Virus record (IMG/VR): IMGVR_UViG_3300043607_000039
Location: 1-64,000 of that record
Source of the DNA: a virus
Length of the DNA: 64,000 nt
Direction: 5' to 3' (one strand)
In this document: positions 1-64,000 of the stretch, piece by piece
Layout: each line of letters begins with the position of its first letter
Position numbering within the stretch: position 1 is the first letter of the stretch
Notes under the pieces: generated by a model
What the model was told of the DNA's origin: nothing
Database searches by the model: none
The model's input: the letters and a program-made list of their open reading frames with translations, nothing else
Position numbers and translations under genes: made by a program

Positions 1-1
1 C

Positions 2-217
2 GTCCCAGTAGAAGCCATTAGGGCAATTGGCGCACTGTCGGCCACAGGGGCGGACTGTCAGTTCACACAGTCCGAACTGGCGCCCAGTCGCCGCCCACAC
101 AAGGGTCTTTGCGTAATCAAGAGCTTGCGTCTGAAGGGCCGGACTGTAGTCATCCCAGTCCGGGCAGCACAGCTGGGTGAGATCAGGCCAGGTGCATGGC
201 CCGCTATCTATTGGCAT
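2..217 (-). CDS. Head-to-tail adaptor, N-terminal part (runs off the window edge)
   Basis: Manual translation MPIDSGPCTW...LVWAATGRQFGLCELTVRPC; follows the tail-tube gene; not in the ORF track. Confidence 0.6.
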   Translation of the reverse strand, partial: MPIDSGPCTWPDLTQLCCPDWDDYSPALQTQALDYAKTLVWAATGRQFGLCELTVRPCGRQCANCPNGFYWD

Positions 218-307
218 GCACCTGGCCCTTTCTTCCGTGTTGTTGCTTCAGCAACTAATGCGTCGTTGCTTGCACATTAACTGGCTTAACGCACTGTTGC
301 TTCAGCA

Positions 308-1003
308 TTAGACAGCGGCACATCCACACGCGGAAGCAGGTGGTGCCAACCGGGTGATGAACATGCGGTGGTGCTGCACGTTGGTGATCGGGGTGAGCAT
401 CGGGATCGGGTTGTTCAACGTACCTGATGCATCAGAGAGGTCAACGTTGTACGGACCCACACCCCAGAGGGAGTCGCCATGGGTCCTTGCATTGATAACG
501 AAGTTCGCGACACCGTTCTCCAGTGTCATGTCACCAATTGTTCCCTCAACGACCCAGGGGAAGAGGACATAGCCGTACTCGACGCCACCCGTGCACAGAA
601 CGCCAGTGCCCGACAGGCGAGTCCAGCCTTCGAATGCAAAGTTGACGTTAGCCGCGGACCCCTCGGTCGTTGACCAACCGATCTTCTTGGCCTGAGCCGA
701 GTCGTCGCTGTAGAGCGGCTCCGCGGCCATGATGTTGATAATGTCCGGATCGACGTTGCAGAAGGTGATGACCAAGTCGATCCACTTCAGGATCGGGGCC
801 GTGGTCTCCCGCACACAGAAGGTGCCGTCACCGTTCTTGATGAAGAACTCTTCGCGGTCCTCGTAGTTCTTGGTCATGGCGACGGAGATGATGCCGTCGG
901 TCACGACCTGCGAGCAGGAACCAGTGACGACCTGACCACAGGAGTTCAACCTCGTGGCCCTGACGCGAGGGATCTTGAATGGGGTGAAACAAACAGTGGT
1001 CAT
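308..1003 (-). CDS. Major tail (tube) protein
   Basis: RVRATRLNSCG motif; position downstream of the capsid genes as in actinophage siphoviruses. Confidence 0.65.
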   Translation of the reverse strand: MTTVCFTPFKIPRVRATRLNSCGQVVTGSCSQVVTDGIISVAMTKNYEDREEFFIKNGDGTFCVRETTAPILKWIDLVITFCNVDPDIINIMAAEPLYSDDSAQAKKIGWSTTEGSAANVNFAFEGWTRLSGTGVLCTGGVEYGYVLFPWVVEGTIGDMTLENGVANFVINARTHGDSLWGVGPYNVDLSDASGTLNNPIPMLTPITNVQHHRMFITRLAPPASACGCAAV

Positions 1004-1215
1004 GAGGCATCCTCGCCATCAGAAGCGGAGGTCGTTTGCTGACTAATTGCTTGCTGGTACCACACCTCGGCGACTTCGGGATGGGCGTGAATAACGCGCC
1101 CGTGCTCGTCGTCGGTGACCTCAATCAGGTTCGGATCGGCCGCCACCGCGAATAGCTCGCGTAGCACCTGTGGGAGTAGATCCGGCTCCACGGAGATCAC
1201 GGTGTAGTTCCGCAT
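1000..1215 (-). CDS. Small virion-module protein
   Basis: 71 aa, overlaps both neighbours. Confidence 0.6.
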   Translation of the reverse strand: MRNYTVISVEPDLLPQVLRELFAVAADPNLIEVTDDEHGRVIHAHPEVAEVWYQQAISQQTTSASDGEDAS

Positions 1216-2069
1216 TACTGGTCCGTGGTCGCGAGCGTTACCTCGACCGCGGCCACATAGCAGTCGAAGGTGAGGACGTACTCACGCTCCATGACTGTGG
1301 TGATGACGTTGGTCGTCCGGTTGATGACCTGACCCATAGGCGGCACGAACAGCTGCGAGTCCGGGGTGCGCCAGATAGCCACCTGGCCCGTGATGTACAG
1401 CCACGCGTTCCCGGCGCCGGCCGCCTGGCCAGTGGGGCCTAGGCCGGCATAGTTGCCGAAAGAGACCGCTGTCTTGGTGTCGGTACGCCAGACGTTGTCC
1501 TGCTCCTTGAGTACGACGTGCGACCCAGTGAAGTAGGGCGCCGCCAACATGGGGGCGTGAATCACGCCAGGGCGTCCGTACCGGCCGTAGAGCCAGGACT
1601 CCAGCATCCCGACCGCCCGGACGATGCCGATGGCCGAGCCCAGGTTAACTACGGCTGCATTGCCCGACAGTCCGGGGAACTGACCGAAGCCTTGGGTGGA
1701 GAAGATACTTTCGACCGTGGCTTGTTCGCCAGCGACCAGCTGGTCGTACAGGAACTTTTTGACGCGCTCGTCGTCCCAGTTGACCAGACCAACGGTGTCG
1801 CAGCGGATAGCCGAGTAGACAACGAACGGTGCCCCGGTAACGACCGTGACTCCGCTGCTTATGACCTTCTCGGCGTGCGACGCCTGGCAGTTGATCTCGT
1901 AGCCAACCGGCAGTACGCAGTTGGAGATCTCGTACTGGACGCCGCCGCTGCGCGCATTGATCGGGAGATCAAGTGGGCCAGTGGCCACGTTGAACAGGCC
2001 GTACCGGGGCACGGCCGGATTGGGTGCCGGTACATAAACCGGTCCGGTCAAACTCGCCATTGTTCCCAC
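1215..2069 (-). CDS. Minor capsid/decoration protein
   Basis: Directly after the major capsid gene; GAGG RBS upstream. Confidence 0.55.
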   Translation of the reverse strand: MGTMASLTGPVYVPAPNPAVPRYGLFNVATGPLDLPINARSGGVQYEISNCVLPVGYEINCQASHAEKVISSGVTVVTGAPFVVYSAIRCDTVGLVNWDDERVKKFLYDQLVAGEQATVESIFSTQGFGQFPGLSGNAAVVNLGSAIGIVRAVGMLESWLYGRYGRPGVIHAPMLAAPYFTGSHVVLKEQDNVWRTDTKTAVSFGNYAGLGPTGQAAGAGNAWLYITGQVAIWRTPDSQLFVPPMGQVINRTTNVITTVMEREYVLTFDCYVAAVEVTLATTDQ

Positions 2070-2085
2070 CTCCCTCTCAGGTCAG

Positions 2086-2115
2086 GAGGGGCTGGACCTG
2101 GCGGCCCAGCCCCTT
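2086..2115 (-). terminator. Stem-loop after the major capsid gene
   Basis: GAGGGGCTGG...CCAGCCCCTT inverted repeat. Confidence 0.5.
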
Positions 2116-2126
2116 GTCAGGCCTGA

Positions 2127-3800
2127 TTAGCAGGTCACCGCGCGCTGGACGCCGGTGGAACCGTTCGGGCAAATGGCGATCGTGTAGACGCGACTGATTG
2201 GGCAGAACCGCATCGCTCGGAACCCGTCTTCAAGGAAGAGCTGGGTCACCTTGTTGGTGGCGAGGTTGGTGCTGTCGTAGATCGTGTCGAGCCGGATGAC
2301 GTCCTGACGAGCCACGACCCAGGTGCCGGCCGGGTAGATCAGGAAGGACACGCTGATCGGCAGAGCACAGATCGGGGTGTCCGAACCGGGGAACGGGCCA
2401 CCGGAGACGCCGGTCGAGGTGAACGAGTCCTGCCAGTCATAGACCCACTGGGCGCGGGCGTTACGGGTCCGGAGCAGGGAGTCGATCATGCTGTCAGCCA
2501 GGTCCGGGTCCATCGGACCGTTGCGCCGGATCCAGTCAGCCCGCAGCTGGCCCTTCAGCCAGTAGGGGAAGACGACCTCAAGGGTCTGGTTGCGCTGGAG
2601 ACGCAGCCGGTACTGGATGTCGATGACCGCAACGTCCACGGCCTCCATCACCTGGGACACGACCGAACCGTCCGACGCCCACGGGGCGCAGGTCATGGCG
2701 ACCGCGGTCGAGTCGGTGACCATGTCGGCGATGATCTGCCGGTTCACGTTGTGGGCCTGGGCCGCGATGGCACCCTGCACGAACTCGCTCACGAACTCGG
2801 GGTAGCCCCGGTTCTGGAGGATGTCACCGGTGAGGCAGAGCGCCGCAACCTTGAGCCGGTCATCCACGAACGAGGGGCAGGGGATGGACACACAGGTCTT
2901 CGTGGTGTCCGAAATGACCTGAGCCTCGGTGAGGATGTTGAAGCCGGTGCCCGAACCGAAGATCGTGTCGAACTGGATGCCCTGGTTGTGCCGGATGCCA
3001 CCACGACGGGCGCCGATCTCGGGGACCGAGAGCAGACCGTCGGTGGTGATCTGGTTGCAGGTGGTGTAGATCGTCTCGGACGGAGCACACCAGCCGACGC
3101 CGGCCAGGAGGGATCCGCCGGGGAGGCGGCTCTCGTCCCGAGCGAAGTCGATCTTCTTCATGATCGAGATGTCGTCGTCACCGTCGCTGATGGACAGTTC
3201 GTTCGAGAACTCGCGCTTGATCGTGGCAACCGTGGACTGCTGGGCAGTACCACCGCTGTGGGTGTGCGACCGGGCGACGAACGCCTTGGCCACGTCCAAC
3301 CAGCCATCCAGCTCCGAACCAGCCGAGAAGCCGGTGTCGGCCGCGGCGAGGATCTTGAACTGCGGCCCGTCGCCCTCACTGTTCACGATCTCGCCCTCGA
3401 TCACCTGGGTAGTAGAAGCGGCGATCTCGGTGACCGTTGGAACGCGGCCCACGCTCATCTCCGTGCTCTTGGCCCTGTCGGCCTTCTTGGCGGCCGGAGT
3501 CTCGGCCTCTTCCTCGATCTCGGCGTCGGCCACGTCGTCCTCAACATCGTCCTCAGCCTTCATTGGGGCGAGGGCGTTGAAGCGTGACTGGCGCGACTTG
3601 CGCTTGGAAAGCTCGTCGTCGATCAGAACCATGAAGGACTTAAGGTCTTCCATGTCATCGAGGTCGGTGTCGGAAACGGTCTCGGGGGTAAGTGACTCGC
3701 GAAGGGAGTCGTAGGCCGCAGCCGCCTCAAGGCCAAGGTCACGGAGGGCCGCGACAGTGAACCGGGGCAGACTGTTGGCCTCTGGAATCTCGAATTCCAT
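2127..3800 (-). CDS. Major capsid protein with N-terminal scaffold-like domain
   Basis: GWCAPSETIY motif; acidic/coiled N-terminus; start moved to ATG 3800 (GAGAGG RBS). Confidence 0.85.
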   Translation of the reverse strand: MEFEIPEANSLPRFTVAALRDLGLEAAAAYDSLRESLTPETVSDTDLDDMEDLKSFMVLIDDELSKRKSRQSRFNALAPMKAEDDVEDDVADAEIEEEAETPAAKKADRAKSTEMSVGRVPTVTEIAASTTQVIEGEIVNSEGDGPQFKILAAADTGFSAGSELDGWLDVAKAFVARSHTHSGGTAQQSTVATIKREFSNELSISDGDDDISIMKKIDFARDESRLPGGSLLAGVGWCAPSETIYTTCNQITTDGLLSVPEIGARRGGIRHNQGIQFDTIFGSGTGFNILTEAQVISDTTKTCVSIPCPSFVDDRLKVAALCLTGDILQNRGYPEFVSEFVQGAIAAQAHNVNRQIIADMVTDSTAVAMTCAPWASDGSVVSQVMEAVDVAVIDIQYRLRLQRNQTLEVVFPYWLKGQLRADWIRRNGPMDPDLADSMIDSLLRTRNARAQWVYDWQDSFTSTGVSGGPFPGSDTPICALPISVSFLIYPAGTWVVARQDVIRLDTIYDSTNLATNKVTQLFLEDGFRAMRFCPISRVYTIAICPNGSTGVQRAVTC

Positions 3801-3933
3801 GTGGGATGGCCTCTCGGAAAAGTGCGTTTGTTCAGCACACAGCTGCAACATTTTCCGGGCGGCCCACAGCTACAGCCCCGACTCGATTGAACGCAGTGTA
3901 GATCTACACCATTTGAAGAAGCAAGTAACCTCG

Positions 3934-4083
3934 TTACTTCTTCTTCACGTCGATACGGCCGCCATGACGAGTAACCGCAATATCGGCCGCCACCTTGGAA
4001 GAGAATTCCTCAGTCTGGCCATTGGCCTTAGTGACCACATAGCTCTCGGCGTGGTTCCCGCCGCTCTTACCGCAGTTACACAT
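3934..4083 (-). CDS. Small Cys-tipped protein (MCNCGK..., 49 aa)
   Basis: Manual translation; AAGGGGA RBS; directly upstream of the capsid gene. Confidence 0.65.
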   Translation of the reverse strand: MCNCGKSGGNHAESYVVTKANGQTEEFSSKVAADIAVTRHGGRIDVKKK

Positions 4084-4519
4084 TTGACTTCCCCTTCAAT
4101 CTGTAGAAATGAGCAAGTGCCCTATCGCGGGCGCACTGCTTGCAGCCTCGACGGCGTCCCTCTGCGTCCCATTGTGCAGCCTCGGGACTGGTTAAATCGT
4201 GTAGACCCTTCCGGCAGACGCTCAGTCTTGTTCGACGTTTGTTTTCCGCGGGGCTCACGGCTTCGAGGTGGTCCGGGTTAAGGCACAGGATGTTTCGGCA
4301 AAGATGATCTACCTCGTGACCGACCGGTATTTCGCCCTTGTAGATTCGGTAGGACAGCAGGTGGACGTACTCACCGTGACTCTTCGATCGCCTCAGCGGA
4401 CGTTCTACGTATGTCACGCCGTACTTGGTCTTGCTTCCAGCCCTACGCCCCGTCCATGTCCAGCAGCCAGGCACGAGATCAAAGGACACTTTGGCTACCC
4501 TCTTGGCGCTCAGTAACAA
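4076..4519 (-). CDS. HNH homing endonuclease
   Basis: EVDHLCRNILCLNPDHLEAV..EN motif. Confidence 0.85.
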   Translation of the reverse strand: MLLSAKRVAKVSFDLVPGCWTWTGRRAGSKTKYGVTYVERPLRRSKSHGEYVHLLSYRIYKGEIPVGHEVDHLCRNILCLNPDHLEAVSPAENKRRTRLSVCRKGLHDLTSPEAAQWDAEGRRRGCKQCARDRALAHFYRLKGKSNV

Positions 4520-4531
4520 GGGATCCAGAGT

Positions 4532-4750
4532 TCACTCACCTCGCTCCTGAAGCGTGGCGTAGCCATTTGACCAGCCTGCCATCTTATTGAACACCTCTTC
4601 AGCGGGATGATCCATCAACCACTTCGAAATGACTGACCGAACACCGTTTCCCTGGAAGGTGACTTGGCCGTCATCGCGCAATGTGGCTGTATCTCCGGTC
4701 GCCTTTGCCGGTGAGACCGTCTCGTCAATCAGTTCCAGAACCCGTACCAC
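4532..4750 (-). CDS. Hypothetical protein
   Basis: 72 aa with GGGAG RBS. Confidence 0.55.
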   Translation of the reverse strand: MVRVLELIDETVSPAKATGDTATLRDDGQVTFQGNGVRSVISKWLMDHPAEEVFNKMAGWSNGYATLQERGE

Positions 4751-4776
4751 GTCAGCTCCCCTGCGATACTGGGCTC

Positions 4777-4953
4777 ATGACCGAGCCGAACACTCTGCCC
4801 GAGAACGTCAAAAGCGAAACGATCGAGTTCCACGACGCCAAGGGCTTCCCGACCGAGGACCGCAAGGTTGCCGTGTCCGCCGAGGTCACCACCACGTACA
4901 AGGACGGTCGGGTTGAGCATTCGCTCCTGCGCCTGACTCCTAAGGCCAAGTAG
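4777..4953 (+). CDS. Small protein antisense to the virion operon, leaderless
   Basis: MTEPNTLPE..., 58 aa; TG-n-GATACT extended -10 six nt before the ATG. Confidence 0.6.
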   Translation: MTEPNTLPENVKSETIEFHDAKGFPTEDRKVAVSAEVTTTYKDGRVEHSLLRLTPKAK

Positions 4954-4954
4954 C

Positions 4955-7900
4955 TCATCCTCGGGCCCTGGCAATGTCGGCACGCTGCTGCTCAGCAAGC
5001 TCAGGGAACAGCTTGTCGAGCACTGCCGCCCGCTCCGGGAACAGGTCACGGAAGTACACGTCGCCGCTCCAGCCGCTGCCATTGGTGAGGGTGCCGGTGC
5101 CAACGACGCCCAACATGTACAGCCGGATGGACTCCGCGTAGTCCTCCTGAGGATCGGATGTTGCGTACGGCGTGACCCCGTAGGTGAAGTTTCCCCGCGG
5201 GAATGTGGACTCGAACTCGGAAGCCTTCGTCGGCTTGAAGTCGGTAATCCGCTCATTTGGGTTAGGACTCTTGGTCGCGGCCTTGACCCAGGCGGCACTC
5301 TGGGAGCCGTAGACCGGCGATGTGGTGTCGACGTTGTGGCCGAATTCATGGTTGAGGTCGCCGTCGAGGTGATCTCCACTTCCTTCTCCGTCATGCCAGA
5401 CGATCGTGTTACCGAACGAGGCTGACGCCGCAGTGCGCAGTGGCTCCTGGTCGGGGCCCAGCAGGCCCCACTTCTCTTGCCATTGCCCCTCACGAGGGTG
5501 GCCGCCCTGCACCATCACGTAGGAACGCTGGTACCGGCTGGCCCCTGGCGGCAAGTTATTGGCGTGCGCGATAAGCCTGTTCACGCCGACAGCTGCGCGC
5601 TGCCTCTCCTCTGGGGTGTCTCCGTGCTCCACGACGTAGACGACACCGTTGCGGCGCCAGGCAGTGCCGGACCCAACCTTGTATCCAACCGAGAGGGTCA
5701 GGTCACGGACGTTGGTGCCCTGGGGCCAGGTGTCCTCTTCCAGGATGCTGTCCACGGTGCGGTCGCCGCCGAGCCGGCCGGTGATGGCTCGACTACTGCT
5801 GGCTGGCACTGCGGACGAGGCCGGTCGGGCAATCCGCTCCAACAGTGACGGACGCCGGGGGGCGGCGATCTTGGGCCGGTCGCCTGTTCCGAGCTGCTTC
5901 TCTCCCGACCACGACGAGCCGTTCATGATGGAGCGGCCCAGTTCCCCCTGGTCCGAGATCTCCTTCGGTGTGGGCCAGTCCTTCATGTCTTGCTCCACGA
6001 ACCGGTCCAACCATCCGGACAGGACTTCGCGCTCCTCGGGGGTAGCCCGACTGAACGCTTGGCCAATGCGTGATGGCACGTCGCCAGCAGCGCCACGTCG
6101 GTCGGTCTGCCAGCGGAAGTCTCGACGAGCTGAGGCAAGCCCACCGTTGAAGGCAGGGCTGATGGTGGCCCGGGTGAAGCCGAGGTCGGCTAGCCTCCGG
6201 TCCTGCTGGTCATTGAACCGGGTACTCAGACCCTGCTGTTGCTGGGCCTTTTCGAGGGCGAACATGTCATTGTGGACGGTTCCCGTAGCTGGGTAGAGCA
6301 CGCGCCGGAAACCACCAACGATCCCCCCGTCCCCGTCCTTAACATCGCCTTCGACTCGAATGACTGGGTTACCGTCAATGTCCTTGTAGACGAACGATCG
6401 CTCAGGGTCCACGCGGAAGGACTTGCCGTCGTCGTCCACGTCGAAGGCGCTTGTAATGGCCTGACGCTGAGCCTCCGGCATGTCGCTCAGGTACTTCTGT
6501 CCATCGTCATCGAAGCCATTCGCTGCCAGCTCGCGCACGGTCGCCTTGTCGGTCAGCTTGACCTGTGGCCCCTCGGGCTCACGTAGGCGAGGAGACTCCG
6601 TCGAGCGACCATCAGGCTTGGATGCCCGGATGCTGTCCAAGACGTCAGTGAACAGCTTCCTGATGCGGGTCTTTGCCTCAACGAATTCCTGGTACTCGTC
6701 GGACTGGTCGTCGCTGAATGGCGACTTGTATCGACCCGTCGCCGGGTCAATGACGCCATTGTTCTTCCAGGCATCCGTCATCCGGTTCATTGTGTACTCG
6801 ACGCTGTCAAAGTCCGTGGTCGCTTCGCCCGCACGAATCCGGTCCCGGATGCCTTCCAACACGTCCTTGGGCGATCCGCGACCACCCATGCGGTCGACGT
6901 ACATCGCCGCCGCCGGCCCATCGAGCCCGTCGCCAACACGCAGAGCCTCGTCGATGGCGCTTTCGATTACCTGACGCTGCCCGGCCTTGGTCCGGACGTT
7001 GGGCTTCTTCGCGGGGGCGGCCTTCTTGGCTGCCGGCGTCGGTGCTGATACGCCGTCTGACGGAGTCGCCCGGTCCACGGCAGTGTCGTGGTCCACCTCT
7101 CGCCGTCCGAGCCGCTCACGCCAGTACTCGTTGCGCTGACCGGGAGTCAAGGTACGAAGCTCAGCCTTCTGGTCCCGGTTCAGGGCCTTGGTGAGCTTGG
7201 CCTTCTTCTCCGCATCCACGCCCTCCAGCCGTGCACGAGCAGCTGCTACAGCCGGACCCTCAGGGACTCGGGGCGCCCGTGTAGTCGCCTTAGCTGGTGC
7301 AGCCTTTTTCGCAGCCCGAGCACCTGGGGCACCCGGTGCGTCACTGGCCCGCTTGATCAAAGCCTCAAGGCGGCCATGAGCGGCGTCGTACCAGGCCTCA
7401 CGGTCCAGGCGCTGGAACTGAGGCTTCATAGCCTCCAGCTCCTTGCGGACGTCGGTCAGCTCGGCAGTGGTGAACTCGTTGCGGTCTAACCACTGGCCAC
7501 CCGTGATCAGGGTGACCCCCATCGTGTCCTTGGTTTCCAGTGAACGGTAAGGATAGGCCGCGCGGAATGGGTCATTGAAGTGGTTGCCGTCCGGCAGGAT
7601 CTCGCCGTCAGGGCCGTACTTGGGCTCGTCATCGAAGGCCAGGCTGTTGTCGAAGCCAACCGGCCTACCATCAACGATCATCCAGTTGTTGTTGTGACGG
7701 TCGCTGTTGCCAGCGATGGCGTCGAGGATCGCCATACGGCGCCCCTCGGGGGTGTGGACCGCGGCGTCAATCTCCTCTGGCGTGTGCTTCTCGGCCTGCG
7801 TTCCCTGGATCTCGTCCATGAACACAGTTCGGTCAGTGGGCCGGTAGACCGCGGCCTGTGGGGCACCAGTTCGGCGGCCCAGCTCGGAGGTGAGCTGCTC

Positions 7901-10900
7901 GCCGTCGGCCTGCTGCTCGCCCGACATGAACCAGTCGCTGGACATCCGCTTACGGATGATCTTTTTGCCGTCGGGGCCTTCGACTCTGGCGACCTGGCCC
8001 ATGCTGCCGGTGGAGATGTAGCTCCGGTCCGTGAGGCCTGCGTCGAAGGCGTCCTTCAGTGCCTGGACCTCGGGGTCCAGGTCGACGTGGTGATCTCCCA
8101 CGGGTCCGTCGCCCACGATCATGTCAATGAGCTGAGGCTTAGTGATCGAGGACGGCTTCTTCATCCCCGGTGGCAGCTCGTCGAGCAGCTCCCTCATGGT
8201 CTTGGACTCAAGCTGCTCGCGTCGCTCCTGGCCAAAGGGCTCTGCGATACCGAGACGACGCCGGATATCCTTCATCACCTTGTTGCGGAGGACGTCGAAC
8301 TTGTCCCCCTTGGTGTTCTCTAGATGCAGGGCGTCAGCAACGTCTCGCAGCTCATTGGGGCGCAGCTTTCGGCTCAGCGTGTCCGCCCGGTCCAGACCGC
8401 GAGGTGTCAGGTAGGCCGCCCGATCGGAGGAATTGAAGTCGCGCAGCAGCTCGAAGCCAGCGTGGTAGTTGTCGCCAATGACGCTGCGACGTGTCTCGAC
8501 GTCGGCAAACGGCTTGTCTGGAGTCGGTGTCGGACGTGACGAAAGGTCACCATCGCCGCCGCCACGAACCGACCGGAGCACTGGCCGCTGGAGCGTGACC
8601 ACTGTGGACTCAGTGGCTTCCGGCGTGACGTCCTTGTTCTCCTTGAAGGTGCTCTCGTACCACTCGCGGAGCTGCTTGCGGGGCCGCTCATCCGGACCGA
8701 CTCCGGCTCCGGCGAGCGCGGCGTCGGTCCGCTTGTAGGCGTCGGGCACCTTGTGGTGCTGGTCCTCGGTCCGGACCGAACGGTCCAGTTCGGCCAGGCT
8801 GTTGGACGGCACTCCGCGGCCCAGCTTGCTCTCGGCACCCAGGAAAATGCTCGTGGGTACGCCGTCGCCGGAGTTCCACTTCTCCGGGTCGGCCACCACG
8901 CCAGCCCTCGGAGCCGGGGCGGCCGGCGCCTTGTCGTTGAAGTACATCCCGGGGGTGTGGATCTCGGCCAGTTCGCCCGGCTGCACGCTGGCGCCGTCGA
9001 GCAGGTCGTGCTTGTCCGGGTCATAGGTGACCTGGTCCCCGTCGTTGCCGTCGACCGTGATGCCACGGCTCTCCAGGTGCTTACGCAGCCGGGCCTGGAA
9101 CTTGGCGGCCGTGTCGTTGTCGCTGACCTTCAGCGTCTTGCGCAGGTCCTCGTAGCCCTGGGTGTTGTGGTCGGACTTGTTGTCGATGTCTCCTACGGGC
9201 GTCTTCTTGAGCCGGTCGGCCACGGCCGTGCGGAACTCGGCCTGGCTCCGGTCGTTGCGCCGGGCCGCGATGATCTGCTCTAGCTCGGAGGCGAGCTGGG
9301 CAGTTCCACCGGCACGCTGCCGGCGGGCGCCGGCCTCCCGGGCCTGGAGCCGCTTGCGGGCGTTCTCCGTGGCGTCCGGGCTCGGCTGAGTCAGTTGGGA
9401 CTCTGAGGGGACGTCGGCCTTCTCGACCGGGCGCGGTGGAAGCTCGCGGTCACCCTTGCGGGGCTCCCCGGGACGCAGAGTCCCCTCGCGAACGACCACA
9501 GGACCGTCGCCATCCTCGACCCTGTCAGCCAGGGCCCGAATGCGGTCGGTCTCCAGATCGGCTGCCCTGCGACGTTCCACGTCACTGGCGTCGGTGGAGT
9601 AGCCCTCAGTCTGGACGGCGCCCGCCCGACGTCGGATCTGGATAGCGGCGGCCCGCCGTGAAATACGACCCTCGTCGGCTGCCTTTGCCAACTCCTCGGG
9701 TGGCGCGCTGTACGCCTCCTTCTGCGTCAGCTGCTTGGGGGCTGCTGCCTTCTTGGTGGGCGCGGCTTTCTTGACCGGTGCCGCTGAAGGCGCACTAGTC
9801 TCACCATCCCGACCTAGTACCCGATAGGGGATTCCGGCGTCGTCGAGCTTCTTCGCGATTGCCGGGGACGGCTGCTCAGGGAACACGACCTCTGCGATGT
9901 CGTCCTTGGTGACGCCGCCATGGATCTGTGCCTCGACGTAATGTGACCGCGTCCAGTCTGGGCTGTCCATTGCGTCGAGCTTGTTGATGCCGAGCGAGTC
10001 GGCTGAAGGGTTGTCCACTGGAGACGGTCGCACGAAGGGAAGCTCGTCGAGACTGTCGCCCACCGAGGCCGTCGTCCGAGACCGAACGTCTGGCTTCAGG
10101 ATGACCTGCACCCGTCCATACGGACTTAGTGAATCTTCCTGACCCTCGCGCTGCGAGATGCCCGAGATCTTCCGTCCCCCTGGTAGCGCCGGCTCGACGC
10201 CGTTGACGGCCACGTAGCCGTACACCGGCCGCTTGTCCGGTGCTGTGTCGACCGGAGTACCCAGGACGTGTTCACCAAGACGACGACGCTCAGGGCTGGA
10301 GTCCAGACCTGGAGCCCGACGTGCGCCCCGGTCGAACTGCGTCTTGAAGCGACCGTTCGACAGGATGTCGTCCAGGGCGTCCTCGTCCCGCACCCGGACT
10401 GCAATGGGCTTGTCGGCGAACTTCTCCTTCAGTCGTGCTGCCACCTTCGCCCGGTACGCGGCCGGCGTATCGCCGGCTGCCTTGGCATCCTTGTCGAGAC
10501 GGCGACGGATCTGTGTCTCCTGGGCGACGTGCTCAACGAACGCCGGTTCACGCTTGTGAACGTCGTCCAGCCACTCGGCGTCCTCCTTGCCCAGGTTGCC
10601 CGACGTTGCGACCCGTCCGTGCCGATCCTGCACTGTGGCGTAGATCTGCGGGTCCTGGCGGATGAGCCGGCGAACGCGGGCCTGGTCCTCGCGACTCAGG
10701 TCGGTAGATGGACCGCCGGCTGGGACTGCACGAACTGCTTGCGGGGCCGCAGGTGCAGCGGCCTTCATTGGAGCAGCGGGTGCTCCGCCCTCCGGCTCAC
10801 GGATGCCCTTGATGATCCGGTCGATCCGCGTGTCCCGGTCCATGCTGCTTAGGACTGGGATACTGGCCGCATCGGCGATGTCCTCCAGCTTCTGGTCAGA

Positions 10901-13900
10901 CAGCCGGTCCAGGAACTGCTTAGCGTCATCAGGGGAGTCGGCCGTGTAGACCCGGTCCACCTGGTCCAGGTTGGCGGGACGTCCATGGGCGGCCGACCAC
11001 TTGAATCGCACGTTGTCCCGAGCCTTGCCCCAGTTGGACTTGGGGTTCGCAACAGTAGCTGGCGGCTCGAACCGAGGTGTGCTCGAACCGCTGCCGTCCT
11101 TCGGCAGTGCGTTGCGACCAATGCCTGCGAACTCTGGCTTTGCTGGTACTTCGCCGGCCTGGTGCTGGCGGTACCTGTCCATACGCCAGGTACGGATTTC
11201 CTTGCTGAGGGCGTCGTTGTTGCCCGCCTCAGGGTCGAGCTTCCACATGCTGTAGGCGCCGTCGCGGCTCTCGTGGTACCGGCGCAGGATCTTGCGGATC
11301 TTGTCACTGGCGCGCGGCTCACCGTCGGAGATCTCCCGGAACGCCTCCGCCAACTGCTCCACGGCCGACTTGCGCTCATCACCGTCGTTGACCGACTCGG
11401 GGCGACGAGCCAACGGGATCCGGTTCAGATCCTCGATCAGCTTCCGGGCGAGCGGAGGTGTGTCCTCGGGCAGGTCCGGCACCGGCCGCTCAGGGGCATC
11501 CATCTTGGACAGAGCCTCGTCGTACAGCTCCCGGATCGCCGGGTCTTGCTCCTCCAGCCGCATCAGGCGCAGTTCGTCAACAGCCCTCTGGCTGGCCTCA
11601 GGGTCGCGTGAGTTGGGGCCGCTGTAGTCAGCCCGCATGTCCATGACCTTGTTGGCGGAGCCGTTGCGGCCCCTGTGGGCCAACCGCTGAGCCAGCTTCA
11701 TGGCCGGGGAGTCCCCGTGCATGATGCCGCCATCGCCGGTGGAGTCACGGGTGAGCTTCACGCTGTCCCGGGTGAGCTTCTCGCTTTCGTCAACCGGTCG
11801 ACCAGCTAGCCGACGGAGGTCCTCAGCGTCCTGCGCCTCAAGCCGGTCCATCTCGGCTTGGACGTCCGCCTCTTCCAGCATTCCATCGCCGTTACCGAGC
11901 AGGTACTGGCGAGCACGCTGAGTTTCCGGTGCCTGGAGGTCGGCAGCAGTCGCCTTCTTGGCTGCGGCCCGAGTGATCTTGACTGGACGCTCAGGGGCAG
12001 CAGGTGTCGCCTTCGGCCGCTCGAAGTTGAGGGTACGGAGGATGGTGTCGTTGAGGTCCTCGTCCTTGACCGCAGTCATGTTGCTCATACCCAGGCGCGA
12101 GCCGACACGACGCCTCTGCTCGGGAGTGAGGCCGTCGAGCCACCCCGGAATGCGGTATCCAGTGCCAGCTTGGCCACTCCTACTGATGCGCTCAGCAACG
12201 GCATCAGCGTCACGGTCGGCCTTGTTGCGAGGCTTAGGAACGGCCTCGCTGATCCTCTTCCGTGTCTTTTCCTGGAGACCGGCCGCCGACTTGAGCTTTA
12301 GTCCAGCCTCGTTGACGTGGGGCGTTTCCCGGTCGTAGCCAGCCTGACCCTCGGCCTCAAATGCGCGACCCCGACGGGCGATGGCTGCGTCCAGGGCTTC
12401 GCGTAGTTCACTGACGCTCTGTCCAGGCGGGGGCTCGTAGCCTCGTTGCCCCGGCTCGAACTCGCCCATGGTCGTGGTGTCACGACCCTCCATCCAGTCC
12501 TTGGCCTGCTGGAGAGTCGGGAATGAGGCCTTGCCGCCCATGTCAGCCTTGTAGGCCTTGTAGGAGTGCTTGGGGTTGTCCTCATCCGGTGGGAACTCGG
12601 TAATGTAGCCCAGATCCGAATTCCGATAGAACGTGATGTCCTTGATGAACCCCTCGCCGGGCTCAACTGACCATTCAACTTCCTTGGCGGCCGGAGCCGC
12701 CTTCTTGGCACGACCAGTTGCCTTGGTTGGCGGGGCGCTGATCCGCTGAGAGGGCTTGCGCAGGACCTTGAGCTTGTCCCGCAGTGCGGCCCACCGGCTG
12801 CCCTCGGCAACCAGTGCAGCCTCTTCACGGTCGCGCTGGGCCCAGTACTCAGGCGGCTGTGGAACGAGCCGACTGTCGCGGTCCTCGCCGAGCTGCCGCA
12901 GGATCATGGCCCGGTAGAACGGGCTCGCGGCACCGTTGACGTACTGATCAATGTCGCGAGCGATGTCGCGAGGGCTGACGCCCTCATCGAGTTGCTTCTG
13001 GTAACCCTCCAGTCGAGCCTTGTCCCGAGGCGTGAAGTCCTTCTGGCCATCGGTCATCTCGTCCAGGTCGAAGGTCCTAATAGGAGCTTCCACGGCCGGC
13101 AGCGGTGTGGCCTTCTTGGCTGGCACTTCCTTCTGCGGCAGGACGCGGGCCAACTGGCCCTCGGTACTGGTGTCCGCCTTCTTGGCCGCCGCAATGTCCC
13201 GACGAGCCTGGGCCACGGTCCGCTTGTCGCCAGGCGCCTCGGCAATGATCTTGCCGCGGTTCAAGATGACATACTGGTCCTTGGCGCCCTCCGCCGGGCA
13301 ACCAACACACTGGCTGCCGCGAGGCACGTGGATGGCGTCGTAGCCACGAGCCATGGCGTAGCGGCCGATGTCGTTACCCAGCAGCTGCATCTCTGGACTG
13401 TCTTCATCCAGCGTTGCGACGTAGGCGTTGTGCTCCTCGATCAGGTCCGGCAGCTCGGCGATCTTGGCGTCCTTCGCCAGACCGTATCGGGCCACTGCGC
13501 CCTCGGTCAGGTCGCTGTACCCGGTGGCGTGCTGCTTGTTCTTCGTCATGTAGGTGCCGTTGCCGAAGGAGCCGTTACCCATGTGGTAGCGGCCCTCACG
13601 GAACTCGTCATGCACCTCAGAGGCGGGCTTGCCTTTGAACTGCTCACCAAAGCCGCCATCGCGGCCGGCGGTGTCGATTCCCCGGTAGAGGATCGTGCCC
13701 ATGTCCTTGCGACGGGCCTCGAACTCGTCCCGGCTGACTACCTCCGGTAGAGCGTCGAATCCTTGACGCTCGGCCAGCTTCTCGCCCAGCAGGTCCCCAC
13801 CGCGGTCGGTCTCAAGCTCCTTCGTGAGGCCACTACCCCAGCCGGCGCGGCGACGGAAGTGTGGATCGGCGATGGCTGAGTCCACGATGGAGCGAGCGGT

Positions 13901-16900
13901 ACCCGCGCCCTCGGTGAGGTCCTTTGTCTCCACCTTTTTGGCCCGCAGGTCAGCCTTACGGGCGGCGTCAGCGTCGGCAAAGTGCTGAATGATCGCGGCG
14001 TGGATCGCCTTCTTGTCCGACTGGGCCAGTCCCTTGATCCCGAGGCCATTGCGCCCGGCCAGACTGCGCCAGGTCGCTACCGGAAGGTCGCGGTACTGGG
14101 CCCGGCCAGTTTGGGCCTGCTTCAGCTGCTTCTCGACGTTGTCCAGGACCCGCTGCCGAGCCGCCGGACCGTGAGCGTCGACCAGAGCCTGCCGAAGGTT
14201 GGTCGGGTTGACGATGCCGTCGACAACAACGGCAACACTGCGATTCTGGGCCTCGATCTCAGTCCGGTTCTTGATGCGGTCGGCGTCCTGCTTCGCGTGG
14301 AGCCGATCCATGCGGGCCTTCTGGGCCGGGATGGCACGAACTAGGGCCGCCTTGCCGTCGTCGGTCAGGATTGACTCGCGCTTGCCGCCACGCACCCGCG
14401 TCTTGACCAGACCGAGCTTCCGGAGCTGAGGTGGAATCGGGTCTGCATCCCGTAGTACCTCGCCACCGTCAGGGTTTTCCTGGTGGTTGCGCATGAGCCA
14501 GTGCTCGTCCTTCATGGACAAGCCTGGCGTGCTGGGAACGAAGTCCCTTTTGGCCTGAGACTGGACGGCGGGCGCTGCCTTCTTGGCCGCCGCCCGAGTC
14601 ACCTTGGTCGGAGTCGGGGCCTCAGTTTCGCCACGGTCATGCTTGGCGAGGGCCTCTTCCAGATCCTTCCGGGTCATCCGGCTGCGGCCAGCGATCCCGG
14701 CCTTCGACGCCCGGTCCCGAAGCTCGGCCAGTGGGGTCTGCTTCGCTGCTGCGGGAGCAGTCTTCTTCGCTACCCGTGCTTCGTCCCGCTCCAGGAGCGC
14801 GGTGTCGCGTGCCTTGAGTCGGTCCCGCTCCCATTTGTCGATCTCGGCCTTGCGGCCCTCGTACAGGCTCTGCCAGCCCTGGTACTTGGTGTCCTTGCCG
14901 CCGGGGCCAAAGATCCAGCCACCCACTCTGCCCTTGTAGTCGTGCTCAGCACCCCAGGCCTTGGCCCGAGCGATCGGGTCCTTGATGGGGCCACGCGGGA
15001 TCCGTGCAGCAGCTGGTGCCGCGACCTCCGGCTCCTCGACCGGAGCGAAGCCGTTGTTGATTTTCTCCTTGATCTGATCCACGTTGGACCGGTCCTGGCC
15101 ACGGACACCCAGGTCCCGCGCCAGTTCCCGGGCCTCAGACTGGGACAGCTCCAACGAGTCCAGGTAGTCCTGGCGCTCCTTGGTGGTCTTGCGCTCCAGT
15201 AGTGCCTTGCGAGCACGGGTCGGGATGACGTGACCAGCGACTGCCCGGTCCGGGTGCTTGGGCGTGAAGTGGCGCACGATTTTGGCCTGGACACCGGCCT
15301 CGTCGTCGCGGCCGGCGCTGACGATTCCCAGCTGCTTGGCCAGGACGCGCCACTGCGTCTTGTTCATGGGGCCCAGGTCGTCAAGGACCTTTTGGCGGGC
15401 CTCAGGAGTGGTAGCTGCGCTCAGGTCCTTGCGGATCTGGGCCGGGTTCTTTGGCCGAGTGACCCGACGTGCCCGTGGAGCGGGACCAGCAGGCGCCGCT
15501 TCCTCTCCCCCTTCACCCTTAGACATGCGGATGACGTCGCCACGACCCAGGGCGTCGATGGGCTTGCCCTGACGGTCCAGCAGCGTGCGGCCGACAACCT
15601 CGCCAACAGTGTGCTGTTCCCGGTCTTCGCCCATGACCACATCGCCAGGGCGGATGTCCCGGCGAGACACAACGTCCGGACCGGTCTCCAGCTCGTCGGC
15701 CAACTGGCGCGACTCAGGGGTGTCCAACCCCCGTAGCTGCTGAACAGCCGCAGCCTTGGTGATCTTCTTGGCGCTTAGGTCATTGAGTACGGTGTCGTTT
15801 TCGTTGAGCTGTGCGGCCGGGGCACGGGCAGGGGCGGCCTTCTTGGCCGAGGTGCGACCCTCCCGCTCCATGATGAAGGTCTGCTGGCTCGGCAGACCTA
15901 TCCCGCCGACCGCGTTGTTGGCATTATCGACCCGAACCTCGTTGCCGTCGTCATCATGACCAACAACAACCTTGAGCCGGTTACCAACCTGCTCGACCCG
16001 GTCAACGGTGATGGGCTTACTGCCACCCTGCCTGACTGCCGGCCGCCAGCGTCCATCCTCGGCTGGGGCGACAAGAACCCGGTCACCCTTGAGTAGCTTC
16101 CCGTTCGGGATCTTGCCATTGTCTCGGACTCGGCCCTCACGAGAAGGCGCTGCCACAGTTGGGGCCGCCGCCTTGGCTGCCCGCAGGCGTGGAGCCTCGA
16201 CACCTTCACCACCCGCCGCGGTGCGGGCCTCCAGTCGACGCAGCAGTGAAGCCTTGTAGTCCTCGTCGGTCAGTCCCATGGCGCCCGGGACCTTGATGGA
16301 GGCGCTGTCCTCCAGCTCCTTGCGGTCGGTCGGCAGTCCCAGAGCCTTGAGCCGGTCGTCCACTTCCGCGGCCGTACGCCGCGGGGCCGCGGCCTCGGTT
16401 AGCGCCTCGCCGAGATTGGCCTTTTTAGCTGGCGCCGCCTTCTTGGCTCCCTTGGTCGCCTTAGTCGCCTTGGCCGGAGCTGCCTTGGCTGGAGCCGGGC
16501 GACCGGCATCGCGGGCACGGATCTTGTCGGCCAGCTTCTGAAGCTGGTCGATCCGATTCTTCTCCCGGTCGTGAGTGCGAGCCTTGCCGCGCCAGTAGCT
16601 TTCGGGAAGGTCGACCCCATCCCGGCCCCAGTCTCCATTGAGGATGGTGTTCTGGGTCCGCATGTCCCCGACGAAACGCTCCAGCATGTCGGCAACCTGC
16701 GTCGGCGACGATCCTGTGTTCAGTCGGGCCTGGGCCACGTCGGAGTACGCGGCCAGGTCGGCCATGTTGATGCGCCCGTCGCGAGCTAACTGCCGAACGT
16801 CCACATGGTCCGGACCGCCAGGACCGAAGCGCTCGTTGGCCTCGCTGTCCTTACGTAGACCCTTGGCCTCGCGGGTCATGGTGCGCAGCTGCCGACGTTC

Positions 16901-19900
16901 GGCTCGCTTGGCCTGATCGTCTACATCATGAAGGGCGATGTAGCGCATCAGGTCGGTGAGCTTCTCGTCCTGGTCCTTACCTTCGATCTGGATACCCAGG
17001 GTGTCGGCCGCCTTGCGCAGGTTCTCCGGCGCCAGGGCATCGCGCTGGTCATCGGTGAGCTTGTCTTGGGAGACCTTCTTCGGCGGGGCCGCCTTCAGGG
17101 CCTTGGCTGCTGCCCGCTTGATGATGGGACGCTGCGGACGAGGCGCTTCGGAAGTTTCTGGAGCCCGATCCCGGTCATGGACCGTGCCCGACACCTTGAC
17201 CCGCTCGATGGCCCGGTACATCCCGGCTACATCGTTGATCATTCGCTTGCGCTGGGCGGCCTCAGCCGGAGTCAGGTCCTTCTCCCGCTGACCGGTCAGG
17301 TCGCGATAGTCGGCTTCCTTGCGACGACGGCTGATCCGGGCACGAAGGTGCTGGAGCGCGTCGGACTTGGACACCTCGCCGTCGCCAACGGCCTGCACCA
17401 GCTGGTCAGGGGTCAGCCTGGTGATACCTTCCCGGTCGAGCTGGGGGACGGTCACCTCAGGAGCGGCGGCCGCGGCCTTAGCTGGGCGCAGACGTGGGGC
17501 GTCCTCCGCCAGCTCACGTTCGAAGCCGCCGACCTCCATGCGTCGGAGGAACTCGGCCTTGTACTGATCGCTGGTCATCCGGGATTCGCCCGGGATCTTG
17601 CCCGAGGCGATGCCCTTCAGTGCGGCACGTGAGGTTGGTAGACCTAGAGCCTTGAGCCGGTTGTTGACGTCAACCGGAGACCCGGCCTCAACGGAGCCCT
17701 CACTGCGACGGGTAACGATCTGCTGCTTCAGTGCTTCCTTGTTGAATCGGCGCGGACTCTGGACACCCTCCTTTTGAGCAGCATCCAGCAGTTGGGCGTA
17801 GGTCTTTCCTTCCAGGTCCGCGTCACGGTCCGATGTGGAGGGAGCCGCTGCCTTTGCTGCCTTAGCCACCTTGGCAGGTGCTGCTGCCTTGGCCACCTTG
17901 GCAGGTACCTTGACGCCGCCCTCAGGCTCCAGGATGAAGGTCTGAGAGGCGCTCGGGTGCAGCTCGACCTGGTCACCGTCATCGTTCCTGAGGGTCAGGG
18001 CAACAGCCCGGGGCCGGCTGCTGACGCCTTGGCCAACGACCTCGAACGGGGTGACGTTGGTTTTGCGTGTGGTCGGGCGCCACTTTCCATCGGCACCCTT
18101 CTCCAGCAGGACCCGAACGCCAGGCTGTAGTCGACGGGCGGTGAGCTTGCCCTCGGCGGTGCCGGCCGCCTTCTCGACCGCGGGTGCAGCCTTCTTGGCT
18201 ACGGCAGCCGGCTTTGGAGCCGGTGTCTCAGGGAACCCCTTCTTGGCCTCGGCCTCCGCGGCCTTGCGAGCAGCGCCAGGCGTGGGGTAGGCACCACCCA
18301 CCGGCTCGCTCAGTGTGCTCTTCCGATCGGTCCGGACGACCTGGAAGCCTGTCTGTCCTGGCCGCCTGCGGATCTCGTACTTGACGTCAGGGTCGTTAGT
18401 GTCGACCGCGATCTTGCCGGCCGAAATCGGCGACAGGAACTCGGCCATCGCGTCACGCCAAGCGGCGTGGGTGGTGCGACTCGGCTCCTCGGCCACGATC
18501 TCGGCGACTCGTGCCCGGATCAGTTTCTGCGCTGGCTCCGGGAAGTCCTCGAACAGCTTGTTGTCATTGCGGGTGGAGGGCCGTTGCCCCACTGCACGTG
18601 CTGCCTTGACTGGTGCTGCCTTAGCCGCCTTGGCTGGCGCAGCCTTCTTGGCCGCAGGTGCTGACTCGTCACCCAGCCACACTGCGGTGTTGGGGAAGCC
18701 GGCAAGCCAAGAGCCATCGTCACGAGTGATCTTGATACGGTTGCCGTCGCGCTCGACCTTGGTGACCTTGCGCGGGATCCCGAGTTTGGACTTGTCGGAG
18801 CCGGAGCCTCCGCGGACGACGTCGCCGACCTCCACGTTGGTCATGCTCTTGCGCTGGGTGCCGTTCGCCAACGGCGGTAGGAGCTTGGCAGCTGGAGCAG
18901 CCGCGCTGATCTTCTTGACCGGGGCAGCCTTGGCGGGAGCAGCCTTCTTGACCGCGGGTGGCCTACGACCCATGGCGATGTAGACCTGATCGATGTCCTT
19001 CTTTTGCTCAAGCGGGCTCAGCTCAGCGAACGGCTTGTCCAGCTCTCCGCCCTTGACCCAGTCCTCTTCGCCATGCCGCGACAGCCACGCGGCGTGGACT
19101 GCCTCACCCACCTCCAGGCGGGTCTTCTCGTCGGTCAGGTCGACCGTGCCGCCGTGCTTCTCCAGAATGTCCTCAACGACCTTGGCCGCGTCCCGGTTCT
19201 CTTGCTTCCAGTCATCGGGTAGCTCTGCGTAGGGCGTGTTGTAGATGTCGACCTGATCGGTGCCGTGCGCCTCAATCCACGCCTTGTCCGTCGTGGGCTT
19301 GAGTCGCTCCGGCGGACCTTCGCGGCCTTCCTTGCCGGCGGCGCGCTCCTCCATCCACTGCTGCTCGAACGTCTTACGCCAGCCCTCTTGAAGCCGGGCC
19401 GCTTTCGTCTCGACGCGACGTGCACGGGCACGTTCAGCTGGAGTCGACCTCGAAGCGACAGCCTTGGCGGGAGCGGCCTTCTTGGCTGGAGTCTCCGGTG
19501 TGGGCTCCCTAACCGCAGGCGCTTCAGTTGCGGCTGGGGTGGCCTTAGCTGGGGTGGCCTTCTTTGTGCCGCCGGGTGGTGCAACGCGCCAGGGGATTCC
19601 AGCCTTCTCCAGCGCGGCAATCGTGGCCGGTTCAGGCTCGCGAGGGAACAGGACCTCTTCGATGTCATCGTTGCTGACGCCATCGTGGATCTGTGCCTCA
19701 ACGTAGGTCAATTGCTGGAACTGTGGGTCACCAAGGTCGTTGTACTTGGCCGCCGCCGGCTGAGCCGCACGGTAGTCGGGATTGTCGATCGGCATGGGGG
19801 TGAGTTCCTTGCGCCGATCCAGTGAGTCACCAGCGGAAACCGTCGTACGTGGACGGACGCTGTCCTTGAGGACAACCCGGATGTCGCCGTACTGGTCCAG

Positions 19901-22612
19901 CTTCCCTTCGCTGTGCTCACCGTCTAGTCCGCGCGGTGCCACATATCCATAGATAGGCCTGCGTTCAGCAGGAAGGTCCTTGGGGAGGCCAAACGCCATT
20001 TCTTCGAAGTCTGCACGCAGGGCCTTGTCGACGTATCCGCCGTCACTTGTTCCAGTCTCGTGCTGAGTCTTCATGCGACCGCTGGCGAGAATGTCCCGAA
20101 GGCTTGACTCACTGCTGCGGCGAACGACGATCGGCTTGCCTGGGGCCGTAGCTCGGCGAATGGCCTTTGTGGCCTTCTCCTGCATCTCGGGCGTCGCGCC
20201 CGCGTACTGGTCGACCCACGTCTTCCGGTCGTTAACTTGTTCCTTCACCAGGTGGTTGTAAATTCCCCGGTGCTCCTCGAAGAACTTCTTCAGTTCAGGA
20301 ACCCGACCAAAGAGCAATTGGGCATGCAGGTTGTCGTCGAACTCGTCGCCAATAATCACCGGCGGCCGTTCAATGCGGATCAGTTCACGCATCTTGTCGA
20401 TCTCGGCCTGGGGCACGCCCTGCTCGGCTGCGATCCTGTCAAGATCGAAGGCGGGTGCAGTGCCCGCCTTACGTGGCGCCGGAGCCGCCTTGGCCGCCTT
20501 CGCCGGCTCGGGTGCGGGAGCCTTCTCCGCGGCCGGTAGGGACTTCGTGGGCGTCTTCTTCGGCGACTTGACCGGGGTGGGCTTCTGGGGGCCCGCCTCT
20601 GCCAACTCGTCCGCGACGCCGTCAAGTTCGTCAGCCTCGCTCAGGCTAATGTCACGCAGCTCGGTCTCGCTGCGATCTCCCTGATCGTCCAGGTCCCCCA
20701 GTGCCAGGCCGTTTTCGCGTAGGTCCTTCGCCCGGACGCGGAGCCGGTCGATGACAGCGTCACGATCCTTACCGGCCGACAGGTCCCGCTTGGCTCCGGC
20801 AATCGCCTCGTCGCCGGCCACAGTGCTGGTCCGGGCACCGCCGAGGGTGTCCAGGTCGACCCGGCGCTGCTCCTCGCGCTCCTTGCTCTGCGCGATCATG
20901 CGCCGTTCGACGTCGGCGTCTGGTGCCGCAGGAGCTTCAGCTGGGGCAGTCTTCTTGGCTGCGGCCCTGGTCTCCAGGCGCTCACGGGCGACAGCTACTT
21001 CCGGTGCCTCGGGAGCGGCAGCCTTCTTGGCTGGCGCGGCCTTGGCCGCCTTCGCTGGAGCTGGGGCCTCAGGAGCCTCGGCGGGAGTCGCCTTGGCGGG
21101 CGCGGCCTTGGCTGCCTTCTTCGCTGCCTTCTTGGCGGGAGCTGGCGCCTCTGGGGCGCCTCCCTCCGCCTCCTGCTTAATCTGTCGCGCCTGCGACTGG
21201 ATCCGGGTCTCGTCGTCGTTGCGCGGGTAGCCCGGTTCCTTGCTCAGTTCCGCATCTCGCCGGACGACCGCCTTCTTCTGGACATCGGTCATGTCGGCAA
21301 TGGAGTCAGGTGCGCGCTTGACAGCCCGCTTCTTTGGAGTCGGGGCCGCAGCAGCAGGAGTTGTCCCGGCACCAGGCTGCTGGTCCATGAGCTGCTTGAT
21401 CAGCTGCTGGTTCAGCTTGATCTGCTCCAATTGCGACTTGGTCAGTTGCTCCTGGGCGCGCATGACGCGCTCCTGCTGCCGGTCAACGATGGCCTGCTGG
21501 GCGGCAACCCGCTTCTGCTCCTGCTCAAGTCGAGCCTCTTCTGGGCTCAGGACCTGCTTGGACGGGCGAGGTGTGATCTTCTCCCGGGGGGCGATTTCCT
21601 CGCCGGGCTGCACGACCTTGCCCGCGCCGAGAGGGACCTCTCCCCCGGACTCCTCGATCGCCTTGGCTGGGCTCGGGCCAGGTGGGCCGGCAGGCGCAAC
21701 AGGAGCTGGCGTATGAGCCGGAAGTCCCTGCTCGCCAGGGGCTGGCGTACCCGACGGGGGCAGCGGCTTCGGGATCGGCTGCCCGTCAGCGTCCAAGCCC
21801 CGCTTGGCCAGCTCCTCGGGAGTGGCCTCAATGGCCGGAGACTTCTCGCTCTCGGGAAGTTCGGCGCCCAGGCTCCGGGGAGCAACACCACTACCCTGCC
21901 TTGGCATGGCCGTGGCGTAGATGTAGGTACCGCCGTGCCCGTCCTTCTCCACCTTCATGATCTGAAGGGGCTGATCCTTGTCCAGGATGACCGACGTGAA
22001 GCCATCGCCAACAACGACGGCGTCAGTGCCGCGAGGGGCCAGGATCGACCAGGTGACATGGGGACCTGTGGTCTGGCGGGGTGAGCCGAGGTTGGTGGCC
22101 GAGAACGCTTTGTTGCTGACGAGCTTGCCGGTCCACTCCTCGATCTCGTCCATGCGCTCAGGAGGTAGGCCAAACTGCTGACCGTCGCCAACCCAGGTGA
22201 GGAGCATGTCCGCCGGCAGCGGCTCCATCATCGCGCTGATGTCGTTGATCTCGTCAGCGGGACCTTCGACCTTGCCCTTGGCGCCCTTGTCCTTGGGGTC
22301 ATAGCCGGCCCACATGGACTGGGTGATGCTGTCGTAGCCCTCAGGCGTGTAGAACTTTGTGATCGACTCGTTCTGCCGCTGCGTACGGGGCTTTGTCTTT
22401 ACCGCCCGCAGGTAATTGCCGGCGTGCTTATCGGACCTGAACTCAGCGGCATCGAAATGCTTCAGAATTCGGTCGACGATACCCATAGCGCGAGCACCAA
22501 GGCGCCAGCTATTCCGGAACCGACCGTGGCTGTCCCTTGGGTGCAGCTCGGCTTTCCAGTTCGCTACGTCGACTGCAAAGTCCGACGAACTGTCCCACGG
22601 GTCGACGGCCAC
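4955..22612 (-). CDS. Giant (5,885 aa) polyvalent protein: degenerate ART, 2x DUF3626-like, RyR-like, ART, GrpE-like, PI3/4K/HipA-like kinase, GNAT-like, zincin metallopeptidase
   Basis: HPRDSHGRF N-terminal motif; RPIYGY/YVEAQIH twice; LYRG..GNGTY..GYDAI..YVILN; DRHNNN..FDN; HEFGH..YATSDPQEDYAES; PAKKA linkers. Confidence 0.85.
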   Translation of the reverse strand: MAVDPWDSSSDFAVDVANWKAELHPRDSHGRFRNSWRLGARAMGIVDRILKHFDAAEFRSDKHAGNYLRAVKTKPRTQRQNESITKFYTPEGYDSITQSMWAGYDPKDKGAKGKVEGPADEINDISAMMEPLPADMLLTWVGDGQQFGLPPERMDEIEEWTGKLVSNKAFSATNLGSPRQTTGPHVTWSILAPRGTDAVVVGDGFTSVILDKDQPLQIMKVEKDGHGGTYIYATAMPRQGSGVAPRSLGAELPESEKSPAIEATPEELAKRGLDADGQPIPKPLPPSGTPAPGEQGLPAHTPAPVAPAGPPGPSPAKAIEESGGEVPLGAGKVVQPGEEIAPREKITPRPSKQVLSPEEARLEQEQKRVAAQQAIVDRQQERVMRAQEQLTKSQLEQIKLNQQLIKQLMDQQPGAGTTPAAAAPTPKKRAVKRAPDSIADMTDVQKKAVVRRDAELSKEPGYPRNDDETRIQSQARQIKQEAEGGAPEAPAPAKKAAKKAAKAAPAKATPAEAPEAPAPAKAAKAAPAKKAAAPEAPEVAVARERLETRAAAKKTAPAEAPAAPDADVERRMIAQSKEREEQRRVDLDTLGGARTSTVAGDEAIAGAKRDLSAGKDRDAVIDRLRVRAKDLRENGLALGDLDDQGDRSETELRDISLSEADELDGVADELAEAGPQKPTPVKSPKKTPTKSLPAAEKAPAPEPAKAAKAAPAPRKAGTAPAFDLDRIAAEQGVPQAEIDKMRELIRIERPPVIIGDEFDDNLHAQLLFGRVPELKKFFEEHRGIYNHLVKEQVNDRKTWVDQYAGATPEMQEKATKAIRRATAPGKPIVVRRSSESSLRDILASGRMKTQHETGTSDGGYVDKALRADFEEMAFGLPKDLPAERRPIYGYVAPRGLDGEHSEGKLDQYGDIRVVLKDSVRPRTTVSAGDSLDRRKELTPMPIDNPDYRAAQPAAAKYNDLGDPQFQQLTYVEAQIHDGVSNDDIEEVLFPREPEPATIAALEKAGIPWRVAPPGGTKKATPAKATPAATEAPAVREPTPETPAKKAAPAKAVASRSTPAERARARRVETKAARLQEGWRKTFEQQWMEERAAGKEGREGPPERLKPTTDKAWIEAHGTDQVDIYNTPYAELPDDWKQENRDAAKVVEDILEKHGGTVDLTDEKTRLEVGEAVHAAWLSRHGEEDWVKGGELDKPFAELSPLEQKKDIDQVYIAMGRRPPAVKKAAPAKAAPVKKISAAAPAAKLLPPLANGTQRKSMTNVEVGDVVRGGSGSDKSKLGIPRKVTKVERDGNRIKITRDDGSWLAGFPNTAVWLGDESAPAAKKAAPAKAAKAAPVKAARAVGQRPSTRNDNKLFEDFPEPAQKLIRARVAEIVAEEPSRTTHAAWRDAMAEFLSPISAGKIAVDTNDPDVKYEIRRRPGQTGFQVVRTDRKSTLSEPVGGAYPTPGAARKAAEAEAKKGFPETPAPKPAAVAKKAAPAVEKAAGTAEGKLTARRLQPGVRVLLEKGADGKWRPTTRKTNVTPFEVVGQGVSSRPRAVALTLRNDDGDQVELHPSASQTFILEPEGGVKVPAKVAKAAAPAKVAKAAKAAAPSTSDRDADLEGKTYAQLLDAAQKEGVQSPRRFNKEALKQQIVTRRSEGSVEAGSPVDVNNRLKALGLPTSRAALKGIASGKIPGESRMTSDQYKAEFLRRMEVGGFERELAEDAPRLRPAKAAAAAPEVTVPQLDREGITRLTPDQLVQAVGDGEVSKSDALQHLRARISRRRKEADYRDLTGQREKDLTPAEAAQRKRMINDVAGMYRAIERVKVSGTVHDRDRAPETSEAPRPQRPIIKRAAAKALKAAPPKKVSQDKLTDDQRDALAPENLRKAADTLGIQIEGKDQDEKLTDLMRYIALHDVDDQAKRAERRQLRTMTREAKGLRKDSEANERFGPGGPDHVDVRQLARDGRINMADLAAYSDVAQARLNTGSSPTQVADMLERFVGDMRTQNTILNGDWGRDGVDLPESYWRGKARTHDREKNRIDQLQKLADKIRARDAGRPAPAKAAPAKATKATKGAKKAAPAKKANLGEALTEAAAPRRTAAEVDDRLKALGLPTDRKELEDSASIKVPGAMGLTDEDYKASLLRRLEARTAAGGEGVEAPRLRAAKAAAPTVAAPSREGRVRDNGKIPNGKLLKGDRVLVAPAEDGRWRPAVRQGGSKPITVDRVEQVGNRLKVVVGHDDDGNEVRVDNANNAVGGIGLPSQQTFIMEREGRTSAKKAAPARAPAAQLNENDTVLNDLSAKKITKAAAVQQLRGLDTPESRQLADELETGPDVVSRRDIRPGDVVMGEDREQHTVGEVVGRTLLDRQGKPIDALGRGDVIRMSKGEGGEEAAPAGPAPRARRVTRPKNPAQIRKDLSAATTPEARQKVLDDLGPMNKTQWRVLAKQLGIVSAGRDDEAGVQAKIVRHFTPKHPDRAVAGHVIPTRARKALLERKTTKERQDYLDSLELSQSEARELARDLGVRGQDRSNVDQIKEKINNGFAPVEEPEVAAPAAARIPRGPIKDPIARAKAWGAEHDYKGRVGGWIFGPGGKDTKYQGWQSLYEGRKAEIDKWERDRLKARDTALLERDEARVAKKTAPAAAKQTPLAELRDRASKAGIAGRSRMTRKDLEEALAKHDRGETEAPTPTKVTRAAAKKAAPAVQSQAKRDFVPSTPGLSMKDEHWLMRNHQENPDGGEVLRDADPIPPQLRKLGLVKTRVRGGKRESILTDDGKAALVRAIPAQKARMDRLHAKQDADRIKNRTEIEAQNRSVAVVVDGIVNPTNLRQALVDAHGPAARQRVLDNVEKQLKQAQTGRAQYRDLPVATWRSLAGRNGLGIKGLAQSDKKAIHAAIIQHFADADAARKADLRAKKVETKDLTEGAGTARSIVDSAIADPHFRRRAGWGSGLTKELETDRGGDLLGEKLAERQGFDALPEVVSRDEFEARRKDMGTILYRGIDTAGRDGGFGEQFKGKPASEVHDEFREGRYHMGNGSFGNGTYMTKNKQHATGYSDLTEGAVARYGLAKDAKIAELPDLIEEHNAYVATLDEDSPEMQLLGNDIGRYAMARGYDAIHVPRGSQCVGCPAEGAKDQYVILNRGKIIAEAPGDKRTVAQARRDIAAAKKADTSTEGQLARVLPQKEVPAKKATPLPAVEAPIRTFDLDEMTDGQKDFTPRDKARLEGYQKQLDEGVSPRDIARDIDQYVNGAASPFYRAMILRQLGEDRDSRLVPQPPEYWAQRDREEAALVAEGSRWAALRDKLKVLRKPSQRISAPPTKATGRAKKAAPAAKEVEWSVEPGEGFIKDITFYRNSDLGYITEFPPDEDNPKHSYKAYKADMGGKASFPTLQQAKDWMEGRDTTTMGEFEPGQRGYEPPPGQSVSELREALDAAIARRGRAFEAEGQAGYDRETPHVNEAGLKLKSAAGLQEKTRKRISEAVPKPRNKADRDADAVAERISRSGQAGTGYRIPGWLDGLTPEQRRRVGSRLGMSNMTAVKDEDLNDTILRTLNFERPKATPAAPERPVKITRAAAKKATAADLQAPETQRARQYLLGNGDGMLEEADVQAEMDRLEAQDAEDLRRLAGRPVDESEKLTRDSVKLTRDSTGDGGIMHGDSPAMKLAQRLAHRGRNGSANKVMDMRADYSGPNSRDPEASQRAVDELRLMRLEEQDPAIRELYDEALSKMDAPERPVPDLPEDTPPLARKLIEDLNRIPLARRPESVNDGDERKSAVEQLAEAFREISDGEPRASDKIRKILRRYHESRDGAYSMWKLDPEAGNNDALSKEIRTWRMDRYRQHQAGEVPAKPEFAGIGRNALPKDGSGSSTPRFEPPATVANPKSNWGKARDNVRFKWSAAHGRPANLDQVDRVYTADSPDDAKQFLDRLSDQKLEDIADAASIPVLSSMDRDTRIDRIIKGIREPEGGAPAAPMKAAAPAAPQAVRAVPAGGPSTDLSREDQARVRRLIRQDPQIYATVQDRHGRVATSGNLGKEDAEWLDDVHKREPAFVEHVAQETQIRRRLDKDAKAAGDTPAAYRAKVAARLKEKFADKPIAVRVRDEDALDDILSNGRFKTQFDRGARRAPGLDSSPERRRLGEHVLGTPVDTAPDKRPVYGYVAVNGVEPALPGGRKISGISQREGQEDSLSPYGRVQVILKPDVRSRTTASVGDSLDELPFVRPSPVDNPSADSLGINKLDAMDSPDWTRSHYVEAQIHGGVTKDDIAEVVFPEQPSPAIAKKLDDAGIPYRVLGRDGETSAPSAAPVKKAAPTKKAAAPKQLTQKEAYSAPPEELAKAADEGRISRRAAAIQIRRRAGAVQTEGYSTDASDVERRRAADLETDRIRALADRVEDGDGPVVVREGTLRPGEPRKGDRELPPRPVEKADVPSESQLTQPSPDATENARKRLQAREAGARRQRAGGTAQLASELEQIIAARRNDRSQAEFRTAVADRLKKTPVGDIDNKSDHNTQGYEDLRKTLKVSDNDTAAKFQARLRKHLESRGITVDGNDGDQVTYDPDKHDLLDGASVQPGELAEIHTPGMYFNDKAPAAPAPRAGVVADPEKWNSGDGVPTSIFLGAESKLGRGVPSNSLAELDRSVRTEDQHHKVPDAYKRTDAALAGAGVGPDERPRKQLREWYESTFKENKDVTPEATESTVVTLQRPVLRSVRGGGDGDLSSRPTPTPDKPFADVETRRSVIGDNYHAGFELLRDFNSSDRAAYLTPRGLDRADTLSRKLRPNELRDVADALHLENTKGDKFDVLRNKVMKDIRRRLGIAEPFGQERREQLESKTMRELLDELPPGMKKPSSITKPQLIDMIVGDGPVGDHHVDLDPEVQALKDAFDAGLTDRSYISTGSMGQVARVEGPDGKKIIRKRMSSDWFMSGEQQADGEQLTSELGRRTGAPQAAVYRPTDRTVFMDEIQGTQAEKHTPEEIDAAVHTPEGRRMAILDAIAGNSDRHNNNWMIVDGRPVGFDNSLAFDDEPKYGPDGEILPDGNHFNDPFRAAYPYRSLETKDTMGVTLITGGQWLDRNEFTTAELTDVRKELEAMKPQFQRLDREAWYDAAHGRLEALIKRASDAPGAPGARAAKKAAPAKATTRAPRVPEGPAVAAARARLEGVDAEKKAKLTKALNRDQKAELRTLTPGQRNEYWRERLGRREVDHDTAVDRATPSDGVSAPTPAAKKAAPAKKPNVRTKAGQRQVIESAIDEALRVGDGLDGPAAAMYVDRMGGRGSPKDVLEGIRDRIRAGEATTDFDSVEYTMNRMTDAWKNNGVIDPATGRYKSPFSDDQSDEYQEFVEAKTRIRKLFTDVLDSIRASKPDGRSTESPRLREPEGPQVKLTDKATVRELAANGFDDDGQKYLSDMPEAQRQAITSAFDVDDDGKSFRVDPERSFVYKDIDGNPVIRVEGDVKDGDGGIVGGFRRVLYPATGTVHNDMFALEKAQQQQGLSTRFNDQQDRRLADLGFTRATISPAFNGGLASARRDFRWQTDRRGAAGDVPSRIGQAFSRATPEEREVLSGWLDRFVEQDMKDWPTPKEISDQGELGRSIMNGSSWSGEKQLGTGDRPKIAAPRRPSLLERIARPASSAVPASSSRAITGRLGGDRTVDSILEEDTWPQGTNVRDLTLSVGYKVGSGTAWRRNGVVYVVEHGDTPEERQRAAVGVNRLIAHANNLPPGASRYQRSYVMVQGGHPREGQWQEKWGLLGPDQEPLRTAASASFGNTIVWHDGEGSGDHLDGDLNHEFGHNVDTTSPVYGSQSAAWVKAATKSPNPNERITDFKPTKASEFESTFPRGNFTYGVTPYATSDPQEDYAESIRLYMLGVVGTGTLTNGSGWSGDVYFRDLFPERAAVLDKLFPELAEQQRADIARARG

Positions 22613-22630
22613 TTGTAGTGACCCCTTCTA

Positions 22631-22864
22631 CTATTCGCTGTTGTCAGTGACCTCTTTAAAGCGATTGCCATACTGGGCGTATAGCTCTCCCTCGGGAGTT
22701 ATTTTGATTCCGGTAGCGCTGCCAGGCACATAGTCCTCTTCGGTGTCGCCACCCATTAGAACAAACTGGGCCAGTGCAAAGCTACGTTCATCCAGCTCGC
22801 GCGCCTCATCGAGGCGCGCGAGCCGTGCCATACGGGCGGCAATTTCGCTGTCGGGAAGACTCAT
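22631..22864 (-). CDS. Small helical head-module protein (77 aa)
   Basis: Start moved to ATG 22864; EIAARMARL resembles ELAARLERW in the upstream gene product. Confidence 0.55.
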   Translation of the reverse strand: MSLPDSEIAARMARLARLDEARELDERSFALAQFVLMGGDTEEDYVPGSATGIKITPEGELYAQYGNRFKEVTDNSE

Positions 22865-22868
22865 GCAA

Positions 22869-23987
22869 TTACCGGTCGCTGTTTTGGGCGAAAATCGGGT
22901 CACCCGACTTGGCGTACTGGTCCAACTGGGTCCGTTCCTCGTCCAACGAGGCCAGCATGGAGGCCCGACGGTCCTGGTTGTGACGCTCCAGGTCCTCATC
23001 GATTTCCTTCCACCGCTCCAGTCGGGCGGCCAGCTCGTTGCCGTCATCCATCACGTCGTCGGCCGGGAACTCCGGAACCTCGGTTTCGCTCTCCATGCTG
23101 AACTCACCTTCACTGGTGTCCTCGTCCTCCAGGCCAACGACGCCAACGGCCATGAGGCTGAATGCACGGTTCTCCTGCTCCCGGTACACCGGGAATCCAG
23201 GGTTGTTCACGGCGAGAGCTGCGATCAGCTCCAGGTTGCCGTTAACGCTGCGCCAGTCACCCGACAGGGCGGCGGCGCGGAACTCGGCCACCTTCTCTGG
23301 GGTCATCGTCGTGGTGAGGGCGCCATTGATCCAGATGCCGTGCCGGTCCTCACCGACGTTCACGACGGCCGCGGCCCAGCCGGTGTTGTCGTAGTGCTCG
23401 CGGCTGGGCATGATGCCCCACCGCTCGTTGGCATGACCGGTACCCAGGGTGATCTTGCCGATGGGGGCCGAGCTGCCGTCGTCGCAGACCACAGTGCCGA
23501 CGCGGAACAGCTGGTAGTTGGTCCTGGTCTTCGGGGCCATGACGCACTGGGTGCCAATGCCGACGTGGCAGACCTTCCACTGGGCCAAGTGGCCGAAGAC
23601 GTGACCGTCCTCGTCGATAGTCAACCGGGTCGGACCCTTGAGGCCAGGATCGGCGAACCAGCCAGCCGGCGGAGCTAACGGAGCCGCGCCTGCCATCAGG
23701 GACGGTCGACTGGGCATGCTCGGCATGCTGGGCATTCCTCCTCCGTAGGCCATCTCGCCGGCATCGTCAGACGTCTCGACGCCGTACTTCTTGAGCGCGG
23801 TCTGAATCCGGCCCTTGATTTCCTTGAGCTGTTCGGGGGTGTACTTGGCCGCATTCTTGGCCACGTTGATGTAGCTCCACGCGGCCCGGCAATGCGCTTC
23901 CGTGTCCAACGGGTAGCGCTTCTTGCCATCGTCCTGGTAGCCAGGGTCGGCGTACTTCACGTCGCCGTACGGTTCCTTGTCAGCCAT
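22869..23987 (-). CDS. Capsid maturation protease-like protein 2 with DUF6582-like N-terminus
   Basis: YADPG..RYPLD..RAAWSYI N-domain; GHLAQW..CH and LSGDWR..LAVNNPGF. Confidence 0.65.
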   Translation of the reverse strand: MADKEPYGDVKYADPGYQDDGKKRYPLDTEAHCRAAWSYINVAKNAAKYTPEQLKEIKGRIQTALKKYGVETSDDAGEMAYGGGMPSMPSMPSRPSLMAGAAPLAPPAGWFADPGLKGPTRLTIDEDGHVFGHLAQWKVCHVGIGTQCVMAPKTRTNYQLFRVGTVVCDDGSSAPIGKITLGTGHANERWGIMPSREHYDNTGWAAAVVNVGEDRHGIWINGALTTTMTPEKVAEFRAAALSGDWRSVNGNLELIAALAVNNPGFPVYREQENRAFSLMAVGVVGLEDEDTSEGEFSMESETEVPEFPADDVMDDGNELAARLERWKEIDEDLERHNQDRRASMLASLDEERTQLDQYAKSGDPIFAQNSDR

Positions 23988-24005
23988 GTCCTTTATCCCT
24001 GCCGC

Positions 24006-25196
24006 TCAGTAGCCGCACTTGGCACAGAAGCCGTCGTCATTCATGTGGCACCCGTCAGCCCCATACGGGTCCTTTTCTTCGTTCATGCTCCGCACGACAT
24101 CGGCCGGTGGAGTTGGTCCGAATGTAATGGTCACATTCTGGACCGGAGCTGAGTAGCCCCCGATGGTGAAAGTGTTCGTGCCTGTTTCTACTGCCGATAG
24201 CGACATAACTCCTCCTTGCTCCTCCAACTCGGCGATGCGGTCAGTGCAGCCGCAGTCTTCGTCGGTCTCAATAGACGCCTGATCCTGACGAAGACCTTCT
24301 TGGAACGGTGACGTCAGGTTGGGATCGTTGAACGCCCCAGCCATCGCCCCGTACAGCTCGTTGATGACCGGGATCATCTGCTGCTTGTCTGCGTCCGGGA
24401 TGTTCGGCAGACCGCCATGGGCACCGGAGAGCAACGCCGCCGCGGAGTAGACGGCGTGATAGATCAGGTACAGCTGGCCGTTGATGACGTCGGCCAGTGG
24501 GAGCCGGAAGGAGTCCTGAGCCAGAGAGTCACCGGCCTGGTTGCCGTTGCGCCACAGAAAGGCCGAGGCGTACCGATCCAAACTGGGCTCGCGGCTGCCG
24601 ATGCCGGCCCAGTAGGCGATCCGCTTCACGGCGTCGTCGGCGTCGAACTTGTACTCGCGCGGGGCCAGTGGCCACTGCTTCCACGAGTCCGCATTGACGT
24701 CGAAGTGGTAACCCCAGTCCTCGGTGTCGATGCCAGCGGAGGCGAGGATGGTGCGCTCATCGTCGTTGTCGACCGACATGTGCACCTGATGGAAGGCGGG
24801 CATCGGGACCAGTGTCACGCCGATGACGTTGTACTCCTTGAACAGTCCGGCCTTCTTCTCCGGGCGCAGCGGGTGCTTCACCGCTTCAACCGTGAAGTCC
24901 CGATCCAGGTCCACCGACGGTCCCATGACCTTCTGCTGGAGCATGTAGATCGCCTTCGGGACCTCGGGCACCTGCTCGGGGTCCAGGAACACGCCCTCAC
25001 CCCAGTAGCCGCCGGGACCGTCAAAGACCCGGTCGACGCGACCCACCACTGTGGCCCCGTCGTGGCCCCCAGAGGAGAACCGGGCTAACAGCGGAAAGGG
25101 GGTGGGGCGGTGGGTGAGCTTCCCGGCCGCGAACATCCGACCGTCACCGGTAGGCACCTCGGTCGGGGCTAATAAACCCCTCCATTTGACCGTCAT
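24006..25196 (-). CDS. Capsid maturation protease
   Basis: TGDGR, GHDGA..VG, PSVD and TLVPMPAF prohead-protease motifs. Confidence 0.75.
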   Translation of the reverse strand: MTVKWRGLLAPTEVPTGDGRMFAAGKLTHRPTPFPLLARFSSGGHDGATVVGRVDRVFDGPGGYWGEGVFLDPEQVPEVPKAIYMLQQKVMGPSVDLDRDFTVEAVKHPLRPEKKAGLFKEYNVIGVTLVPMPAFHQVHMSVDNDDERTILASAGIDTEDWGYHFDVNADSWKQWPLAPREYKFDADDAVKRIAYWAGIGSREPSLDRYASAFLWRNGNQAGDSLAQDSFRLPLADVINGQLYLIYHAVYSAAALLSGAHGGLPNIPDADKQQMIPVINELYGAMAGAFNDPNLTSPFQEGLRQDQASIETDEDCGCTDRIAELEEQGGVMSLSAVETGTNTFTIGGYSAPVQNVTITFGPTPPADVVRSMNEEKDPYGADGCHMNDDGFCAKCGY

Positions 25197-25197
25197 C

Positions 25198-25917
25198 TCA
25201 TGCCTTCCGAATGATCAAATCGCAGCGGCAGTTGCAAACCAAATCCGGCGGAGCCGTGGGATCGCCGGGATAGAGCATTTCAACGCCACCGACAATGAAT
25301 GGCTGGCCTAGCGACTTCAGGTCGTGGTTAACTTCGCGATGTGCGGTGCGCTCCTTGCCGTCCATCGTCGTCAGCCACTCCTTGACCAGGGAATCATTGC
25401 CATTCTTCTGGACCAGTAGACCATGCGCCAGAGCGGACGCATTCCGGTTCCTTGTCGTCTCAGTAATGGCAATCAGGCGGGCTCGACCATCCCAGTTCTC
25501 GGAGCCGGTGTAGGTCAGGACGCTATCCACGCGTTCAGCGATCTGAGCCGTGGATTCGCCGGCATTGGTGCCCTCGAAGATTTCCTTCACAATCTTGGCG
25601 TGCGTCTCGTCCGGAATCCGGACCAATAGGTTGTTGGTCATTGCTAAATTGGCCTGGATGTACGGGTCATTCGGGTCGTACTCGCCGGGGAGGTGGGCCG
25701 CCGCCCACCCCTCGCGCAAAGCCGGCGTCAACGCCTCCAGGATCTTGTCGACCTGGGCCTGCCACAACGGCACAGTGGCGTAGATGGCGGTCGGGTCCGG
25801 CACCGCCTGGAACGACTTCCAAGGCGACATGACCACTTCACGGGCGCGACCGAGCCACCGCTTCAGCCCGTCCTTGGCTGCACGGTAGACAGACTCCTCG
25901 GCGTCCCTACTAGCCAT
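25198..25917 (-). CDS. MuF-like minor head protein
   Basis: RARLIAITE, K.W.T..D..R..H, YPGDP..NCRC. Confidence 0.9.
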   Translation of the reverse strand: MASRDAEESVYRAAKDGLKRWLGRAREVVMSPWKSFQAVPDPTAIYATVPLWQAQVDKILEALTPALREGWAAAHLPGEYDPNDPYIQANLAMTNNLLVRIPDETHAKIVKEIFEGTNAGESTAQIAERVDSVLTYTGSENWDGRARLIAITETTRNRNASALAHGLLVQKNGNDSLVKEWLTTMDGKERTAHREVNHDLKSLGQPFIVGGVEMLYPGDPTAPPDLVCNCRCDLIIRKA

Positions 25918-27841
25918 GGATGAGACCGTCAGCCTGCAATGTAGACAGAAGGTTCGGCGGGTCGTGGGCGATGCCGCGGGTCAGCAGGATCGTGCAGTAC
26001 TTCGTCAGACTCGTTCGCAGTCGCTCGGTGTCGAAGTCCTCGCTGACGAACTTGGTCATCGCCTCCAACTGGTCCCAGGCACCGTTGAGTAGCCGATTGG
26101 CGTGGGCTGTGTCCTGGACCTGGATCCGGGTGTGCAACTCAAAGGGCGGCACATCGGGCCACCGGTCCCGGTTGTGACGGTCGAGCAGTCGCTTGCCGGC
26201 CAGCTCCAGTCCACGTCGGACGGTAGCTTCGGCCAGGACAACCACGCCCATCTCCTCCAGCCGGCGCGCATTGGCCGAGGCCTGAATGCCGGTGGGCGGG
26301 CCGGTCCCGTTCGTCCCGACCGGGCCCTTGGGCGGCATGCTGGGGTTGTTCTCCGTCATCGGGATCGGCGGCGGTAGCGTCGACTGGATGCCGGTGGGCG
26401 GGGGCGGGGGCGGGGGCGGCCCACTGCCCCCGCCCGGAGAAATGCTTCCGGGGGTCGGGGCGATCATCGTACTTTGTGGGAGTTGGTCCTCGCTGATGCC
26501 GGCCAGTTCGCGAGCGGCCTGGTTCTGGATCAGCTGCGGGTCACGCAGGATGACCTCGCGGATGAAGCGCATGGCGCGCTCCAGGTCCGTGGGCTTGTCG
26601 TTTTCGCTGAAGGAGCCGGCCTCCCGGACCGCCTCGGCCCCGATGATTTCCTTCTCGTAGAGGTTCAGTGCGTCCTGGAGCCTTTGTGGACGGACGACCA
26701 ACGGGTTCACGTCGAACGAGTAGGTGTACTTACTGGGGTCCTTGCCCATCAACTCCAGGGCCGGATACAGGTAGGCCTTGGTCAGAGCGTCACAGATTCG
26801 GTTCATCAACGGTTCGATGTGAACCTTGATGCCCTGACCTTCGATCAGGTAGCCGTTCCAGTGGTTCTCTCCGCCGGTTCCACTGAGGACCTCCGCCGGC
26901 ATATCCATACCGACACCCAGGCGCTCGATGGCTTCCTTGCGTAGCTCGACGGCTTGTTTGCTCAGTTCGGACTCGAACGTGATGAGCTTCCAGCCCTCGG
27001 CGTTGTCAGACTCCACAATGTGTGGCAGTACGCCCAGGGCCGAGCCCTCACCTCGCAGGCTGGCCGCCCCCGCGGTGGCCAGCCTGACCATCAGCGAGTC
27101 GCTCGCGTTGGTGGTGTTTTCCTCGTCTGGCAGGTCGAGGTTGTTCGGGATGATGAGGATGCCGGCGCCGACCAGACGCGAGTCGATCTGGCTGAAGACG
27201 TACTTCGTCAGCTGTTCCAGCTCGCGCAGGATGGCCTGACAGGACCGGGCCGGAGAGTCCGCGCACCAGATCCGTTGAGGGTGCGGCGTCCAGACCCGGG
27301 TAACTACGTTCTTGCTCAGGTCCAACTTGAGCGGGGCCCCGTCGGGCATGCCCCAGGCCCACTCCCACTCGCCGTCGCGACCCTTGATGCGCCTGATCTC
27401 AGTGGAGGACAGGACGTACCACTCGTCCCGGCCGCCGCGGTCATTGGGCCGTCCGACGATGTAGCACTCGCCGGCCACTGTCAGGTTGATGCCCATGGAC
27501 CGCAGGGCCTCGGCCTTTGCTGCCGGGCCACCCAGTAGGGAGTCAGCCAAGGCATTGATCTTGGCGTTCTTGGTCTCGCCCTGCACCCGACCTAACTCAT
27601 CAACCTCGGCCACGAAGATCCGAACCCGAGAGCAGCACTGCCCCACCCAGCGAGACGCGAAACCGAACTCAGGGATCAGGTCGTATAACCGCCACAGCTC
27701 CCGTTGCCACGTCTCATCCCGAAAACGCCAGGAGTTATAGGAAGCATTGTCGAAGTTGGTCCGGATAGCGGACGCGACGAGAGACTTCCTACGAGGAGGC
27801 TCAGGGGCACCGATAGCCGCCTTGCTCCTACCAAATGCCAT
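25910..27841 (-). CDS. Portal protein (Pro-rich C-terminal extension)
   Basis: VWTPHP..ADSP and G.NHW motifs; upstream of MuF. Confidence 0.85.
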   Translation of the reverse strand: MAFGRSKAAIGAPEPPRRKSLVASAIRTNFDNASYNSWRFRDETWQRELWRLYDLIPEFGFASRWVGQCCSRVRIFVAEVDELGRVQGETKNAKINALADSLLGGPAAKAEALRSMGINLTVAGECYIVGRPNDRGGRDEWYVLSSTEIRRIKGRDGEWEWAWGMPDGAPLKLDLSKNVVTRVWTPHPQRIWCADSPARSCQAILRELEQLTKYVFSQIDSRLVGAGILIIPNNLDLPDEENTTNASDSLMVRLATAGAASLRGEGSALGVLPHIVESDNAEGWKLITFESELSKQAVELRKEAIERLGVGMDMPAEVLSGTGGENHWNGYLIEGQGIKVHIEPLMNRICDALTKAYLYPALELMGKDPSKYTYSFDVNPLVVRPQRLQDALNLYEKEIIGAEAVREAGSFSENDKPTDLERAMRFIREVILRDPQLIQNQAARELAGISEDQLPQSTMIAPTPGSISPGGGSGPPPPPPPPTGIQSTLPPPIPMTENNPSMPPKGPVGTNGTGPPTGIQASANARRLEEMGVVVLAEATVRRGLELAGKRLLDRHNRDRWPDVPPFELHTRIQVQDTAHANRLLNGAWDQLEAMTKFVSEDFDTERLRTSLTKYCTILLTRGIAHDPPNLLSTLQADGLIHG

Positions 27842-27844
27842 TGG

Positions 27845-28141
27845 CTACCGCTCCTCCAGCTGCGAAACGAGCCCAGTTACGTAGGACATGGCAAGCCACG
27901 CTGGTATCGCCAACCACCACTGGTGCAGCGGCAGCATCAGCACCGCCCAGATCACGCCAGCCGGAAAAGCGATCCAAATAGAGCTGCACCACGGGCAGTG
28001 CAGCAAGTAGGCGACCTCGGACTCTTCCCCCCACTTGTTCACTACCCAGCGACGCGCGAACAACGTAATACGGTCAGTGGTTACCAGTCTCGTTAAGCGC
28101 GCAACAGCAAGCGCAACAATGACCAGACTGGCCCATACCAT
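27845..28141 (-). CDS. DUF1360-like membrane protein (holin-like)
   Basis: RLTRLVTTD.I and CPWC.S.W motifs, hydrophobic helices; leaderless start 7 nt after TATGAT. Confidence 0.7.
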   Translation of the reverse strand: MVWASLVIVALAVARLTRLVTTDRITLFARRWVVNKWGEESEVAYLLHCPWCSSIWIAFPAGVIWAVLMLPLHQWWLAIPAWLAMSYVTGLVSQLEER

Positions 28142-28271
28142 AGCTGGAATCATAAGGGCAATGATCGTGGGTAAATAGGTTTGCGCTGGTAGCAACTCGC
28201 GCTTATTTACACCCGTATGTTTGGGTGTCATGTGGTAGCGCTGGATAAGCCAAAGACGAGGGACTATCTCT

Positions 28272-28294
28272 ACCCCTACGTAGGGGTGTACCCT
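28272..28294 (+). promoter_or_regulatory. 16-bp palindromic operator-like site plus -10 box
   Basis: ACCCCTACGTAGGGGT then TACCCT, 7 nt before ATG 28302. Confidence 0.65.
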
Positions 28295-28301
28295 GTCGAC
28301 C

Positions 28302-28940
28302 ATGAGGACACGCCCCTGGACCCGGCTGCTCGCCGCCGCGACCATCGCCTTGACGATGACCACGAGCGGCTGTGCCGTGCGGCCACCACCGGAGCCCGAC
28401 CCCGATCCCACCTGTCGCGTCCGCGACACAGGGGACACGGTGGACGAGAAGTACGACCCATTCAGTGGCACCCGGCCGCCAGCCGTGCCCTTCGGCTGGG
28501 GCTGGGTCGTAGTCACTCTGGAGGTGCGGGCGCTCCCGCCCGTCGATTCGGTCGAGCCCCGCTACGACCAGTGCGTCCCGGTGTCGGTGCACGTCTACGG
28601 CACCCAGGAGGGAATCCCGGCGTTGACCATCTTCGCCAACGGCGCCCCGCACCAGCTCCCGTACGACGCGAACATGACCACGCCGTGGGTGGGCACCTAC
28701 TTCGTCCTGGCCTACGACCCGAACAGTCCCCGGTTCTATCAGCGGGCGCCGAAGTACAGCCTGGTCCTCAGGGCCACATACCAGGCCGACCGGGACTTCG
28801 GCGATTCACCTCCCACAGCTCTGTCATGCGCAATTCGGATCGCGGCCGGGTTCCCCGTCAAGGAAGACCTGGTGATCTTGAACAAGTTCGAGAAGGGCTT
28901 CGTCAACTGTTCGTTCGAGGGCAACACCTACACAAACTGA
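28302..28940 (+). CDS. Lipoprotein (paralog family A)
   Basis: Signal peptide with TSGC lipobox; TPW motif and C-terminal Cys pair. Confidence 0.7.
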   Translation: MRTRPWTRLLAAATIALTMTTSGCAVRPPPEPDPDPTCRVRDTGDTVDEKYDPFSGTRPPAVPFGWGWVVVTLEVRALPPVDSVEPRYDQCVPVSVHVYGTQEGIPALTIFANGAPHQLPYDANMTTPWVGTYFVLAYDPNSPRFYQRAPKYSLVLRATYQADRDFGDSPPTALSCAIRIAAGFPVKEDLVILNKFEKGFVNCSFEGNTYTN

Positions 28941-28946
28941 GGTGAA

Positions 28947-29684
28947 GTGATGGAGCAAGCGGACGTGACCGTTCTCCTGTCGGGCATCGTGGGATCCACG
29001 GCCCACGGGCTTGCGGGGCCGGCCTCTGACGTTGACCGGCTGGGCGTATTCGCGGCGCCCACGAAGCAACTACTGGGACTGCACCCGCCGATCGAGAGCA
29101 AGCTCTCGATCGTGCGCAAAGACCCAGACGTCACCCTGCACGAGGCCGGGAAGCTGTGCCGCCTGCTCCTGAAATGCAACCCCTCGGTCATGGAGCTGCT
29201 GTGGCTCCCGGAGGAGCTGTACGAGATCCGGACTCCGGCCGGCGAGGAGCTGCTGGGGATCCGGGACGCGTTTCTGTCCGCTGACCGCGTCCGGGATGCG
29301 TTCTTCAACTACGCCAGGGACCAGTTCACCAAGCTCATCAACGGCGGCCGACTCGGGAGGAAGTTCTCCGACGAGCCACCAGACCCCGATGAAGTTGCCC
29401 AGACCATTAAGCGGCGACGGAAGAACGCCCGCCACGTCCTGCGTCTACTCGACCAGGGACTGCATCTGTACCGGACCGGAGAGCTGATCGTCCGGGTGGA
29501 CGATCCGCAGCGGTACTTCGAGTTCGGCGACCGGGCTCTGGATGACCCGGACTACGTCAAGGAGCACCTGATCGCGGCCGAGCTGGCATTCGACCGTCAG
29601 CCCTCGGTCCTGCCGCCGCGGCCAGAAGAGACCGCGGTCGAGGACTGGTTGCTCGGCATCCGAAATCAGTTCCACGAGGTGTAG
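28947..29684 (+). CDS. Pol-beta-superfamily nucleotidyltransferase (RlaP/YcgL-like)
   Basis: GS.AHG....SD.D and NPSVMELLW motifs. Confidence 0.8.
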   Translation: MMEQADVTVLLSGIVGSTAHGLAGPASDVDRLGVFAAPTKQLLGLHPPIESKLSIVRKDPDVTLHEAGKLCRLLLKCNPSVMELLWLPEELYEIRTPAGEELLGIRDAFLSADRVRDAFFNYARDQFTKLINGGRLGRKFSDEPPDPDEVAQTIKRRRKNARHVLRLLDQGLHLYRTGELIVRVDDPQRYFEFGDRALDDPDYVKEHLIAAELAFDRQPSVLPPRPEETAVEDWLLGIRNQFHEV

Positions 29685-29759
29685 TCACGCCTGGAAGATC
29701 TTCGATCTTACGAATAAGTCTCACCATATTAACGACCACCAAGAAAGAGGGACGGAACT

Positions 29760-30584
29760 ATGCGAGTGCCGCTGAAGCTCTTCACGTTGATCATGGTCGC
29801 GCTACTGGCCATAGGTCTGGCTGGCGCACAGCCGGCCGCCTCGGTTGCCACCTCAGCTGTCGCTCCACCGCCGGCCGCATTGCGCGTCGTAACCCTTGGC
29901 GAGTCCACCAACACCGGCCTGGGTGATCCCAAAGGGTGCGGGTATCGCCGCAAGCTCGCTGAACTGATGAAGACGGCTGCCCCAGGCGGCACCAACCTGC
30001 CGGTTACCTTTACGGGGACGCTCAATGGCAGTGCCCCCAACGATTGCAAGATTCCCTACGGCCACTTTGGACAGACGGTTCAGGACCTCCGGGCCAACGT
30101 CTTGAACTGGCTCGATGCCGACCAGCCCGACGTCATTCTCATCATGGTTGGGATCAATAACTCAGCTGGCGCTGGTGTCGGACTCAACAACTGGCAGTAC
30201 GAGGTGACTCAACTACTCAACACGATCGGCATGTGGCACTACCCGAATGCTCACCAGCAGATCTTCATTGCCACGATTCCCTACTCGGTAGCATCCTGGG
30301 CGCAGAACGAGGTCACGGCCAACGAGGGCATCCTCAACGCGATCAACTCGTTCGCCGGCTATCCCGGGGCGTCGATGATCCACCCTGCGCGAGCCGACTA
30401 CATGCCGTGTGTGCACCTGGCCGACGGGATCCACCCCGACGGGGCCGGCTACGACGTGATCGCCTACCAGTTCTACGCGGCCATGGCCCCTGTCTTCGGG
30501 TTGGAGTCACTGCCGCTGAACTCCATCCACTGGGCAGACCAGCATCGGCCCGGATTCGAGCGGTCGGCGACGGCCTGCACGTGA
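29760..30584 (+). CDS. Secreted SGNH/GDSL hydrolase
   Basis: Signal peptide; GES, GINN and DGIHP blocks. Confidence 0.8.
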   Translation: MRVPLKLFTLIMVALLAIGLAGAQPAASVATSAVAPPPAALRVVTLGESTNTGLGDPKGCGYRRKLAELMKTAAPGGTNLPVTFTGTLNGSAPNDCKIPYGHFGQTVQDLRANVLNWLDADQPDVILIMVGINNSAGAGVGLNNWQYEVTQLLNTIGMWHYPNAHQQIFIATIPYSVASWAQNEVTANEGILNAINSFAGYPGASMIHPARADYMPCVHLADGIHPDGAGYDVIAYQFYAAMAPVFGLESLPLNSIHWADQHRPGFERSATACT

Positions 30585-30677
30585 TCGGCTAGATTCTCAA
30601 GCGCCTGACCTGCGCAAACACTCCTTCGCCCTCACCCGAATGTACGGGTGAGGGCGATGTGTGTTTCGATGGAAGGC

Positions 30678-31973
30678 ATGACCAAGACCCAAACGCAAGA
30701 CGTATGGGCCAAGGCCAAGCCTTGGGTCCTACGCAGCACAGTCGCAGTCATGGTCCTGTTCCTGGCGTTCACCGCGTCCGGGGCATGGGCAACTCCGCCA
30801 CCCCAGCTCGTAGTGAACCCAGGACCCGGAATGTCCTGTGGGCCGCTGACACAGAACGCGAACGGTGACTACGTCGCCACGTGCACGATCACGGGCCTCG
30901 TGACCCCAGGCGCTACGGCATCCCCGTCGCCCAGTGGCTCCCCGAGTCCAAGTCCGACTGGCTCTCCGTCTGCGTCCCCATCGCCGAGCACTAGCTCGCC
31001 AAGTCCGTCACCGAGCAGCAGCAGCTCCCCGAGCCCGAGCCCCACGGTCACGGTGCCGCCTACCTCGCCACCGCCGACTGGACCCACGACCGGCTGCATG
31101 CCAGTGCCTTCACGGTGCGGGTTCCCGGATGCGACCAACACGGGTGTGCCGGCCGGGACCGTCCTGGCCGAACGCATGGGCAAGGTCACGCTGACCACCG
31201 GCCAGAGCCTGATCAACACTCAGGTCATCGGCTGTGTGCAGATCGTCGGGCAGAACGTGACCATCCGCAACGTACGGATCGTCAGCACCTGCTCGTACGC
31301 GGCCATCGACCTGGAGGACAACAACACGACCGGGGCTTTGATCGAGAACGTTGAGATCGACATGCGACTGCTGGCCAACTCGGCCGCATTCACTGGCCGG
31401 CTCAACCAGCGCTCGATCACCGGTGACAACTTCACCGCCCGCAAGGTGTGGTGGCACGGCGGTTCGGACTGCGTGCACTACGGCAGCAACGTTCTCATCG
31501 AGGACAGTTTCTGTGACGTGGCCCTGATTCCGGCCGGCTACCCCGGCGACCCGCACATCGACGGTTTCCAGAGCGCTGGTGGCAACAACGTCACCCTGCG
31601 GCACAACACGATCCGGAACCCGAACAACCAGACGTCGGCCATCATCAACGGCACCACGCCTGGTACGTCTGCACCGCAGACCAACGTGCACATCGTGGGC
31701 AACCTGATGGCGGGCGGCGGTTACACCGTCTACTGCCAGGCCCACCCGGGCCCAGCTCCGGCCACGGTCGAGTTCCGGGACAACCGGATCAGCTTCGACT
31801 ACTACACCTGGCCGATCAACTCCGGCCACCCGTTGACCCGCGGTGGGTTCTGGGGCCCGACCACGGACTGCACCAACGTCCCCGGCTTCTCGACGAACGT
31901 CTGGGACAGCACCGGCCCCCGCAACAACACCAAGCTCCCGTTGGTGGAGAACCCCGGAGTCGGTCAGCTCTAG
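30678..31973 (+). CDS. Secreted right-handed beta-helix protein with Ser/Pro linker
   Basis: Signal peptide, (SP)n linker, FPDATNTGVP, HIDGFQ..NVTLRHNTI. Confidence 0.65.
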   Translation: MTKTQTQDVWAKAKPWVLRSTVAVMVLFLAFTASGAWATPPPQLVVNPGPGMSCGPLTQNANGDYVATCTITGLVTPGATASPSPSGSPSPSPTGSPSASPSPSTSSPSPSPSSSSSPSPSPTVTVPPTSPPPTGPTTGCMPVPSRCGFPDATNTGVPAGTVLAERMGKVTLTTGQSLINTQVIGCVQIVGQNVTIRNVRIVSTCSYAAIDLEDNNTTGALIENVEIDMRLLANSAAFTGRLNQRSITGDNFTARKVWWHGGSDCVHYGSNVLIEDSFCDVALIPAGYPGDPHIDGFQSAGGNNVTLRHNTIRNPNNQTSAIINGTTPGTSAPQTNVHIVGNLMAGGGYTVYCQAHPGPAPATVEFRDNRISFDYYTWPINSGHPLTRGGFWGPTTDCTNVPGFSTNVWDSTGPRNNTKLPLVENPGVGQL

Positions 31974-32099
31974 CAGTTGACCACACCCCCACCTGGGGGT
32001 AACGTACGAGACGGTTCTCCTTCGCATCAGGCGGGACCGGAACGAGCAGGCCCCAGCTCCCCATCGCTGGGGCCTGCTCCTCGTTCGAGGGGGTTGGGC

Positions 32100-32483
32100 G
32101 TGGTCTGGTACATCCTCGACGACAACAACAATCCAGTCCCGGTCTCCGACATCCTCGTCTGGGGCCGATGGTTCGAAGAGGCGAGCGTCAGTCGGCGTCG
32201 GATCGTGGCTTCGGACTTCCTTGGTGCCACCCTGGTATCGACTGTCTTCTTGGGCATCGATCACGGTTTCAGCTGGGAAGCAGGGCCACCCCTCCTGTTC
32301 GAGACGATGATCTTCTATGACCAGGACTACGGCGACGAGATGGGAACCTGGAGGTATTCGACCTGGACCCAGGCGGTCGCCGGCCACGACCAGGCGTTGA
32401 TGGTGGCCAGGGAGCAACTGGCCAAGCTGGCGGCCGTGGTCGACCAGCTCATCACAGAGAGCAACAGTCCGGAAGGAGAGTGA
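32100..32483 (+). CDS. Conserved phage hypothetical protein
   Basis: VSTVFLGIDH..FETMIF..RYSTW..A..GH. Confidence 0.6.
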   Translation: MVWYILDDNNNPVPVSDILVWGRWFEEASVSRRRIVASDFLGATLVSTVFLGIDHGFSWEAGPPLLFETMIFYDQDYGDEMGTWRYSTWTQAVAGHDQALMVAREQLAKLAAVVDQLITESNSPEGE

Positions 32484-32549
32484 TCGACATGCCTAGCACG
32501 CGTTAGTCCACGGCACCGTGCCGTGGCGGCTTAGGGGCAGGTCGCTTAC

Positions 32550-32912
32550 ATGTCCAGGACAGATGTCCACGCACCATGGCGGGTGAAGCAGCGGGATCCG
32601 CTGTGGCGCCACTACTTCCGTGAGGTGCACCGTCATGATGACGGTGTCTGCACGCTCGACCGTTTCCTGGCCGCCACCAGCCGGGTCAGGACTTCCTGCT
32701 ACATCGACTTTGCCTGGCGCGGCCGGCAGATCCACTGTGGCTGCGGCAGTTGCACGGATCAGGACGGCCGTCGGATGAGGCGTCGTCGGGAACGGCACGA
32801 GGTTCGTCAAGCCCTGCTCCTGGGAGACTGGGACAACCTCGATGTGGAGTTGCATCGGGATGCCTGGTGCACGTACAACGTCCAGCCGCGACCCCAGGAT
32901 AGGGATGTGTGA
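32550..32912 (+). CDS. Arg/Cys-rich hypothetical (MSRTD family)
   Basis: N-terminus resembles that of 57854..58264. Confidence 0.55.
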   Translation: MSRTDVHAPWRVKQRDPLWRHYFREVHRHDDGVCTLDRFLAATSRVRTSCYIDFAWRGRQIHCGCGSCTDQDGRRMRRRRERHEVRQALLLGDWDNLDVELHRDAWCTYNVQPRPQDRDV

Positions 32913-33019
32913 TGAAACTGAAGTCGTTCCCGGTCATCTTGACCGTGATCGTCGTTGTCGTCCTCTGCCTGTGCGCCGGCTTCGGGTTTCGCGTAGCCAG
33001 CTGGACCCTGCAAGGGTGA
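32912..33019 (+). CDS. Small single-TM membrane peptide
   Basis: MKLKSFPVILTVIVVVVLCLC..., manual translation. Confidence 0.5.
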   Translation: MKLKSFPVILTVIVVVVLCLCAGFGFRVASWTLQG

Positions 33020-33061
33020 GACTCACGGCTGCTCGGGGAAAAAGATCTTGAGGATTAACCG

Positions 33062-33090
33062 TTGACGCCACCCGGACGTACGGGTACGGT
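33062..33090 (+). promoter_or_regulatory. Promoter of the tRNA array with operator-like site in the spacer
   Basis: TTGACG-17-TACGGT containing ACCCGGACGTACGGGT. Confidence 0.65.
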
Positions 33091-33185
33091 TCTCGTTGTT
33101 CGGTGGTTCGCAACCAGCTAAGAGTCTTGCCCCTCCGGGGGCAAGGCCCTACGCTCAACATCAACCCGTCAGGAAGCCAGGAGCC

Positions 33186-33326
33186 ATGTACCGGAACGCC
33201 TTGTCGACAACGCAGCAGTCGCTGCGCGGCGAAGCGACCCCGGGCAGCGGACGGCGACTGGTCTCCATGTACAAGGCCAACGATTGGTTCTGCCCCCAGG
33301 AGCACATCCACCGGCGGAGCAGCTAG
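33186..33326 (+). CDS. Putative leader peptide (46 aa)
   Basis: AGGAG RBS; followed by a terminator-like hairpin. Confidence 0.4.
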   Translation: MYRNALSTTQQSLRGEATPGSGRRLVSMYKANDWFCPQEHIHRRSS

Positions 33327-33339
33327 GGTCCAGAAACCC

Positions 33340-33380
33340 GAAGCCGCCCACCCAGTGAACCTGGAAGAGGCGGCTTTCTT
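33340..33380 (+). terminator. Terminator-like hairpin before the first tRNA
   Basis: AAGCCGCC...GGCGGCTT followed by TCTT. Confidence 0.5.
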
Positions 33381-33397
33381 CATCTACAAGTCCATAT

Positions 33398-33470
33398 AGG
33401 GGTGTAGCTCAATTGGCTGAGCTGTCGTCTCCAAAGCGACCGGTTGCAGGTTCGAGTCCTGTCACCCCTG
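33398..33470 (+). tRNA. tRNA-Trp(CCA)
   Basis: Cloverleaf; loop CTCCAAA. Confidence 0.9.
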
Positions 33471-33478
33471 CGTGTTAC

Positions 33479-33513
33479 TTCCGGGCAACCGGAGTTACTT
33501 GAGAATTCCACAG
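33479..33513 (+). promoter_or_regulatory. rrn-like boxB-boxA antitermination signal
   Basis: CCGG-GCAA-CCGG hairpin followed by GTTACTTGAGAATTCCACAG. Confidence 0.5.
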
Positions 33514-33574
33514 TGGACAGCATGTGTAGATAGAGTCCTGGCCTGTGCCATCACGGGTGGGCCAGGACTATCTT

Positions 33575-33648
33575 CGGGACGTAGCGCAGTCAGGTCGCGC
33601 GCCTGCTTTGGGAGCAGGAGGACGTCGGTTCGAATCCGACCGTCCCGA
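33575..33648 (+). tRNA. tRNA-Pro(TGG)
   Basis: Loop TTTGGGA. Confidence 0.9.
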
Positions 33649-33653
33649 CGCAT

Positions 33654-33730
33654 GGGGGTATGGCGCAGTTGGTAGCGCGTCTGTCTGTATGGCATACAGA
33701 AGGCCCGCGGTTCGAGTCCGCGTATCTCCA
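33654..33730 (+). tRNA. tRNA-Ala(GGC) with 4-nt TCTG duplication
   Basis: G3:U70; loop ATGGCAT; extra TCTG before the anticodon stem. Confidence 0.7.
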
Positions 33731-33826
33731 CGGGTCGTAGTTCAGGGTAGAGCGCCGCGTAAAGGTGTTAGCCGCAAGGTGCACGGAATGTAGCGGAGGC
33801 GCAGGAATCGAATCCTGCCGACTCCA
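33731..33826 (+). ncRNA. tRNA-like RNA with anticodon loop replaced by a 34-nt insert
   Basis: Acceptor, D and T arms present; CCGC/GCGG stem encloses a GCAA-capped hairpin. Confidence 0.6.
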
Positions 33827-33830
33827 GTCT

Positions 33831-33903
33831 GGGGATGTAGCTCACTTGGTAGAGCGCTGTCTTCGCAAGGCAGAGGCAAGGAGTTCGAATCTCCTCATCT
33901 CCA
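33831..33903 (+). tRNA. tRNA-Ala(CGC)
   Basis: Loop TTCGCAA; G3:U70. Confidence 0.9.
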
Positions 33904-33953
33904 CGTCGGTATGGGAAGCTCCGAGGTGAGCAACCTCGCCTGTGCCGGCTCCA

Positions 33954-34030
33954 TGTTCCCTAGCTCATCGACAGAGCGTCAGTCCTGATACGACTGGAGG
34001 TCCGGGGTTTAATTCCTCGGGGGAGCACCA
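33954..34030 (+). tRNA. Atypical tRNA-Ile(GAT)
   Basis: Loop CTGATAC; T-loop TTTAATT; CCA encoded. Confidence 0.55.
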
Positions 34031-34031
34031 A

Positions 34032-34103
34032 GTCCCTGTAGCTGAGATGGTCTAGCGCTTGGTTGAAGCCCAGGAGACCTCGGTTCAAGTCCGGGCGGGG
34101 ACA
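34032..34103 (+). tRNA. tRNA-Phe(GAA)
   Basis: Loop TTGAAGC. Confidence 0.85.
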
Positions 34104-34109
34104 CGCAAT

Positions 34110-34183
34110 GCGCTGTTGGAGGAATTGGTTAACTCACCGCCCTCTCAAGGCGGAGACTACGGGTTCGAAACCCGTACAGCGTA
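34110..34183 (+). tRNA. tRNA-Glu(CTC)
   Basis: Loop CTCTCAA. Confidence 0.9.
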
Positions 34184-34318
34184 CGAGTAACTGGAGCAGG
34201 ATTTGCCGTAAGGCGATCAATGGAGCGCGCGCAGAAAAAGTGGCCTCTGAAAAAGGGCGTCCTGGTCCGTTGGCCTGCAACAACTAATCCATCCAGGACT
34301 GCTTCAGTTCCTCATCTA

Positions 34319-34389
34319 GCCGGCGAAGTGTTGTGGTGACACCTCTGTCTTCCAAACAGATATGGCGAGTTCGATTCTCGTCGCCGGCT
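34319..34389 (+). tRNA. tRNA-Gly(TCC)
   Basis: Loop CTTCCAA; U73. Confidence 0.9.
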
Positions 34390-34390
34390 C

Positions 34391-34894
34391 GTGTTCCCCA
34401 TTCCCAAGGAAATCGACGAGCTAGACGCTGACAGTCGCATGATGTTTCTGCGTCACGCGGCCATGTATGAGGACATCTCCTGGACCATGATCCGTCATAC
34501 GAACGACCTGCACGCGGTAGTCACCGAGGAGGAAATGAAGGCAGATGCCTTCGCCCACGCAATGTCTAGCGCGGTGAGCGAGGCAGCTCGATGCCTGGAG
34601 CACTCCTTCTACACCCGTCGCCATCGGGAACAGGACGAGGAGGGCCGGTCCGAGAGGATGTCGTGGTTCTCCCGCGGCGAGGCCTGCGGCCAGAACTACG
34701 TGGCCTACCAGGTAATCCGGACCGCTTACGAGATCCTGCGGGCGGAGTACGGCATCCTGGAGAAGCACTCCGAGATCTGGGACAGGATCGAGGCGGACCC
34801 TGAAGTCAAGAAGCGTAACGACTACATGGAAAGCCTGTTCGTGACCCTGCATCCCCCCAGGTCCGTACCTAACTCCTCGGAGGAGAGGGAATGA
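34391..34894 (+). CDS. Hypothetical protein
   Basis: 167-aa ORF coupled to the next gene. Confidence 0.55.
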   Translation: MFPIPKEIDELDADSRMMFLRHAAMYEDISWTMIRHTNDLHAVVTEEEMKADAFAHAMSSAVSEAARCLEHSFYTRRHREQDEEGRSERMSWFSRGEACGQNYVAYQVIRTAYEILRAEYGILEKHSEIWDRIEADPEVKKRNDYMESLFVTLHPPRSVPNSSEERE

Positions 34895-35286
34895 CTCGCT
34901 TCAAGCGATGGCTCGCCAGCCTGGCCGTCGGCCTCCTGGTGATCACGGGCGTGCTCGTGGTCACGGAAGCTCCGGCCGCTGCGGCCCCGTACTGTCCCCC
35001 CAACTACGCCTGCCTCTACGAGAACCAGGGAGGCGGCGGCTCCTCGATCTCGTTCTACTACAGCCCCTACTCCTGCATCTACCTCGGCGGCGGCTTCAAC
35101 GACCGGGCCTCGTCGGTTCGGAACGAAACCCCCATCCAGATCAAGTTCCGGGACAACTTCGACTGCACCGGCAGCTATGTGGCCGCGGGTGCCGCCTGTG
35201 GTGGCTGTCTCGGGTCCTACATCAACGACCTGGCCGGCTGGCCCTACTTCTTCAACGACCGGGTCAGTGCGATCCAGTTCTACTAG
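34891..35286 (+). CDS. Secreted peptidase-inhibitor I36 / beta-gamma-crystallin-like protein
   Basis: Signal peptide; CP..YACLY....G.G and FNDRASSV.N repeats. Confidence 0.75.
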   Translation: MTRFKRWLASLAVGLLVITGVLVVTEAPAAAAPYCPPNYACLYENQGGGGSSISFYYSPYSCIYLGGGFNDRASSVRNETPIQIKFRDNFDCTGSYVAAGAACGGCLGSYINDLAGWPYFFNDRVSAIQFY

Positions 35287-35331
35287 CAAGAGCGTGTGAC
35301 CCGACCATATGACTCATGGTCGGGTCACCAT

Positions 35332-35404
35332 TCCGGGGTACGGCGTTGGTGCCGTGGCCGCGCTTTGGACGCGGAACCCATAGGTTCGATTCCTGTACCC
35401 GGAG
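35332..35404 (+). tRNA. tRNA-Gln(TTG)
   Basis: Loop CTTTGGA. Confidence 0.8.
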
Positions 35405-35407
35405 CTT

Positions 35408-35480
35408 GCCTCGGTGGGCTAATGGAAAAGCCGCGGTACTCAAACTGCCGTGAATGACGGTTCGAATCCGTCCCTTGGCA
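35408..35480 (+). tRNA. tRNA-Leu(CAA), short variable loop
   Basis: Loop CTCAAAC; two acceptor-stem mismatches. Confidence 0.6.
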
Positions 35481-35486
35481 CGCAAT

Positions 35487-35560
35487 GCCGGTATAGCTCA
35501 GTAGGTCAGAGCGCTTCCTCGGTAAGGAAGAGGCCTCCGGTTCGATTCCGGATTCCGGCT
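35487..35560 (+). tRNA. tRNA-Thr(GGT)
   Basis: Loop TCGGTAA (C33). Confidence 0.85.
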
Positions 35561-35678
35561 CGGCAATCCCTGGTCCGGGCGAATGACCCGGTGAAAGAGG
35601 TGCGCTCCTTCTAGAAGCAGCCTTGTTGTGGGCGCAAGTCCAAACAATGAAGTCTGACGCCGGGGAACTGCATATCAA

Positions 35679-35755
35679 GCGGATGAAGCTCAGCCTGGTC
35701 GAGCGCTATCTTGCCAAGGTAGATGTCGCGGGTTCGAATCCCGTCTTCCGCTCCA
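35679..35755 (+). tRNA. tRNA-Gly(GCC)
   Basis: Loop TTGCCAA; CCA encoded. Confidence 0.9.
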
Positions 35756-35765
35756 GTAACAACAT

Positions 35766-35837
35766 GCGGGTGTGGCGCAACGGTAGCGAGGCTCCCTCTA
35801 AAGGAGATGGTTGCGGGTTCGAGTCCCGTCGCCCGCA
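35766..35837 (+). tRNA. Amber suppressor tRNA (CTA)
   Basis: Cloverleaf; CTCC-CTCTAAA-GGAG anticodon arm. Confidence 0.8.
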
Positions 35838-35886
35838 CGTGACAAACACATAGGTAAGAAACGACAAGGTTCATGGAGGTGAACCA

Positions 35887-36330
35887 GTGCAAGCAGTCCT
35901 CGTTCTCAACGCTGACCTCGGGCCCTTGCACCGGGTCAGCCTCAAGCACGCGATCCGGATGCTCTGCCGTGGTATCGCAGAGGTCCACGAAGCGGAGCCT
36001 GACATACGCTTCGGTCTGTGGCCGTGGCCCACTGCGGTCAGACTCGTCCGGTACATCGTGACGAAGTGGCGCTACACCGCTGGACCCGCGTGGTCCCGGC
36101 AAGGCGTCCTGAACCGAGACAACCGGACCTGCGGCTACTGCGGTAGCCGCGAAGGTCGCACCGTCGACCACATTCTCCCCACCTCCCGGGGCGGGAAGAA
36201 CACCTGGCAGAACACGGTCGCCTCGTGCGATCCCTGCAACCAGATCAAAGGCAACCGGACCCCGCAAGAGGCCGGCATGCGACTCCTGGTGAAGCCAGCC
36301 GCCCCGAGCTGGGCGACGATGAAGCGGTAA
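35887..36330 (+). CDS. HNH endonuclease
   Basis: RD..TCGYCG..TVDHILP.SRGG..W.N.V..C..CN. Confidence 0.9.
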   Translation: MQAVLVLNADLGPLHRVSLKHAIRMLCRGIAEVHEAEPDIRFGLWPWPTAVRLVRYIVTKWRYTAGPAWSRQGVLNRDNRTCGYCGSREGRTVDHILPTSRGGKNTWQNTVASCDPCNQIKGNRTPQEAGMRLLVKPAAPSWATMKR

Positions 36331-36439
36331 AGCAAGAGGCTGGTCCCGATCTGTTCGAGATAATCCCATGGTGAAGACGATGGTCAACGGGTCCATGGAC
36401 CCCGGGATCTAGCGCCAGCCTTCCATGAAACACACACAT

Positions 36440-36512
36440 TCCGAGTTGGTGTAAATCGGTAGCATGGCGGTCTCTGAAACCGTCGGTCTAGGTTCGAGCC
36501 CTGGACTCGGAG
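36440..36512 (+). tRNA. tRNA-Gln(CTG)
   Basis: Loop CTCTGAA. Confidence 0.9.
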
Positions 36513-36533
36513 CAGTAACTCTTGGGGGCACAC

Positions 36534-36788
36534 ATGACAAAAGTCATCGTGTTCCACACCGGGTACGGATGCTGGACCGGTTGTTGTGGACATGCCATTG
36601 CCGTGGTCGACGAGAACGGCAACGAGAAGCGGCAGGCGTTCGAATTCGCTCACCCTTACTTCAAGGGCGAGCGGACCGAAGAGGAAGCCAAGAAGTGGGC
36701 CCAGCAGCTGGTCGCCAACGAAATGGGCAGCGCCCATGTCGCCGACCTGGACTGGGAACATTGCATCATCGAAGATGATGTCTACTAG
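36534..36788 (+). CDS. Hypothetical protein (GCWTGCCGH)
   Basis: 84-aa ORF with GGGGG RBS. Confidence 0.55.
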   Translation: MTKVIVFHTGYGCWTGCCGHAIAVVDENGNEKRQAFEFAHPYFKGERTEEEAKKWAQQLVANEMGSAHVADLDWEHCIIEDDVY

Positions 36789-36882
36789 TCTCCGCTAGCT
36801 GGAGTCACGTCTAGCGCACCACGGCGGTAATGCAGTCCCTGCCTCCCATGGCGTACTGGCGTCGAGGCAGGGACTGCATCCA

Positions 36883-36963
36883 GGGGGTAGTAGGTACGAC
36901 TGGTGTTGAAGGCCGAGGCATCGGAGCGGCATCAGGACTCGGGTTCGAATCCCGATACCTCCA
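36883..36963 (+). ncRNA. Minimal tmRNA-like RNA (tRNA-like domain only, no tag ORF)
   Basis: GGGGGTA/TACCTCC-A with G3:U70; stemless D-loop GG...CGAC; 9-bp P2 helix; GAC linker; TCGGG-TTCGAAT-CCCGA T-arm. Confidence 0.75.
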
Positions 36964-36972
36964 CACGGAAAT

Positions 36973-37045
36973 GCTCTGGTAGCCCAAAGGTAGAGGCACT
37001 GTCTTGAGGAGGCAGCCAGTGGGAGTTCGACTCTCCCTCGGAGCA
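36973..37045 (+). tRNA. tRNA-Leu(GAG), short variable loop
   Basis: Loop TTGAGGA. Confidence 0.85.
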
Positions 37046-37046
37046 C

Positions 37047-37121
37047 GGTCTGGGCGTAGCCCAAAGGTAGAGGCAGCCCCTCAAAGGTGTAGTTGCGGAT
37101 TCGACCCCCGCCCCCAGGCCA
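37047..37121 (+). pseudogene. Degenerate tRNA with TCA in the anticodon position
   Basis: D-arm identical to the preceding tRNA-Leu; weak anticodon and T stems. Confidence 0.4.
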
Positions 37122-37126
37122 CCTTT

Positions 37127-37199
37127 GCCGGCGTAGCTCACCAGGTAGAGCGCGGATCTTGTAAATCCGAGGCAGTCGGTTCGAGTCCGACCGTCGGCT
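37127..37199 (+). tRNA. tRNA-Thr(TGT)
   Basis: Loop CTTGTAA. Confidence 0.9.
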
Positions 37200-37200
37200 C

Positions 37201-37605
37201 GTGAATCACAGGCACAGCGAATACGAGGAGATCTCGGGAGTACCGGAGATCACCGACTTCAAGCTCCTCTGGATTAGCGGCTTCTACGACGGCCCCACAT
37301 CCGGACTGGTCCAGGTCGGCGAAAGCCTGTGCTGGGCGCAAATGATCGAAGAGTGCAGTGAGGATCCAGGCTGCGGTTGGTACCGCAAGTACAAGCTCAT
37401 GAAGATGAGCGTCGAGCAGATTCTCGACCAGGTCCAGCAGCACGCACTGTTTGCCAAGTTCGTGTCAGGCCAAAAGGAACTGGGCTGGGACTGGACTCAG
37501 ATTGACACCCAACGGCCCCATTCGGAATGGTCGGGCTACTACGACCAGTACGGAACAGACGCCCAGGATCCGGTCGGAGAAGTTGTGGGGTGGTTCGTTC
37601 GATGA
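37201..37605 (+). CDS. Hypothetical protein
   Basis: W...YDGP.SG motif; coupled to the next ORF. Confidence 0.55.
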   Translation: MNHRHSEYEEISGVPEITDFKLLWISGFYDGPTSGLVQVGESLCWAQMIEECSEDPGCGWYRKYKLMKMSVEQILDQVQQHALFAKFVSGQKELGWDWTQIDTQRPHSEWSGYYDQYGTDAQDPVGEVVGWFVR

Positions 37606-37940
37606 AACACGGATATACACTCGCGACGATCTACTCCAGGACCAGTAAGAGGTACCAGGTCGAGTTCTGGTCCCAACCCTGGCGCCATTGGATCGTGGCC
37701 AACGTCTACCACTGGTACGACATGCACGTCTTCAAGGTGCCTGGGTTCAGACGCCTGGAGAAGTGGCTCCACGACCGGCACGGCAACGATCCACTGGAGT
37801 ACATCCCGCTGGGGTGCCGTCAGGACCTCCGGTGCTGGCACCTCACCAACAAGAGGCGGGTCCAGTTGGTGACCCTCGGGATCACTGCCGAGCAGTACGG
37901 ACGACTAGGAGGCAGGTATGGCTCGGAGGGTGCCCAATAA
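37602..37940 (+). CDS. Hypothetical protein
   Basis: ATGA overlap with the upstream stop. Confidence 0.5.
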   Translation: MKHGYTLATIYSRTSKRYQVEFWSQPWRHWIVANVYHWYDMHVFKVPGFRRLEKWLHDRHGNDPLEYIPLGCRQDLRCWHLTNKRRVQLVTLGITAEQYGRLGGRYGSEGAQ

Positions 37941-38121
37941 GTGGCCCGGCCCTCCGCACCTGGAGCCCTACAACGGACTCTGGGTGGGAGTAGTGGGCCG
38001 TCGAGTCGTAGTACACGGAGAAAGCCCCGAGCAGGTCCGAGCCAAGATCAAGCACCTGCGGCGCCAGGTCGACGCCGTGTTCGAGGTCCCTGCGTACAAG
38101 AAATGGGGGAAAGAAGAATGA
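37918..38121 (+). CDS. Small DUF5678-like protein
   Basis: Y.G.WV.V....VV.HG.S. Confidence 0.5.
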   Translation: MARRVPNKWPGPPHLEPYNGLWVGVVGRRVVVHGESPEQVRAKIKHLRRQVDAVFEVPAYKKWGKEE

Positions 38122-38249
38122 TCCCCTGGTGGATGTGGCTGATCGGACTGCTGGGCCTGGCGACCGCGGTAATTGGCTGGTCAATCACCCAGACTCCTCC
38201 GGGAGACAAGGACGCAGCCCCACGTCAGGATGCACAATGGTGGCGATAG
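38118..38249 (+). CDS. Small membrane protein
   Basis: MIPWWMWLIGLLGL..., ATGA overlap. Confidence 0.45.
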   Translation: MIPWWMWLIGLLGLATAVIGWSITQTPPGDKDAAPRQDAQWWR

Positions 38250-38262
38250 CTCGGGAGGGTCA

Positions 38263-38451
38263 ATGATGCAGTTTGTGAAGAGCACCAAATGCGAAACGGG
38301 TGCCTGTGTCGAGGTAGCCCTTGGTGAGGATCGGGCGCTGGTGCGCAACTCCACACAGCCAGGCACGGTCAACGAGTTCCCCAAGGAGATGTGGGAGGGC
38401 TTCGTGGCCGCAGTTCGACAGGGAACGTTCGACTTTGACTCGCCCGTGTAG
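38263..38451 (+). CDS. DUF397 protein
   Basis: KS..C..GACVEV..VRNS..W..F...V..G.F. Confidence 0.85.
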   Translation: MMQFVKSTKCETGACVEVALGEDRALVRNSTQPGTVNEFPKEMWEGFVAAVRQGTFDFDSPV

Positions 38452-38515
38452 CTCGGACGGTTCGAGCAGCCGCCTCGTAAGCGGAAGGATCCCAGTTCGA
38501 ATCTGGGCTCGGGCT
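38442..38515 (+). tRNA. tRNA-Thr(CGT)
   Basis: Loop CTCGTAA; overlaps the DUF397 stop. Confidence 0.85.
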
Positions 38516-38518
38516 CGG

Positions 38519-38587
38519 GGGTTGAGCACTGGTGTGCAGGTTTGCTTTGCAAGCAGACCCCGCGGAGTTCGACTCTCCGTCAATCCA
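38519..38587 (+). tRNA. tRNA-Ala(TGC), compact D-arm
   Basis: G3:U70; loop TTTGCAA. Confidence 0.75.
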
Positions 38588-38705
38588 CGCCTGCGTCCAC
38601 AGGCCCAGGTGAAGGGTACGGACGGCGAGGTAAGAACCAGGATTAGCGGGTCGGCTGGTTGGGCCTGTTGGTTCTCACATGGTCCTGGTCGCCCTTCATC
38701 ACCAT

Positions 38706-38780
38706 GCCGAGGTAGGCCACGCTGGCGAGCCGCTGCATTTAGGGTGCAGTGTTAGGCGGGTTCGACTCCCGTCCTCGGTA
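38706..38780 (+). tRNA. tRNA-Leu(TAG), short variable loop
   Basis: Loop TTTAGGG. Confidence 0.8.
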
Positions 38781-38817
38781 CTTGAAATAGCAGACGTGGT
38801 GAGTAAACTGTCATCCC

Positions 38818-39372
38818 ATGCGCCTGCTCGTCAAGACATATGGCCCGTATATCTACAGGTCTGGCAATAGGTTACGTCGGTTCGTGATCCACCTTTACGA
38901 CGACGGCACTCGTCGTACCCAGTCCAATGCCCGATACCTGTTGGAGCAACACCTGGGGCGCCTACTGACAGAAGACGAAGACGCCGATCATATTGACGGA
39001 AACCCTTTGAATGATGACCTATCCAACTTACGTCCGTTGTCGTCTTTCGAAAACCGAAGTCGAGCACATGAGCCTGCGCCTCTCTATGAGTTCAGCTGCC
39101 TCATGTGTGGTAATTCAGCGGTCACGCTGTTGCGTGACTATCGACGTAACCAGGAGGTTCTCGGGAAAGCTGGACCCTTCTGTAGCAAGTCGTGTTCGGG
39201 GACATGGTCCACAACCGTTGACAGGGCGAACCAGGGCAACTCCTGTAAACCCCATAAGACTCACTGCAAGTACGGTCATCTGAAGACAGGCCTGATCAGA
39301 AAGGCAGATGGATCCGTGTACAAGAACTGCAACGAATGTAACCGCTTACGTGCTCAATTACGTCGGAAGTAA
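38818..39372 (+). CDS. HNH homing endonuclease
   Basis: DHIDGNPLNDDLSNL. Confidence 0.85.
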   Translation: MRLLVKTYGPYIYRSGNRLRRFVIHLYDDGTRRTQSNARYLLEQHLGRLLTEDEDADHIDGNPLNDDLSNLRPLSSFENRSRAHEPAPLYEFSCLMCGNSAVTLLRDYRRNQEVLGKAGPFCSKSCSGTWSTTVDRANQGNSCKPHKTHCKYGHLKTGLIRKADGSVYKNCNECNRLRAQLRRK

Positions 39373-39382
39373 CGCCGCCTTC

Positions 39383-39455
39383 GGGCGGGTACTCCAACGG
39401 TAGAGAGAGCTGATTTAAAACCAGTCCAGTACGGGTTCGACTCCCGTGCCGCCCA
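39383..39455 (+). tRNA. tRNA-Leu(TAA), short variable loop
   Basis: Loop TTTAAAA. Confidence 0.75.
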
Positions 39456-39499
39456 CAGTTGGTTTTCAGCAGTACCCTCTCCTGGAGAGAGATAGTCAA

Positions 39500-39573
39500 G
39501 GTGTCGTGGCGTAGTTGGTTAGCGCACCTCCCTGTCACGGAGGAGATCGCGGGTTCGAGTCCCGTCGGCGCCG
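39500..39573 (+). tRNA. tRNA-Asp(GTC)
   Basis: Loop CTGTCAC. Confidence 0.9.
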
Positions 39574-39574
39574 C

Positions 39575-39859
39575 ATGTCAGATGAAACAGAACCATTGCC
39601 CTGTCTTATCTGTGCCAGGAGGCTCAGGGCCGCAATGCCCGATGCCTACAACCAGCCGTGGGGTGCGACCATGTTCCATTCCCACGGCCAGTACGGCAGC
39701 ACCCTGTTCGACCCCATTCACAGCATGGTGCGACTAGAAATCAACATCTGCGACGAGTGCCTCAGGGCGCACAAGGAGCGGGTCATTTACGTTCGGGATC
39801 ATCACGTCGAGCCGACACACGACGTAATGCCGTGGGACCCGAACATGTTCGACGATTAA
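39575..39859 (+). CDS. Zn-binding hypothetical protein
   Basis: CxxC...G.YGS..FD...ICDEC. Confidence 0.6.
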   Translation: MSDETEPLPCLICARRLRAAMPDAYNQPWGATMFHSHGQYGSTLFDPIHSMVRLEINICDECLRAHKERVIYVRDHHVEPTHDVMPWDPNMFDD

Positions 39860-39865
39860 TTGAAT

Positions 39866-39955
39866 AGTGAGATGGCCGAGTGGTCGAAGGCGCAGCACTG
39901 CTAATGCTGAGGTCGCCGTTAAGGGGGCCCCCGGGTTCGAATCCCGGTCTCACTG
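39866..39955 (+). tRNA. tRNA-Ser(GCT)
   Basis: Loop CTGCTAA; long variable arm. Confidence 0.9.
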
Positions 39956-39960
39956 CACAA

Positions 39961-40035
39961 GGGAGCGTAGCTCAGCCCGGTTTGAGCACCCGTCTGATAA
40001 GCGGGAGGTCGGCGGTTCAAATCCGTCCGCTCCTA
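39961..40035 (+). tRNA. tRNA-Ile(GAT)
   Basis: Loop CTGATAA. Confidence 0.9.
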
Positions 40036-40045
40036 CGTAACACAT

Positions 40046-40119
40046 GCCCCCTTAGTTCAGAGGATTAGAACATCTGACTACGGATCAGAAGGTCGCGTGT
40101 TCGAATCACGCAGGGGGTG
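40046..40119 (+). tRNA. tRNA-Arg(ACG)
   Basis: Loop CTACGGA. Confidence 0.9.
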
Positions 40120-40152
40120 CTCACTGGATATGGCGGATGTTACGATGTCGTC

Positions 40153-40716
40153 GTGGAGCGGGACGAGCGACGTGCATGGCGACGCGTTTATGACAAGACC
40201 TGGGTGGCCGGAAAGCGCGATCGATGCTTCAAATACCTAGGTGGCCGTTGTCGGAGATGTGGTACCACAGAACAACTCCAGTTTGATCACATCGATCCGA
40301 AGTCACTGTCTTTTCGGATCTCGGGAAATCTCAACCGACGTTGGGAGGTATTGGTCGTCGAGCTGGATAAATGCCAGCTGCTATGCCTTCCTTGTCATCG
40401 CCGAAAGTCGAAGGAAAACGGTGAAACGGGAGGCGGCCAGAACAAGTTTTTAACATGTCCGCATGGAACCCTGTCTGGTTACGGAGCGCCATGGAAATGT
40501 CGTTGTGACGATTGCCGTCGGGTCAAATCCGACTACGTCAGAAAGTACCGCAAGACAAATGGATTAATGAAGCGCCTAACCAAGCAGACAGTTCTTGAGA
40601 TACGAAGCCTCTTCGCTAGAGGCACCCCTTACTTGGAATTGGCTGAGAAGTTCAACGTTGACAGGACAACGGTGTGGAAGATATGCACCCGAAGGACCTG
40701 GAAGCATCTTGAATAG
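40153..40716 (+). CDS. HNH endonuclease with C-terminal HTH
   Basis: C..CG....LQFDHID..CQLLC..CH; leaderless GTG 6 nt after TACGAT. Confidence 0.8.
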   Translation: MERDERRAWRRVYDKTWVAGKRDRCFKYLGGRCRRCGTTEQLQFDHIDPKSLSFRISGNLNRRWEVLVVELDKCQLLCLPCHRRKSKENGETGGGQNKFLTCPHGTLSGYGAPWKCRCDDCRRVKSDYVRKYRKTNGLMKRLTKQTVLEIRSLFARGTPYLELAEKFNVDRTTVWKICTRRTWKHLE

Positions 40717-40763
40717 TCCGCGAATTCTACTCGGGGGCATTCGTTCGAGATCCTGGAGAGAAC

Positions 40764-40925
40764 ATGGCTTACGACTACGACAAGGCGAAGCAGATTGTCA
40801 TAGACGCCCTGCGCGATGAAGACCAGCGCGGCGGCCCGATGCAGCGCGAGTACCCGCGCGCCATCATCGAATCACTGGCGCACAACATCGCACTGCAAAT
40901 CGAGGAAGAGGCCGTCAGCGAGTAG
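40764..40925 (+). CDS. Small hypothetical protein (53 aa)
   Basis: Manual translation MAYDYDKAK...; GGAGAG RBS. Confidence 0.5.
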   Translation: MAYDYDKAKQIVIDALRDEDQRGGPMQREYPRAIIESLAHNIALQIEEEAVSE

Positions 40926-40933
40926 GGCTCGGC

Positions 40934-41007
40934 CGGGATGTAGCGCAGCTTGGTAGCGCACCTGACTGGGGGTCAGGAGGGCGCAGGTTCAAATCCTGTC
41001 ATCCCGA
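40934..41007 (+). tRNA. tRNA-Pro(GGG)
   Basis: Loop CTGGGGG. Confidence 0.9.
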
Positions 41008-41215
41008 CGTGAAACAGAAACTGGCTCGATTGTTGTGGTGGTGGCGCAAGGTCAATGACGCTCCCTGCGGCTTGGACACCGATGAGTACGTGAACGGGGT
41101 CCATGTCTGGCGCCACAGTAAATGGTTCTGTCACTGTGATTGACTTCCTCCCCACAGGAGCGGGTGGAAGGGCTCTTCCCGAGTCCTGACTCGTCACCAG
41201 GGGGGAGGGCCTTAT

Positions 41216-41288
41216 CGGGGTGTAGCGCAGTTGGTAGCGCGCCGCGTTCGGGACGCGGAGGCCGTCAGTTCGAATCTGGCCACTCCGA
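41216..41288 (+). tRNA. tRNA-Pro(CGG)
   Basis: Loop TTCGGGA. Confidence 0.9.
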
Positions 41289-41333
41289 CGCAATGCGCAT
41301 GGAGGGTGGCGCCCAGTGGTGGGCAACCTTGAT

Positions 41334-41418
41334 GGAGAGGGTCCGGCTGGACGAGGAGCCGTATTCGAAGTGCGGTAGTAGCTAATCACTGCTCGGGGTT
41401 CAAGTCCCCGTCTCTCCG
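41334..41418 (+). tRNA. tRNA-Ser(CGA), preceded by a 5'-half tRNA remnant at 41301-41330
   Basis: Loop TTCGAAG; long variable arm. Confidence 0.8.
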
Positions 41419-41426
41419 CTCACAAT

Positions 41427-41514
41427 AGAGGCTGACCGGTTGGTCGAGGGGCACGGTTGGAAGCCGTGTACAACGCTCAGAAACGTTGCAGGAGTTCGAA
41501 TCTCCTAGCCTCTG
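41427..41514 (+). tRNA. tRNA-Ser(GGA)
   Basis: Loop TTGGAAG. Confidence 0.85.
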
Positions 41515-41520
41515 CGTCAA

Positions 41521-41606
41521 GGAAGAGCCACCCGATTGGAGACGGGCGCAGTTTTGAAAACTGTTAGAGTCGCAAGGCTTTGGGGATTCGACTTCCTCCT
41601 CTTCCG
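41521..41606 (+). tRNA. tRNA-Ser(TGA)
   Basis: Loop TTTGAAA. Confidence 0.8.
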
Positions 41607-41621
41607 CTCTACAATGGACAT

Positions 41622-41691
41622 ACCCTGCGTGTTGGATACACAGCCGATGCTTCTAACGTTGGCGTTCCGGGTTCGAGTCCCGGGCAGGGTT
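41622..41691 (+). tRNA. tRNA-Arg(TCT), compact D-arm, 7-bp anticodon stem
   Basis: Loop CTTCTAA. Confidence 0.7.
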
Positions 41692-41695
41692 CGAC

Positions 41696-41772
41696 GGTCC
41701 GGTGCCAGAGCGGCCAATTGGAACCGCCTTTTAAGCGGTAAAAGTCGTGAGTTCGAATCTCACCCGGTACCA
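41696..41772 (+). tRNA. tRNA-Lys(TTT)
   Basis: Loop CTTTTAA; bulged acceptor stem. Confidence 0.75.
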
Positions 41773-41818
41773 CGCGCAAAGGTGTTAGAGTCTAGGCGCA
41801 GCAAGGAAAACTACACAT

Positions 41819-41894
41819 GGATCCGTACCCAAAGCCTGGTTTATGGGCCCGCCTCTTAAGCGGAGTTACGTCGGTTCAAATCCGACCGGATCCA
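41819..41894 (+). tRNA. tRNA-Lys(CTT)
   Basis: Loop CTCTTAA. Confidence 0.85.
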
Positions 41895-41908
41895 CGTAGT
41901 ACATGCGA

Positions 41909-41982
<74 letters not shown>

Positions 41983-41984
41983 CT

Positions 41985-42056
41985 TGCGGGTTAGTGGAAT
42001 GGAACCATAAGGGCCTCATAAGCCCTAGATGCCGTTCGAGTCGGCACCCGCTCCCA
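41985..42056 (+). tRNA. tRNA-Met/Ile2(CAT)
   Basis: Loop CTCATAA; CCA encoded. Confidence 0.7.
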
Positions 42057-42121
42057 CATGATGGTCCTGCCACGGGGAGTGGCAGGCGTAAGCGCGGCAT
42101 ACACTCCGCGGCCCGTTACAG

Positions 42122-42195
42122 CTTCCGGTAGCTCAGCTTGGTAGAGCATCTCTATGACACGGAGAAGGCCTCAGGTTCAAATCCTGGTCGGAAGA
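42122..42195 (+). tRNA. tRNA-Val(GAC)
   Basis: Loop ATGACAC. Confidence 0.85.
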
Positions 42196-42196
42196 C

Positions 42197-42270
42197 GGAA
42201 CCGTAGACTAATTGGTTAGGTCCCCGGACTTTCAATTCGGGTGGTGCCGGTTCGAACCCGGTCGGTTCTA
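42197..42270 (+). tRNA. tRNA-Glu(TTC)
   Basis: Loop CTTTCAA. Confidence 0.9.
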
Positions 42271-42284
42271 CGTTTTACGCTCAT

Positions 42285-42358
42285 TCTCCAGTAGCTCAAT
42301 TGGCGGAGCAGCCCGCTGTTAACGGGAAGGTTTCCAGGTTCGACCCCTGGCTGGAGAG
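42285..42358 (+). tRNA. tRNA-Asn(GTT)
   Basis: Loop CTGTTAA. Confidence 0.9.
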
Positions 42359-42916
42359 CTAGCGCGAGGACATTCGGCCCTCAAGCCAGTGCAGCACGTT
42401 ATCCGCGGCCTGTCCCCGCCGCTGCCCGAGCCACGGGCGAATCAATTTCACCAAGGGGTAGAGGTGTCGTTGACGGGTCACTACCCAAACCGTCACAGGC
42501 TTGTAATAGTCCTTGGCCTGCGGTCGATATCCGTGAATGTTCCCAACGTTGGTGAGTCTTGGCAGGCGCTCGATAATATCTGGGTCCGTCATGGCGACGG
42601 ACATAGCCGCCTTAGTGTTGAGCGTGAAAGTACCTTCGCCCTCGACTAGGCCCGCTAGCCATGCGACCTCTGCTCGCGTCATCTTCCGCAGGTCCCCTGC
42701 GGCCTCGTCCCTACAGCGCCTGCACTTTTTTGAACTCTCCGACATTGGTCCGCTACACGTTGGACACGGGACCACCGAGGCGTATTTGAACTGATAGCAC
42801 TCGGCACAGTAGTTGGAGCGATTGGACCGAACCCTGACGGGCCCACCGCACATGGGGCACGGGTTCGGCTTGTAGAGGATGAGTATTTGTTCAGGATTGG
42901 TAGTACGTAGCGCCAT
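42359..42916 (-). CDS. Zn-finger + LAGLIDADG homing endonuclease
   Basis: CxxC repeats; WLAGLVEGEG. Confidence 0.8.
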   Translation of the reverse strand: MALRTTNPEQILILYKPNPCPMCGGPVRVRSNRSNYCAECYQFKYASVVPCPTCSGPMSESSKKCRRCRDEAAGDLRKMTRAEVAWLAGLVEGEGTFTLNTKAAMSVAMTDPDIIERLPRLTNVGNIHGYRPQAKDYYKPVTVWVVTRQRHLYPLVKLIRPWLGQRRGQAADNVLHWLEGRMSSR

Positions 42917-43027
42917 CCATCCAAAGTAACATGAGCTTGGCCCGCGGTTTCTAGGCCCGCGGAGCGGGGCGGTCCAGCTGGCCGACCTGGCACTGTTCGC
43001 CGTGGTGCCACTCAGACACGGCCCCTT

Positions 43028-43100
43028 GCGCCGTAGCCCAACCGGTTGAGGGGTCCGGCTTATATCCGGAATTCAGCAGGTTCGATTCCTGCACGGCGTA
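43028..43100 (+). tRNA. tRNA-Ile(TAT)
   Basis: TCCGG-CTTATAT-CCGGA. Confidence 0.75.
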
Positions 43101-43121
43101 CTTCCCCCTGGAGGAGGAGCA

Positions 43122-43409
43122 ATGCCCCGTTCGGTAGAGACCTCGACCGAGACCAAGACGTACATGGTCCGTAAGGTCAACATCACCTGCGACAAGTGCG
43201 GCCGACCCGTCGACCAGGAGCCCGAGGACGACGACCTGTACCACCAGGAGCTGGAGATCCATCTGAACCCGGAGCTGTGCGTCCGGTCCAGCTTCCGTCG
43301 GGACTACTGCCGAGCCTGTCTCCTGCCTATCTGGGCACTGATCTGCGAGACTATCGGGGCTGACCCCGATGACATCTCAAACTCTGACTTCCAGGCGGAC
43401 TACTCATGA
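43122..43409 (+). CDS. Zn-ribbon hypothetical protein
   Basis: CDKCG...CRAC; GGAGGAGGAG RBS. Confidence 0.6.
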   Translation: MPRSVETSTETKTYMVRKVNITCDKCGRPVDQEPEDDDLYHQELEIHLNPELCVRSSFRRDYCRACLLPIWALICETIGADPDDISNSDFQADYS

Positions 43410-43651
43410 TGGACGACGTGATCTGGACTAAGAGCAGCTACTCCGGCAGTCAGGGCGGCAACTGCGTCGAGGTGGCATGGCGCAAGAGCACGCGCAGCAA
43501 CCCGAGTGGCAACTGTGTCGAATTCGCGGAGCTACCGGGCAAGGTGCTGGTTCGGGACTCCAAGAATCCCGACGGCGGGATCATCGAGTTCGCCCCCGAC
43601 GCATGGCGCAAGTTCATCGCCGCGGTGAAGGAAGGCGAGTTCAACCTGTAG
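43406..43651 (+). CDS. DUF397 protein (duplicated N-terminal motif)
   Basis: W.KS..S....NCVE twice; VRDSK. Confidence 0.9.
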   Translation: MMDDVIWTKSSYSGSQGGNCVEVAWRKSTRSNPSGNCVEFAELPGKVLVRDSKNPDGGIIEFAPDAWRKFIAAVKEGEFNL

Positions 43652-43659
43652 TAGGTAAT

Positions 43660-43732
43660 GCCCGTGTAGCTCAGCGGCAAGAGCATCGGTTCCACACACC
43701 GAGGGTCCTAGGTTCGAGTCCTAGTACGGGCA
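43660..43732 (+). tRNA. tRNA-Val(CAC)
   Basis: Loop TCCACAC (C33). Confidence 0.85.
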
Positions 43733-43850
43733 CGTGGTGGTAGTTGCGGGTTGAGAAGGGTCTAGTTAAACGGCCGACCTGTATTCCAGTGCAGCTGCTC
43801 ATGACTTACCCGGGGGGCCGGGGTAAGGAAGACACAACAGGCCCGCACAT

Positions 43851-43925
43851 GGTGGCTGTAGCTCATCCTGGTAGAGCGCCGGACTGTGGATCCGGAGGTG
43901 GGGGGATCGTGGCCCCCCAGTCACC
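43851..43925 (+). tRNA. tRNA-His(GTG)
   Basis: G-1/C73; loop CTGTGGA; atypical T-loop. Confidence 0.8.
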
Positions 43926-43948
43926 CTCGTTGATCGATCACCCTGTAC

Positions 43949-43972
43949 ACCCCTACGTAGGGGTGGTACCGT
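43949..43972 (+). promoter_or_regulatory. 16-bp operator-like site plus -10 box
   Basis: ACCCCTACGTAGGGGT then TACCGT, 7 nt before ATG 43980. Confidence 0.65.
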
Positions 43973-43979
43973 GGCAGCC

Positions 43980-44345
43980 ATGATGGGATCACCGTTCGAC
44001 AACCCCCCTCCGGCCCTAGTGGCGGCAGCCGACCAGGCCAAACAGCAGGGGCTCGAAGATTCAATGAAGCTCATATGGCTGTACCTGGCGAGTAGTGTCG
44101 CCGACGAGGCCGGGGACGAGGAAACGGCCACTCAGTACCAGCTCGAACGGATGGCCTTGCTACTCAGCTTGGGCCAGATACGGACTCAGGCCGTTGTGTT
44201 GGAGCTGACCAGACTCTTCGCCTCTACCCTGTTTGACCACTGGGGTGGCACCTGGGCCAAGGTAATGGAAGCCCTGGCGGATCCCGCGCTGCCCCTCTTT
44301 CGTGGGGGACCCGTTGCCCAGGACGAGATGCCTCGGATCGACTGA
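43980..44345 (+). CDS. Hypothetical protein
   Basis: Leaderless start. Confidence 0.55.
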   Translation: MMGSPFDNPPPALVAAADQAKQQGLEDSMKLIWLYLASSVADEAGDEETATQYQLERMALLLSLGQIRTQAVVLELTRLFASTLFDHWGGTWAKVMEALADPALPLFRGGPVAQDEMPRID

Positions 44346-44362
44346 CCCTGGAGAAGAAGCTG

Positions 44363-44848
44363 ATGCCCGAGTTGCCGAAGTGGTTCCCGAAGACCTTGGA
44401 AGACATGTACCGCCCCGAGGTCCCGGGTCGCACCGTCGACGATGACCGAGTCGCCGAGTCCCATGGCGGCGGTGCCTGCCCCGAGCAGCACTGGGGCGTC
44501 CTGACCGACGGGCGCCGGTTCTACTTCCGGTACCGCAGTGCCTGGGCCTCGGTTCGACTGGCGCCGGCCTGGTATGACGGTGCCGACGTCCACGCCCGGG
44601 ACCTGAGGGTTTCCATGGAGCAGTGGAACGAGGCCTACGAGCGCGGCGACGAGGAGCTACCGAACCTGTACCTCAATCCGGTCGCCGGCTTCCAGGTCCG
44701 GGAGGACGACCCATATCACGGGTGGTTCGACAGTGCAGCCGAGCGGGCGATGGCCTTTGCTGCCTGCCTGGATCAGGTCTGGGATGAGCCCTTCGATGAG
44801 GAGGGCTGGGAATTGCACCGCGGGCGGAAAGAGGAGCCCGACTTCTAG
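44363..44848 (+). CDS. Conserved hypothetical protein
   Basis: ACPEQ.WG...DGR.FYFRYR. Confidence 0.6.
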   Translation: MPELPKWFPKTLEDMYRPEVPGRTVDDDRVAESHGGGACPEQHWGVLTDGRRFYFRYRSAWASVRLAPAWYDGADVHARDLRVSMEQWNEAYERGDEELPNLYLNPVAGFQVREDDPYHGWFDSAAERAMAFAACLDQVWDEPFDEEGWELHRGRKEEPDF

Positions 44849-44919
44849 CCGATGACGGACTGGTTCCGAGCGCTGACTGTAAATCAGTAGCCTTGGGGGT
44901 TCGAATCCCTCCGTCGGCA
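44848..44919 (+). tRNA. tRNA-Tyr(GTA), short variable loop
   Basis: Loop CTGTAAA. Confidence 0.75.
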
Positions 44920-44932
44920 CGCGTCAATTAAC

Positions 44933-45023
44933 GCGGGTATTGAGCACCGGTAAGCTCAGCGGTCCGTTCGACCGTGGGTCGCTGACGAGTGACCAGTCAG
45001 AGTTCGAATCTCTAGTACCCGCA
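44933..45023 (+). ncRNA. tRNA-like RNA lacking a canonical anticodon loop
   Basis: GCGGGTA/TACCCGC acceptor, D-arm, GCGGTC-CGTTC-GACCGT arm, long extra arm, TTCGAAT T-loop. Confidence 0.55.
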
Positions 45024-45054
45024 CGCTCCCCAACGACGTAACGGATGGAGAACG

Positions 45055-46137
45055 ATGCGTTTCCTGAGAATCGCCATGACCGCGGTGCTGGTGAGTGCTT
45101 CTGCACTCCTGGCCTTCGCGGCACCGGCGCAAGCACATGCCGTCGATGACGGCTTCGGCCTCAAGGTGCACTCCTCCCACAAGGGTGTGTGTCTGTCGGC
45201 ACGGCTTCCTGTGGCTGCCGCCCCCGAGCAGCCAAAGGACTGGAGGGTCCAGGTGACCCTGTGCCAGCCGTTCCGTGTGACGCATGAGGTCGACGTCCTG
45301 ACCCACGGCGCCACGTACACCGGGGCATCGTGTCCGGCCCATGAGCCGTGTGCCTCCTACTGGGACTGGCCCCAGCAGCCCGGCAAGTACTCCTACGTCG
45401 GCAAGACGCTCGCTGACGGCCGCGCCACCTTGGCCTACGACCGGATCGGCAACGGGAACAGCAGCCGGCCCTTGAGTTCGGACATCACCATGGCGTCCGA
45501 CGCCTACGTACTGCACCAGCTGGTGGCGATCGTCAAGGCCCTGGGCTACGGGCACGTCAACTCGATCAGCCACTCCTACGGCTCTGGGGTCGCGCTCCAG
45601 GAGGCGGCCACCTACGGCGACGTTGATGCTCTGGTCCTCAGCGGCTACCTGCACCGGCCCAGCAACCCGGCCGTGACCGCCGGCAACTACCCGGCCAACA
45701 TGGACCCCAAGTTCCTGACGTCCGGTCTGGACAACGGGTACCTGACGTCCCGACCGGGTGTCCGTGGTACTTCGTTCCACTCCCCGACTTCGGACCCGGC
45801 CGTGGTGGCCTATGACGAGACGCAGAAGGACCTGGTCTCGCTGACCGGCCTGCTCGGGTTCCTCGGGGCTCGTGCAGTCCCGGCCGCCACGAACATCTCG
45901 AACACCATCACGGTGCCGGTGCTGGTCGTCAACGGCCAGCAGGACGCGATCTTCTGCTACCTCCCGGCGACGTTCAACTGCGCCGACGCGGCAGTGGTGA
46001 CCGCGAACGAGGCTCCGTTCTACGCCAACGCGGCCAGCTTCTCGGTGGTGACGATTGTGGACAGTGGTCATGACCTGACTCTGCACCCGACCGGCGCGGA
46101 GGACTCCTACCAGGTGATCAACGACTGGCTGGACTGA
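45055..46137 (+). CDS. Secreted alpha/beta hydrolase
   Basis: Signal peptide; HG, DRIG.G.S, SHSYG, G..D and GH motifs. Confidence 0.8.
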   Translation: MRFLRIAMTAVLVSASALLAFAAPAQAHAVDDGFGLKVHSSHKGVCLSARLPVAAAPEQPKDWRVQVTLCQPFRVTHEVDVLTHGATYTGASCPAHEPCASYWDWPQQPGKYSYVGKTLADGRATLAYDRIGNGNSSRPLSSDITMASDAYVLHQLVAIVKALGYGHVNSISHSYGSGVALQEAATYGDVDALVLSGYLHRPSNPAVTAGNYPANMDPKFLTSGLDNGYLTSRPGVRGTSFHSPTSDPAVVAYDETQKDLVSLTGLLGFLGARAVPAATNISNTITVPVLVVNGQQDAIFCYLPATFNCADAAVVTANEAPFYANAASFSVVTIVDSGHDLTLHPTGAEDSYQVINDWLD

Positions 46138-46697
46138 TGCCGAAACTCCTGGAGAGAGTGGCGGCAGTTGTTGCGATCACCCTTCTGCTCACCGGCTGCG
46201 TGCCGGCTGGCGGGAACGGCAACGGAGGTGGGGGCTTCACGGTCCCACCGTCGCCGGTACCACAGAGTCTGACGCCAGCCGTCGTTGGTCCCTCGGGCCA
46301 GGTTGACGTGGTCTTCATGGTGGAGACCTTCGACCAGCACGTCCTACCAACCGTCCGGGACAACGTGCTCATGATCGTGAGCGCCTTCTCGGCTGATGGC
46401 AGGATGGCCAGGTACATCGACAAGGTTACTGGCGAGTCGCTGCCGGGACCGCAAAGCTACTACCGCACAACGCCTTGGCCCTACTCGGCCACACTGGGCG
46501 TCGGCGTGGTCGCAGCGCATGTCTCCGGTGTCTTGAGCCCTGCGACCAGGGGTGAAGGAATCCGGTGCACGGTTGAAGTGGGTGGCACGCCGTTCCCACA
46601 GCTGACCGTCGAGAAGGTCGTGGAAGTGGACTACGGCGCGGCTCAAGTGACGTGCCTGTACTCACTTCCGGCTGGAGGCTTCAAGCCCCCGATGTAA
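46137..46697 (+). CDS. Lipoprotein (paralog family A)
   Basis: LTGC lipobox; DGRMARYID..TGE..PGPQ..TPW.Y. Confidence 0.75.
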   Translation: MPKLLERVAAVVAITLLLTGCVPAGGNGNGGGGFTVPPSPVPQSLTPAVVGPSGQVDVVFMVETFDQHVLPTVRDNVLMIVSAFSADGRMARYIDKVTGESLPGPQSYYRTTPWPYSATLGVGVVAAHVSGVLSPATRGEGIRCTVEVGGTPFPQLTVEKVVEVDYGAAQVTCLYSLPAGGFKPPM

Positions 46698-46736
46698 CGG
46701 CACGAACCGCTGGCGGGGTACCTACCGCTGGCGTCT

Positions 46737-46809
46737 GTCCTCGTAGCTCAACGGATAGAGCGCTGCCCTCCGAAGGCAGAGGTTGCTGGTTCGAATCCAG
46801 TCGAGGACG
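46737..46809 (+). tRNA. tRNA-Arg(CCG)
   Basis: Loop CTCCGAA. Confidence 0.9.
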
Positions 46810-46887
46810 CGGTGAGCGGGCCACGGTATACGGGGCCTGTGGAAGAGCTGGTCGAAGGGTCGATCAACCACCTACTTTCTGGAGAGA

Positions 46888-47415
46888 GTGATGGCTGAAG
46901 GAATCGCACCGGCCGTCGCGCTGATCAACCCCAAGCACCCACGCAACGTGGGTGCGGTGGTCAGGGCGGCCAGCTGCTACCAGATCAAGCAGGTGTGGTT
47001 CAGCGGCCACCGCGTGGCCCTGGAACCGCACCCCGGGTACCGCCTTCCACGTGAAGAGCGGATGCGGGGCTACAAGGACGTGGCCCTGCGCAACAGTGAC
47101 CGGATCTTCGATCAGTTCACCCCCGACGTCGTACCGGTGGCCGTCGAGCTGGTGCCCGGCTCTGAGTCGCTCATCTGGTTCGAGCATCCCGACAACGCCC
47201 TCTACGTCTTCGGGCCGGAGGACGGCTCCCTGAACCGCAGCGTCCTGGGGCAGTGTCACCGGTTCGTGCAGATTCCTACCCAGCACTGCACCAACCTGGG
47301 GGCCGCGGTCTACACGGTCCTGTATGACCGTCACGCCAAGCGCGTCCGTGCCGGCCTGGACCAGCTCCACGAGCCTGGCCGCCTGACCTACGCTGATGAT
47401 GACGGGGAGGGCTGA
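46888..47415 (+). CDS. SPOUT (SpoU/TrmH-like) RNA methyltransferase
   Basis: P..P.NVG...R, VFGPE.G.L, IP....NL. Confidence 0.85.
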   Translation: MMAEGIAPAVALINPKHPRNVGAVVRAASCYQIKQVWFSGHRVALEPHPGYRLPREERMRGYKDVALRNSDRIFDQFTPDVVPVAVELVPGSESLIWFEHPDNALYVFGPEDGSLNRSVLGQCHRFVQIPTQHCTNLGAAVYTVLYDRHAKRVRAGLDQLHEPGRLTYADDDGEG

Positions 47416-47645
47416 TGGCTCGGCTACCAAGCCAGGGATGGTTGATTCAGCAAATTGGCGCCCAGGTCATTCTCTTCCGCGAGCACACGGAGGAGGAGAT
47501 CGTGAGATTCGACCCGAGCGACATGAACTCGACCGCTACGGCCCAGTTCACCATCTTCAGCAGCGAGCTGAGCGACGAGGATAAGTGCTTCGCCCACTTC
47601 TGGTCGGGGTACTTTTATGCGCACGCAACAGGGAATGTCCTGTGA
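47415..47645 (+). CDS. Hypothetical protein
   Basis: TGATG coupling. Confidence 0.5.
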   Translation: MARLPSQGWLIQQIGAQVILFREHTEEEIVRFDPSDMNSTATAQFTIFSSELSDEDKCFAHFWSGYFYAHATGNVL

Positions 47646-47691
47646 ACAGTCGTATCAAGGAAGCCGTTGCCCAGGTCGTGGTAACAAACAA

Positions 47692-47763
47692 GCGCATGTG
47701 GCTGAATGGTAAAGCGCACGCCTGCAAAGCGTGCTTTCGCCGGTTCGAATCCGGCCTTGCGCT
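47692..47763 (+). tRNA. tRNA-Cys(GCA)
   Basis: Loop CTGCAAA; U73. Confidence 0.9.
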
Positions 47764-47808
47764 CGATGCAGTCCCCCCACCCTTGATCAGGTGGGGGGCT
47801 CGCACCAA

Positions 47809-48315
47809 CTACTTCGGGGCAGGAATGAAGGTCTGCGTGCAGACCGCAGTGACCGGCTCGCCGGGGAATGCCACGACCGCCACGTTCTCTGGTCGTATGG
47901 GCAACTCCTTGCCATTCACGGCGACTCGACAGACGAGCTGGTCGCCGGTCGCAGCATGAAGAACCGTCGCCGTAATGGTCACGGTAACAACCCGTGGGCC
48001 GAGGGTGGCGGTGTACTCCCAGGGTGCAAGTCGGTTCATGATCTGTGGTCCGGGTCGCGTTTCCCCGTTCTCCTCGTCGATGTAGTTGGCCATCCGGCCT
48101 TCCACGTCGTAGGAGCTGATGGAGACGTTGATCTCGCCGTTGATTTCCCGGCTTGAACGGTCAAGGACGTTGACTTCAAAGTCAACGTTCTGGGAGGAGA
48201 TCTGGAACGGCCCGGCCGGTGCGGATTCGATGGGATCGGGCAACGGGTTGATGTTGCAGGCCGCCAGGGCCACGACCACCGTGGCTGCCACCATGATGCA
48301 TTTAAGTGTCCTCAT
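47809..48315 (-). CDS. Lipoprotein (paralog family A)
   Basis: LAAC lipobox; EGRMANYID...GE..PGPQ..APWEY; leaderless promoter TTGACT-18-CAGACT. Confidence 0.75.
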   Translation of the reverse strand: MRTLKCIMVAATVVVALAACNINPLPDPIESAPAGPFQISSQNVDFEVNVLDRSSREINGEINVSISSYDVEGRMANYIDEENGETRPGPQIMNRLAPWEYTATLGPRVVTVTITATVLHAATGDQLVCRVAVNGKELPIRPENVAVVAFPGEPVTAVCTQTFIPAPK

Positions 48316-48379
48316 GCCCTAGAGTCTGACGGGTACGTAGGGGTGTAGTCAAGCTATGCTGTCCACTGTGGAGATTCAC

Positions 48380-48449
48380 GCCGAGTGGTCTCGGGAACCA
48401 GCTGCCTTTCATACGGGCGGCCTGCCCAGTTCGAATCTGGGACTCGGTA
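48380..48449 (+). tRNA. Atypical tRNA(CAT)
   Basis: GCCGAGT/ACTCGGT acceptor; loop TTCATAC; reduced D-arm. Confidence 0.55.
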
Positions 48450-48565
48450 CATGGCGACATTGGAAGAGGAGTACGGGTACGTAGAGCAGACCATGGTCCC
48501 TGACTCTGACACCGCGTGGTTCGATGGTCCCCATGACGTGTTCCTGAGCCTTGGGCTTCGATGAC

Positions 48566-48937
48566 ATGCCGACATCAACAATGTGTGCCTCCTGCGGTCA
48601 GATGCAGAAGATGGCTGACGATGTACTGGCGAACAACCTCTTTGATCCTCACGTCAATCTCCAGACACAGCAGCTCTGTGAAGGTGTACCTGTGAGTGAG
48701 GGGTCGTTGGCCATCATTGCTGAGGCAATCGCCGCCGAGGTACTTGCGAAGAAGCACCGCGCCCGGGTCATCGAACTCGGCGAACAGATCGCTGAGCAGC
48801 ACGCCGAACTCCTAGCCCGGCTCGCGGCCGGACCGACCGACGAGATGGACGCCACCGAGGACCAGATCGACCAGATGATGGCCGATGGCGAGCCGGTCAT
48901 CGTTCACGGCACCGGCTGGTGCGCCCCCAGCCCGTAG
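48566..48937 (+). CDS. Hypothetical protein
   Basis: CASC motif plus helical region. Confidence 0.45.
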   Translation: MPTSTMCASCGQMQKMADDVLANNLFDPHVNLQTQQLCEGVPVSEGSLAIIAEAIAAEVLAKKHRARVIELGEQIAEQHAELLARLAAGPTDEMDATEDQIDQMMADGEPVIVHGTGWCAPSP

Positions 48938-48960
48938 CTAAAAAATCTTACCCGTACCCC

Positions 48961-48990
48961 TTGACTCGGGTCCCTCTGTGTCTGTAACTT
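48961..48990 (+). promoter_or_regulatory. Housekeeping-sigma-type promoter
   Basis: TTGACT-18-TAACTT; same hexamers at 59981-60010. Confidence 0.6.
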
Positions 48991-49026
48991 TGTCCGTAGA
49001 AGCCAGATGAAGTAACCCAGAGGGAG

Positions 49027-50100
49027 ATGGCAATGTCTGCAAACGTTGACTCGATGTTCTCGGTTCGCGAGGTTCCGTGGCACCGCGAGGGCACCATCCT
49101 CGCCGAGTACCCGGGCTCGTGGGCCGAGGCCAGGAAGCAGGCCGGTCTGGAGTGGGAGCCGATCGAGGCCGACGTCTACCGGCAGATCGGCACCGAGCAG
49201 ATCGAGCGGCCGAAGTACGAGTTCTACGCCATGGACGGCGAGACGGTGCTCTTCAAGCAGAACGGCACCGAGGTCGTCGGCGAGGAGCCGGTGTACGAGC
49301 TGAACCCCGACCACAAGCACATCGTGCGCAGCGACACGGGCGCCGTGCTCTCGGTCAACGGCAAGGGCTACACCCTCATCAACCACGACGCGATGGGCGA
49401 GATCATCGAGGCCGTCCTGGAGCAGCCGAACGTGAAGTGGGAGACGGCCGGTTCGCTCGACGGCGGGCGCAAGGTCTGGGCCCTGGCCATGTTGGACGAA
49501 CCGATCGTGCTGCCGGGCGACGACACCGCCGCCTACCCCTACCTCGCATTCACCAACTGCCACGACGGCACCGGCGCCTGCGCCCTGCGGGCCACGGCCA
49601 TCCGGGTCGTCTGCCAGAACACCTACCGCGCGGCCGAGATGGAGGGCAAGCGCACCAAGGCCACCTTCTCCTTCCGGCACTCCACCGGGTGGCGAGACCG
49701 GATCCAGCAGGCCCGTGACGCCGTTCACGGCGTGCGCCAGGAGATGGTCGAGTACCGCGAGCTGATGACCGACCTGCTGGGCGTCCCGGTCACCGCCGGC
49801 CAGCGCAAGCTGTTCATCACCGAGTTCATCCCGATGCCGCCGGCCGGGATGGTCACCGAGCGAGTCATGGGCAACGTGGAAGGCGCCCGTACCAAGCTCC
49901 GCGAGATCTTCAACTCCCCCACCACCGTCAACGTCCAGGACACCATGTACGGCGTCATCCAGGCGAGCGGGGAGTACCTGGACCACGTCCGGACCGCCCG
50001 CACCTGGGAGACCCGGCTCAACCGCAACATCATGAAGCCCGAGCCGCTGAAGGCCAAGGCTCTCAACCTGATCCGCGAGATCGTGGCCGCGGGGGTCTGA
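49027..50100 (+). CDS. DUF932 (TIGR03299-like) protein
   Basis: PWH..G, ETAGSL.GG, N.HDG, T.IRVVC.NT. Confidence 0.85.
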   Translation: MAMSANVDSMFSVREVPWHREGTILAEYPGSWAEARKQAGLEWEPIEADVYRQIGTEQIERPKYEFYAMDGETVLFKQNGTEVVGEEPVYELNPDHKHIVRSDTGAVLSVNGKGYTLINHDAMGEIIEAVLEQPNVKWETAGSLDGGRKVWALAMLDEPIVLPGDDTAAYPYLAFTNCHDGTGACALRATAIRVVCQNTYRAAEMEGKRTKATFSFRHSTGWRDRIQQARDAVHGVRQEMVEYRELMTDLLGVPVTAGQRKLFITEFIPMPPAGMVTERVMGNVEGARTKLREIFNSPTTVNVQDTMYGVIQASGEYLDHVRTARTWETRLNRNIMKPEPLKAKALNLIREIVAAGV

Positions 50101-50109
50101 CCCACAAGG

Positions 50110-50141
50110 CAGGGAGCCCTCCTCGGTCGGAGGAGGGCTCC
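50110..50141 (+). terminator. Stem-loop
   Basis: GGGAGCCCTCCT...AGGAGGGCTCCC. Confidence 0.55.
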
Positions 50142-50164
50142 CCTTCCACAGAAGGAGCAAGGCA

Positions 50165-50605
50165 ATGCAGATCAACGAAGAGGCTCTGACTGTCGCGCAC
50201 GTGGCCGTCGAGGACCTGCTCGTCGACATGCGGGACAGCCACATGTTCACGTTGGCGGCCAACGGGCTCGTCGTGAACAACAAGGATGGATCGCTGTCCG
50301 ACATCAAGCGCCTGGGCACGCGGCAGGGACTCCAGCTCGGCGTCGAGACCTACCTCAAGAACGTGAAGCTGTACGTGGTCATGGTCCATGACCGTCACCT
50401 CGACCCCGAGGCCCGCATCTACACCTCGGCCGACGAGGCCATCACCGTTGCCCGGGGACTTGCCCACGACATGGGCCTGGTCGACAGCGGCGATGAGGAC
50501 TTCAACGACGACGGCTTGGCTCAAGCTGGCTGGCTGTATTACGCCAACCACCCCCGTGAGAGCGACATTGTCTGGGTCGTGGAGAAGGGGATCAACGAGT
50601 CCTGA
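50165..50605 (+). CDS. Hypothetical protein
   Basis: AAGGAG RBS. Confidence 0.6.
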   Translation: MQINEEALTVAHVAVEDLLVDMRDSHMFTLAANGLVVNNKDGSLSDIKRLGTRQGLQLGVETYLKNVKLYVVMVHDRHLDPEARIYTSADEAITVARGLAHDMGLVDSGDEDFNDDGLAQAGWLYYANHPRESDIVWVVEKGINES

Positions 50606-50666
50606 CCAAGAACCCAAGCCCCGTGGATCCATGGGAACTGTTCGCCTAACCGAGAAAGGAACGCTC

Positions 50667-51137
50667 ATGAAGAACAAGCTCATCGCCGGGCTCACCGCCC
50701 TGGTTGCCCTGGTCACCGCGACCGCCTGCACCCAGCCGCTTCCGGCCAACGACACCGACCGCATCACCTTCGCCATCGAGGCCTACTACCAAGCCGATGG
50801 CGTGGAACGGTCGGTCCTGTCGCAGACCAACGTGGTCGCGAGCATCACCAACCTCACCACCAACGACATCCACATCCGGGACGGCCGCAGCGGAGCCTGG
50901 CTCGTCCTCCCCTGGGAGATGAACGAGGACTTCGATCTCCCGATCCGTTACCAGTTCACCTACGACCGTCGCGACACCAAGCTTGAGGACTTCCGCCTCG
51001 TGGTCAAGGCCCTGGTCAATGCCGACCGCGACATGCACCTGCGGTGCACCCTGTTCGACACCAACGAGCGCGTGATCACCCGCAATGAGGTCGTCATCGA
51101 CGGCTCGCTCACCGGCACCGTCAGCTGTGCCAACTGA
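50667..51137 (+). CDS. Lipoprotein (divergent member of family A)
   Basis: ATAC lipobox; C-terminal Cys pair; AAAGGA RBS. Confidence 0.65.
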   Translation: MKNKLIAGLTALVALVTATACTQPLPANDTDRITFAIEAYYQADGVERSVLSQTNVVASITNLTTNDIHIRDGRSGAWLVLPWEMNEDFDLPIRYQFTYDRRDTKLEDFRLVVKALVNADRDMHLRCTLFDTNERVITRNEVVIDGSLTGTVSCAN

Positions 51138-51204
51138 AGTGACCGAGGTATGGCCCCCCGCTGACAGGGTGGGGGCCATACCCTTATCCGGGGAAGGAGG
51201 ACAG

Positions 51205-51666
51205 GTGCCCACGACCAGACGTAGGAAGCCCGACCCGTTCATTGCCCTACTGGAAACGTACCGGGTCGCCCAAGGGATCACAGTCGCCAAGATGTGTCAA
51301 GACGCCGGCCTGAGGTCTCACATGTGGCATACGTACAAGATCGGAAATCAACAGCCTTCAGTGATATCGCTGCGGGCACTGACCCAGGCGCTGGGCCTGG
51401 AGCTGACGGTGGTTGAGACGGCAAGGTATCGGCCGAGCGCCGTGCCAGTGGTTGACGTCAAGAGGCTACAGCGCGAGTTCGGGGCGGCCATTGAGTCCGT
51501 GCAGCGCATCGGGGTCCTCCTGGAAGAGGTCGGCGACAGGTTGCTGTCACACACACAGAATGGAGCGCGCCATGTCCCAGCACATCCTGAGCCTGTCGGA
51601 GGTGGGGAAGATCCTGGGCCTGACCCCGGACACAGTGACTCGGTATATGCGCGAGTCCCTGCCTGA
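51205..51666 (+). CDS. XRE-like HTH protein
   Basis: R...GIT...M...AGL...G...PS...L..L..ALG; AAGGAGG RBS. Confidence 0.7.
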   Translation: MPTTRRRKPDPFIALLETYRVAQGITVAKMCQDAGLRSHMWHTYKIGNQQPSVISLRALTQALGLELTVVETARYRPSAVPVVDVKRLQREFGAAIESVQRIGVLLEEVGDRLLSHTQNGARHVPAHPEPVGGGEDPGPDPGHSDSVYARVPA

Positions 51667-51817
51667 TGGTCGGTACGCCAGCCACCCGTTCCCGGACCCC
51701 GACGGCCGACTGGGGAACTCTCCGTACTGGCTGCCGGATCGGACTGCGGAGATCTACAACTGGGGAGTAACCCGGATCGGCCGTGGTGTAGGCGGCGGAC
51801 CTAAGACAAGGCGATAG
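51572..51817 (+). CDS. Small HTH (Xis/MerR-like) DNA-binding protein
   Basis: LS..EV...LG....TV..Y; FP.PDG..G.SP.W. Confidence 0.7.
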   Translation: MSQHILSLSEVGKILGLTPDTVTRYMRESLPDGRYASHPFPDPDGRLGNSPYWLPDRTAEIYNWGVTRIGRGVGGGPKTRR

Positions 51818-51853
51818 ACGAAGGCCCCGGGCTAGGGAACCCGGGGCCTTCGC
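51818..51853. terminator. Hairpin between convergent units
   Basis: CGAAGGCCCCGG...CCGGGGCCTTCG. Confidence 0.65.
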
Positions 51854-51865
51854 TGTGGGATGCGA

Positions 51866-52003
51866 TTACGTTGTGATCACTGCGAGGGCAACGAACACGA
51901 ACCCAAGCCAGCCGATGTGCACGCGACCGTATTCACCGAATCCCAGAGCCGCGACCAAGAAACAGATCCCGGCGATGATCCACAGCAGCAAGTCGATGCT
52001 CAT
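51866..52003 (-). CDS. Small two-TM membrane protein (45 aa)
   Basis: Manual translation MSIDLLLWIIAG...; GGAAGG RBS. Confidence 0.55.
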   Translation of the reverse strand: MSIDLLLWIIAGICFLVAALGFGEYGRVHIGWLGFVFVALAVITT

Positions 52004-52015
52004 GGCTGACCTTCC

Positions 52016-52534
52016 TTACGGGGTGGGCTCGGGCTCCGGCTCCGGGGCGGGCTCATCGGGGGTGACCTCGGTGACCTCGCCGGCCACGACCTCAAGCCGC
52101 TCGGCGTCGCCGGCCACGACAACCAGAAGCAGGTCGCCAGAAGCGGTCAGCGGGCCGGTGCCCTCGACGTGGACGGTGGCCGAACCGAGCACGCCCACGG
52201 CCGCCGCCGAAGCGGTGCCATCGCCGTTGTCGGTCAGGTTGATGATCGACGGGTCGTCGACCGTGTAGACCACAACCTCACCCGCAGGCAGCGGGACCGG
52301 GTTGCCTACCTCATCTGCGGCCGCGACTGATAACGCGACCTTCTTGTCTGCCTGGAGGTCCACGAGGACATCCGCCTTTCTTGGTGGTTTGTGAGCTGGG
52401 GCTGGTCCCGCAACTCGGTCTGACTCATCCGTGTCGAGCGCCGGGCCAATATGCCAAAGCAAACGGCGCGACTCTGGGCATGGTTTGGGACAACAGCAAC
52501 CGTCAACGGTTACCTGAACGGTAATGCTCAACAA
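52016..52534 (-). CDS. Ig-like domain protein
   Basis: D..GNPV, DDPSI..L..NGDGTA..G.ATV; AGGAGG RBS. Confidence 0.55.
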   Translation of the reverse strand: MLSITVQVTVDGCCCPKPCPESRRLLWHIGPALDTDESDRVAGPAPAHKPPRKADVLVDLQADKKVALSVAAADEVGNPVPLPAGEVVVYTVDDPSIINLTDNGDGTASAAAVGVLGSATVHVEGTGPLTASGDLLLVVVAGDAERLEVVAGEVTEVTPDEPAPEPEPEPTP

Positions 52535-52588
52535 AGCCTCCTAGAAAGAGGCGGACGATCCTATGTTCTCATACCCGACTGCCTGGAT

Positions 52589-55500
52589 CTAGAAACCATA
52601 GTTGTACGATCCGGCGTCCTGCCATAGAGACTGAAGCGTAGAAGAAAGGGCATCCCGCGGCGACGAAATGCGAACCTCTTTCTTTTCACCATCCATCAGG
52701 AAGCGGCAGGCGTGAACTAAGGCGTCAAGTCTGTCTGGTGAATCCCTGGTGCCCCAGCCAACGAACGTGGACATCTGGTCTTCCAGCTCCTGTTGATGAC
52801 CCAGGATGTGAAGTCGGCCCTGTTCACAGCGCATGGCAACAGGCTCACCGCGGGTGCGCTTTCCGATTTTGGTATCGATGCCCACGATGGGCGGCTTGGT
52901 ATGTGCGGGGAATAGGCCCTGCCCGACCAGTTCGAAGTAAGCGTCGTGGAAGACCTGAGACATCCACTTTTTACCGAGGTTGACTTCGCAGACGAGCTTG
53001 TCGGCCCCGAACTCGGCCACCACCCGCCAGGCCTCCAGCGCGGCGGCCCGACCCACGGACATGATCGAGCGGTCGGCTAGGACGTACATGTGCTTCTGGC
53101 GGTCCCGGCCGACAACGACAATGCCCATCTCGTCGTCCTCGCCGGTGAGCGAGGGGTCGACCCCCACGACCGTGGCCACCAGATCGTCGGGGACGTCCAG
53201 GATCCGGTTGTTCTCGATGTCCAGACGGGAGAACAGGGCGCCCTCGAACGCCTCGATGATCTCGCCGTACAGCTCCTGGCGGCCGACCATCGTGCCTTCG
53301 TACCGTCGTCGAAGCTCTTCGATCACCAGGGACGAGAGGTTCGAGGCGTTCTCGAACGTGGAGCCCCGCATCAGGTGGACGGTGCCGTCGCCACGGCGCA
53401 CCCATTCCTGGAGAATGTCCACCGGCTTCGGCGTGGTGGTCACGAACGCCCGGGGGTGGTCGCCGGCCAGGTCGGCCCGGAGGGAGGGCATGATGCCTTC
53501 CTCCCACGACTTCTTCGGGAACTTCCATTTGCAGTTGTGGACCAGGATGCGACCGCTGCCGGCAAAAAACTCCGGATCATCGCCTTCGACGGTGATGTCG
53601 TAGACGTTGATTGTCTCTGGCATCCGCCGGATGCCAGAGATCCGCACCGGGTGATGTGGCGCTAGCCCACGGCCCAACATGTCTTCGGGTGCTCCGTACT
53701 TCGCGGTCCAAACGACGTCGTTGACGTGAAGCTCGGACACCTTCCGCCAGCCTTCGTCGGTCCACACCCGGTGGTCCGGCGTCAGCCTCACGGTTGCGGT
53801 GCCGCCAGTAGAGATTTCCCAGACCTCAGCGTCTGGCTGCGTGAGGCGAGACATGATGACCCTGGCGTAGCCGTTACGTGTCAGTACCTCGTCTCCGACT
53901 CGTACGTCTTGAACCGGTGTCCCCAAACGGGGACCACTCCGCGTGAGAATCGGCTCGTTCTTGGCGATACAGATCTCATCGAGCCACGCGCCCGATGAGT
54001 TATAACCACGACCAACGTCCGGGTCATCCGCACCTTCGGTATAGATCTTCGTGCCCGAAGGGAACAGCACCATGGGGCGTGGGCTCATCTTGTAGCGGTG
54101 TCGAATCTTGCGACGGTTCAGTACCTGGAGAATCCCAGCCGGCCCCTCCATGCAAATCGTCCGGCCGTCGGAAAGCGTCTCCGCGATAACCAGCCACTCG
54201 GTCGGGACACCGCGACTGTCGTAGGGGTGCTTAATCGTCTGGGAGACGATCCATTCGCTGCCACTGCGGGAGTTGTGGGTTGGGATCAGGCCCTCGCCGA
54301 CGAGGTACATGGAGTTCGGGGAGTCCACCGTGATGCAGCGCATCGGGGTCGGGTCAATTCGCTCGGCCCCGATGATCATGCGGTGCTGGGTCCGAAGCCC
54401 CTGGCCATCCGGGGGTACGTAGGTGGCCATCTTGCGGGGGGATGTGAACGGGTTGAACGTGGGGCGCCAGGAGACTCGGTACTTGGCCCCCTTGTCGACG
54501 CCGTAGAGCTGGGCCCGTCCCACATGCATGTAGGGGCGCTGGCCAAGCGAGCGGGCCAGGTGCATGACACCGTCGGCCAGCTCTTTGGTGATCGAGCAGA
54601 ACTCCACCTTGGATGCTTCGCCGTAACCGTCGGAGTCCATGAGGCCAGCGAGAAGCGCCCTGCGCTGTTCCACCGACGCCCAGAGGTACTTCTGGGGAAC
54701 ATGCTTGTTGTCCAGAACGTCGATGTGACGCAACTGACTAACCAGGCCGCCGGGCGTTCCCGTGAACCACTGCCCGTCCCTAGGCCTGAGTAGGCAATCG
54801 AAGCCTGCATCAATGACGCACTCCACGACGTGGTCGATGTCGGCTAGGTGACCGGAAATAGTCCCGGCAGAAGTTGAGCCGTTGCCCAGCCAGTAGCCAA
54901 GTAGCCACGGATCCACCGTCAGGCGCACCTCCGGCAACTCAAGAGCGCCGGTCAGGGGAATCGAATGGTTCAGGTCACCACGGGCGTTGTATGTCAGCGT
55001 GTCTACGAGGTCCTGTGTGGTTCTGATTCGGGGGCCAGGGCCTTCTTGATCCCGGTACGGTGGGTTGCTCTTGTGCCGCTTCATGGGGCGCCATGTTGGC
55101 CAGTCCAGCGGGAACCTGGTCGTGTCGGATTCGTACTGGGAGCGGAGGTACGCCTTCCGATCTCTGTGTTCCCACGTCACCCATTGGTGCTCTGAGCATG
55201 TATCGATGTACAGGCCGTCGTTAAAGGTCAACCGGTAGGCGACCTCTGGGTCTTGGTCAAACGTCGCGGTGACCCGGCACGGCTTACCGGCTTCGTCGAA
55301 AACCCAGTCCCCGACCTCCAGATCACCGAGCTTCTTGAATCCGCCCCGGCCTGGCACGGGTCGACGGCGTTCATCGGTGCTACAGTTCGCAACTGGAATA
55401 GATGTAGATACGTCGATCGCCTTTCCCCAACCGCGGCCAGCCAATGCCAGGCACACGAACCAGTTACCGGGCGGCGGAATCTGCTCGGGACGGGCTACCC

Positions 55501-55615
55501 ACCACCAGTCGCCACGCATAATCTCGTCAATAACCCAGTCAGGTTGCTCGGCTAGCCACGCTCTCCTGTCAATTTCAGGAAGCGCAGCGACTCGGTCCTG
55601 GAGAGATAACGCCAT
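52589..55615 (-). CDS. terL: Terminase large subunit with two inteins
   Basis: GRGWGK|S Walker A, WLDE Walker B, TTTP, GVDP and SPDRLDA nuclease motifs. Confidence 0.95.
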   Translation of the reverse strand: MALSLQDRVAALPEIDRRAWLAEQPDWVIDEIMRGDWWWVARPEQIPPPGNWFVCLALAGRGWGKAIDVSTSIPVANCSTDERRRPVPGRGGFKKLGDLEVGDWVFDEAGKPCRVTATFDQDPEVAYRLTFNDGLYIDTCSEHQWVTWEHRDRKAYLRSQYESDTTRFPLDWPTWRPMKRHKSNPPYRDQEGPGPRIRTTQDLVDTLTYNARGDLNHSIPLTGALELPEVRLTVDPWLLGYWLGNGSTSAGTISGHLADIDHVVECVIDAGFDCLLRPRDGQWFTGTPGGLVSQLRHIDVLDNKHVPQKYLWASVEQRRALLAGLMDSDGYGEASKVEFCSITKELADGVMHLARSLGQRPYMHVGRAQLYGVDKGAKYRVSWRPTFNPFTSPRKMATYVPPDGQGLRTQHRMIIGAERIDPTPMRCITVDSPNSMYLVGEGLIPTHNSRSGSEWIVSQTIKHPYDSRGVPTEWLVIAETLSDGRTICMEGPAGILQVLNRRKIRHRYKMSPRPMVLFPSGTKIYTEGADDPDVGRGYNSSGAWLDEICIAKNEPILTRSGPRLGTPVQDVRVGDEVLTRNGYARVIMSRLTQPDAEVWEISTGGTATVRLTPDHRVWTDEGWRKVSELHVNDVVWTAKYGAPEDMLGRGLAPHHPVRISGIRRMPETINVYDITVEGDDPEFFAGSGRILVHNCKWKFPKKSWEEGIMPSLRADLAGDHPRAFVTTTPKPVDILQEWVRRGDGTVHLMRGSTFENASNLSSLVIEELRRRYEGTMVGRQELYGEIIEAFEGALFSRLDIENNRILDVPDDLVATVVGVDPSLTGEDDEMGIVVVGRDRQKHMYVLADRSIMSVGRAAALEAWRVVAEFGADKLVCEVNLGKKWMSQVFHDAYFELVGQGLFPAHTKPPIVGIDTKIGKRTRGEPVAMRCEQGRLHILGHQQELEDQMSTFVGWGTRDSPDRLDALVHACRFLMDGEKKEVRISSPRDALSSTLQSLWQDAGSYNYGF
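53534..53971 (-). mobile_element. Class 1 mini-intein next to the TerL Walker B
   Basis: CIAK... start, TPDH, VYDITV, LVHN|C. Confidence 0.9.
54272..55420 (-). mobile_element. Class 3-type intein with LAGLIDADG endonuclease in the TerL P-loop
   Basis: Ala1 start; EHQW, RCITV and PTHN|S (WCT triad); LLAGLMDSDG. Confidence 0.85.
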
Positions 55616-55655
55616 AGCAATGAATGCTAGATCAAACGCATGGGAAAATAGGGGT

Positions 55656-55820
55656 GTGGAACGTATTCCGGTCGACGAAATCCTGGCCTATTTGGAGGCC
55701 ACCCAGCCCGACCTGATGGACCCGGGTGAGGACCGGTGGGGTGGGGCCAACCTCTACGACCCCCGCCTGCTTCAAGATCCAGAAGTTGCTGGTCCCGAAA
55801 CTCTTGACACCCCCACGTAG
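55656..55820 (+). CDS. Small hypothetical protein divergent from terL
   Basis: GTG 6 nt after GAAAAT. Confidence 0.4.
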   Translation: MERIPVDEILAYLEATQPDLMDPGEDRWGGANLYDPRLLQDPEVAGPETLDTPT

Positions 55821-55834
55821 GGGTCAGGTACAGT
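55804..55834 (+). promoter_or_regulatory. Promoter with operator-like site in the spacer
   Basis: TTGACA-19-TACAGT containing ACCCCCACGTAGGGGT. Confidence 0.7.
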
Positions 55835-55840
55835 TGGTCT

Positions 55841-56430
55841 ACGCCCGGAGGAACGGTCAAGGCCGGGACGAGGAACTTGACAACTGAAGATGGCGACAGT
55901 GCTCTGAGGTGGCCCGCAGCAACGTGTCTGCTGGCCGAGAGGCCACTACACTGTCGTCTACGGACGGAGCAGCCACAAGGCCCCTCCCCAGGATCGCCAC
56001 TGAGGCGCCCGTCCTAGCCCACGTCGCCACGGGTTTTTCCTTTCTCCCCGTGACCGGCAGACCGACCGGACGGCTCCTCCTCCGGTGGGCGATGGAGGAG
56101 CAAGCTTCCCTCGGGGGGATGCGAAACAGGGCCACGGTGGAGAAACCCACCGGGGCCCTGCTTCGTGAAACGGTGCGTCGCAAGCATGGGGCGCTTCAAG
56201 CTCCCGATCACGGGAGAAAGGCGGGGACCTTGCCCGGGGTTAAGGCCCCCGCCTTCCTTGGGGGGTTGTTACTCTGCATGGACCACGGGCCGTTGGGGAC
56301 AGCGGCCTGTCGCGGAGGAACGGCCGTTCCTGCCTGGAAAAAGCGAATAAGGGTCCAAGGACCGCGCACTGGGATCCCCGGAGCACCGGAACCACTGTCC
56401 CCACCTCAACTACCTGGAGAGAGTCGAGGG
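55841..56430 (+). ncRNA. Long structured leader / candidate ncRNA
   Basis: Nested long-range stems and many hairpins; no convincing coding signal. Confidence 0.5.
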
Positions 56431-56439
56431 TTCACCATC

Positions 56440-56886
56440 GTGAGCATGTACAACATGGTTTTCGGCTCAGAAGGGCCTGCCAAGCGCGGACAAGTCCTCT
56501 TGGCCATGCTGGGTTTCACGAGCTTCACCAACGTCGGCCGGTACCGCGACGCCTGGGTGGAGACCTCGGAGGACGGCCCGATCATCGCCATCTACACCCG
56601 CAACGGCGGAGGCAACCGCGAGAGCTGCTGGCAGCCTGACGGCGCCTTCCAGAACTCGGTCGAATGTGACTGCCCGGCCTGTGTGGCCAACTACCGCATG
56701 CCCGCCCACCCGGGGTGGGCGATGGGCCGTGACGACGAGTTCGACTCCACGTATCGGACCGAGTACTTCCAGGCGCCCGCCGAGTACCTGGACCTGTTGG
56801 AGCCCGTGGCTGGCGATCCCGTCGACACTTCCCAGAGGTGGCACGAGGCCATCGCGAACCTGGACCCGGCCAATGCTAACCATTGA
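56440..56886 (+). CDS. Conserved phage hypothetical protein
   Basis: GRYRDAW..IYTRNGGGNRE..DDEFDSTY; start moved to GTG 56440. Confidence 0.7.
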   Translation: MSMYNMVFGSEGPAKRGQVLLAMLGFTSFTNVGRYRDAWVETSEDGPIIAIYTRNGGGNRESCWQPDGAFQNSVECDCPACVANYRMPAHPGWAMGRDDEFDSTYRTEYFQAPAEYLDLLEPVAGDPVDTSQRWHEAIANLDPANANH

Positions 56887-57487
56887 GGACAAGGCCTGGA
56901 TGGCAGGGGTCATTGACCTCAAGGGCCGAATGATCCGGAAGCGAAACCAAGATCGGCGCACCACGCAGACCCTGGTCTACGTGGAGAGCAAGCAGCACGA
57001 GGTCATCCGGGCGCTCAGCAAGCTCACAGGCACCAAGCCCGAGGCCAAGAAGCAGTCGACCCTGAGCGAGTTCATCAGGGTGCAGTGCAAGGAACACTGT
57101 CCCGACGCCCACATTCACGTCCGAGACGGCTGGTCCATGCCCACCACCACGCGGTGGACGATCACCGGCGGCCCGATGGTGGTCGTCATGCTCAGCTTGC
57201 TGCCTTACCTGCGGGTTGACCGCGGGTACCAGGAGGCGATCGACGCGATCATGGAGACTCAGTCGCTCGCCGGCCAGGGTGCGCATGCAATCTGGGCCAA
57301 CATCAAACGGCTCATGGATCTCGGGTGGACGCTGCCGGAGGTCTACCAGGAGCCGATGAAGGCCTGGACCGGGCTGGCTCAGGTTGGCGGCCGGCCGATG
57401 GTGGTGGCATCGGAGCCAGAACGGTTGCGTGACATCACGTTCCTGGATGACGATGAGATGATGGTCGTTGCTGCAAGGCCCCGGTAG
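56873..57487 (+). CDS. LAGLIDADG-like protein
   Basis: AWMAGVIDLKG; L.PYL motif. Confidence 0.6.
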   Translation: MLTIEDKAWMAGVIDLKGRMIRKRNQDRRTTQTLVYVESKQHEVIRALSKLTGTKPEAKKQSTLSEFIRVQCKEHCPDAHIHVRDGWSMPTTTRWTITGGPMVVVMLSLLPYLRVDRGYQEAIDAIMETQSLAGQGAHAIWANIKRLMDLGWTLPEVYQEPMKAWTGLAQVGGRPMVVASEPERLRDITFLDDDEMMVVAARPR

Positions 57488-57550
57488 CTCAGTGGATAGA
57501 GCGCCGTCCTCCTAAGACGGAAGTCACTGGTTCAAGTCCAGTTCGGGGCA
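57478..57550 (+). tRNA. tRNA-Arg(CCT)
   Basis: Loop CTCCTAA. Confidence 0.9.
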
Positions 57551-57853
57551 CGGTTGGACAAGCCGAAAAGCCTTCGGGCCGATCCCTTCGCGCCAGCCAC
57601 GTAGGTCGACGCTTCAAGGTTCTGACGACCTACGTTTCATAACTAAAACAAGAACCCCGGGCGTTTTAGCTGGTGGAGTTTCGGCCCTTAACTAAAGCTC
57701 CCCCCCACCCGGGAGCTACCCGTGGAGCGAGGCGACGGTATACGGACGCTGAGCGGTGATACGGGGCCCGGGTGGTTACAACAATCCACATTGGACGAAG
57801 GAGGTGCGTCATGACCTAGGTAGCCAGAAGTTCTGGCCTTCAGAGAGGTCGCC

Positions 57854-58264
57854 ATGTCCCGCACCGACAAGGACCGCCCGTGGTGGATCCGGTCCGAGTG
57901 GTATGAACCCGTTCACTACAACTGCATGTACTACCAGGGCTACCAGACATGTGACCGCAGCCGAGTGTGCGACCTGCCGCCCGAACCCGTGCGGGGGAAC
58001 TTTTCGTACCCTTCTGCCGGCCACCGGTACGGCCCACGCGCACAATGCATCTGGTACCCCATGTGGCCCCGCCGCGTTCGGTACAACTACACCCGTCCCC
58101 CAACCCGAGTGGATAAGCACCTCGGCTGGTGGGGACCGGATCGACGAGACGTCCGAGACCTGATGATCAAGGCTCGGAAGCAGTACCGCGGGTATCGAGA
58201 GGTGGAGATCCTTGAGCCCGTGAGGCATCACCGTCACGCCGGCAAAGCAGGCTGGTGGGACTGA
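57854..58264 (+). CDS. Arg/Trp-rich hypothetical (MSRTD family)
   Basis: GAGAGG RBS. Confidence 0.6.
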   Translation: MSRTDKDRPWWIRSEWYEPVHYNCMYYQGYQTCDRSRVCDLPPEPVRGNFSYPSAGHRYGPRAQCIWYPMWPRRVRYNYTRPPTRVDKHLGWWGPDRRDVRDLMIKARKQYRGYREVEILEPVRHHRHAGKAGWWD

Positions 58265-58297
58265 ACCAATCACCTGGAGAGAGTGAGAACGACCGTA

Positions 58298-59878
58298 ATG
58301 GCAAAGTTGGTCCCCGGAAATGGCCTCGTGATGGCCGACCCGGTACTCACCGGAGAACTACTGAACGACTTCATGGAGAGCGTGCAGGACCGCGCTCGCA
58401 AGGCGAAGGAGCCGACCCAGGAGGAGAAGCTCCGCGACGCGGTGACGGCCCTGCTGCACGCGCTCGGCGAGATGCGGGTCCAGGAGGACGCGCTCACGTT
58501 CGAGGGGGACAAGTTCATCTTCCCCGGCTCGTACGAGGGCAAGATCCCGGCCGTCATCGACTTCCTGCGCAACTACATGAAGCAGGAGGAGATGCGTTTC
58601 GACTTCAACAAGACGCTCCCCTACCGCCCGTACGACGGCGCCTACGCCTTCATGACCGTGATGCGCCAGCTGACCGGCACCACCGGCTTCGGCGTGAACC
58701 GGATGACCTTCTTCGGCCCCGAGCCGCCGGAGTTCATCTCCATCCCGATCAACGCGAAGGGCGACACGGCCCAGATCCCCTGGGGTCTGGTCGAGTTCCC
58801 GGCCTACGGCGCCAAGTTCGACGTCGGCGCGGTGCGGACTGACAGCGGCTACACGTTCCACCTGACGGTGAACGCGCCCCGCAAGCACCGCAAGGAGATC
58901 GAGGCGATCTTCAGCCTGATCGAGAAGCACCTCAAGGACAACTCGATCTACCGCGGTCAGGCCATCAACGGCCACGACATGCAGCCCGAGTTCATCGACC
59001 TGTCCCGGGTCGACCCGGAGAAGGTGGTCTACAGCCAGTCGGTCATGGACGACCTGCTGACCCACGTGTGGGCGCCGATCCGGTTCACGGAGCGGTACCG
59101 CAACCAGGGCATGCCGCTCAAGCGCGCGGTGCTGTTCGCTGGCCCCTTCGGTACCGGCAAGACCCTGGGCTGCTTGCTCACCGCGAAGGAGGCGGTCGAG
59201 CAGGGCTGGACCTTCATCATGTGCCGGACCGGCCAGGACAAGCCGGCCGACGTCATCAAGACGGCCGAGCTGTACGCCCCCGCGGTCGTGGTCATCGAGG
59301 ACCTCGACGTGCACGCGGGCTCGTCCACCAAGGTCGAGATTTCGCAGCTGCTGGAGATGCTCGACGGTGCGGTGAACAAGGGCAACGAGATCATCGGCCT
59401 GTTCACCACGAACCACATCGAGGACATCCAGAAGGGCGCGCTGCGTCCTGGCCGCATCGACGCGGTCATCGAGATCACCGACCTCGATGAGCCGGCTTTC
59501 CGTCGGCTGATCATCAACAACATCGGTGCGGACTGGTTGGCTGACGACGTGGACTACACGGCCGTCGCTGAGGCCATGCACGGGTTCCTGCCGGCCTTCG
59601 TGGCCCAGGCCGCTCAGCGGTCCCTGGGGTACATCATGGCCCGCAACAACGGCCAGCCCGGCGTGGTCGACACCGAGGCACTGGTGGGTGCGGCCCGTAC
59701 TCTGCGGCCTCAGCTGGAGCTGATGGACGGGGCGAAGGAGGGCGTCCGTCCGAACCTACTGGAGGACGCGATCCGTGACGTCGTGGACGGGTCGCTCAAG
59801 CGGACCCGACTCAACACCCACGACGACTACCGACTCCAGGTCGAGCCGCCCACGGTGCTCAACGGAGGCAAGAGCTAA
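58298..59878 (+). CDS. AAA+ ATPase
   Basis: GPFGTGKT, VVIED, TTN and RPGRID. Confidence 0.9.
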   Translation: MAKLVPGNGLVMADPVLTGELLNDFMESVQDRARKAKEPTQEEKLRDAVTALLHALGEMRVQEDALTFEGDKFIFPGSYEGKIPAVIDFLRNYMKQEEMRFDFNKTLPYRPYDGAYAFMTVMRQLTGTTGFGVNRMTFFGPEPPEFISIPINAKGDTAQIPWGLVEFPAYGAKFDVGAVRTDSGYTFHLTVNAPRKHRKEIEAIFSLIEKHLKDNSIYRGQAINGHDMQPEFIDLSRVDPEKVVYSQSVMDDLLTHVWAPIRFTERYRNQGMPLKRAVLFAGPFGTGKTLGCLLTAKEAVEQGWTFIMCRTGQDKPADVIKTAELYAPAVVVIEDLDVHAGSSTKVEISQLLEMLDGAVNKGNEIIGLFTTNHIEDIQKGALRPGRIDAVIEITDLDEPAFRRLIINNIGADWLADDVDYTAVAEAMHGFLPAFVAQAAQRSLGYIMARNNGQPGVVDTEALVGAARTLRPQLELMDGAKEGVRPNLLEDAIRDVVDGSLKRTRLNTHDDYRLQVEPPTVLNGGKS

Positions 59879-59897
59879 GCCTTACTCTCTCCACCCC

Positions 59898-59948
59898 GCC
59901 CCGGGGGTTCAGGTCTCTGCCATCGACCTGGGCCCCCGGGGCTTTTTT
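59898..59948 (+). terminator. Intrinsic terminator
   Basis: Long GC stem followed by a T-run. Confidence 0.75.
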
Positions 59949-60046
59949 GTGTCCAAAACGGACGACTTCACAGAAGAGCCTTGACTCACCCGTACGTCCC
60001 CCTGTAACTTCGGTGACGACGGAAATCTACGAAGTTGAGGTGGCCG

Positions 60047-61024
60047 ATGGGGAACGATGGCACGGGTGTCACTCGACCGATGAGGTACATCCTGAACGGA
60101 AACGCAGCCTCGATCCGAGTCGACGATCGAGGCATCAAGGATCTGGCTGACGACATCGAGGATCGCGGCCTCATCCTTCCCGTCCTGGTGGCGCCAGACA
60201 ACCTGATCCTCAGCGGCTGCCGCCGGGTCGCGGCGATGGACCTACTGGGCTGGACCCGGGTGCCGGTCGTCGTCACGGACGACTGGGAGCGAGTCGTCGA
60301 GCACTTCAAGAACGAGGTCAAGGTGGCCGCAGATTTGGGCCTGCCATCTGAGCCTCTTTACCTCCGAGAGTTCGACGAACTGGTAGACCGTCGACTGCGC
60401 CAAATCTTTGAGCCCGAGCGCCGTCGGCGGTTGGGTGTGGCCATCAGTCTCGCCCGGGCATCCAGGGGGAATGGCTTGAAGGCCGCGGATCGCAAGCACC
60501 CCAATCATCACCGAAACAGTTTCACGGACTCGGTGATAGAGATGCTGAACATGCCGGCGACTCAGGTCACGACCTCGCGAGAGATCATGGCCAAGGTCAA
60601 GCTGTGCAAGGAACGCAGTGCAGATTTGGGCCTGCGGGCCGAGGAAGCGTTGGACAAGGTTCAAAGGTACGGCGGCCGTCTCCACTCCCTCAAGCGAATG
60701 CTCGGCGACATGCTTGAGGGCCGAGAAAACGTCCAGTACCGGCTCTTGATCGATGGGCCTGCTGTCGTCCAGCCAGCACCCCAAAAGTCTCGGGAGCCAG
60801 ACCGACGTTTGGCCGAGGAGCAAGTGGCAGCGATAAACCGACTCCTCGACATGTACGAGGCTCTCGGGGACATGGTCCGCGAGATCGGAGACCTCAACGT
60901 AGCTGTTGATCCCGAGACGGTTGCCGCGCTCCAGAAGAGGTACGGCAACGCACAACGAAAGGTCGGAGTCCTTCGCTCCTACCTGAACAACGTCAACTCC
61001 AGGAGAGAGAGTAACGACGCATGA
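60047..61024 (+). CDS. ParB/Srx-domain protein
   Basis: LA.DI...GLI.PV.V....ILSG.RR..A...LG...VPV. Confidence 0.7.
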   Translation: MGNDGTGVTRPMRYILNGNAASIRVDDRGIKDLADDIEDRGLILPVLVAPDNLILSGCRRVAAMDLLGWTRVPVVVTDDWERVVEHFKNEVKVAADLGLPSEPLYLREFDELVDRRLRQIFEPERRRRLGVAISLARASRGNGLKAADRKHPNHHRNSFTDSVIEMLNMPATQVTTSREIMAKVKLCKERSADLGLRAEEALDKVQRYGGRLHSLKRMLGDMLEGRENVQYRLLIDGPAVVQPAPQKSREPDRRLAEEQVAAINRLLDMYEALGDMVREIGDLNVAVDPETVAALQKRYGNAQRKVGVLRSYLNNVNSRRESNDA

Positions 61025-61926
61025 ACGCAAAGTTCAGTTCGGCAGACACTGCGGATGCGACGGACGTGGCTGACGTGGCGACGGACGCCCCCGAAGCAAC
61101 GTTCGTGGCGGAGAACTCGCCCCGACACAAGGTCCGGCGGGGCACGATCAGCTGGGACGAGATCGTCGTGGATCCACGGGTCCAGCGGCCCCAGAACCGC
61201 CCCTTGATCAACAAGATCAAGCGGGAGTTCAACAAGGACGCCCTCAACACCATCGTGATCAGCGTCCGTCAGCCCGACCTCGACGACCGGGACCAGGACG
61301 AGCATGTGATCCTGGACGGTCAGCAGCGGACCACCGGCGCACACGAAGTGGGCTACGACGGCCCGTTCCACGCCGTCTTCCACTACGGCCTGAGTCTCCA
61401 GGACGAGGCGAAGCTGTTCCGCCTTCTCCAGGTCCGGGTGTCCGTCCCGGTCAAGGAGCAGTTCCGGGTCGCCCTCTACGAGGGCCGTCCCGACGCGACC
61501 GGCATCATGCAGGTCCTCAACGCCCTGGGCATCAAGCTCGACCCCAACGGTGGCTTCATCGCCGTGGGCGTGGCCCTGCGGATCGCGGCCCGGCCCGACG
61601 GCCTGACCAACTTCCACTGGGCGCTCAAGATCATCCAGGATGTGTACTCCGCGGACGACCCGTCGCCCTACGACGGCCGCCTCGTGGAGGCGCTGGCTCA
61701 GCTGCGGGCGCGGCACGGCAACGCCTTCAGCACCGAGCGGATCATGAAGAAGCTGCGGTCCTCCGGCAAGACGGTCGACGGCCTCATCGGTGACGCGAAG
61801 GTGCGTCGCTCGGTGAACAAGGGCACCTCGACCCAGAGCCTGGCCGACACCCTCGTCAAGGTCTTCAACGACGGGCTCCAGAAGAACGGGCCGAACACCC
61901 TGCCCTTCTGGAACGAGAAGCCGTAA
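61021..61926 (+). CDS. ParB-like (DUF6551) protein
   Basis: VDPRVQR..ILDGQQR..EA.LF. Confidence 0.7.
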   Translation: MNAKFSSADTADATDVADVATDAPEATFVAENSPRHKVRRGTISWDEIVVDPRVQRPQNRPLINKIKREFNKDALNTIVISVRQPDLDDRDQDEHVILDGQQRTTGAHEVGYDGPFHAVFHYGLSLQDEAKLFRLLQVRVSVPVKEQFRVALYEGRPDATGIMQVLNALGIKLDPNGGFIAVGVALRIAARPDGLTNFHWALKIIQDVYSADDPSPYDGRLVEALAQLRARHGNAFSTERIMKKLRSSGKTVDGLIGDAKVRRSVNKGTSTQSLADTLVKVFNDGLQKNGPNTLPFWNEKP

Positions 61927-62019
61927 GCTCAAGAGCACGTTGTACCGTCCTCTGGGGCAAGCCCTCGGTTGCGTAGCCCCGCAGCCGAGGGCTTGTTCTG
62001 TGTGTGGCAGAGTGTCCGG

Positions 62020-62208
62020 GTGATTACCGAAGCCTGGAGCAAGAGCAGTTACAGCAACAACAACGGGGCGTGCGTCGAGGTCCGTCGGGACGGGGCATCG
62101 GTCCTCGTCCGGGACACCAAGGACCGCGAGGGGGGCACCCTCACCTTCAACCGGCGCGAGTGGCTGGCCTTCGTCGCTGGCGCTAAGCAGGGTGACTTCG
62201 ACCTTTAA
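62020..62208 (+). CDS. DUF397 protein
   Basis: W.KSSYS...ACVEV..VRDTK..W..F. Confidence 0.9.
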   Translation: MITEAWSKSSYSNNNGACVEVRRDGASVLVRDTKDREGGTLTFNRREWLAFVAGAKQGDFDL

Positions 62209-62230
62209 CGATCTCCCCCGAACCTCCTGC

Positions 62231-62270
62231 AAAAAACCCAGAACTTCTTCCCAGAAGTTCTGGGTTTTTT
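62231..62270. terminator. Bidirectional terminator
   Basis: AAAAAACCCAGAACTT...AAGTTCTGGGTTTTTT. Confidence 0.75.
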
Positions 62271-62320
62271 GTCGGTGATCAGGTGTACGTTCCATTGCAC
62301 CTGGAGGAGGGGGTCAGTAG

Positions 62321-63100
62321 ATGGTCGACGATGACGGCTTCGCCCGGTTACCTGGGCCCAACCCGGCCGCCCTCGCGCTCAAGCAGGAGCTGAGCGAGAT
62401 CATCCTGTGGACCGAGCAGAACTCCCCGCGGTCCAAGCAGGTGGCCATCGGCCCATCCGAGCTGGGCGACCCGTGTGACCGCCGGCTGGCCTACCGCATC
62501 GCTGGCGTACCGCCCGTGAACATCTGGTCCGACCCATGGCCGGCCATCGTGGGCACCGCGGTCCACTCCTGGCTCGACAAGGCCATCAACGGGTACCAGG
62601 GGATCAACGGGGACCGGGGCTGGCTAACCGAACTGCGGGTCTCGCCCGACGAGATGGTGCAAGGCTCCAGCGACGTGTTCAACGTCCGGACCGGGACGGT
62701 GGTCGACCACAAGACGTGTGGGGTCGACACGATCCGCAAGCTCCACAAGGGAGGGTCACCCTCCCCGGGCTACATCACGCAGATCCAGCTGTACGGGCTC
62801 GGACATAAGCGAGCCGGCCGCGAGGTCAAGAACGTAGCGTTGATCTTCTACCCCCGCTCGGGCTGGCTCGACGATGCCTTCGTCTGGATCACTCCCTACG
62901 ACGAGTCCGTCGCCACCCGCGCCCTGGACCGGATGTATCAGATCGGCGGCCGGCTGATCGAGCTTGACATCGAATCGAACCCACACCGATTTCAATTAAT
63001 CGATGCCACGCCTGGCGACAGCTGTGTGTGGTGCTCGCACTTCTGCAAGGACAAGGACCCCGACATAGCAGCCGACGAGAAGGGATGCCCAGGACGATGA
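62321..63100 (+). CDS. Cas4-like PD-(D/E)XK exonuclease
   Basis: GPSELG..C.R, GTAVH, G..D..VDHKT, Q.QLY, C.WC. Confidence 0.85.
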   Translation: MVDDDGFARLPGPNPAALALKQELSEIILWTEQNSPRSKQVAIGPSELGDPCDRRLAYRIAGVPPVNIWSDPWPAIVGTAVHSWLDKAINGYQGINGDRGWLTELRVSPDEMVQGSSDVFNVRTGTVVDHKTCGVDTIRKLHKGGSPSPGYITQIQLYGLGHKRAGREVKNVALIFYPRSGWLDDAFVWITPYDESVATRALDRMYQIGGRLIELDIESNPHRFQLIDATPGDSCVWCSHFCKDKDPDIAADEKGCPGR

Positions 63101-63687
63101 GGCCACCATGCAGTGTTGGCGGGTGCAACGGAGCCCACAAGGGGCTCGGTTACTGCATCAAGCACTATTACTGCTTTAAGCGGAATGGGACTGCCGTTCC
63201 GAAGGAACGGCATTGGCGCAAGGCTGCGATTCCCCTCGAAGTATTGGTCCGTACTGGCCTATGTGAGTGTGGATGTGGGCTTCGAACAAAAATAGCAACT
63301 CGTACGCACACAGGGCACGGGATATATGCAGGATTTCCTAATAGGTTCTTAGTCGGTCACGGTAACGCTAAAGGGCGAAGTCATATCGACCAACATGGAT
63401 ATCGGCTCATTCGGAACGAGGATCACAGCGCATCCGGAAGCAGGGGATACGTTGCTGAACACCGAGTTGTAATGGCCCAGATAATAGGTCGTAAATTATG
63501 GAACTTTGAAACCGCTCACCATCTCAATGGAATTCGCTCCGATAACCGGCCTGAGAATCTTGAACTTTGGGCCAAGCCGCAGGTTCCGGGCCAACGCGTC
63601 CAGGACCTTGTGAACTGGGTCATTGAGAACTACCTCACCGAAATCGAAGTTGCCCTGAAAGAAAGAGAGGCTCATGGCCATCGATAA
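63097..63687 (+). CDS. HNH homing endonuclease
   Basis: EHRVVM..HHLNGIRSDNRPENL. Confidence 0.9.
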   Translation: MRPPCSVGGCNGAHKGLGYCIKHYYCFKRNGTAVPKERHWRKAAIPLEVLVRTGLCECGCGLRTKIATRTHTGHGIYAGFPNRFLVGHGNAKGRSHIDQHGYRLIRNEDHSASGSRGYVAEHRVVMAQIIGRKLWNFETAHHLNGIRSDNRPENLELWAKPQVPGQRVQDLVNWVIENYLTEIEVALKEREAHGHR

Positions 63688-63937
63688 CAAGTACGGCCAA
63701 GTGACACTGGAGCGCGGCACCATCGGTGAAGACGAGCCGGTCGTCGTCTTCCGAGCGCAGGACAAGCTCCTAATGGAAGTGTTGGCAAAGTACTACGTCT
63801 TTTGTGAAGAGGCCGGATCGCCACGCAATCACCTTGACCTCATCCTCGACACCATGAACAAAGTGGCTGAATGGCGAGGAAGTCATCCGACCAAAGTCCC
63901 AAGCAGCGATGGGTTTGAAGTCGAGGAGCAAAAATGA
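63674..63937 (+). CDS. Conserved hypothetical protein
   Basis: DEPVVVFRAQD. Confidence 0.6.
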   Translation: MAIDNKYGQVTLERGTIGEDEPVVVFRAQDKLLMEVLAKYYVFCEEAGSPRNHLDLILDTMNKVAEWRGSHPTKVPSSDGFEVEEQK

Positions 63938-64000
63938 TCACCGCACTACCTGGAACAACCGTCTGGATCGAGAGCCCCGACGGCAGAACGAGCGCTCTTG

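Follow-up and report, generated by a model that had tools for sequence, protein, structure and literature searches.

Alt of phage T4 consists of a single enzyme, ~680 aa long, that has an active site. [quoted passage not shown] Phages also encode polyvalent proteins, for which 2-15 domains have been reported, among them a lethal-factor-like zincin found by HHpred and proposed to be the hub domain that processes these proteins (Iyer, Burroughs, Anand, de Souza and Aravind, 2017, J Bacteriol; PMC5512222). Two further systems bear on the comparison: the MuF-fused effectors and polymorphic toxins, in which PF04233 is followed by a variable C-terminal toxin, and Salmonella SopF, which carries DUF3626 (PMC6682159) and has been reported to act on ATP6V0C as an ADP-ribosyltransferase (e.g., PMC10333799).

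The giant protein described here comes from an uncultured phage of actinobacteria and can be seen as an extreme case among the known polyvalent proteins, which phages presumably carry in the head and inject. Like them, it combines several unrelated effector-type domains in one chain (ART, kinase, GNAT-like and Rho-N/SAP-type), has a zincin hub of lethal-factor-like fold, is encoded among portal, packaging and head genes, and has a mosaic, fast-evolving architecture. It differs in that its constant N-terminal module is a VIP2/Alt-like ART, in that its kinase is PI3/4-kinase-like rather than of the truncated Ser/Thr/Tyr-kinase type, and in that the family, with 4,100-7,635 aa and ~20 blocks, exceeds the reported range of domains. 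The cysteine avoidance, KKAAP linkers and LHPRD motif described below were not found by a text search of PMC5512222. With T4 Alt the giant shares the R-S-E Alt/VIP2 sequence family and a late-gene setting, but in its module both Arg and Glu have been lost, and ~5,600 further residues come after it. Residues 2955-3128 are homologous to the C-terminal domains of many 500-600-aa MuF proteins; here, however, the module stands mid-chain, PF04233 is absent from the giant, and MuF is a separate gene. We consider the best explanation, at a probability of about 0.62, to be that the giant is an effector polyprotein of the polyvalent kind, produced alongside the head proteins, carried in the head and injected.

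The giant gene, its neighbourhood and its relatives

The window, i.e., the whole 64,000-nt stretch analysed, is part of a 93-kb phage genome, of which the giant gene makes up 19%. The features around it are as follows.

25910-27841, minus strand: portal gene (PHROG/Pfam match)
25198-25917, minus strand: MuF, 239 aa, a gene of its own (PHROG/Pfam match)
24006-25196, minus strand: middle piece of the upstream head genes (PHROG/Pfam search)
22869-23987, minus strand: prohead protease gene (PHROG/Pfam match)
22628..22864, minus strand: 77-aa ORF, closed by a tandem TAG TAG and sharing the giant's reading frame
4955..22612, minus strand: giant gene, 5,885 codons, a single open frame without a stop
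4076-4519, minus strand: HNH endonuclease gene (PF13392, 2e-12)
2127-3851, minus strand: major capsid protein gene (phrog_777, 1.6e-122)

Portal, MuF, protease, giant, HNH and major capsid genes thus form one strand-run, and no promoter- or terminator-like sites above chance were found between the portal, MuF, protease, giant and capsid genes. A sequence-only reading had placed the giant inside the head-assembly operon, between protease and major capsid; this placement was correct, with the 77-aa ORF and the HNH gene also intervening. The product has a computed mass of 643 kDa and a pI of 8.9, and is laid out as ~20 globular blocks with ~24-28 A/K/P-rich linkers between them. The public gene call starts at Met43 and gives a product of 5,843 aa. 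The GTG at 22612 is the better start, since it has AAGGGG 9 nt upstream and since a W-x-ELHPRD-xx-GRFR motif kept in every relative lies upstream of Met43.

Considering that this DNA is 65% G+C and holds many spurious overlapping ORFs of 100-300 aa on both strands, a chance open frame or annotation artefact had to be weighed. It is refuted by the 17.6 kb without a stop, by protein-level homologs in more than 100 clusters, by a dN/dS that is 0.13-0.15 for three closely related pairs, both in domains and in linkers, and by two domains, the ART fold and the zincin, that are confidently folded. The gene is therefore confirmed as a real ORF with a 5,885-aa product, and the single 17.6-kb frame of the sequence-only reading stands, with syntenic homologs. 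Its size had also been called exceptional; the length is real, but the same family reaches 7,635 aa.

Giant genes of 4,124-6,686 aa occupy the same position in all nine long related IMG/VR contigs. The capsid proteins of these relatives are 77-84% identical, whereas their giants share 20-45% of residues at ~40% identity and carry their modules in different orders. The middle of the giant is thus shuffled between phages with ~80%-identical capsids, an arms-race pattern. With the 4,309-aa giant of a 118-kb relative (G006, P0007) the focal protein has four parts in common: header, kinase, zincin and the ART fold of MuF type. The focal member is 37% longer, its two DUF3626, RyR-like and GNAT modules are absent from G006 by BLAST, and it lacks the Nudix domain recorded for the G006 protein. 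Among 50,697 cultured-phage records, tblastn found neither a comparable gene nor the header, and the rest of the giant matched via the DUF3626 modules and one GNAT-like match only.

Modules along the chain

Modules and motifs are listed in order from the N-terminus.

22514..22558, minus strand: W-x-ELHPRD-xx-GRFR motif, aa 19-33, first part of the header (invariant in 10/10 giants)
21905..22384, minus strand: VIP2/Alt-like ART fold, aa 77-236, degenerate (PF03496 E 0.015, below cut-off)
19583..20266, minus strand: DUF3626 (SopF-type) copy 1, aa 783-1010 (PF12294 1.7e-5; phrog_8314 3.5e-19)
18974..19402, minus strand: RyR-like module, aa 1071-1213 (PF02026 E 0.47 alone)
14648..14743, minus strand: Rho_N/SAP-type helix-extended-helix (HeH), aa 2624-2655 (PF07498 3e-4, below cut-off)
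13229..13750, minus strand: MuF-type ART-fold module, aa 2955-3128 (homologs, AF2, Foldseek)
9818..10543, minus strand: DUF3626 (SopF-type) copy 2, aa 4024-4265 (PF12294 5e-4; phrog_8314 5.8e-16)
7349..8080, minus strand: PI3/PI4-kinase-like kinase, aa 4845-5088 (PF00454 3.7e-5)
5888..6361, minus strand: GNAT acetyltransferase-like module, aa 5418-5575 (via the G003 ortholog)
4958..5797, minus strand: C-terminal zincin metallopeptidase, aa 5606-5885, with HEFGH at 5336-5350 (motif and fold)

Nine modules had been called from the letters, and profile, ortholog or fold evidence upholds seven: the degenerate ART near the N-terminus, the two DUF3626-like modules, the second ART (placed at 13245-13800), the kinase, the GNAT-like module and the zincin. 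The RyR-like call is weak and the GrpE-like call fails; coordinates agree within a few codons for all but the latter.

The header, i.e., the LHPRD..GRF motif plus the ART, was found at E<=1e-30 in at least 119 protein clusters, the longest of 7,635 aa, and with few exceptions it stands at their very N-terminus. The H/P/R/G/R/F residues of the motif are retained in ~127-136 of 145 family representatives. Orthologs of the N-terminal ART match PF03496 in 8 of 9 cases (best 6.7e-6), and the family profile of the header ART matches Vip2 (9e-7) and CdtA/iota Ia (1e-5) in the PDB. The catalytic R - S-x-S/T - E-x-E set of PF03496 is missing here: Trp occupies the position of the catalytic Arg and Ser that of the Glu, and the Glu is found in none of nine close relatives. 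Across the wider header family the Arg is kept in 107/145 and the Glu in 75/145. The header ART is a member of the PF03496 Alt/VIP2 family that, judging from these residues, is catalytically dead in this lineage.

Both DUF3626 copies, ~40% identical to each other, match phrog_8314 and PF12294, the DUF3626 family that includes SopF, but they belong to an actinobacterial phage protein and score 24.4 and 19.6 bits, below the PF12294 gathering cut-off of 27 bits. By tblastn, copy 1 matches Mycobacterium phage Tierra gp9 and L5/D29 gp2, and records annotated DUF3626 are also among the tblastn matches. Tierra gp9 bears the annotation 'capsid maturation protease and ADP-ribosyltransferase' and joins a DUF3626 module to the protease.

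Homologs of the MuF-type ART-fold module are mostly 500-600-aa PF04233 (MuF) fusions that carry it C-terminally. Its AF2 model (pLDDT 80) has ARTs as all of its top Foldseek matches (E ~1e-3, prob 0.99, TM ~0.3), and VIA gives modest scores (Z 6.0-6.7, rmsd 3.5-4.7 over 117-132 residues). The best VIA match, at Z 6.7 and tied with toxin ARTs, is cyanophage A4 pre-ejectosome chain 9k3a_B; no ART is described in the pre-ejectosome paper (PMC12002296), and we treat this apparent resemblance as a lead only. The A1 profile search of the PDB gave no match, and PF18760 was matched by one of 24 homologs (1.3e-4). The conserved residues are YRG, GNGTY and ILNR, the homolog alignment contains no conserved Glu or Asp, and the His-Tyr-[ED] set of the H-Y-[ED] ARTs (ART-PolyVal) is absent. 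The second ART is therefore an ART fold with a non-canonical active site. Since two of the four ART-fold modules are without canonical catalytic residues, part of the giant may be non-enzymatic. The earlier claim that the cargo is able to ADP-ribosylate is thus weakened by the lost Arg and Glu of the one module and the missing conserved acid of the other, and the two DUF3626 modules are the sole remaining plausible candidates for active ARTs.

The kinase scores 24.2 bits against a PF00454 cut-off of 27.1, and five of seven orthologs match the family (best 3e-8); its profile also gives weak matches to type II PI4-kinases. Its Lys, Glu, D-R-x-x-x-N loop (family reference D-R-H-x-x-N) and metal-binding Asp are invariant in seven orthologs, so that the catalytic residues are intact. 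A 67-aa module (aa 5119-5185) adjoins the kinase here and lies on the opposite side of it in G007/G008. Its pairing with the kinase as a 'plug' partner is not supported, since G001/G009 have the module but no kinase, and four other kinases are without it.

This copy of the GNAT-like module has no match in Pfam. Its G003 ortholog, 45% identical (E 2e-44), matches PF00583 at 1.9e-8 (35.1 bits against a cut-off of 20.7), and the acetyl-CoA motif is kept as Q-Q-Q-G-L-S (Q-x-x-G-x-S; reference Q/R-x-x-G-x-G/A). A homolog of the module lies at the C-end of the capsid maturation protease of Microbacterium phage Jera.

In the zincin, the HExxH, the downstream Glu (E-D-F/Y-A-E) and a Tyr are invariant in 12 copies. 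Its AF2 model (pLDDT 86) matches PPEP-3 (Z 10.4), lethal factor (10.1) and PPEP-2 (9.7) by VIA over 165-209 residues, and Foldseek gives E ~1e-3 with prob 1.0. The fold, HExxH, downstream Glu and Tyr are those of PPEP-1/2/3 and of the M34-type catalytic domain of lethal factor; the likeness is one of fold only, since the giant's zincin is 10-17% identical to these proteins and has an extra N-terminal beta-sheet subdomain. In 14 of the 18 family members possessing a zincin, no more than 40 aa lie between the end of this domain and the C-terminus.

Four aligned homologs of the RyR-like module all match PF02026, the best at 0.0058. The top PDB matches of its profile are ryanodine-receptor repeat domains (E 0.065-0.6), and Atlas leads score 0.81-0.82. 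The stretch called GrpE-like (aa 4511-4558, placed at 8940-9080) has no Pfam match in this copy, and one member of a 37-sequence set matches at E 0.043; it lies inside a block that is conserved in seven relatives and has no family match. Several short motifs similar to Rho_N/SAP occur in the giant, and PF07498 is on record for relatives. A single-sequence search of the PDB with the whole giant gave no match, and block aa 3565-3938 had no usable match in the ESM Atlas.

Cysteine avoidance, linkers and candidate roles

The giant has two cysteines in 5,885 aa, whereas cysteine makes up 1.57% of the head and tail proteins encoded nearby (p ~1e-37); both sit in the MuF-type ART-fold module, and 111 of 115 long family members are cysteine-free. 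Its A/K/P linkers have a net charge of +83 over 759 residues, whereas the globular parts sum to -46. Such linkers, basic and H1/HupB-like, would together with the HeH motifs bind packaged DNA if the giant were a structural internal head protein, i.e., a DNA-organising core or scaffold whose enzyme-like domains are largely relics. The charge distribution, the several Rho_N/SAP-like motifs and the two degenerate ART folds are consistent with such a role, as are the absence of a separate scaffolding gene between protease and capsid in the PHROG/Pfam annotation and the fall in giant length with rising genome length (rho -1 in six relatives of <=120 kb, a post hoc comparison). We nevertheless regard a structural role as quite improbable. 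One would expect conservation in a core, yet the middle of the giant is shuffled; the catalytic residues of kinase and zincin are invariant; and the major capsid protein has a ~235-aa N-terminal extension that could be its own scaffold.

Alternatively, the giant could be a polyprotein that is expressed late, stays unpackaged in the cytoplasm and acts in the producing cell, or is released at lysis; late shutdown of host functions or defences would be one example of its role. No sequence feature proves packaging, the giant itself contains neither a MuF nor a portal or protease domain, and its size speaks against tail passage. This alternative is unlikely in our estimation, considering that the position within the head-morphogenesis block is conserved in every relative, that three of the modules are fused to head proteins elsewhere, and that family-wide cysteine avoidance and an invariant header would be unexpected for an ordinary cytoplasmic enzyme.

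These same features (head-operon position, header, low cysteine and module fusions to MuF or capsid protease elsewhere), with the likeness of the header to the head-packaged, injected Alt, argue for a capsid cargo, and the intact catalytic residues of kinase and zincin, together with the mosaic middle, argue for effectors. Behind the constant header comes a string of modules, presumably directed at the host, that varies and recombines between phages. It comprises the kinase, the MuF-type ART fold, two DUF3626 modules of SopF type, the GNAT-like and RyR-like modules, small beta and HeH modules, and about twelve blocks to which no fold is assigned and which make up about half of the length. Basic A/K/P linkers with the KKAAP motif join the modules, and in most full-length members a lethal-factor/PPEP-like zinc peptidase forms the C-terminus. 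Packaging, ejection, cleavage and targets we infer as follows. The header may steer a few copies into the prohead; the cysteine-free chain with its flexible linkers could then pass unfolded through the tail along with the DNA; and the modules would modify proteins or defences of the new host, possibly after the zincin has cut them apart. To our knowledge, a 643-kDa chain far exceeds every cargo whose passage through a siphovirus-type tail has been demonstrated, which counts against the cargo reading, as do the lack of a comparable gene or header in the cultured-phage records and the two non-canonical ART folds.

If the giant is packaged and ejected, few known virion cargos would be as large, and ADP-ribosylation, phosphorylation, acetylation and proteolysis could be delivered before any phage gene expression. 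The header, cysteine avoidance and linker motif offer handles for finding and testing such cargos in uncultured actinophages, and the shuffled middle a catalogue of candidate anti-defence or host-takeover modules, roughly half of which have no recognised fold.

The linker motif [AV]KKA[AT]P recurs at module borders: the giant has 13 copies where 0.02 would be expected, and each of the relatives has 7-24. A comparison of the motif with zincin presence across 121 family members was not discriminating, since the end of a contig may have cut off most of the shorter members. An ejected polyprotein that processes itself, its zincin cutting at this motif so that one injected chain would fall apart into a dozen or more effectors once inside the new host, is a speculative elaboration to which we give little credence, as is the read-through form that goes with it. 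In the latter, the phage's own amber-suppressor tRNA, encoded at 35766-35837, might allow low-rate read-through of the tandem TAG-TAG, yielding a minor N-extended form that might anchor the cargo in the head. The 77-aa ORF is separate in G006, where it ends in TGA, and is fused in frame to the giant in G003, where the N-extended form is encoded outright.

Reading frame and neighbours of the giant gene

The window is part of a 93-kb viral record in IMG/VR, complete according to CheckV, and 19% of this genome is taken up by one giant gene lying among the head genes:

25910-27841 (-), portal
25198-25917 (-), MuF
24006-25196 (-), middle piece
22869-23987 (-), prohead protease
22631-22864 (-) (22628-22864 in a second entry), 77-aa ORF
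4955-22612 (-), giant gene
4076-4519 (-), HNH endonuclease (PF13392, 2e-12)
2127-3851 (-), major capsid protein
308-1003 (-), major tail protein

As claimed in the sequence-only reading, a single frame (22612 to 4955 (-)) stays open for 5,885 codons, corresponding to a protein of 643 kDa with a pI of 8.9. The public gene call starts at Met43. However, a W-x-ELHPRD-xx-GRFR motif at residues 19-33 is strictly conserved in all relatives, and the GTG at 22612, preceded by AAGGGG, is therefore the likely start. Three close pairs of giants gave a dN/dS of 0.13-0.15 over well-aligned blocks, in linkers and globular parts alike, a figure biased low because the counted blocks were limited to those with 50% local identity or more.

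Within the portal-to-tail block, sites resembling promoters or terminators did not exceed chance. The HNH gene (4076-4519 (-)), which separates the giant gene from the capsid gene, probably entered the head operon as a homing-type insertion. In this phage MuF, middle piece and protease (22869-25917 (-)) are encoded by three separate genes; in some relatives the last two are joined (779-796 aa), and in cluster B mycobacteriophages all three form a single fusion protein (phrog_859). The 77-aa ORF, which lies between the protease gene and the giant gene, shares the frame of the giant's GTG, five codons downstream, and closes with two successive amber codons (TAG TAG). In the related contig G003 its homologue runs straight into the giant in one frame without a stop; in another, G006, it is separate and terminated by TGA. 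The double TAG may be a guard against read-through or a route to a rare N-extended giant.

Domain content of the giant protein

Since a Pfam search of this giant alone gave only sub-threshold matches, evidence was drawn from orthologs, profiles and two AF2 structure predictions; the modules assigned cover about half of the chain. The proposal of a degenerate ADP-ribosyltransferase (ART) at the N-terminus was borne out: ADPrib_exo_Tox was matched by 8/9 orthologs at aa 77-236 (best 6.7e-6), and the family profile matched Vip2 (9e-7) and CdtA/iota Ia (about 1e-5) in PDB. This giant has Trp at the catalytic Arg position and lacks the Glu, which is present in no close relative. Among the wider family sharing the LHPRD..GRF motif and this fold (together, the header), Arg is kept in 107/145 and Glu in 75/145. 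Both predicted DUF3626-like modules were also supported by profiles, below threshold with PF12294 (1.7e-5 and 5e-4) and with phrog_8314 at 3.5e-19 and 5.8e-16. This domain also occurs within phage Tierra gp9, annotated 'capsid maturation protease and ADP-ribosyltransferase', and in Salmonella SopF (PMC6682159), which has been described as an ART (PMC10333799).

For the second proposed ART (aa 2955-3128), support came from the fold. The module has no Pfam match, and its homologs are largely C-terminal domains of 500-600-aa MuF proteins. Its AF2 model (pLDDT 80) matched only ARTs at the top of the Foldseek results (PARP2, cholix, diphtheria toxin and exotoxin A; E about 1e-3, prob 0.99, TM about 0.3), with VIA Z of 6.0-6.7; the predicted fold is ART-like. 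YRG, GNGTY and ILNR are conserved. No acidic residue is conserved among the aligned homologs, and the active site read from the alignment is neither R-S-E nor H-Y-[ED].

The kinase call (aa 4845-5088) was upheld by matches to PI3_PI4_kinase in 5/7 orthologs (3e-8) and by invariant Lys, Glu, D-R-x-x-x-N loop and Asp. The GNAT-like module (aa 5418-5575) has no match of its own, and is supported through the 45% identical G003 ortholog, which passes Acetyltransf_1 (35 bits vs a cut-off of 20.7). In the C-terminal zincin (aa 5606-5885), likewise as predicted, HExxH, Glu and Tyr are invariant across 12 copies (three in G004 and two in G005, both related giants), and the AF2 model (pLDDT 86) resembles PPEP-3 (Z 10.4), lethal factor (10.1) and PPEP-2 (9.7). 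The RyR-like call (aa 1071-1213) is tentative: PF02026 was matched by 4/4 aligned homologs (best 0.0058), this copy alone gave E 0.47, and the profile placed RyR repeats on top in PDB with non-significant E. A GrpE-like module was rejected in family searches. A 67-aa module (aa 5119-5185; 7058-7258 (-)) with the motif L-T/S-P-x-x-R-x-x-Y-W has no family match and recurs at differing positions in four related giants (G001, G007, G008 and G009). It lies beside the kinase in this giant, and the idea that kinases keep a small 'plug' partner found no support for it.

Chain composition and possible role

The chain comprises some 20 globular blocks separated by about 24-28 A/K/P-rich linkers. The linker motif [AV]KKA[AT]P is present in 13 copies, against 0.02 expected from shuffles, and every relative has 7-24 copies. 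Aa 783-1010 are duplicated at 4024-4265, and there are three small-module pairs. Net charge is +83 in the linkers and -46 in the remainder. The giant has two cysteines, both within one loop of the ART-fold module, vs 1.57% Cys in ten neighbouring structural proteins (p about 1e-37). Related giants have 0-2, and 111/115 header-family members longer than 1,000 aa have none.

We favour a head cargo, with a probability of roughly 0.6, whose packaging, ejection, cleavage and targets are all inferred. A late cytoplasmic polyprotein and a mainly structural DNA-binding core are less likely readings. The giant is a polyvalent protein sensu Iyer et al. 2017 (PMC5512222): it combines several effector domains with a zincin hub, lies among head genes and evolves as a mosaic. 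It differs from those described there in its size, PI3/4-kinase-like kinase, avoidance of cysteine and KKAAP linkers. The header is related to T4 Alt, a packaged and injected protein (PMC5512222), and this kinship suggests that an Alt-like head cargo may have gained further appended modules, the header in this lineage having retained a non-catalytic role, probably loading.

Distribution among relatives

A protease search found 29 related IMG/VR loci, most with a very long frame directly after the protease. The full protease-capsid interval was taken from nine long contigs, all of which hold a gene of 4,124-6,686 aa there. One giant, G007, is broken into two pieces (738 + 3,386 aa) by a frameshift when compared with its neighbour G008, at about 2357-3004 of the oriented region (locus L039). 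The identity of the two over their first approximately 3 kb is 98.7%, and either a misassembly or a recently formed pseudogene could account for the break. The capsid protein of this phage shares 77-84% identity with those of the relatives. The giants have 20-45% of residues in common at about 40% identity, with common modules at differing positions; no part other than the N-terminal approximately 375 residues and the zincin occurs in all. The major capsid gene of G002 (record L007, 68554-70275) contains one in-frame TAG.

Searched against 1.84 billion cluster representatives, the header profile matched 119 clusters with a cut-off of E<=1e-30 (334 with E<=1e-10), and nearly every match falls at residues about 14-270. 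Members are mostly 1,100-2,000 aa, many of them probably truncated where contigs end, with a maximum of 7,635 aa. The zincin is present in 13/13 members of at least 4,300 aa, and ends the protein in 14/18 zincin-bearing members. Nothing comparable was found in 50,697 cultured-phage records, and the closest cultured capsid relatives (phiAsp2, Gordonia phage Nubi and cluster B mycobacteriophages) have small genes only at this position.

In a post hoc comparison that ignores kinship (n=6), giant length in the six complete relatives of 87-120 kb drops strictly with rising genome length (Spearman -1): the 87-kb genome encodes 6,208 aa and the 120-kb genome 4,124 aa. Two larger relatives, whose giants have about 6,650 aa in genomes of 148-158 kb, are exceptions. 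The trend might reflect a fixed head volume split between DNA and protein.

Follow-up and report, generated by a model that had tools for sequence, protein, structure and literature searches.

Why should a phage that stops many of its own genes at TAG also encode a tRNA that would read this codon? The question arises at positions 35766-35837 (+) of the DNA analysed here, where a tRNA gene with anticodon CUA lies inside a long array of other tRNAs. The window, the whole stretch of 64 kb that was analysed, is the first part of a 93,000-bp virus record, with 63% GC and no terminal repeat, which encodes a major head protein, a portal, a large terminase and HNH endonucleases. All cultured relatives retrieved with the capsid protein are actinophages, at no more than 44% identity, and small genes within the array carry DUF397 and inhibitor I36 domains, which are typical of actinomycetes; on these two grounds the host is probably an actinobacterium. 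Elsewhere in the genome, a single ORF of 5,885 amino acids occupies 4955-22612 (-), between the head-maturation genes and the gene for the major head protein, with coding-like GC3 throughout. The large terminase (52589-55615 (-), 1,008 residues) has its terminase matches split and primase-like and DnaC-like matches at residues 89-150, so that an intein or another insertion may be present.

The array runs from 33398 to 57551 (+), the last tRNA being Arg(CCU) at 57478-57551, and comprises 43 tRNAs called by ARAGORN plus a Lys(CUU) found with Rfam only, with small genes in between. The latter tRNA (41819-41894 (+), 46.6 bits) is visible in the sequence too, and its presence means that tRNA(CUA) is not its mutated replacement. 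Immediate neighbours of tRNA(CUA) are a tRNA-Gly(GCC) with U73 and an encoded CCA (35679-35755 (+)), which ends 10 nt upstream and, to judge from the spacing, is probably co-transcribed with it, and an HNH endonuclease gene (35887-36330 (+); PHROG 16726, E 2.5e-27). The endonuclease gene begins 48 nt past the tRNA with its own Shine-Dalgarno (SD) sequence and GTG start, and is not amber-gated.

Other members of the array are unusual in their own right. All four Leu and both Tyr tRNAs (35408-35481, 36973-37046, 38706-38781, 39383-39456, 33654-33731 and 44848-44920) are only 73-78 nt long and do without the long variable arm that these two isotypes usually have in bacteria; long-arm Tyr tRNAs are retained in most relatives. 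The ends of the tmRNA model match 84 nt at 36883-36966 (+) with 45.4 bits, marginally short of the gathering score (47), and counterparts in two relatives reach 48.4 and 47.1 bits; the element looks like a tRNA-like domain that has no tag-encoding part. A long-arm tRNA-like element at 41521-41605 (+), not called by ARAGORN, scores 43.8 bits with the tRNA-Sec model (gathering score 47) and may be a Ser(UGA)-type tRNA.

The structure of tRNA(CUA) itself leaves little to argue about. ARAGORN, run on the window, places a tRNA of 73 nt, anticodon CTA, at 35766-35838, and the Rfam model RF00005 matches 35766-35837 (72 nt) over its full length with 58.2 bits (E 5.7e-10; gathering score 29). Read from the sequence, the acceptor stem consists of seven base pairs, GCGGGUG/CGCCCGC, U6-G67 among them; a 2-nt linker leads to the D stem, whose loop has 7 nt; the variable loop has 5 nt. 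Everything characteristic of a canonical elongator tRNA is present: the 7-bp acceptor, U8, A14, G18G19, U33, a purine at 37 and a T loop, UUCGAGU, of the UUCRA type. The anticodon (35798-35800, tRNA positions 34-36) sits between U33 and A37 in a 7-nt loop, C-U-CUA-A-A, as in an amber suppressor. The discriminator is A73 and CCA is not encoded. Weak points of the cloverleaf are the mismatches G10.A25 and G27.A43. Minimum free energy folding of the tRNA alone gives z -0.95, and a weak signal of this kind is usual for tRNAs. ARAGORN labels the gene tRNA-Pyl, and this we reject. Pyrrolysine tRNAs have a small D loop without G18G19, a 3-nt variable loop, a 6-bp anticodon stem and a single base between acceptor and D stems, with pylS and pylBCD nearby; here the D loop contains G18G19, and the variable loop and linker are 5 and 2 nt long, so that the label reflects the anticodon only.

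A sequencing error at the anticodon, which the original prediction had named as a way in which it might fail, is unlikely. Public soil metagenomes contain this DNA, and the probable source assembly has no difference over the tRNA stretch, at a k-mer depth of 10. More tellingly, an independent soil run, X3, yields a contig from a diverged strain that covers 35785-35987 and differs at 15 sites. Of these, the 14 listed are all at 35850 or beyond it: none of them falls in the covered segment of the tRNA, anticodon included, while the flank collects its 14 within about 80 nt. It is the sameness of the tRNA segment in a diverged strain from an independent soil metagenome that makes an error unlikely, and the drift of the flank beside a segment that was kept speaks for purifying selection on the latter. 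Among the public runs holding this DNA, no RNA run is listed. We regard it as practically certain that this is a real tRNA(CUA) gene.

The body of the tRNA is that of a glycine tRNA. The original prediction, which had described a good cloverleaf, a Gly-like acceptor GCGGGTG combined with A73 and the lack of a Gly(CCC) tRNA in the window, is borne out on each of these points: Gly(CCC) is missing from the entire 93-kb record too, where glycine is served only by the UCC (34319) and GCC (35679) tRNAs. A naive Bayes isotype classifier from which the anticodon was masked was built on the 272 short-variable-arm tRNAs found in eight related arrays, and was correct for 239 of them (88%) in leave-one-out tests. 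It assigns tRNA(CUA) to Gly, favouring it over Trp by 13.8 nats; the median margin was 12.7 nats when calls were correct and 2.9 when they were wrong. When prokaryote species, each represented by one genome, were scanned for the 24-nt T arm and 3' acceptor with one T-loop base left free, at least 120 loci were found. Among the matches listed, 115 cellular tRNAs were called, and all 115 are Gly tRNAs (79 UCC, 35 CCC and 1 GCC). Best among the matches listed is a tRNA-Gly(CCC) of Pyrinomonadaceae soil metagenome-assembled genomes (MAGs), which is identical at nucleotides 1-24 as well, a part lying outside the search pattern; outside positions 25-44, the only differences between it and tRNA(CUA) are at position 59, in the T loop, and at the discriminator. 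Other cellular tRNAs with the same 5' half are likewise Gly(CCC), with U73 and an encoded CCA. The changes thus cluster in the anticodon arm and at position 73, where U has become A, and tRNA(CUA) very probably derives, as its sequence suggests, from a tRNA-Gly(CCC).

The exact 5' half occurs in 3 of 401 sampled genomes from the phylum of a Pyrinomonadaceae MAG and in none of 401 from the class of a Streptomyces genome, matches that are too sparse for the host to be named from them. On contig DASYSD010000016.1 of a Pyrinomonadaceae MAG, the 23-nt Gly(CCC) 5' half is repeated 8 kb away with no complete tRNA there; the second copy may be the footprint of an element that integrated into that tRNA gene.

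Glycine ancestry does not settle what the tRNA carries. The acceptor pairs of bacterial tRNA-Gly (G1:C72, C2:G71 and G3:C70) are all present, but the strongest determinants for glycyl-tRNA synthetase are C35, C36 and U73, and in their place tRNA(CUA) has U35, A36 and A73. As all three major determinants have been replaced, charging may be poor. The discriminator is strongly isotype-specific in these arrays, being U in 24 of 24 Thr and G in 8 of 8 Trp tRNAs; their Gly tRNAs have U73 in 14 of 17 cases and A73 in the other three, and A73 is found in four of the five CUA tRNAs of the clade. A73 with U35 and A36 coincides with determinants of tyrosyl-tRNA synthetase and partly with those of lysyl-tRNA synthetase. 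The inserted residue could then be Gly, Lys, Tyr or another; since both anticodon arm and discriminator differ from the glycine ancestor, it is not deducible from the sequence, as had been said from the outset.

The genome surrounding this tRNA is not recoded. High-GC3 ORFs of at least 100 codons cover 77.8 kb of the 93 kb under the standard code, and crude gene calls end in TGA 53 times, in TAG 20 times and in TAA 18 times. TAG thus ends 21% of genes here, and 28-51% in seven relatives, the GC content of these eight genomes being 57-63%. As a stop codon it is used no less often where a CUA tRNA is present (fractions 0.21, 0.38, 0.28, 0.35 and 0.51) than where none is (0.35, 0.47 and 0.39). 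When every stop was checked by homology, none of the TAG codons of this genome fell opposite a sense residue in an orthologue, and behind the TAG stops of its genes no coding-like or conserved extension was seen. Nor was a backup-stop signal found: extensions past TAG are no shorter with the suppressor than without it, and TAG, which is enriched as the next in-frame stop after a TAG stop relative to other stops, is equally so in genomes that have no suppressor tRNA. That long ORFs are intact and the genome as a whole not recoded, despite a tRNA of amber-suppressor type, was accordingly correctly foreseen.

The search of the rest of the genome for release-factor and synthetase genes that the original prediction had proposed gave no aminoacyl-tRNA synthetase or codon-specific release factor among the scanned or assigned ORFs of at least 300 residues. 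The sole related protein is a GGQ-only RF-1-domain protein of 142 residues, like the peptidyl-tRNA hydrolase ArfB, at 70152-70580 (-) of the record, beyond the window; its gene is kept in most relatives, including some that lack a CUA tRNA. In one relative, G002, an in-frame TGA of this gene falls at a position where the other genomes encode Trp.

Several apparent interruptions were seen elsewhere. A read-through fusion of phrog_781 and portal is rejected in favour of translational coupling, the intervening stop being TAG, TAA or TGA among relatives irrespective of the CUA tRNA, and a fusion of the in-frame pair 30648-31973 and 31977-32483 found no support. The adjacent ORFs 24006-25196 (-) and 22869-23987 (-), with an in-frame TGA between them, match phrog_859 positions 381-542 and 547-786, respectively, and could represent either one gene that has been split or read-through of TGA. 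Within the clade a single in-frame TAG was observed, in G004 (IMGVR_UViG_3300044699_000054, 69782-70480 (-)), a genome without a CUA tRNA, where a highly conserved phrog_859-like gene has TAG at a position occupied by Leu in all seven other genomes; a nonsense mutation, an error of assembly and read-through are possible explanations.

We then asked how widely the tRNA recurs. Searches with the capsid protein identify a clade of uncultivated phages, 87-158 kb in size, whose arrays are all syntenic, with 34-47 tRNAs. The comparison set consists of eight complete genomes, namely the present one (G000) and seven relatives (G001-G005, G008 and G009). Five of the eight have a CUA tRNA, in four different array slots: behind Gly(GCC) in G000, between Ala(GGC) and Phe in G002, between Lys(CUU) and Arg(UCU) in both G003 and G005, and between Trp and Pro in G008. 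In the three arrays without it, Rfam adds no further tRNA. No real opal (UCA) or ochre (UUA) suppressor is present among the 330 array tRNAs.

Whether these five share one origin is a harder matter. The classifier calls the G008 copy Gly, places those of G003 and G005 near Arg or Lys and finds that of G002 ambiguous. Pairwise identities between CUA tRNAs are 0.57-0.74, compared with medians of 0.68 for orthologous array tRNAs and 0.57 for different isotypes; as these ranges overlap, the number of independent origins cannot be counted from identity alone. For the G000 copy, the exact match of both halves to a cellular Gly(CCC) argues for a separate and fairly recent recruitment. BLAST searches with tRNA(CUA) in 10 related records gave no clear orthologue, the best match being a Gly(CCC) of G005 at 78%. 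Searches of the region with megablast and blastn against 50,697 phage records found short tRNA matches only and no close relative, and an exact-pattern scan of IMG/VR with the segment from D arm to anticodon arm, the anticodon being left free, found nothing. Be there one origin or several, exactly CUA has been kept across the divergence of these phages, which favours selection and function over decay.

If the tRNA is used, where might it act? Three short ORFs around the array, all three ended by TAG, are the only candidates that emerged. The first is a leader ORF of 46 codons (33186-33326 (+), TAG at 33324-33326), separated from the first tRNA by a terminator-like hairpin at about 33340-33377; read-through would add 26 codons, across the hairpin and into that tRNA. 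The others precede two genes of a family, here called MSRTD, that bracket the array. MSRTD gene 1 (32550-32912 (+), 120 residues, no Pfam hit), at the head of the array, is preceded by a five-codon ORF encoding MPSTR (32489-32506 (+)), which has an SD sequence and pairs with the ribosome-binding region of the gene. MSRTD gene 2 (57854-58264 (+), 136 residues) directly follows the last tRNA, Arg(CCU), and is preceded by a two-codon ORF encoding MT (57811-57819 (+)), again with an SD sequence, and then by a hairpin and the start of the gene. The order before each MSRTD gene is therefore the same: SD sequence, TAG-ended ORF of two or five codons, hairpin, main start.

Leaders of MSRTD genes end in TAG in 12 of 13 cases across the eight genomes, against a background of 36% TAG among SD-led mini-ORFs. 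A wider IMG/VR survey of MSRTD loci added four new contigs, whose leaders end twice in TAG and once in TGA, one being ambiguous. The leader RNAs fold better than shuffled sequences (z -2.8, -1.7, -2.7 and -2.9), the upstream ORF pairing with the downstream ribosome-binding region. On the other hand, some relatives without a CUA tRNA have UAG leaders too, namely G001, G004 and a contig whose visible array contains none, so the leaders are independent of the CUA tRNA, and the frame relation of upstream and main ORFs is not conserved. That the three leader ORFs are targets of tRNA(CUA) is thus, taken by itself, a doubtful proposition, for which they stand as candidates. Other targets were sought with less success. 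No plausible gene emerged when start codons followed by an early TAG and then a coding-like ORF were searched for. An amber-gated Pth2-like gene beside the tRNA can be rejected, since the Pth2 family PF01981 has no match in G000, nor in G001, G002, G003 or G008, and the weak match in G005 contains no early TAG and is far from the array.

The reading that best accommodates these observations is that tRNA(CUA) is a selectively maintained amber-suppressor tRNA whose most plausible use is quantitative, site-specific read-through of UAG, with the three leaders as the best candidate sites; we hold it tentatively, as falling a little short of an even chance. That the tRNA is an active suppressor in vivo is a broader claim, which from its sequence we consider rather more probable than the alternative, and most likely its suppression would be partial, serving a local or quantitative role. 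The steps envisaged are as follows. A tRNA-Gly(CCC) of bacterial type would have become tRNA(CUA) through changes in the anticodon arm, CCC to CUA, and of the discriminator, U73 to A73. It would be transcribed and processed along with the rest of the array, receive its CCA end from the host and be charged by a host synthetase, perhaps residually with Gly or, given A73 with U35 and A36, with Lys or Tyr. At UAG it would compete with release factor 1, with partial efficiency. Read-through at the leaders would carry ribosomes through the hairpins that resemble a terminator or sequester a ribosome-binding site, and expression of the module would in this way be coupled to UAG-decoding capacity. A bolder version, in which the clade possesses an ancestral UAG-sensing control layer and has repeatedly recruited amber suppressors from different tRNA bodies to tune it, forming a feedback loop on array output, seems unlikely. 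The 'selective or timed read-through' of the original prediction hence survives as a possibility in its general form; no TAG-interrupted gene or extension came to light to give it substance, leaving the leaders alone.

The alternative that fares best keeps the suppressor active and dispenses with a dedicated target. Low-level general read-through of UAG would buffer amber nonsense mutations or perturb host translation, its low efficiency making it tolerable. The failure to find a gene-internal TAG, a conserved extension or an amber-gated gene, and the want of a Pth2 module in the genome, fit this well, as do the orphan suppressor tRNAs reported from other standard-code phages, among them Stenotrophomonas phage Summit (PMC9022506), and the phage's ArfB-like protein could clear ribosomes that reach mRNA ends. 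But a phage that ends 21-51% of its own genes in TAG would be hit along with its host, the signature of backup stops is absent, and the ArfB-like gene is found equally in relatives devoid of the tRNA. We rate this alternative as somewhat unlikely.

Slightly less likely still is that tRNA(CUA) decodes nothing, being a by-product of array turnover that is barely charged or not charged at all, or a decoy for a host defence that targets tRNAs. The exchange of all three major Gly identity elements, the two stem mismatches, the lack of any response to suppression in the genomes and the absence of the tRNA from three of the eight can each be read this way. They have to be set against intact universal tRNA elements and an Rfam score of 58 bits, against the conservation of the tRNA relative to its flank in the diverged strain, and against the occurrence of five CUA tRNAs where real opal and ochre suppressors number none among 330, with precisely this anticodon retained over divergence whatever the number of origins.

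An early step towards recoding of TAG, as in code 15, which the original prediction had offered and which has been proposed for standard-code relatives of recoded gut phages, is highly improbable: the published model does have the suppressor tRNA gained before in-frame stops appear (bioRxiv 10.1101/2021.08.26.457843), but it begins with depletion of the stop codon in low-GC genomes, the opposite of a clade at 57-63% GC in which TAG is a major stop and no rarer where the tRNA is present, no in-frame TAG exists in this genome, and the clade's only one lies in a phage that has no CUA tRNA.

As a type of object, this tRNA is not new, since phage suppressor tRNAs, orphans in standard-code phages included, are known (bioRxiv 10.1101/2021.08.26.457843; PMC9022506); what is new is the setting, the recurrence and the traceable origin. 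Such tRNAs have mostly been discussed as tools or as precursors of recoding in low-GC gut phages, whereas here one is kept in a high-GC soil lineage. UAG is among the commonest stops of that lineage, so recoding is not its purpose. The case is an unusually clean one: the ancestor, tRNA-Gly(CCC), can be named, the changes fall mainly in the anticodon arm, and the Gly identity positions 35, 36 and 73 are those replaced, so that the inserted residue and the efficiency of read-through are directly testable. Were the UAG leaders indeed targets, they would represent a new type of phage gene switch and, on the feedback reading, a stop-codon counterpart of gating by a rare tRNA of the bldA type. Were they not, phages that rely on UAG would be seen to tolerate partial amber suppression, which bears on how changes of code begin.

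Gating of expression through a single special codon has cellular precedents. In Streptomyces, the bldA tRNA-Leu(UAA) gates genes containing TTA codons, and prfB and tnaC have leaders that sense a stop codon. They offer an analogy for the leader hypothesis only, in that decoding of one special codon in a short ORF sets expression; in the phage, known from its sequence alone, the codon would be a stop and its decoder phage-encoded and optional.

The body of the tRNA has laboratory counterparts. The groups of Abelson and Miller and of McClain reportedly made amber suppressors of the E. coli tRNA-Gly(CUA) type in about 1990-91, keeping U73. These constructs share with the phage tRNA the Gly body, the CUA anticodon and the acceptor pairs G1:C72, C2:G71 and G3:C70. 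Since they carry U73, and the phage tRNA has A73 and a different anticodon stem, its Gly identity is less certain than theirs.

Recoded phages of the crAss-like, Lak, Agate and other groups (Borges et al., bioRxiv 10.1101/2021.08.26.457843) resemble the present one in having a tRNA(CUA) among the phage tRNAs, presumably charged by a host synthetase, and some of their standard-code relatives also carry one. In contrast to them, the phage described here has no in-frame TAG and uses TAG as a frequent stop, is a high-GC soil phage of actinophage type rather than a low-GC gut phage, contains no release-factor and synthetase 'code-change module', and derives its tRNA body from Gly where theirs is Gln-like.

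Another parallel is Stenotrophomonas phage Summit (PMC9022506), which is reported likewise to combine a predicted suppressor tRNA with the standard code and no identified target gene. Compared with Summit as described there, the tRNA reported here belongs to a near-complete set of about 44 tRNAs, recurs at different slots in five of eight related genomes and has an identifiable cellular ancestor in tRNA-Gly(CCC).

Follow-up and report, generated by a model that had tools for sequence, protein, structure and literature searches.

Tag-less mini-tmRNAs, predicted in an uncultured tRNA-rich phage and in other phages, form a large conserved family and are probable competitors of the host rescue-and-tag system

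The DNA analysed in this work (the window) covers the first 64 kb of IMG/VR record IMGVR_UViG_3300043607_000039, a phage genome of 93 kb with a G+C content of about 62% that is complete according to CheckV. ARAGORN identified 43 tRNA genes, all on the + strand between 33.4 and 57.5 kb, and inside this array lies a predicted gene of 81 nt which corresponds to the tRNA-like domain (TLD) of a tmRNA and carries no message (Table 1). The portal and major capsid proteins match, among cultured phages, only actinobacteriophages (of Arthrobacter, Mycobacterium, Gordonia, Microbacterium and Actinoplanes), with 27-44% amino-acid identity, and the phage is therefore, as judged by its proteins, a distant, uncultured and actinobacteriophage-like virus, which is moreover rich in tRNA genes. 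A megablast search of cultured phages with the mini-tmRNA region gave no match. In the structural gene block one uninterrupted reading frame, 5,885 aa long, was observed (4955-22612, - strand).

The mini-tmRNA gene is placed between tRNA-Gln(CUG) and tRNA-Leu(GAG). Since the latter begins only 9 nt after the discriminator base and lies on the same strand, co-transcription of the mini-tmRNA and a tRNA-type processing are implied. The small ORFs flanking it have no match in Pfam or PHROGs, and a scan for promoter and terminator signals in its vicinity found none and was uninformative. A near-perfect long hairpin (36830-36881, + strand) ends 1-2 bases before the 5' end of the mini-tmRNA. It is composed of a 16-bp stem (GCAGUCCCUGCCUC.../...GAGGCAGGGACUGC) and a further inner stem, with no U-tract after it, and its role could lie in processing or stabilisation, or else be that of a terminator-like structure for the upstream 88-aa ORF.

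Besides the called tRNA genes, further tRNA-like sequences were observed on the + strand. The sequence at 37048-37119, between tRNA-Leu(GAG) and tRNA-Thr(UGU), was not called by ARAGORN and has a weak Rfam match (tRNA-Sec, 18 bits). It has a D-arm in common with the neighbouring tRNA-Leu; its acceptor stem and its T-arm are well formed and its anticodon stem is degenerate, with UCA as the triplet that the loop would present. A paralogue in decay or an unusual opal-reading tRNA could account for this sequence. The tRNA at 41819-41894, also without an ARAGORN call, scores 46.6 bits in Rfam and folds with an enlarged D-arm and the anticodon loop CUCUUAA, that of Lys(CUU). In the tRNA-like RNA at 33731-33830 an extended insert replaces the anticodon loop; folded alone, it keeps the acceptor and the T-arm, with a stability no better than that of shuffled sequences (z -0.73).

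Table 1. Predicted mini-tmRNA of the window, its parts in 5' to 3' order, and the flanking tRNA genes
Feature	Positions	Strand	Remarks
tRNA-Gln(CUG)	36440..36513	+	upstream of the mini-tmRNA; synteny anchor common to the 148-kb relative; ARAGORN
Tag-less mini-tmRNA gene, tRNA-like domain (TLD) only (predicted)	36883..36963	+	81 nt to discriminator A73
Acceptor stem, 5' strand GGGGGUA	36883..36889	+	G3 at 36885; fold
Stemless D-loop GUAGGUACGA	36890..36899	+	10 unpaired nt; equivalents of E. coli C18, G19, A20
P2 helix, 5' strand CUGGUGUUG	36900..36908	+	fold
Cap replacing pseudoknots and tag ORF	36909..36926	+	18 nt: AAGG, hairpin CCGA-GGCA-UCGG, AG
P2 helix, 3' strand CGGCAUCAG	36927..36935	+	fold
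GAC linker	36936..36938	+	A and C equivalent to E. coli A334 and C335
T-arm UCGGG-UUCGAAU-CCCGA	36939..36955	+	fold
Acceptor stem, 3' strand UACCUCC, and discriminator A73	36956..36963	+	U70 at 36959; fold
tRNA-Leu(GAG)	36973..37046	+	9 nt downstream of A73; synteny anchor; ARAGORN

In its minimum-free-energy fold (-33.7 kcal/mol, z -2.16) the RNA has an acceptor stem of 7 bp that includes the pair G3:U70. The equivalent of E. coli C21 (36900) comes directly after the D-loop and opens P2, so that the end of the D-loop reads CGAC. P2 is a helix of 9 bp, three of them G-U pairs, and its last G (36935) is the equivalent of E. coli G333. Its two strands are separated by just 18 nt, and none of the pseudoknots PK1-PK4 is present. 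CCA is not encoded, the 3' flank being CAC. There is no tag reading frame, as no frame leading from an Ala codon to a stop was found anywhere in the 81 nt; after the D-loop a single stop triplet occurs, the UGA within P2, and it is not preceded by any Ala codon in frame. The RNA is, in this way, a complete TLD whose parts stand in the standard, unpermuted order; a short cap closes P2, and a coding part is missing. The first-pass annotation had claimed an Ala-type acceptor stem with G3:U70 and A73, which is exact both in the sequence and in the fold; the stemless D-loop, the 9-bp P2, the 18-nt hairpin cap, the GAC linker and the T-arm are all as it had described them, and it was equally right in that the RNA has no message.

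The Rfam tmRNA model (RF00023) aligned globally with this RNA, with its whole middle deleted, and gave 45.4 bits (E 2.8e-18 for the 93-kb genome), just below the Rfam gathering cut-off of 47 bits. A covariance model, R1, was built from a seed of eight similar RNAs found in other viral contigs, the window being excluded. It scored the RNA of the window at 60.4 bits (E ~2e-12), its second-best place in the genome being a tRNA-Ala with 27 bits, and it gave no more than 36 bits to tRNAs and to the ends of full-length tmRNAs.

Other identities were tried and rejected. A tRNA, or a tRNA-Ala in particular, is contradicted by ARAGORN, which makes no call at 36883-36963, by RF00005, which has no match there at its gathering score or in a permissive scan, and by the fold, from which a 7-nt anticodon loop is absent. 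The mascRNA model reached 24.9 bits against a cut-off of 42.5, which reflects a general tRNA-like shape only. A mitochondrial (permuted) tmRNA was discarded as the model RF02544 had no match at E <= 1. Infernal with the two tmRNA models, and ARAGORN, had been proposed as checks of the RNA: RF00023 recovers it from end to end, under the cut-off, and neither RF02544 nor ARAGORN detects it.

The RNA belongs to a kind that is already published. The entry "Mycobacterium phage DS6A (TLD only)" is listed by Hudson, Lau and Williams (PMC4131195), who cite Mao et al. 2009 for it, and nine "standard, no CDS" sequences are present in the database of Nawrocki, Petrov and Williams, beside the CDS-less mitochondrial and plastid forms (PMC11915505). 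The RNA had initially been treated as unprecedented, which has to be corrected, since a phage TLD-only tmRNA has been on record since 2009/2014; because of DS6A, a single further instance will be no surprise to a specialist. We located the DS6A RNA at NC_023744 28478-28560, and it aligns part for part with that of the window. Both are phage-borne, of about 80 nt, and have G3:U70, A73, a stemless D-loop ending in CGAC, a short hairpin-capped P2, a G/C-AC linker, a T-arm and no tag frame. Their scores are alike as well (43.2 and 45.4 bits with RF00023, 69.8 and 60.4 bits with R1, for DS6A and the window, respectively), and SmpB is lacking in both phages. They differ in that they are only about 60-70% identical and that the D-loop of the window is 3 nt shorter. 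Moreover, the RNA of the window is inside an array of 43 ARAGORN-called tRNA genes of a 93-kb phage whereas that of DS6A stands alone, and DS6A is a temperate phage of 60 kb with an RtcB ligase. Searches of the genome of the window's phage found no SmpB, RtcB, tyrosine integrase or class-II CCA-adding enzyme (PolyA_pol family).

The tRNA-like domain is common to the standard one-piece tmRNA (SsrA, RF00023), and annotated tmRNAs of Streptomyces, Gordonia and Mycobacterium phages share 83-90% identity with the 3' 30-36 nt of the RNA. However, the standard molecule has about 350-400 nt, and its four pseudoknots, resume codon, tag frame and helix 5 are absent here. The CDS-less tmRNAs of organelles (those of jakobid and oomycete mitochondria, RF02544, and the ~65-bp plastid forms of Mallomonadaceae) are also reduced to the TLD and, as would be the case for the RNA of the window, depend on an SmpB encoded elsewhere (PMC11915505). 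Nevertheless the mitochondrial genes are usually circularly permuted and in two pieces, unlike the unpermuted gene described here, and the setting is also different, given that the virus faces a host which already has the complete system.

A loose pattern with GGGG, CGAC, GNAC and parts of the T-arm as its fixed elements matched 73 contigs in IMG/VR. Offset duplicates and matches inside full-length tmRNAs were removed, including two where ARAGORN calls a full-length tmRNA, which left 58 distinct RNAs: those of the window and of DS6A and 56 further ones from IMG/VR viral contigs. They have 73-89 nt and score 52-92 bits with R1 (non-members, at most 36), and the RF00023 cut-off is exceeded by 41 of the 46 other members tested. 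ARAGORN finds none of the short forms. Carrier size lies between 16 and 148 kb and G+C content between 45 and 75%; tRNA genes adjoin the mini-tmRNA in about a dozen of 41 carrier loci, and most of the others, DS6A included, have none. The CAC that follows A73 in the window is a partly encoded 3' end. In the family, C comes directly after A73 in 55 of the 63 pattern matches considered, and yet only 17 encode the full CCA. No published description of a wide phage distribution of the short form was found in the literature searched.

In bacterial genomes, one true short form was found among the 80 pattern matches listed, the rest being 3' parts of ordinary tmRNAs, and the short form is thus nearly absent from bacterial genomes among these matches. 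The exception is located at 6053-6131 (+ strand) of a 14.6-kb contig of an Aquaspirillum MAG; a prophage, or a phage contig placed in the wrong bin, could explain it.

Because plain MAFFT misplaced the 5' ends, two counts of covariation were made, one on a model-based alignment and the other from fixed anchors. On the former, which is fitted to the model, 95.8% of the cells of the 58 sequences are paired, against 71.4% after shuffling and 34-54% when the strands are slid. Two-sided changes were seen in 14 of the 22 pairs, namely acceptor pairs 5-7, six of the seven proximal P2 pairs, the 3 bp of the capping hairpin, which is conserved in the family, and T-stem pairs 1 and 4. The alignment-free count of P2 pairing from the anchors gave 83% in register and 33-37% slid. 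The covariation that was to be looked for in related phages is therefore present.

The census is biased by the pattern, and the invariance of CGAC, GNAC and parts of the T-arm is no evidence of conservation, because the pattern fixed them. This is not the case of U70. The pair G3:U70 occurs in 58 of 58 members, and the other acceptor pairs that start with G are G:C; A73 is also invariant (58/58). Selection for alanine identity is therefore indicated, and the invariant pair points to a predicted recognition by alanyl-tRNA synthetase.

A portal-based search of IMG/VR gave just one 10-kb fragment and one distant match, and for this reason a single relative covers the mini-tmRNA locus. This CheckV-complete contig of 148 kb is collinear around the tRNA array, with 65-76% nucleotide identity in the neighbouring ORFs, and has a short form at the equivalent place, between tRNA-Gln(CUG) and tRNA-Leu(GAG)/Thr(UGU). 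The acceptor, P2 and T-stem bases of this copy differ from those of the window and yet still pair, that is, the changes are compensatory. The possibility raised in the first-pass annotation, that close relatives would carry a full-length tmRNA and the short form would be a one-off deletion, is thus not borne out, the only relative that covers the locus having a diverged short form at the equivalent position.

The same observations bear on whether the RNA might be a functionless relic, either what a deletion left of a full-length phage tmRNA or the core of an ssrA-derived attachment site. In its favour, ssrA is a frequent integration site of temperate phages, which carry the 3' end of this gene (PMC9004378; PMC10865867), and the RF00023 score of the window is under the Rfam cut-off. 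However, both halves of the TLD are present, compensatory change is seen in all helices across the 58 sequences and the diverged syntenic orthologue preserves the structure; moreover, a tyrosine integrase was not found in the genome of the window, and DS6A integrates at a tRNA-Lys gene and not at ssrA (PMC10865867). This explanation is strongly disfavoured and we consider it very improbable. The scores of the models, the architecture, the covariation across the 58 homologues and the syntenic orthologue all support what the first-pass annotation had proposed, and the sequence evidence identifies 36883-36963 as a real gene for a phage-borne tmRNA tRNA-like domain without message.

Together with SmpB, the TLD mimics a tRNA. 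SmpB contacts A15/U17/A334 and C18/G19 of tmRNA, A334 being part of the pocket of SmpB Trp122, and the change G19C abolishes binding (PMC8363625). The RNA of the window holds the equivalents of C18-G19-A20-C21 and of G333-A334-C335, and with them those of the contacts C18, G19 and A334. The position equivalent to U17 is an A, where about 90% of the family members have U; compared with that of E. coli the D-loop lacks 3 nt, and no member of the family has a shorter one. SmpB was found in none of 50 carriers, 18 of them complete records, and a full-length tmRNA in none of 46; the 93-kb genome of the window's phage has neither.

Based on these features, we infer that the RNA is expressed, charged and bound by SmpB and that it has an effect on trans-translation. 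The mini-tmRNA would be part of one transcript with the tRNAs that surround it on its strand, from which the tRNA-processing enzymes of the host would excise it, and a host enzyme would add CCA. Alanyl-tRNA synthetase would recognise it through G3:U70 and A73, and SmpB would bind it at the D-loop and the GAC elbow; this SmpB would be that of the host because the phage encodes none. The charged RNA would then compete with the full-length tmRNA of the host for SmpB, and probably for stalled ribosomes too, with the consequence that proteins from broken messages would no longer receive the degradation tag during infection. We regard such a suppression of tagging through competition as the best reading and as reasonably probable. 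It is consistent with the account of Mao 2009 in PMC4131195 and PMC11915505, according to which a TLD-only molecule inhibits E. coli tmRNA, perhaps by titration of SmpB.

Nevertheless, the inhibition in E. coli did not require a chargeable RNA (Hudson et al., PMC4131195). A plain titration of SmpB therefore leaves the invariance of G3:U70 unexplained, and for this reason a role on the ribosome, in the form of a tag-free rescue or of a dead-end occupation, is also conceivable. In a tag-free rescue, the alanylated mini-tmRNA would enter stalled ribosomes with the SmpB of the host and take over the nascent chain, and the peptidyl-RNA would be released or hydrolysed. The ribosomes would be recycled for phage translation and the products would stay unmarked for proteolysis, as proposed for the CDS-less mitochondrial tmRNAs. 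The presence of G3:U70 and A73 in all 58 members argues that charging matters, and in mitochondria the CDS-less tmRNAs have been kept along with SmpB (PMC11915505). In addition, a TLD-only RNA accepts a peptide in vitro according to the description of Shimizu and Ueda 2006 in PMC3895274. On the other hand, such an RNA is reported to be inhibitory in E. coli (PMC4131195).

A possible enzyme for the hydrolysis step in such a rescue is encoded by the phage itself. At 70152-70580 (- strand) of the 93-kb record, outside the window, there is a gene for a stand-alone protein of 142 aa with a GGQ / RF-1 domain (GGPGGQHQN, phrog_3122), which is similar to the PrfH and ArfB catalytic domains but scores far below the cut-offs of these families, and which could putatively hydrolyse peptidyl-RNA. 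It also exists in the 148-kb relative. However, this relative is the only one of the 50 other carriers that has it, and a general coupling of the mini-tmRNA to an ArfB/RF-1-like hydrolase was accordingly rejected; as the protein is absent from the other carriers, it would be at most a lineage-specific partner. Moreover, we know of no way in which the cycle could be completed without a resume codon and a stop codon, and overall we consider a tag-free rescue possible but doubtful.

Both functional ideas, the sequestration of SmpB and the tag-free rescue, are already in the literature for the DS6A RNA and the mitochondrial tmRNAs (PMC4131195, PMC11915505). A bolder version would be that these RNAs are an undescribed large phage family that needs the Ala charge. 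If the mini-tmRNA must be charged with alanine to work, then it acts on the ribosome and is not a mere SmpB sponge, either in a tag-free rescue or in a dead-end poisoning of the rescue pathway of the host, with the GGQ protein maybe as a partner in this phage. We would put this forward as a speculative and rather unlikely proposal.

The RNA could also be imagined as a decoy for a target outside trans-translation, such as a host defence factor that recognises tRNA- or tmRNA-like RNA (for instance a nuclease, or the OB-fold domains resembling SmpB that CoCoNuT restriction systems are predicted to contain) or enzymes that process or modify tRNAs. SmpB-like domains are in fact predicted in type II/III-A CoCoNuT systems (PMC10542128). 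Nevertheless, every conserved feature of the RNA serves, in real tmRNA, the recognition by AlaRS, EF-Tu or SmpB. A decoy is in our opinion improbable, and both this explanation and that of a relic are weaker than competition for SmpB and tag-free rescue; to our knowledge, no defence system acts on the TLD.

Trans-translation is the main route of ribosome rescue and quality control in bacteria and a proposed antibiotic target. The mini-tmRNAs constitute a large conserved family in phages, which probably competes with the rescue-and-tag system of the host. To what was known from DS6A, the case described here adds a well-formed example from within a tRNA set that is nearly complete, a syntenic orthologue that has diverged, and support for a family-wide invariance of G3:U70, which makes the question of whether these RNAs are sponges or ribosome-active directly testable. 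A natural and widespread phage RNA of 80 nt engaging trans-translation would be a compact tool, and would signal that phages routinely tamper with this pathway.

Follow-up and report, generated by a model that had tools for sequence, protein, structure and literature searches.

The stretch between positions 55841 and 56440 is a real non-coding leader, partly conserved and partly structured, which is transcribed from a conserved phage promoter ahead of a block of genes. The explanation we prefer, and to which we give roughly an even chance of being correct, is that it is a cis-acting leader combining an antitermination signal like that of rRNA operons with a new conserved hairpin module. Plus-strand transcription would then start at about 55841 from a host-type promoter with a 16-nt palindromic, operator-like site, and the sequence CUUGA(C/A)AAYU would act like the boxA of an rRNA operon. 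This motif would load host NusB-S10 onto RNA polymerase, and the termination-resistant polymerase so formed would cross 450–1100 nt of untranslated structured RNA, tRNAs and the terminator-like hairpin T, being stopped neither by Rho nor by the hairpin.

The window, meaning the whole 64,000-nt stretch of DNA that was analysed, covers the initial 64 kb of an IMG/VR virus record that is 93 kb long and has 63% G+C and about 35 tRNA genes, and the source is a tRNA-rich, uncultured, actinophage-like virus. The leader sits in an 825-nt gap (55616-56440) between the gene for the large terminase subunit on the minus strand and a gene for a 148-aa protein on the plus strand (Table 1). The terminase is at most 37% identical to those of cultured phages, and a terminase-based locus search of viral contigs gave no match. 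The terminases of relatives match only residues 1-66, about 436-656 and 669-1008 of the window protein. Two insertions were seen in the latter compared with its kin, one at residues ~67-435 (matches to LAGLIDADG and homing endonucleases) and one at ~550-668 (intein splicing domain), and TAGCAT precedes the terminase ATG at the spacing of a leaderless promoter. To the right of the leader, the rightward operon comprises the 148-aa gene, a conserved 195-aa gene, tRNA-Arg, an AAA ATPase, two ParB-like proteins and an exonuclease; the genes downstream of the leader are DNA-metabolism genes. The 195-aa protein begins with WMAGVIDLKG, which is LAGLIDADG-like. tRNA-Arg(CCT) follows the 195-aa gene in relative G006 as well, and is found further downstream in G001. 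Elsewhere in the window, a single ORF of 5885 codons (4955-22612, minus strand) has a coding-like G+C pattern.

Relatives of the leader were found by scanning the IMG/VR viral contigs with the promoter palindrome and the loop of hairpin H1, and were then extended through their records. This gave six distinct genomes including the window (W): W, G001 (the same as G002 here), G003, G005, G006 and G007 (the same as G004 here). The comparison set comprised only four to six relatives, of which two are near-identical. The gene order is the same in all six, namely the terminase gene on the minus strand, the palindrome promoter, a long gap and the next gene. What is conserved within the gap is confined to modules, i.e. 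about 80 nt around hairpins H1 and H2, about 20 nt at hairpin H5 and about 75 nt before the start codon. The leader was also observed to be a hot spot for tRNA cargo, with Val, Thr, or Met and Lys tRNAs at different insertion points in related phages, and the G007 leader has a possible 58-codon ORF. Cultured phages yielded no relative of the leader element, the only match being one of 90 nt inside the 148-aa gene, and four chance matches but no prophage copy were obtained when bacterial genomes were scanned with the H1 pattern.

Table 1. Positions of the features in and around the leader, and leader lengths in the six genomes
Feature	Position or length	Strand	Remarks
Large terminase subunit gene, 1008 aa	52589-55615	-	Divergent neighbour; interrupted by intein and homing-endonuclease segments
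Promoter	55804-55834	+	-35 TTGACA 55804-09; -10 TACAGT 55829-34; palindrome ACCCCCACGTAGGGGT 55809-24 in spacer
Palindrome copies	28272-28287, 31985-32000, 33070-33085, 43949-43964, 55809-55824 (window); 82860 (genome)		
5' hairpin CCCGG...CCGGG	55844-55867	+	CCAGG...CCTGG at the same place in G001 and G003
boxA-like motif ACTTGACAACTGAA	55875-55888	+	Conserved core CTTGA[AC]AA[CT]T
Hairpin GGCGACAGTG/CACTGTCGTC	55892-55958 (arms 55892-55901 and 55949-58)	+	Window-specific; not alignable in relatives
Pyrimidine tract TTTCCTTTCTCCCCGTGA	56036-56053	+	5' strand of the long-range stem of the earlier note
H1, 8-bp stem GCTCCTCC/GGAGGAGC, conserved loop TCCGGTGGGCGAT	56073-56101	+	Compensatory changes
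H2, CTTCCC...GGGGGG hairpin	56105-56119	+	5' arm AGCTTCCC invariant
H3, CAGGGCC...GGCCCTG	56127-56160	+	Window-specific
Purine tract TCACGGGAGAAAGG	56208-56221	+	3' strand of the long-range stem; -31.6 kcal/mol duplex with the pyrimidine tract
Hairpin T, terminator-like, then TTCCTTGGGGGGTTGTT	56218-56255	+	Window-specific
H5, GGAGGAAC GGCC GTTCCTGC hairpin	56314-56333	+	Conserved in W, G001 and G003
Pre-start block	56355-56439	+	GGTCCAAGGACC, CCGG-AGCA-CCGG (56378-89), CACTGTCCC, ribosome-binding region CCTGGAGAGAG...GAGGG (56416-30)
First gene after the leader, 148 aa, without known family	56440-56886	+	Slot empty of the 148-aa gene in relatives
195-aa gene	56900-57487		No Pfam match; conserved after the leader in four relatives
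tRNA-Arg(CCT)	57478-57551		Overlaps the 3' end of the 195-aa gene in W
tRNA genes inside relatives' leaders	L115 3247-3319; L116 779-851; L118 1570-1645; L134 2966-3202		
G006 leader	453 nt		No tRNA inside
W leader	599 nt		No tRNA inside
G001 leader	831 nt		tRNA Val(TAC) inside
G005 leader	about 850 nt		tRNA Thr(AGT) inside
G003 leader	963 nt		tRNA Val(TAC) inside
G007 leader	about 1090 nt		tRNAs Met(CAT) and Lys(CTT) inside

The leader is non-coding. From 56440 onwards, third codon positions have a GC fraction of 0.86-0.94, as opposed to 0.52-0.80 over 55840-56440, where no frame stands out. Moreover, the first residue of 13 homologues of the 148-aa protein coincides with the one encoded at GTG 56440 or lies two residues ahead of it, homologues start with MSMY at the point corresponding to this GTG, and the conserved leader blocks show 2-nt indels between genomes. 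These lines of evidence bear out the earlier suggestion that the first 177 codons of the extended reading frame do not code, and a likely over-extended frame is thereby corrected, the true start of the 148-aa gene being GTG 56440. Two candidate coding sequences, the extension at 55909-56439 and a minus-strand ORF at 55857-56183, were rejected for want of a GC3 signal; the only family match of either was a weak one to Phage_base_V (E 0.001, below the cut-off).

The 148-aa protein itself has 384 homologues, the best 120 of which were listed in the protein-library search, and belongs to no Pfam family; it contains the invariant motifs YTRNGGGNR and C..C, and homologues are also present in Streptomyces genomes. 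A search of 5 viral and 80 metagenome loci of these homologues revealed neither synteny nor leader similarity. Being widespread, not syntenic and missing from the slot in all syntenic relatives, the gene looks like mobile cargo.

The promoter has TTGACA and TACAGT elements with a predicted transcript start at about 55841, and it is conserved, together with its 16-nt palindrome, in six genomes, the window counted among them. The earlier note had called it a consensus promoter, which needs some correction: the promoter is real and present in all relatives, but with a spacer of 19 nt it is not a consensus one, and a standard promoter scan at 16-18 nt spacing gave no match. Nine close copies of the palindrome occur in the window compared with 0.95 expected, each with TANNNT beside it. 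At the copies at 28272 and 43949 an ATG (28302 and 43971, respectively) follows the -10 element at a distance of 7 nt, as in leaderless starts, and the copy at 33070 lies ahead of a tRNA array. As judged from these arrangements, the copies mark a family of phage promoters sharing an operator-like site, and the palindrome probably binds a phage or host regulator. The 16-nt palindrome ACCCCYACGTRGGGGT was seen between the -35 and -10 elements of at least five promoters, and the same palindrome occurs in viral contigs L091 and L135, in which no homologue of the terminase or of the neighbouring genes was found.

Downstream of this promoter, the core CTTGA[AC]AA[CT]T is the sole block common to all six genomes. 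The motif to which it belongs, also given as CUUGACAACU, is located 35-45 nt past the predicted start in each of the six genomes; in W, G001 and G003 a hairpin comes before it, and the 450-1090 nt beyond it contain no conserved reading frame. The hairpin shows one compensatory change between W and G001/G003; RNAalifold did not pick it up, and no consensus structure was found for the 5' 200 nt. For comparison we took the 500 nt upstream of the 16S rRNA gene from eight genomes of a class that holds a Pseudonocardiales genome. These actinobacterial rRNA leaders contain CCTTGAGAACTCAA (seven of eight) or GTTTGAGAACTCAA (the remaining one), at a distance of 163-223 nt from the 16S gene. In 9 of 10 bases the phage core agrees with CTTGAGAACT, which is present in all eight leaders, and the 14-mer CCTTGAGAACTCAA is matched at 11 of 14 positions in W and 12 of 14 in G007, it being noted for both comparisons that the actinobacterial sequence may not be that of the host. 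At the variable core position the rRNA leaders have G and the phages C or A.

The boxA consensus has been given as UGCUCUUUAACA for E. coli and AUGAUCUUUGAAA for B. subtilis, and in the rRNA operons of the latter a small hairpin is directly followed by boxA (PMC13753749). From its position and its likeness to these two consensus sequences, we read the actinobacterial rRNA-leader block as boxA. The 93-kb phage genome has 4 sites with at most 3 mismatches to the 14-mer where 4.2 are expected; because the short match alone is not beyond chance, the case for boxA is made by the six-fold conservation, the strand and the position of the motif. A second copy, ACTTGAGAATTCCA at 33497 (region 33484-33525), is located behind a small hairpin just after the first tRNA of a 15-kb array. 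Two other roles were considered for the motif and rejected, that of a second promoter, as no consistent -10 element follows it, and that of a repeated stoperator-like site, as it is unique in the genome. We infer by analogy with boxA that NusB-S10 binding and terminator read-through would occur at the phage motif.

With regard to folding, the whole 600 nt gave z-scores against shuffles of -2.5 (plus strand) and -4.6 (minus strand), and the core at 56036-56270 (about 235 nt) of -3.67 and -5.31, respectively, while the 5' and 3' thirds, with z of -0.36 and -0.53, respectively, were no better than shuffles. Accordingly, the description of the region as about 600 nt of highly structured RNA fits its central part and fails for both flanks. 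Among the 200-nt windows of the 93-kb genome, the core, at a G+C-corrected z of -3.2, comes about seventh for the plus strand; its folding is strong yet not unique in the genome. The leaders of relatives also fold better than shuffles, with z from -2.7 to -2.9. All four stems quoted in the earlier note were found in the sequence where it had placed them. The stem GCTCCTCC/GGAGGAGC shows covariation and the TTTCTCCCC tract is conserved, whereas the other two are window-specific. Alignment of the homologues revealed covariation in both H1 and H5.

In H1, four of the eight pairs change on both sides among four genomes, and every cell pairs with none breaking. In controls, 4 of 500 column shuffles reached as much, and sliding the partner left 47-55% paired. 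The loop is invariant in the four genomes while the stem covaries. With a covariance model of the block, G005 was found to have another variant of the stem, the fifth, namely GUCCCCCC/GGGGGGAC with ACAAACUUCC after it; in this genome about 550 nt of the transcript, including the tRNA, precede the H1/H2 module. G001 and G003 have GGGAAG as the 3' arm of H2, while that of W and G005 is rich in G and forms U.G pairs; these wobble pairs are allowed on the plus strand only. At H5, one position is A-U, U.G or G-C and another A-U or G-C, the U.G pair occurring in G001. The pre-start block is 81-84% identical to G001 and G003, and the gene that follows it in the relatives is a homologue of the 195-aa gene (window 56900-57487), not of the 148-aa gene. 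A pattern scan with CCCCGGAGCAC...CACTGTCCC (56376-56402, block E) retrieved G001 and G003 only.

These conserved elements have to be weighed against the possibility that the region is a passive spacer, in which tRNAs and small genes are readily inserted and whose hairpins serve only the processing or stability of a tRNA-mRNA precursor and have no part in regulation. We consider this rather unlikely. Such a spacer agrees well with the tRNA-Val, tRNA-Thr or tRNA-Met plus tRNA-Lys that occupy the leader in relatives, with the insertion of the 148-aa gene here in the window only, and with a length ranging from 453 to about 1090 nt, much of it not alignable. It agrees less well with the retention of H1 and H2 in W and G006, which have no leader tRNA, and the invariant H1 loop on a covarying stem suggests a specific ligand over a generic hairpin.

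The pyrimidine tract is conserved in W, G001 and G003 and diverged in G006, and its best downstream partner in each genome is the purine tract after H2, analogues of which are GAGGGAGG in G001, GGGGGAGG in G003 and GGGATGAGGAGG in G006. The long-range stem quoted earlier pairs TTTCTCCCCGTGA (56041-53) with TCACGGGAGAAA (56208-19). In minimum-energy folds the tract is paired otherwise, and in the window the long-range stem competes with several other pairings. No consensus structure was obtained for a hairpin that would present the tract, and such a hairpin is not in register between genomes. In the explanation we prefer, the tract, H1 and H2 together constitute a second cis element, which may be a protein-binding or processing site, or a switch based on pairing between the two tracts. 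This module is conserved in five uncultured actinophage genomes and absent from Rfam. A bolder proposal, which we put forward as doubtful, is that the module (56036-56119) represents a new class of phage regulatory RNA, either a sensor or protein-binding switch governing read-through into the replication genes or a mimic of the 16S 3' end that titrates ribosome-binding sites, working alongside a phage rRNA-type boxA antitermination that expresses the tRNA-laden untranslated RNA.

The remaining hairpins are not shared. The region 55892-55958 has no consensus structure, and its local fold is no better than shuffles. H3 does not appear in the G001 alignment, G003 and G006 have other hairpins in its place, and an exact scan of viral contigs with H3 gave no match. 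Hairpin T has energies of -25.6 kcal/mol on the plus strand and -32.7 kcal/mol on the minus strand; on the plus strand it forms a 12-17 bp stem with one or two A.C mismatches and a tail UUCCUUGG. A terminator scan flagged 56246-64, which overlaps T, as terminator-like, and canonical terminators of this genome (e.g. 59900-40 and 62229-72) have longer U runs. In G006, a 10-bp hairpin lies about 12 nt before the ribosome-binding block, and about 45 nt separate the end of this terminator-like hairpin from the start codon.

Directly after hairpin T there is a possible extended -10 element, TGTTACTCT, at 56267-75, so that the first 420 nt could be a separate RNA in this genome. Such an independent RNA, about 420 nt long and running from 55841 to ~56260, would end at T and act in trans, e.g. 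through pairing of the tract with ribosome-binding sites, and the 148-aa gene would have its own promoter. The strength of T with its U-containing tail, the candidate promoter, the tract CUCCUUUC of G001 lying in a hairpin loop of the minimum-energy fold, and the resemblance of the pyrimidine tract to the 3' end of 16S rRNA all fit this arrangement. We nevertheless judge it unlikely. Both T and the candidate promoter are window-specific, the tract-presenting hairpin is out of register between genomes, and in G003 the tract, when paired by hand, matches the ribosome-binding site of its own operon only weakly. A leader, as opposed to a separate RNA, is favoured because the G006 hairpin is too near the start codon to leave room for another promoter, and because the pre-start block is conserved whichever gene follows.

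The better minus-strand energies raise the possibility of an RNA transcribed in the other direction, such as a long leader of the terminase mRNA, for which hairpin T offers a 17-bp stem followed by UUUCU. H3 and T, both window-specific and more stable on the minus strand, are the source of these energies (z -4.6 and -5.3). No TANNNT -10 element was found on the minus strand over 55700-56440; there is none upstream of 55700 and candidates occur only within 50 nt of the terminase ATG. In relatives the terminase starts 50-80 nt from the palindrome, and the conserved helices favour the plus strand. A minus-strand RNA is in our estimation highly improbable. The plus strand is preferred because the promoter points rightward, the minus strand lacks a -10 element over 55700-56440, and the U.G pairs in conserved helices (H2 in W and G005, H5 in G001) would be C.A mismatches on the minus strand.

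The same helices bear on whether the region functions as DNA, for example as a packaging site (pac or cos), a replication origin or an operator region beside the terminase gene. Its position adjoining this gene, the palindromes, and a related contig (G002) that ends inside the leader could be taken in this sense. However, a genome end at this point was rejected, since a 100%-identical contig runs through it and the sequence is not taken up again at the start of G002. In addition, no iterons or repeats are present, and the U.G-containing helices and strand-specific motif indicate RNA. A DNA-level element therefore appears very unlikely.

No known RNA family accounts for the leader. Rfam covariance models matched only tRNAs in the window, at the gathering score or at E <=10, and no family in the relatives' leaders at E <=5. 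No Rfam 15 model of a riboswitch, T-box, RNase P, tmRNA or group I/II intron was matched, the searches giving only tRNAs and chance-level matches that differed between homologues, and ARAGORN found no tmRNA. The earlier statement that no known ribozyme or riboswitch is recognisable thus holds for both window and relatives, and the families it had proposed for checking (GOLLD, ROOL, OLE and RNase P) gave no match. For GOLLD and ROOL (Rfam RF01998 and RF03087), a phage context near tRNA genes has been described (PMC5737381). The leader resembles them as a noncoding phage RNA of several hundred nt near tRNA genes, and the setting is similar, with tRNAs inside or beside the relatives' leaders and a tRNA-Arg 1 kb downstream in the window. 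It differs in having no covariance-model match even at E <=10, in conserving modules and not a whole multi-junction fold, and in a length that varies more than two-fold.

The closest likeness to boxA-type Nus leaders (rRNA operons, lambda nut) is a short linear motif on the transcribed strand, soon after the promoter and behind a small hairpin. The phage motif also heads a long untranslated structured RNA that includes tRNAs, and its core shares 9 of 10 bases with the actinobacterial rRNA-leader block. The differences are the one core base, a match that does not exceed chance within this genome, and a phage operon in which an N-like protein was not identified. The put RNA of phage HK022 consists of cis-acting stem-loops that modify the polymerase. 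H1 and H2 are likewise adjacent conserved stem-loops, placed between an early-type promoter and terminator-like structures further downstream. They show no likeness to put in sequence, and the G005 module lies about 550 nt from the start and after a tRNA. Riboswitch and attenuator leaders also have a conserved folded domain and a terminator-like hairpin followed by a ribosome-binding site, and the pairing between the two tracts abuts hairpin T. In contrast to them, the leader matches no known aptamer, its hairpin is not conserved in G001 and G003, and the gene context suggests no ligand.

Of the two possibilities raised earlier, a new large phage ncRNA or a cis antiterminator, the second is the one that fits a leader with a conserved promoter, boxA-like motif, hairpins and a terminator-like hairpin before the first gene. 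A stand-alone large ncRNA is not supported, as only modules are kept, the length ranges from 453 to ~1090 nt with insertions of tRNAs and small genes, and two of the stems are genome-specific. We class the leader as a structured operon leader, a known kind, containing a new small RNA motif. This motif, H1/H2, shows good covariation and could join RNA family libraries. How tRNA-rich phages transcribe kilobases of untranslated structured RNA is a little-studied question. If the boxA reading is true, these phages would recruit host Nus factors as at ribosomal operons, the motif being present in this leader as well as near the start of the tRNA array.
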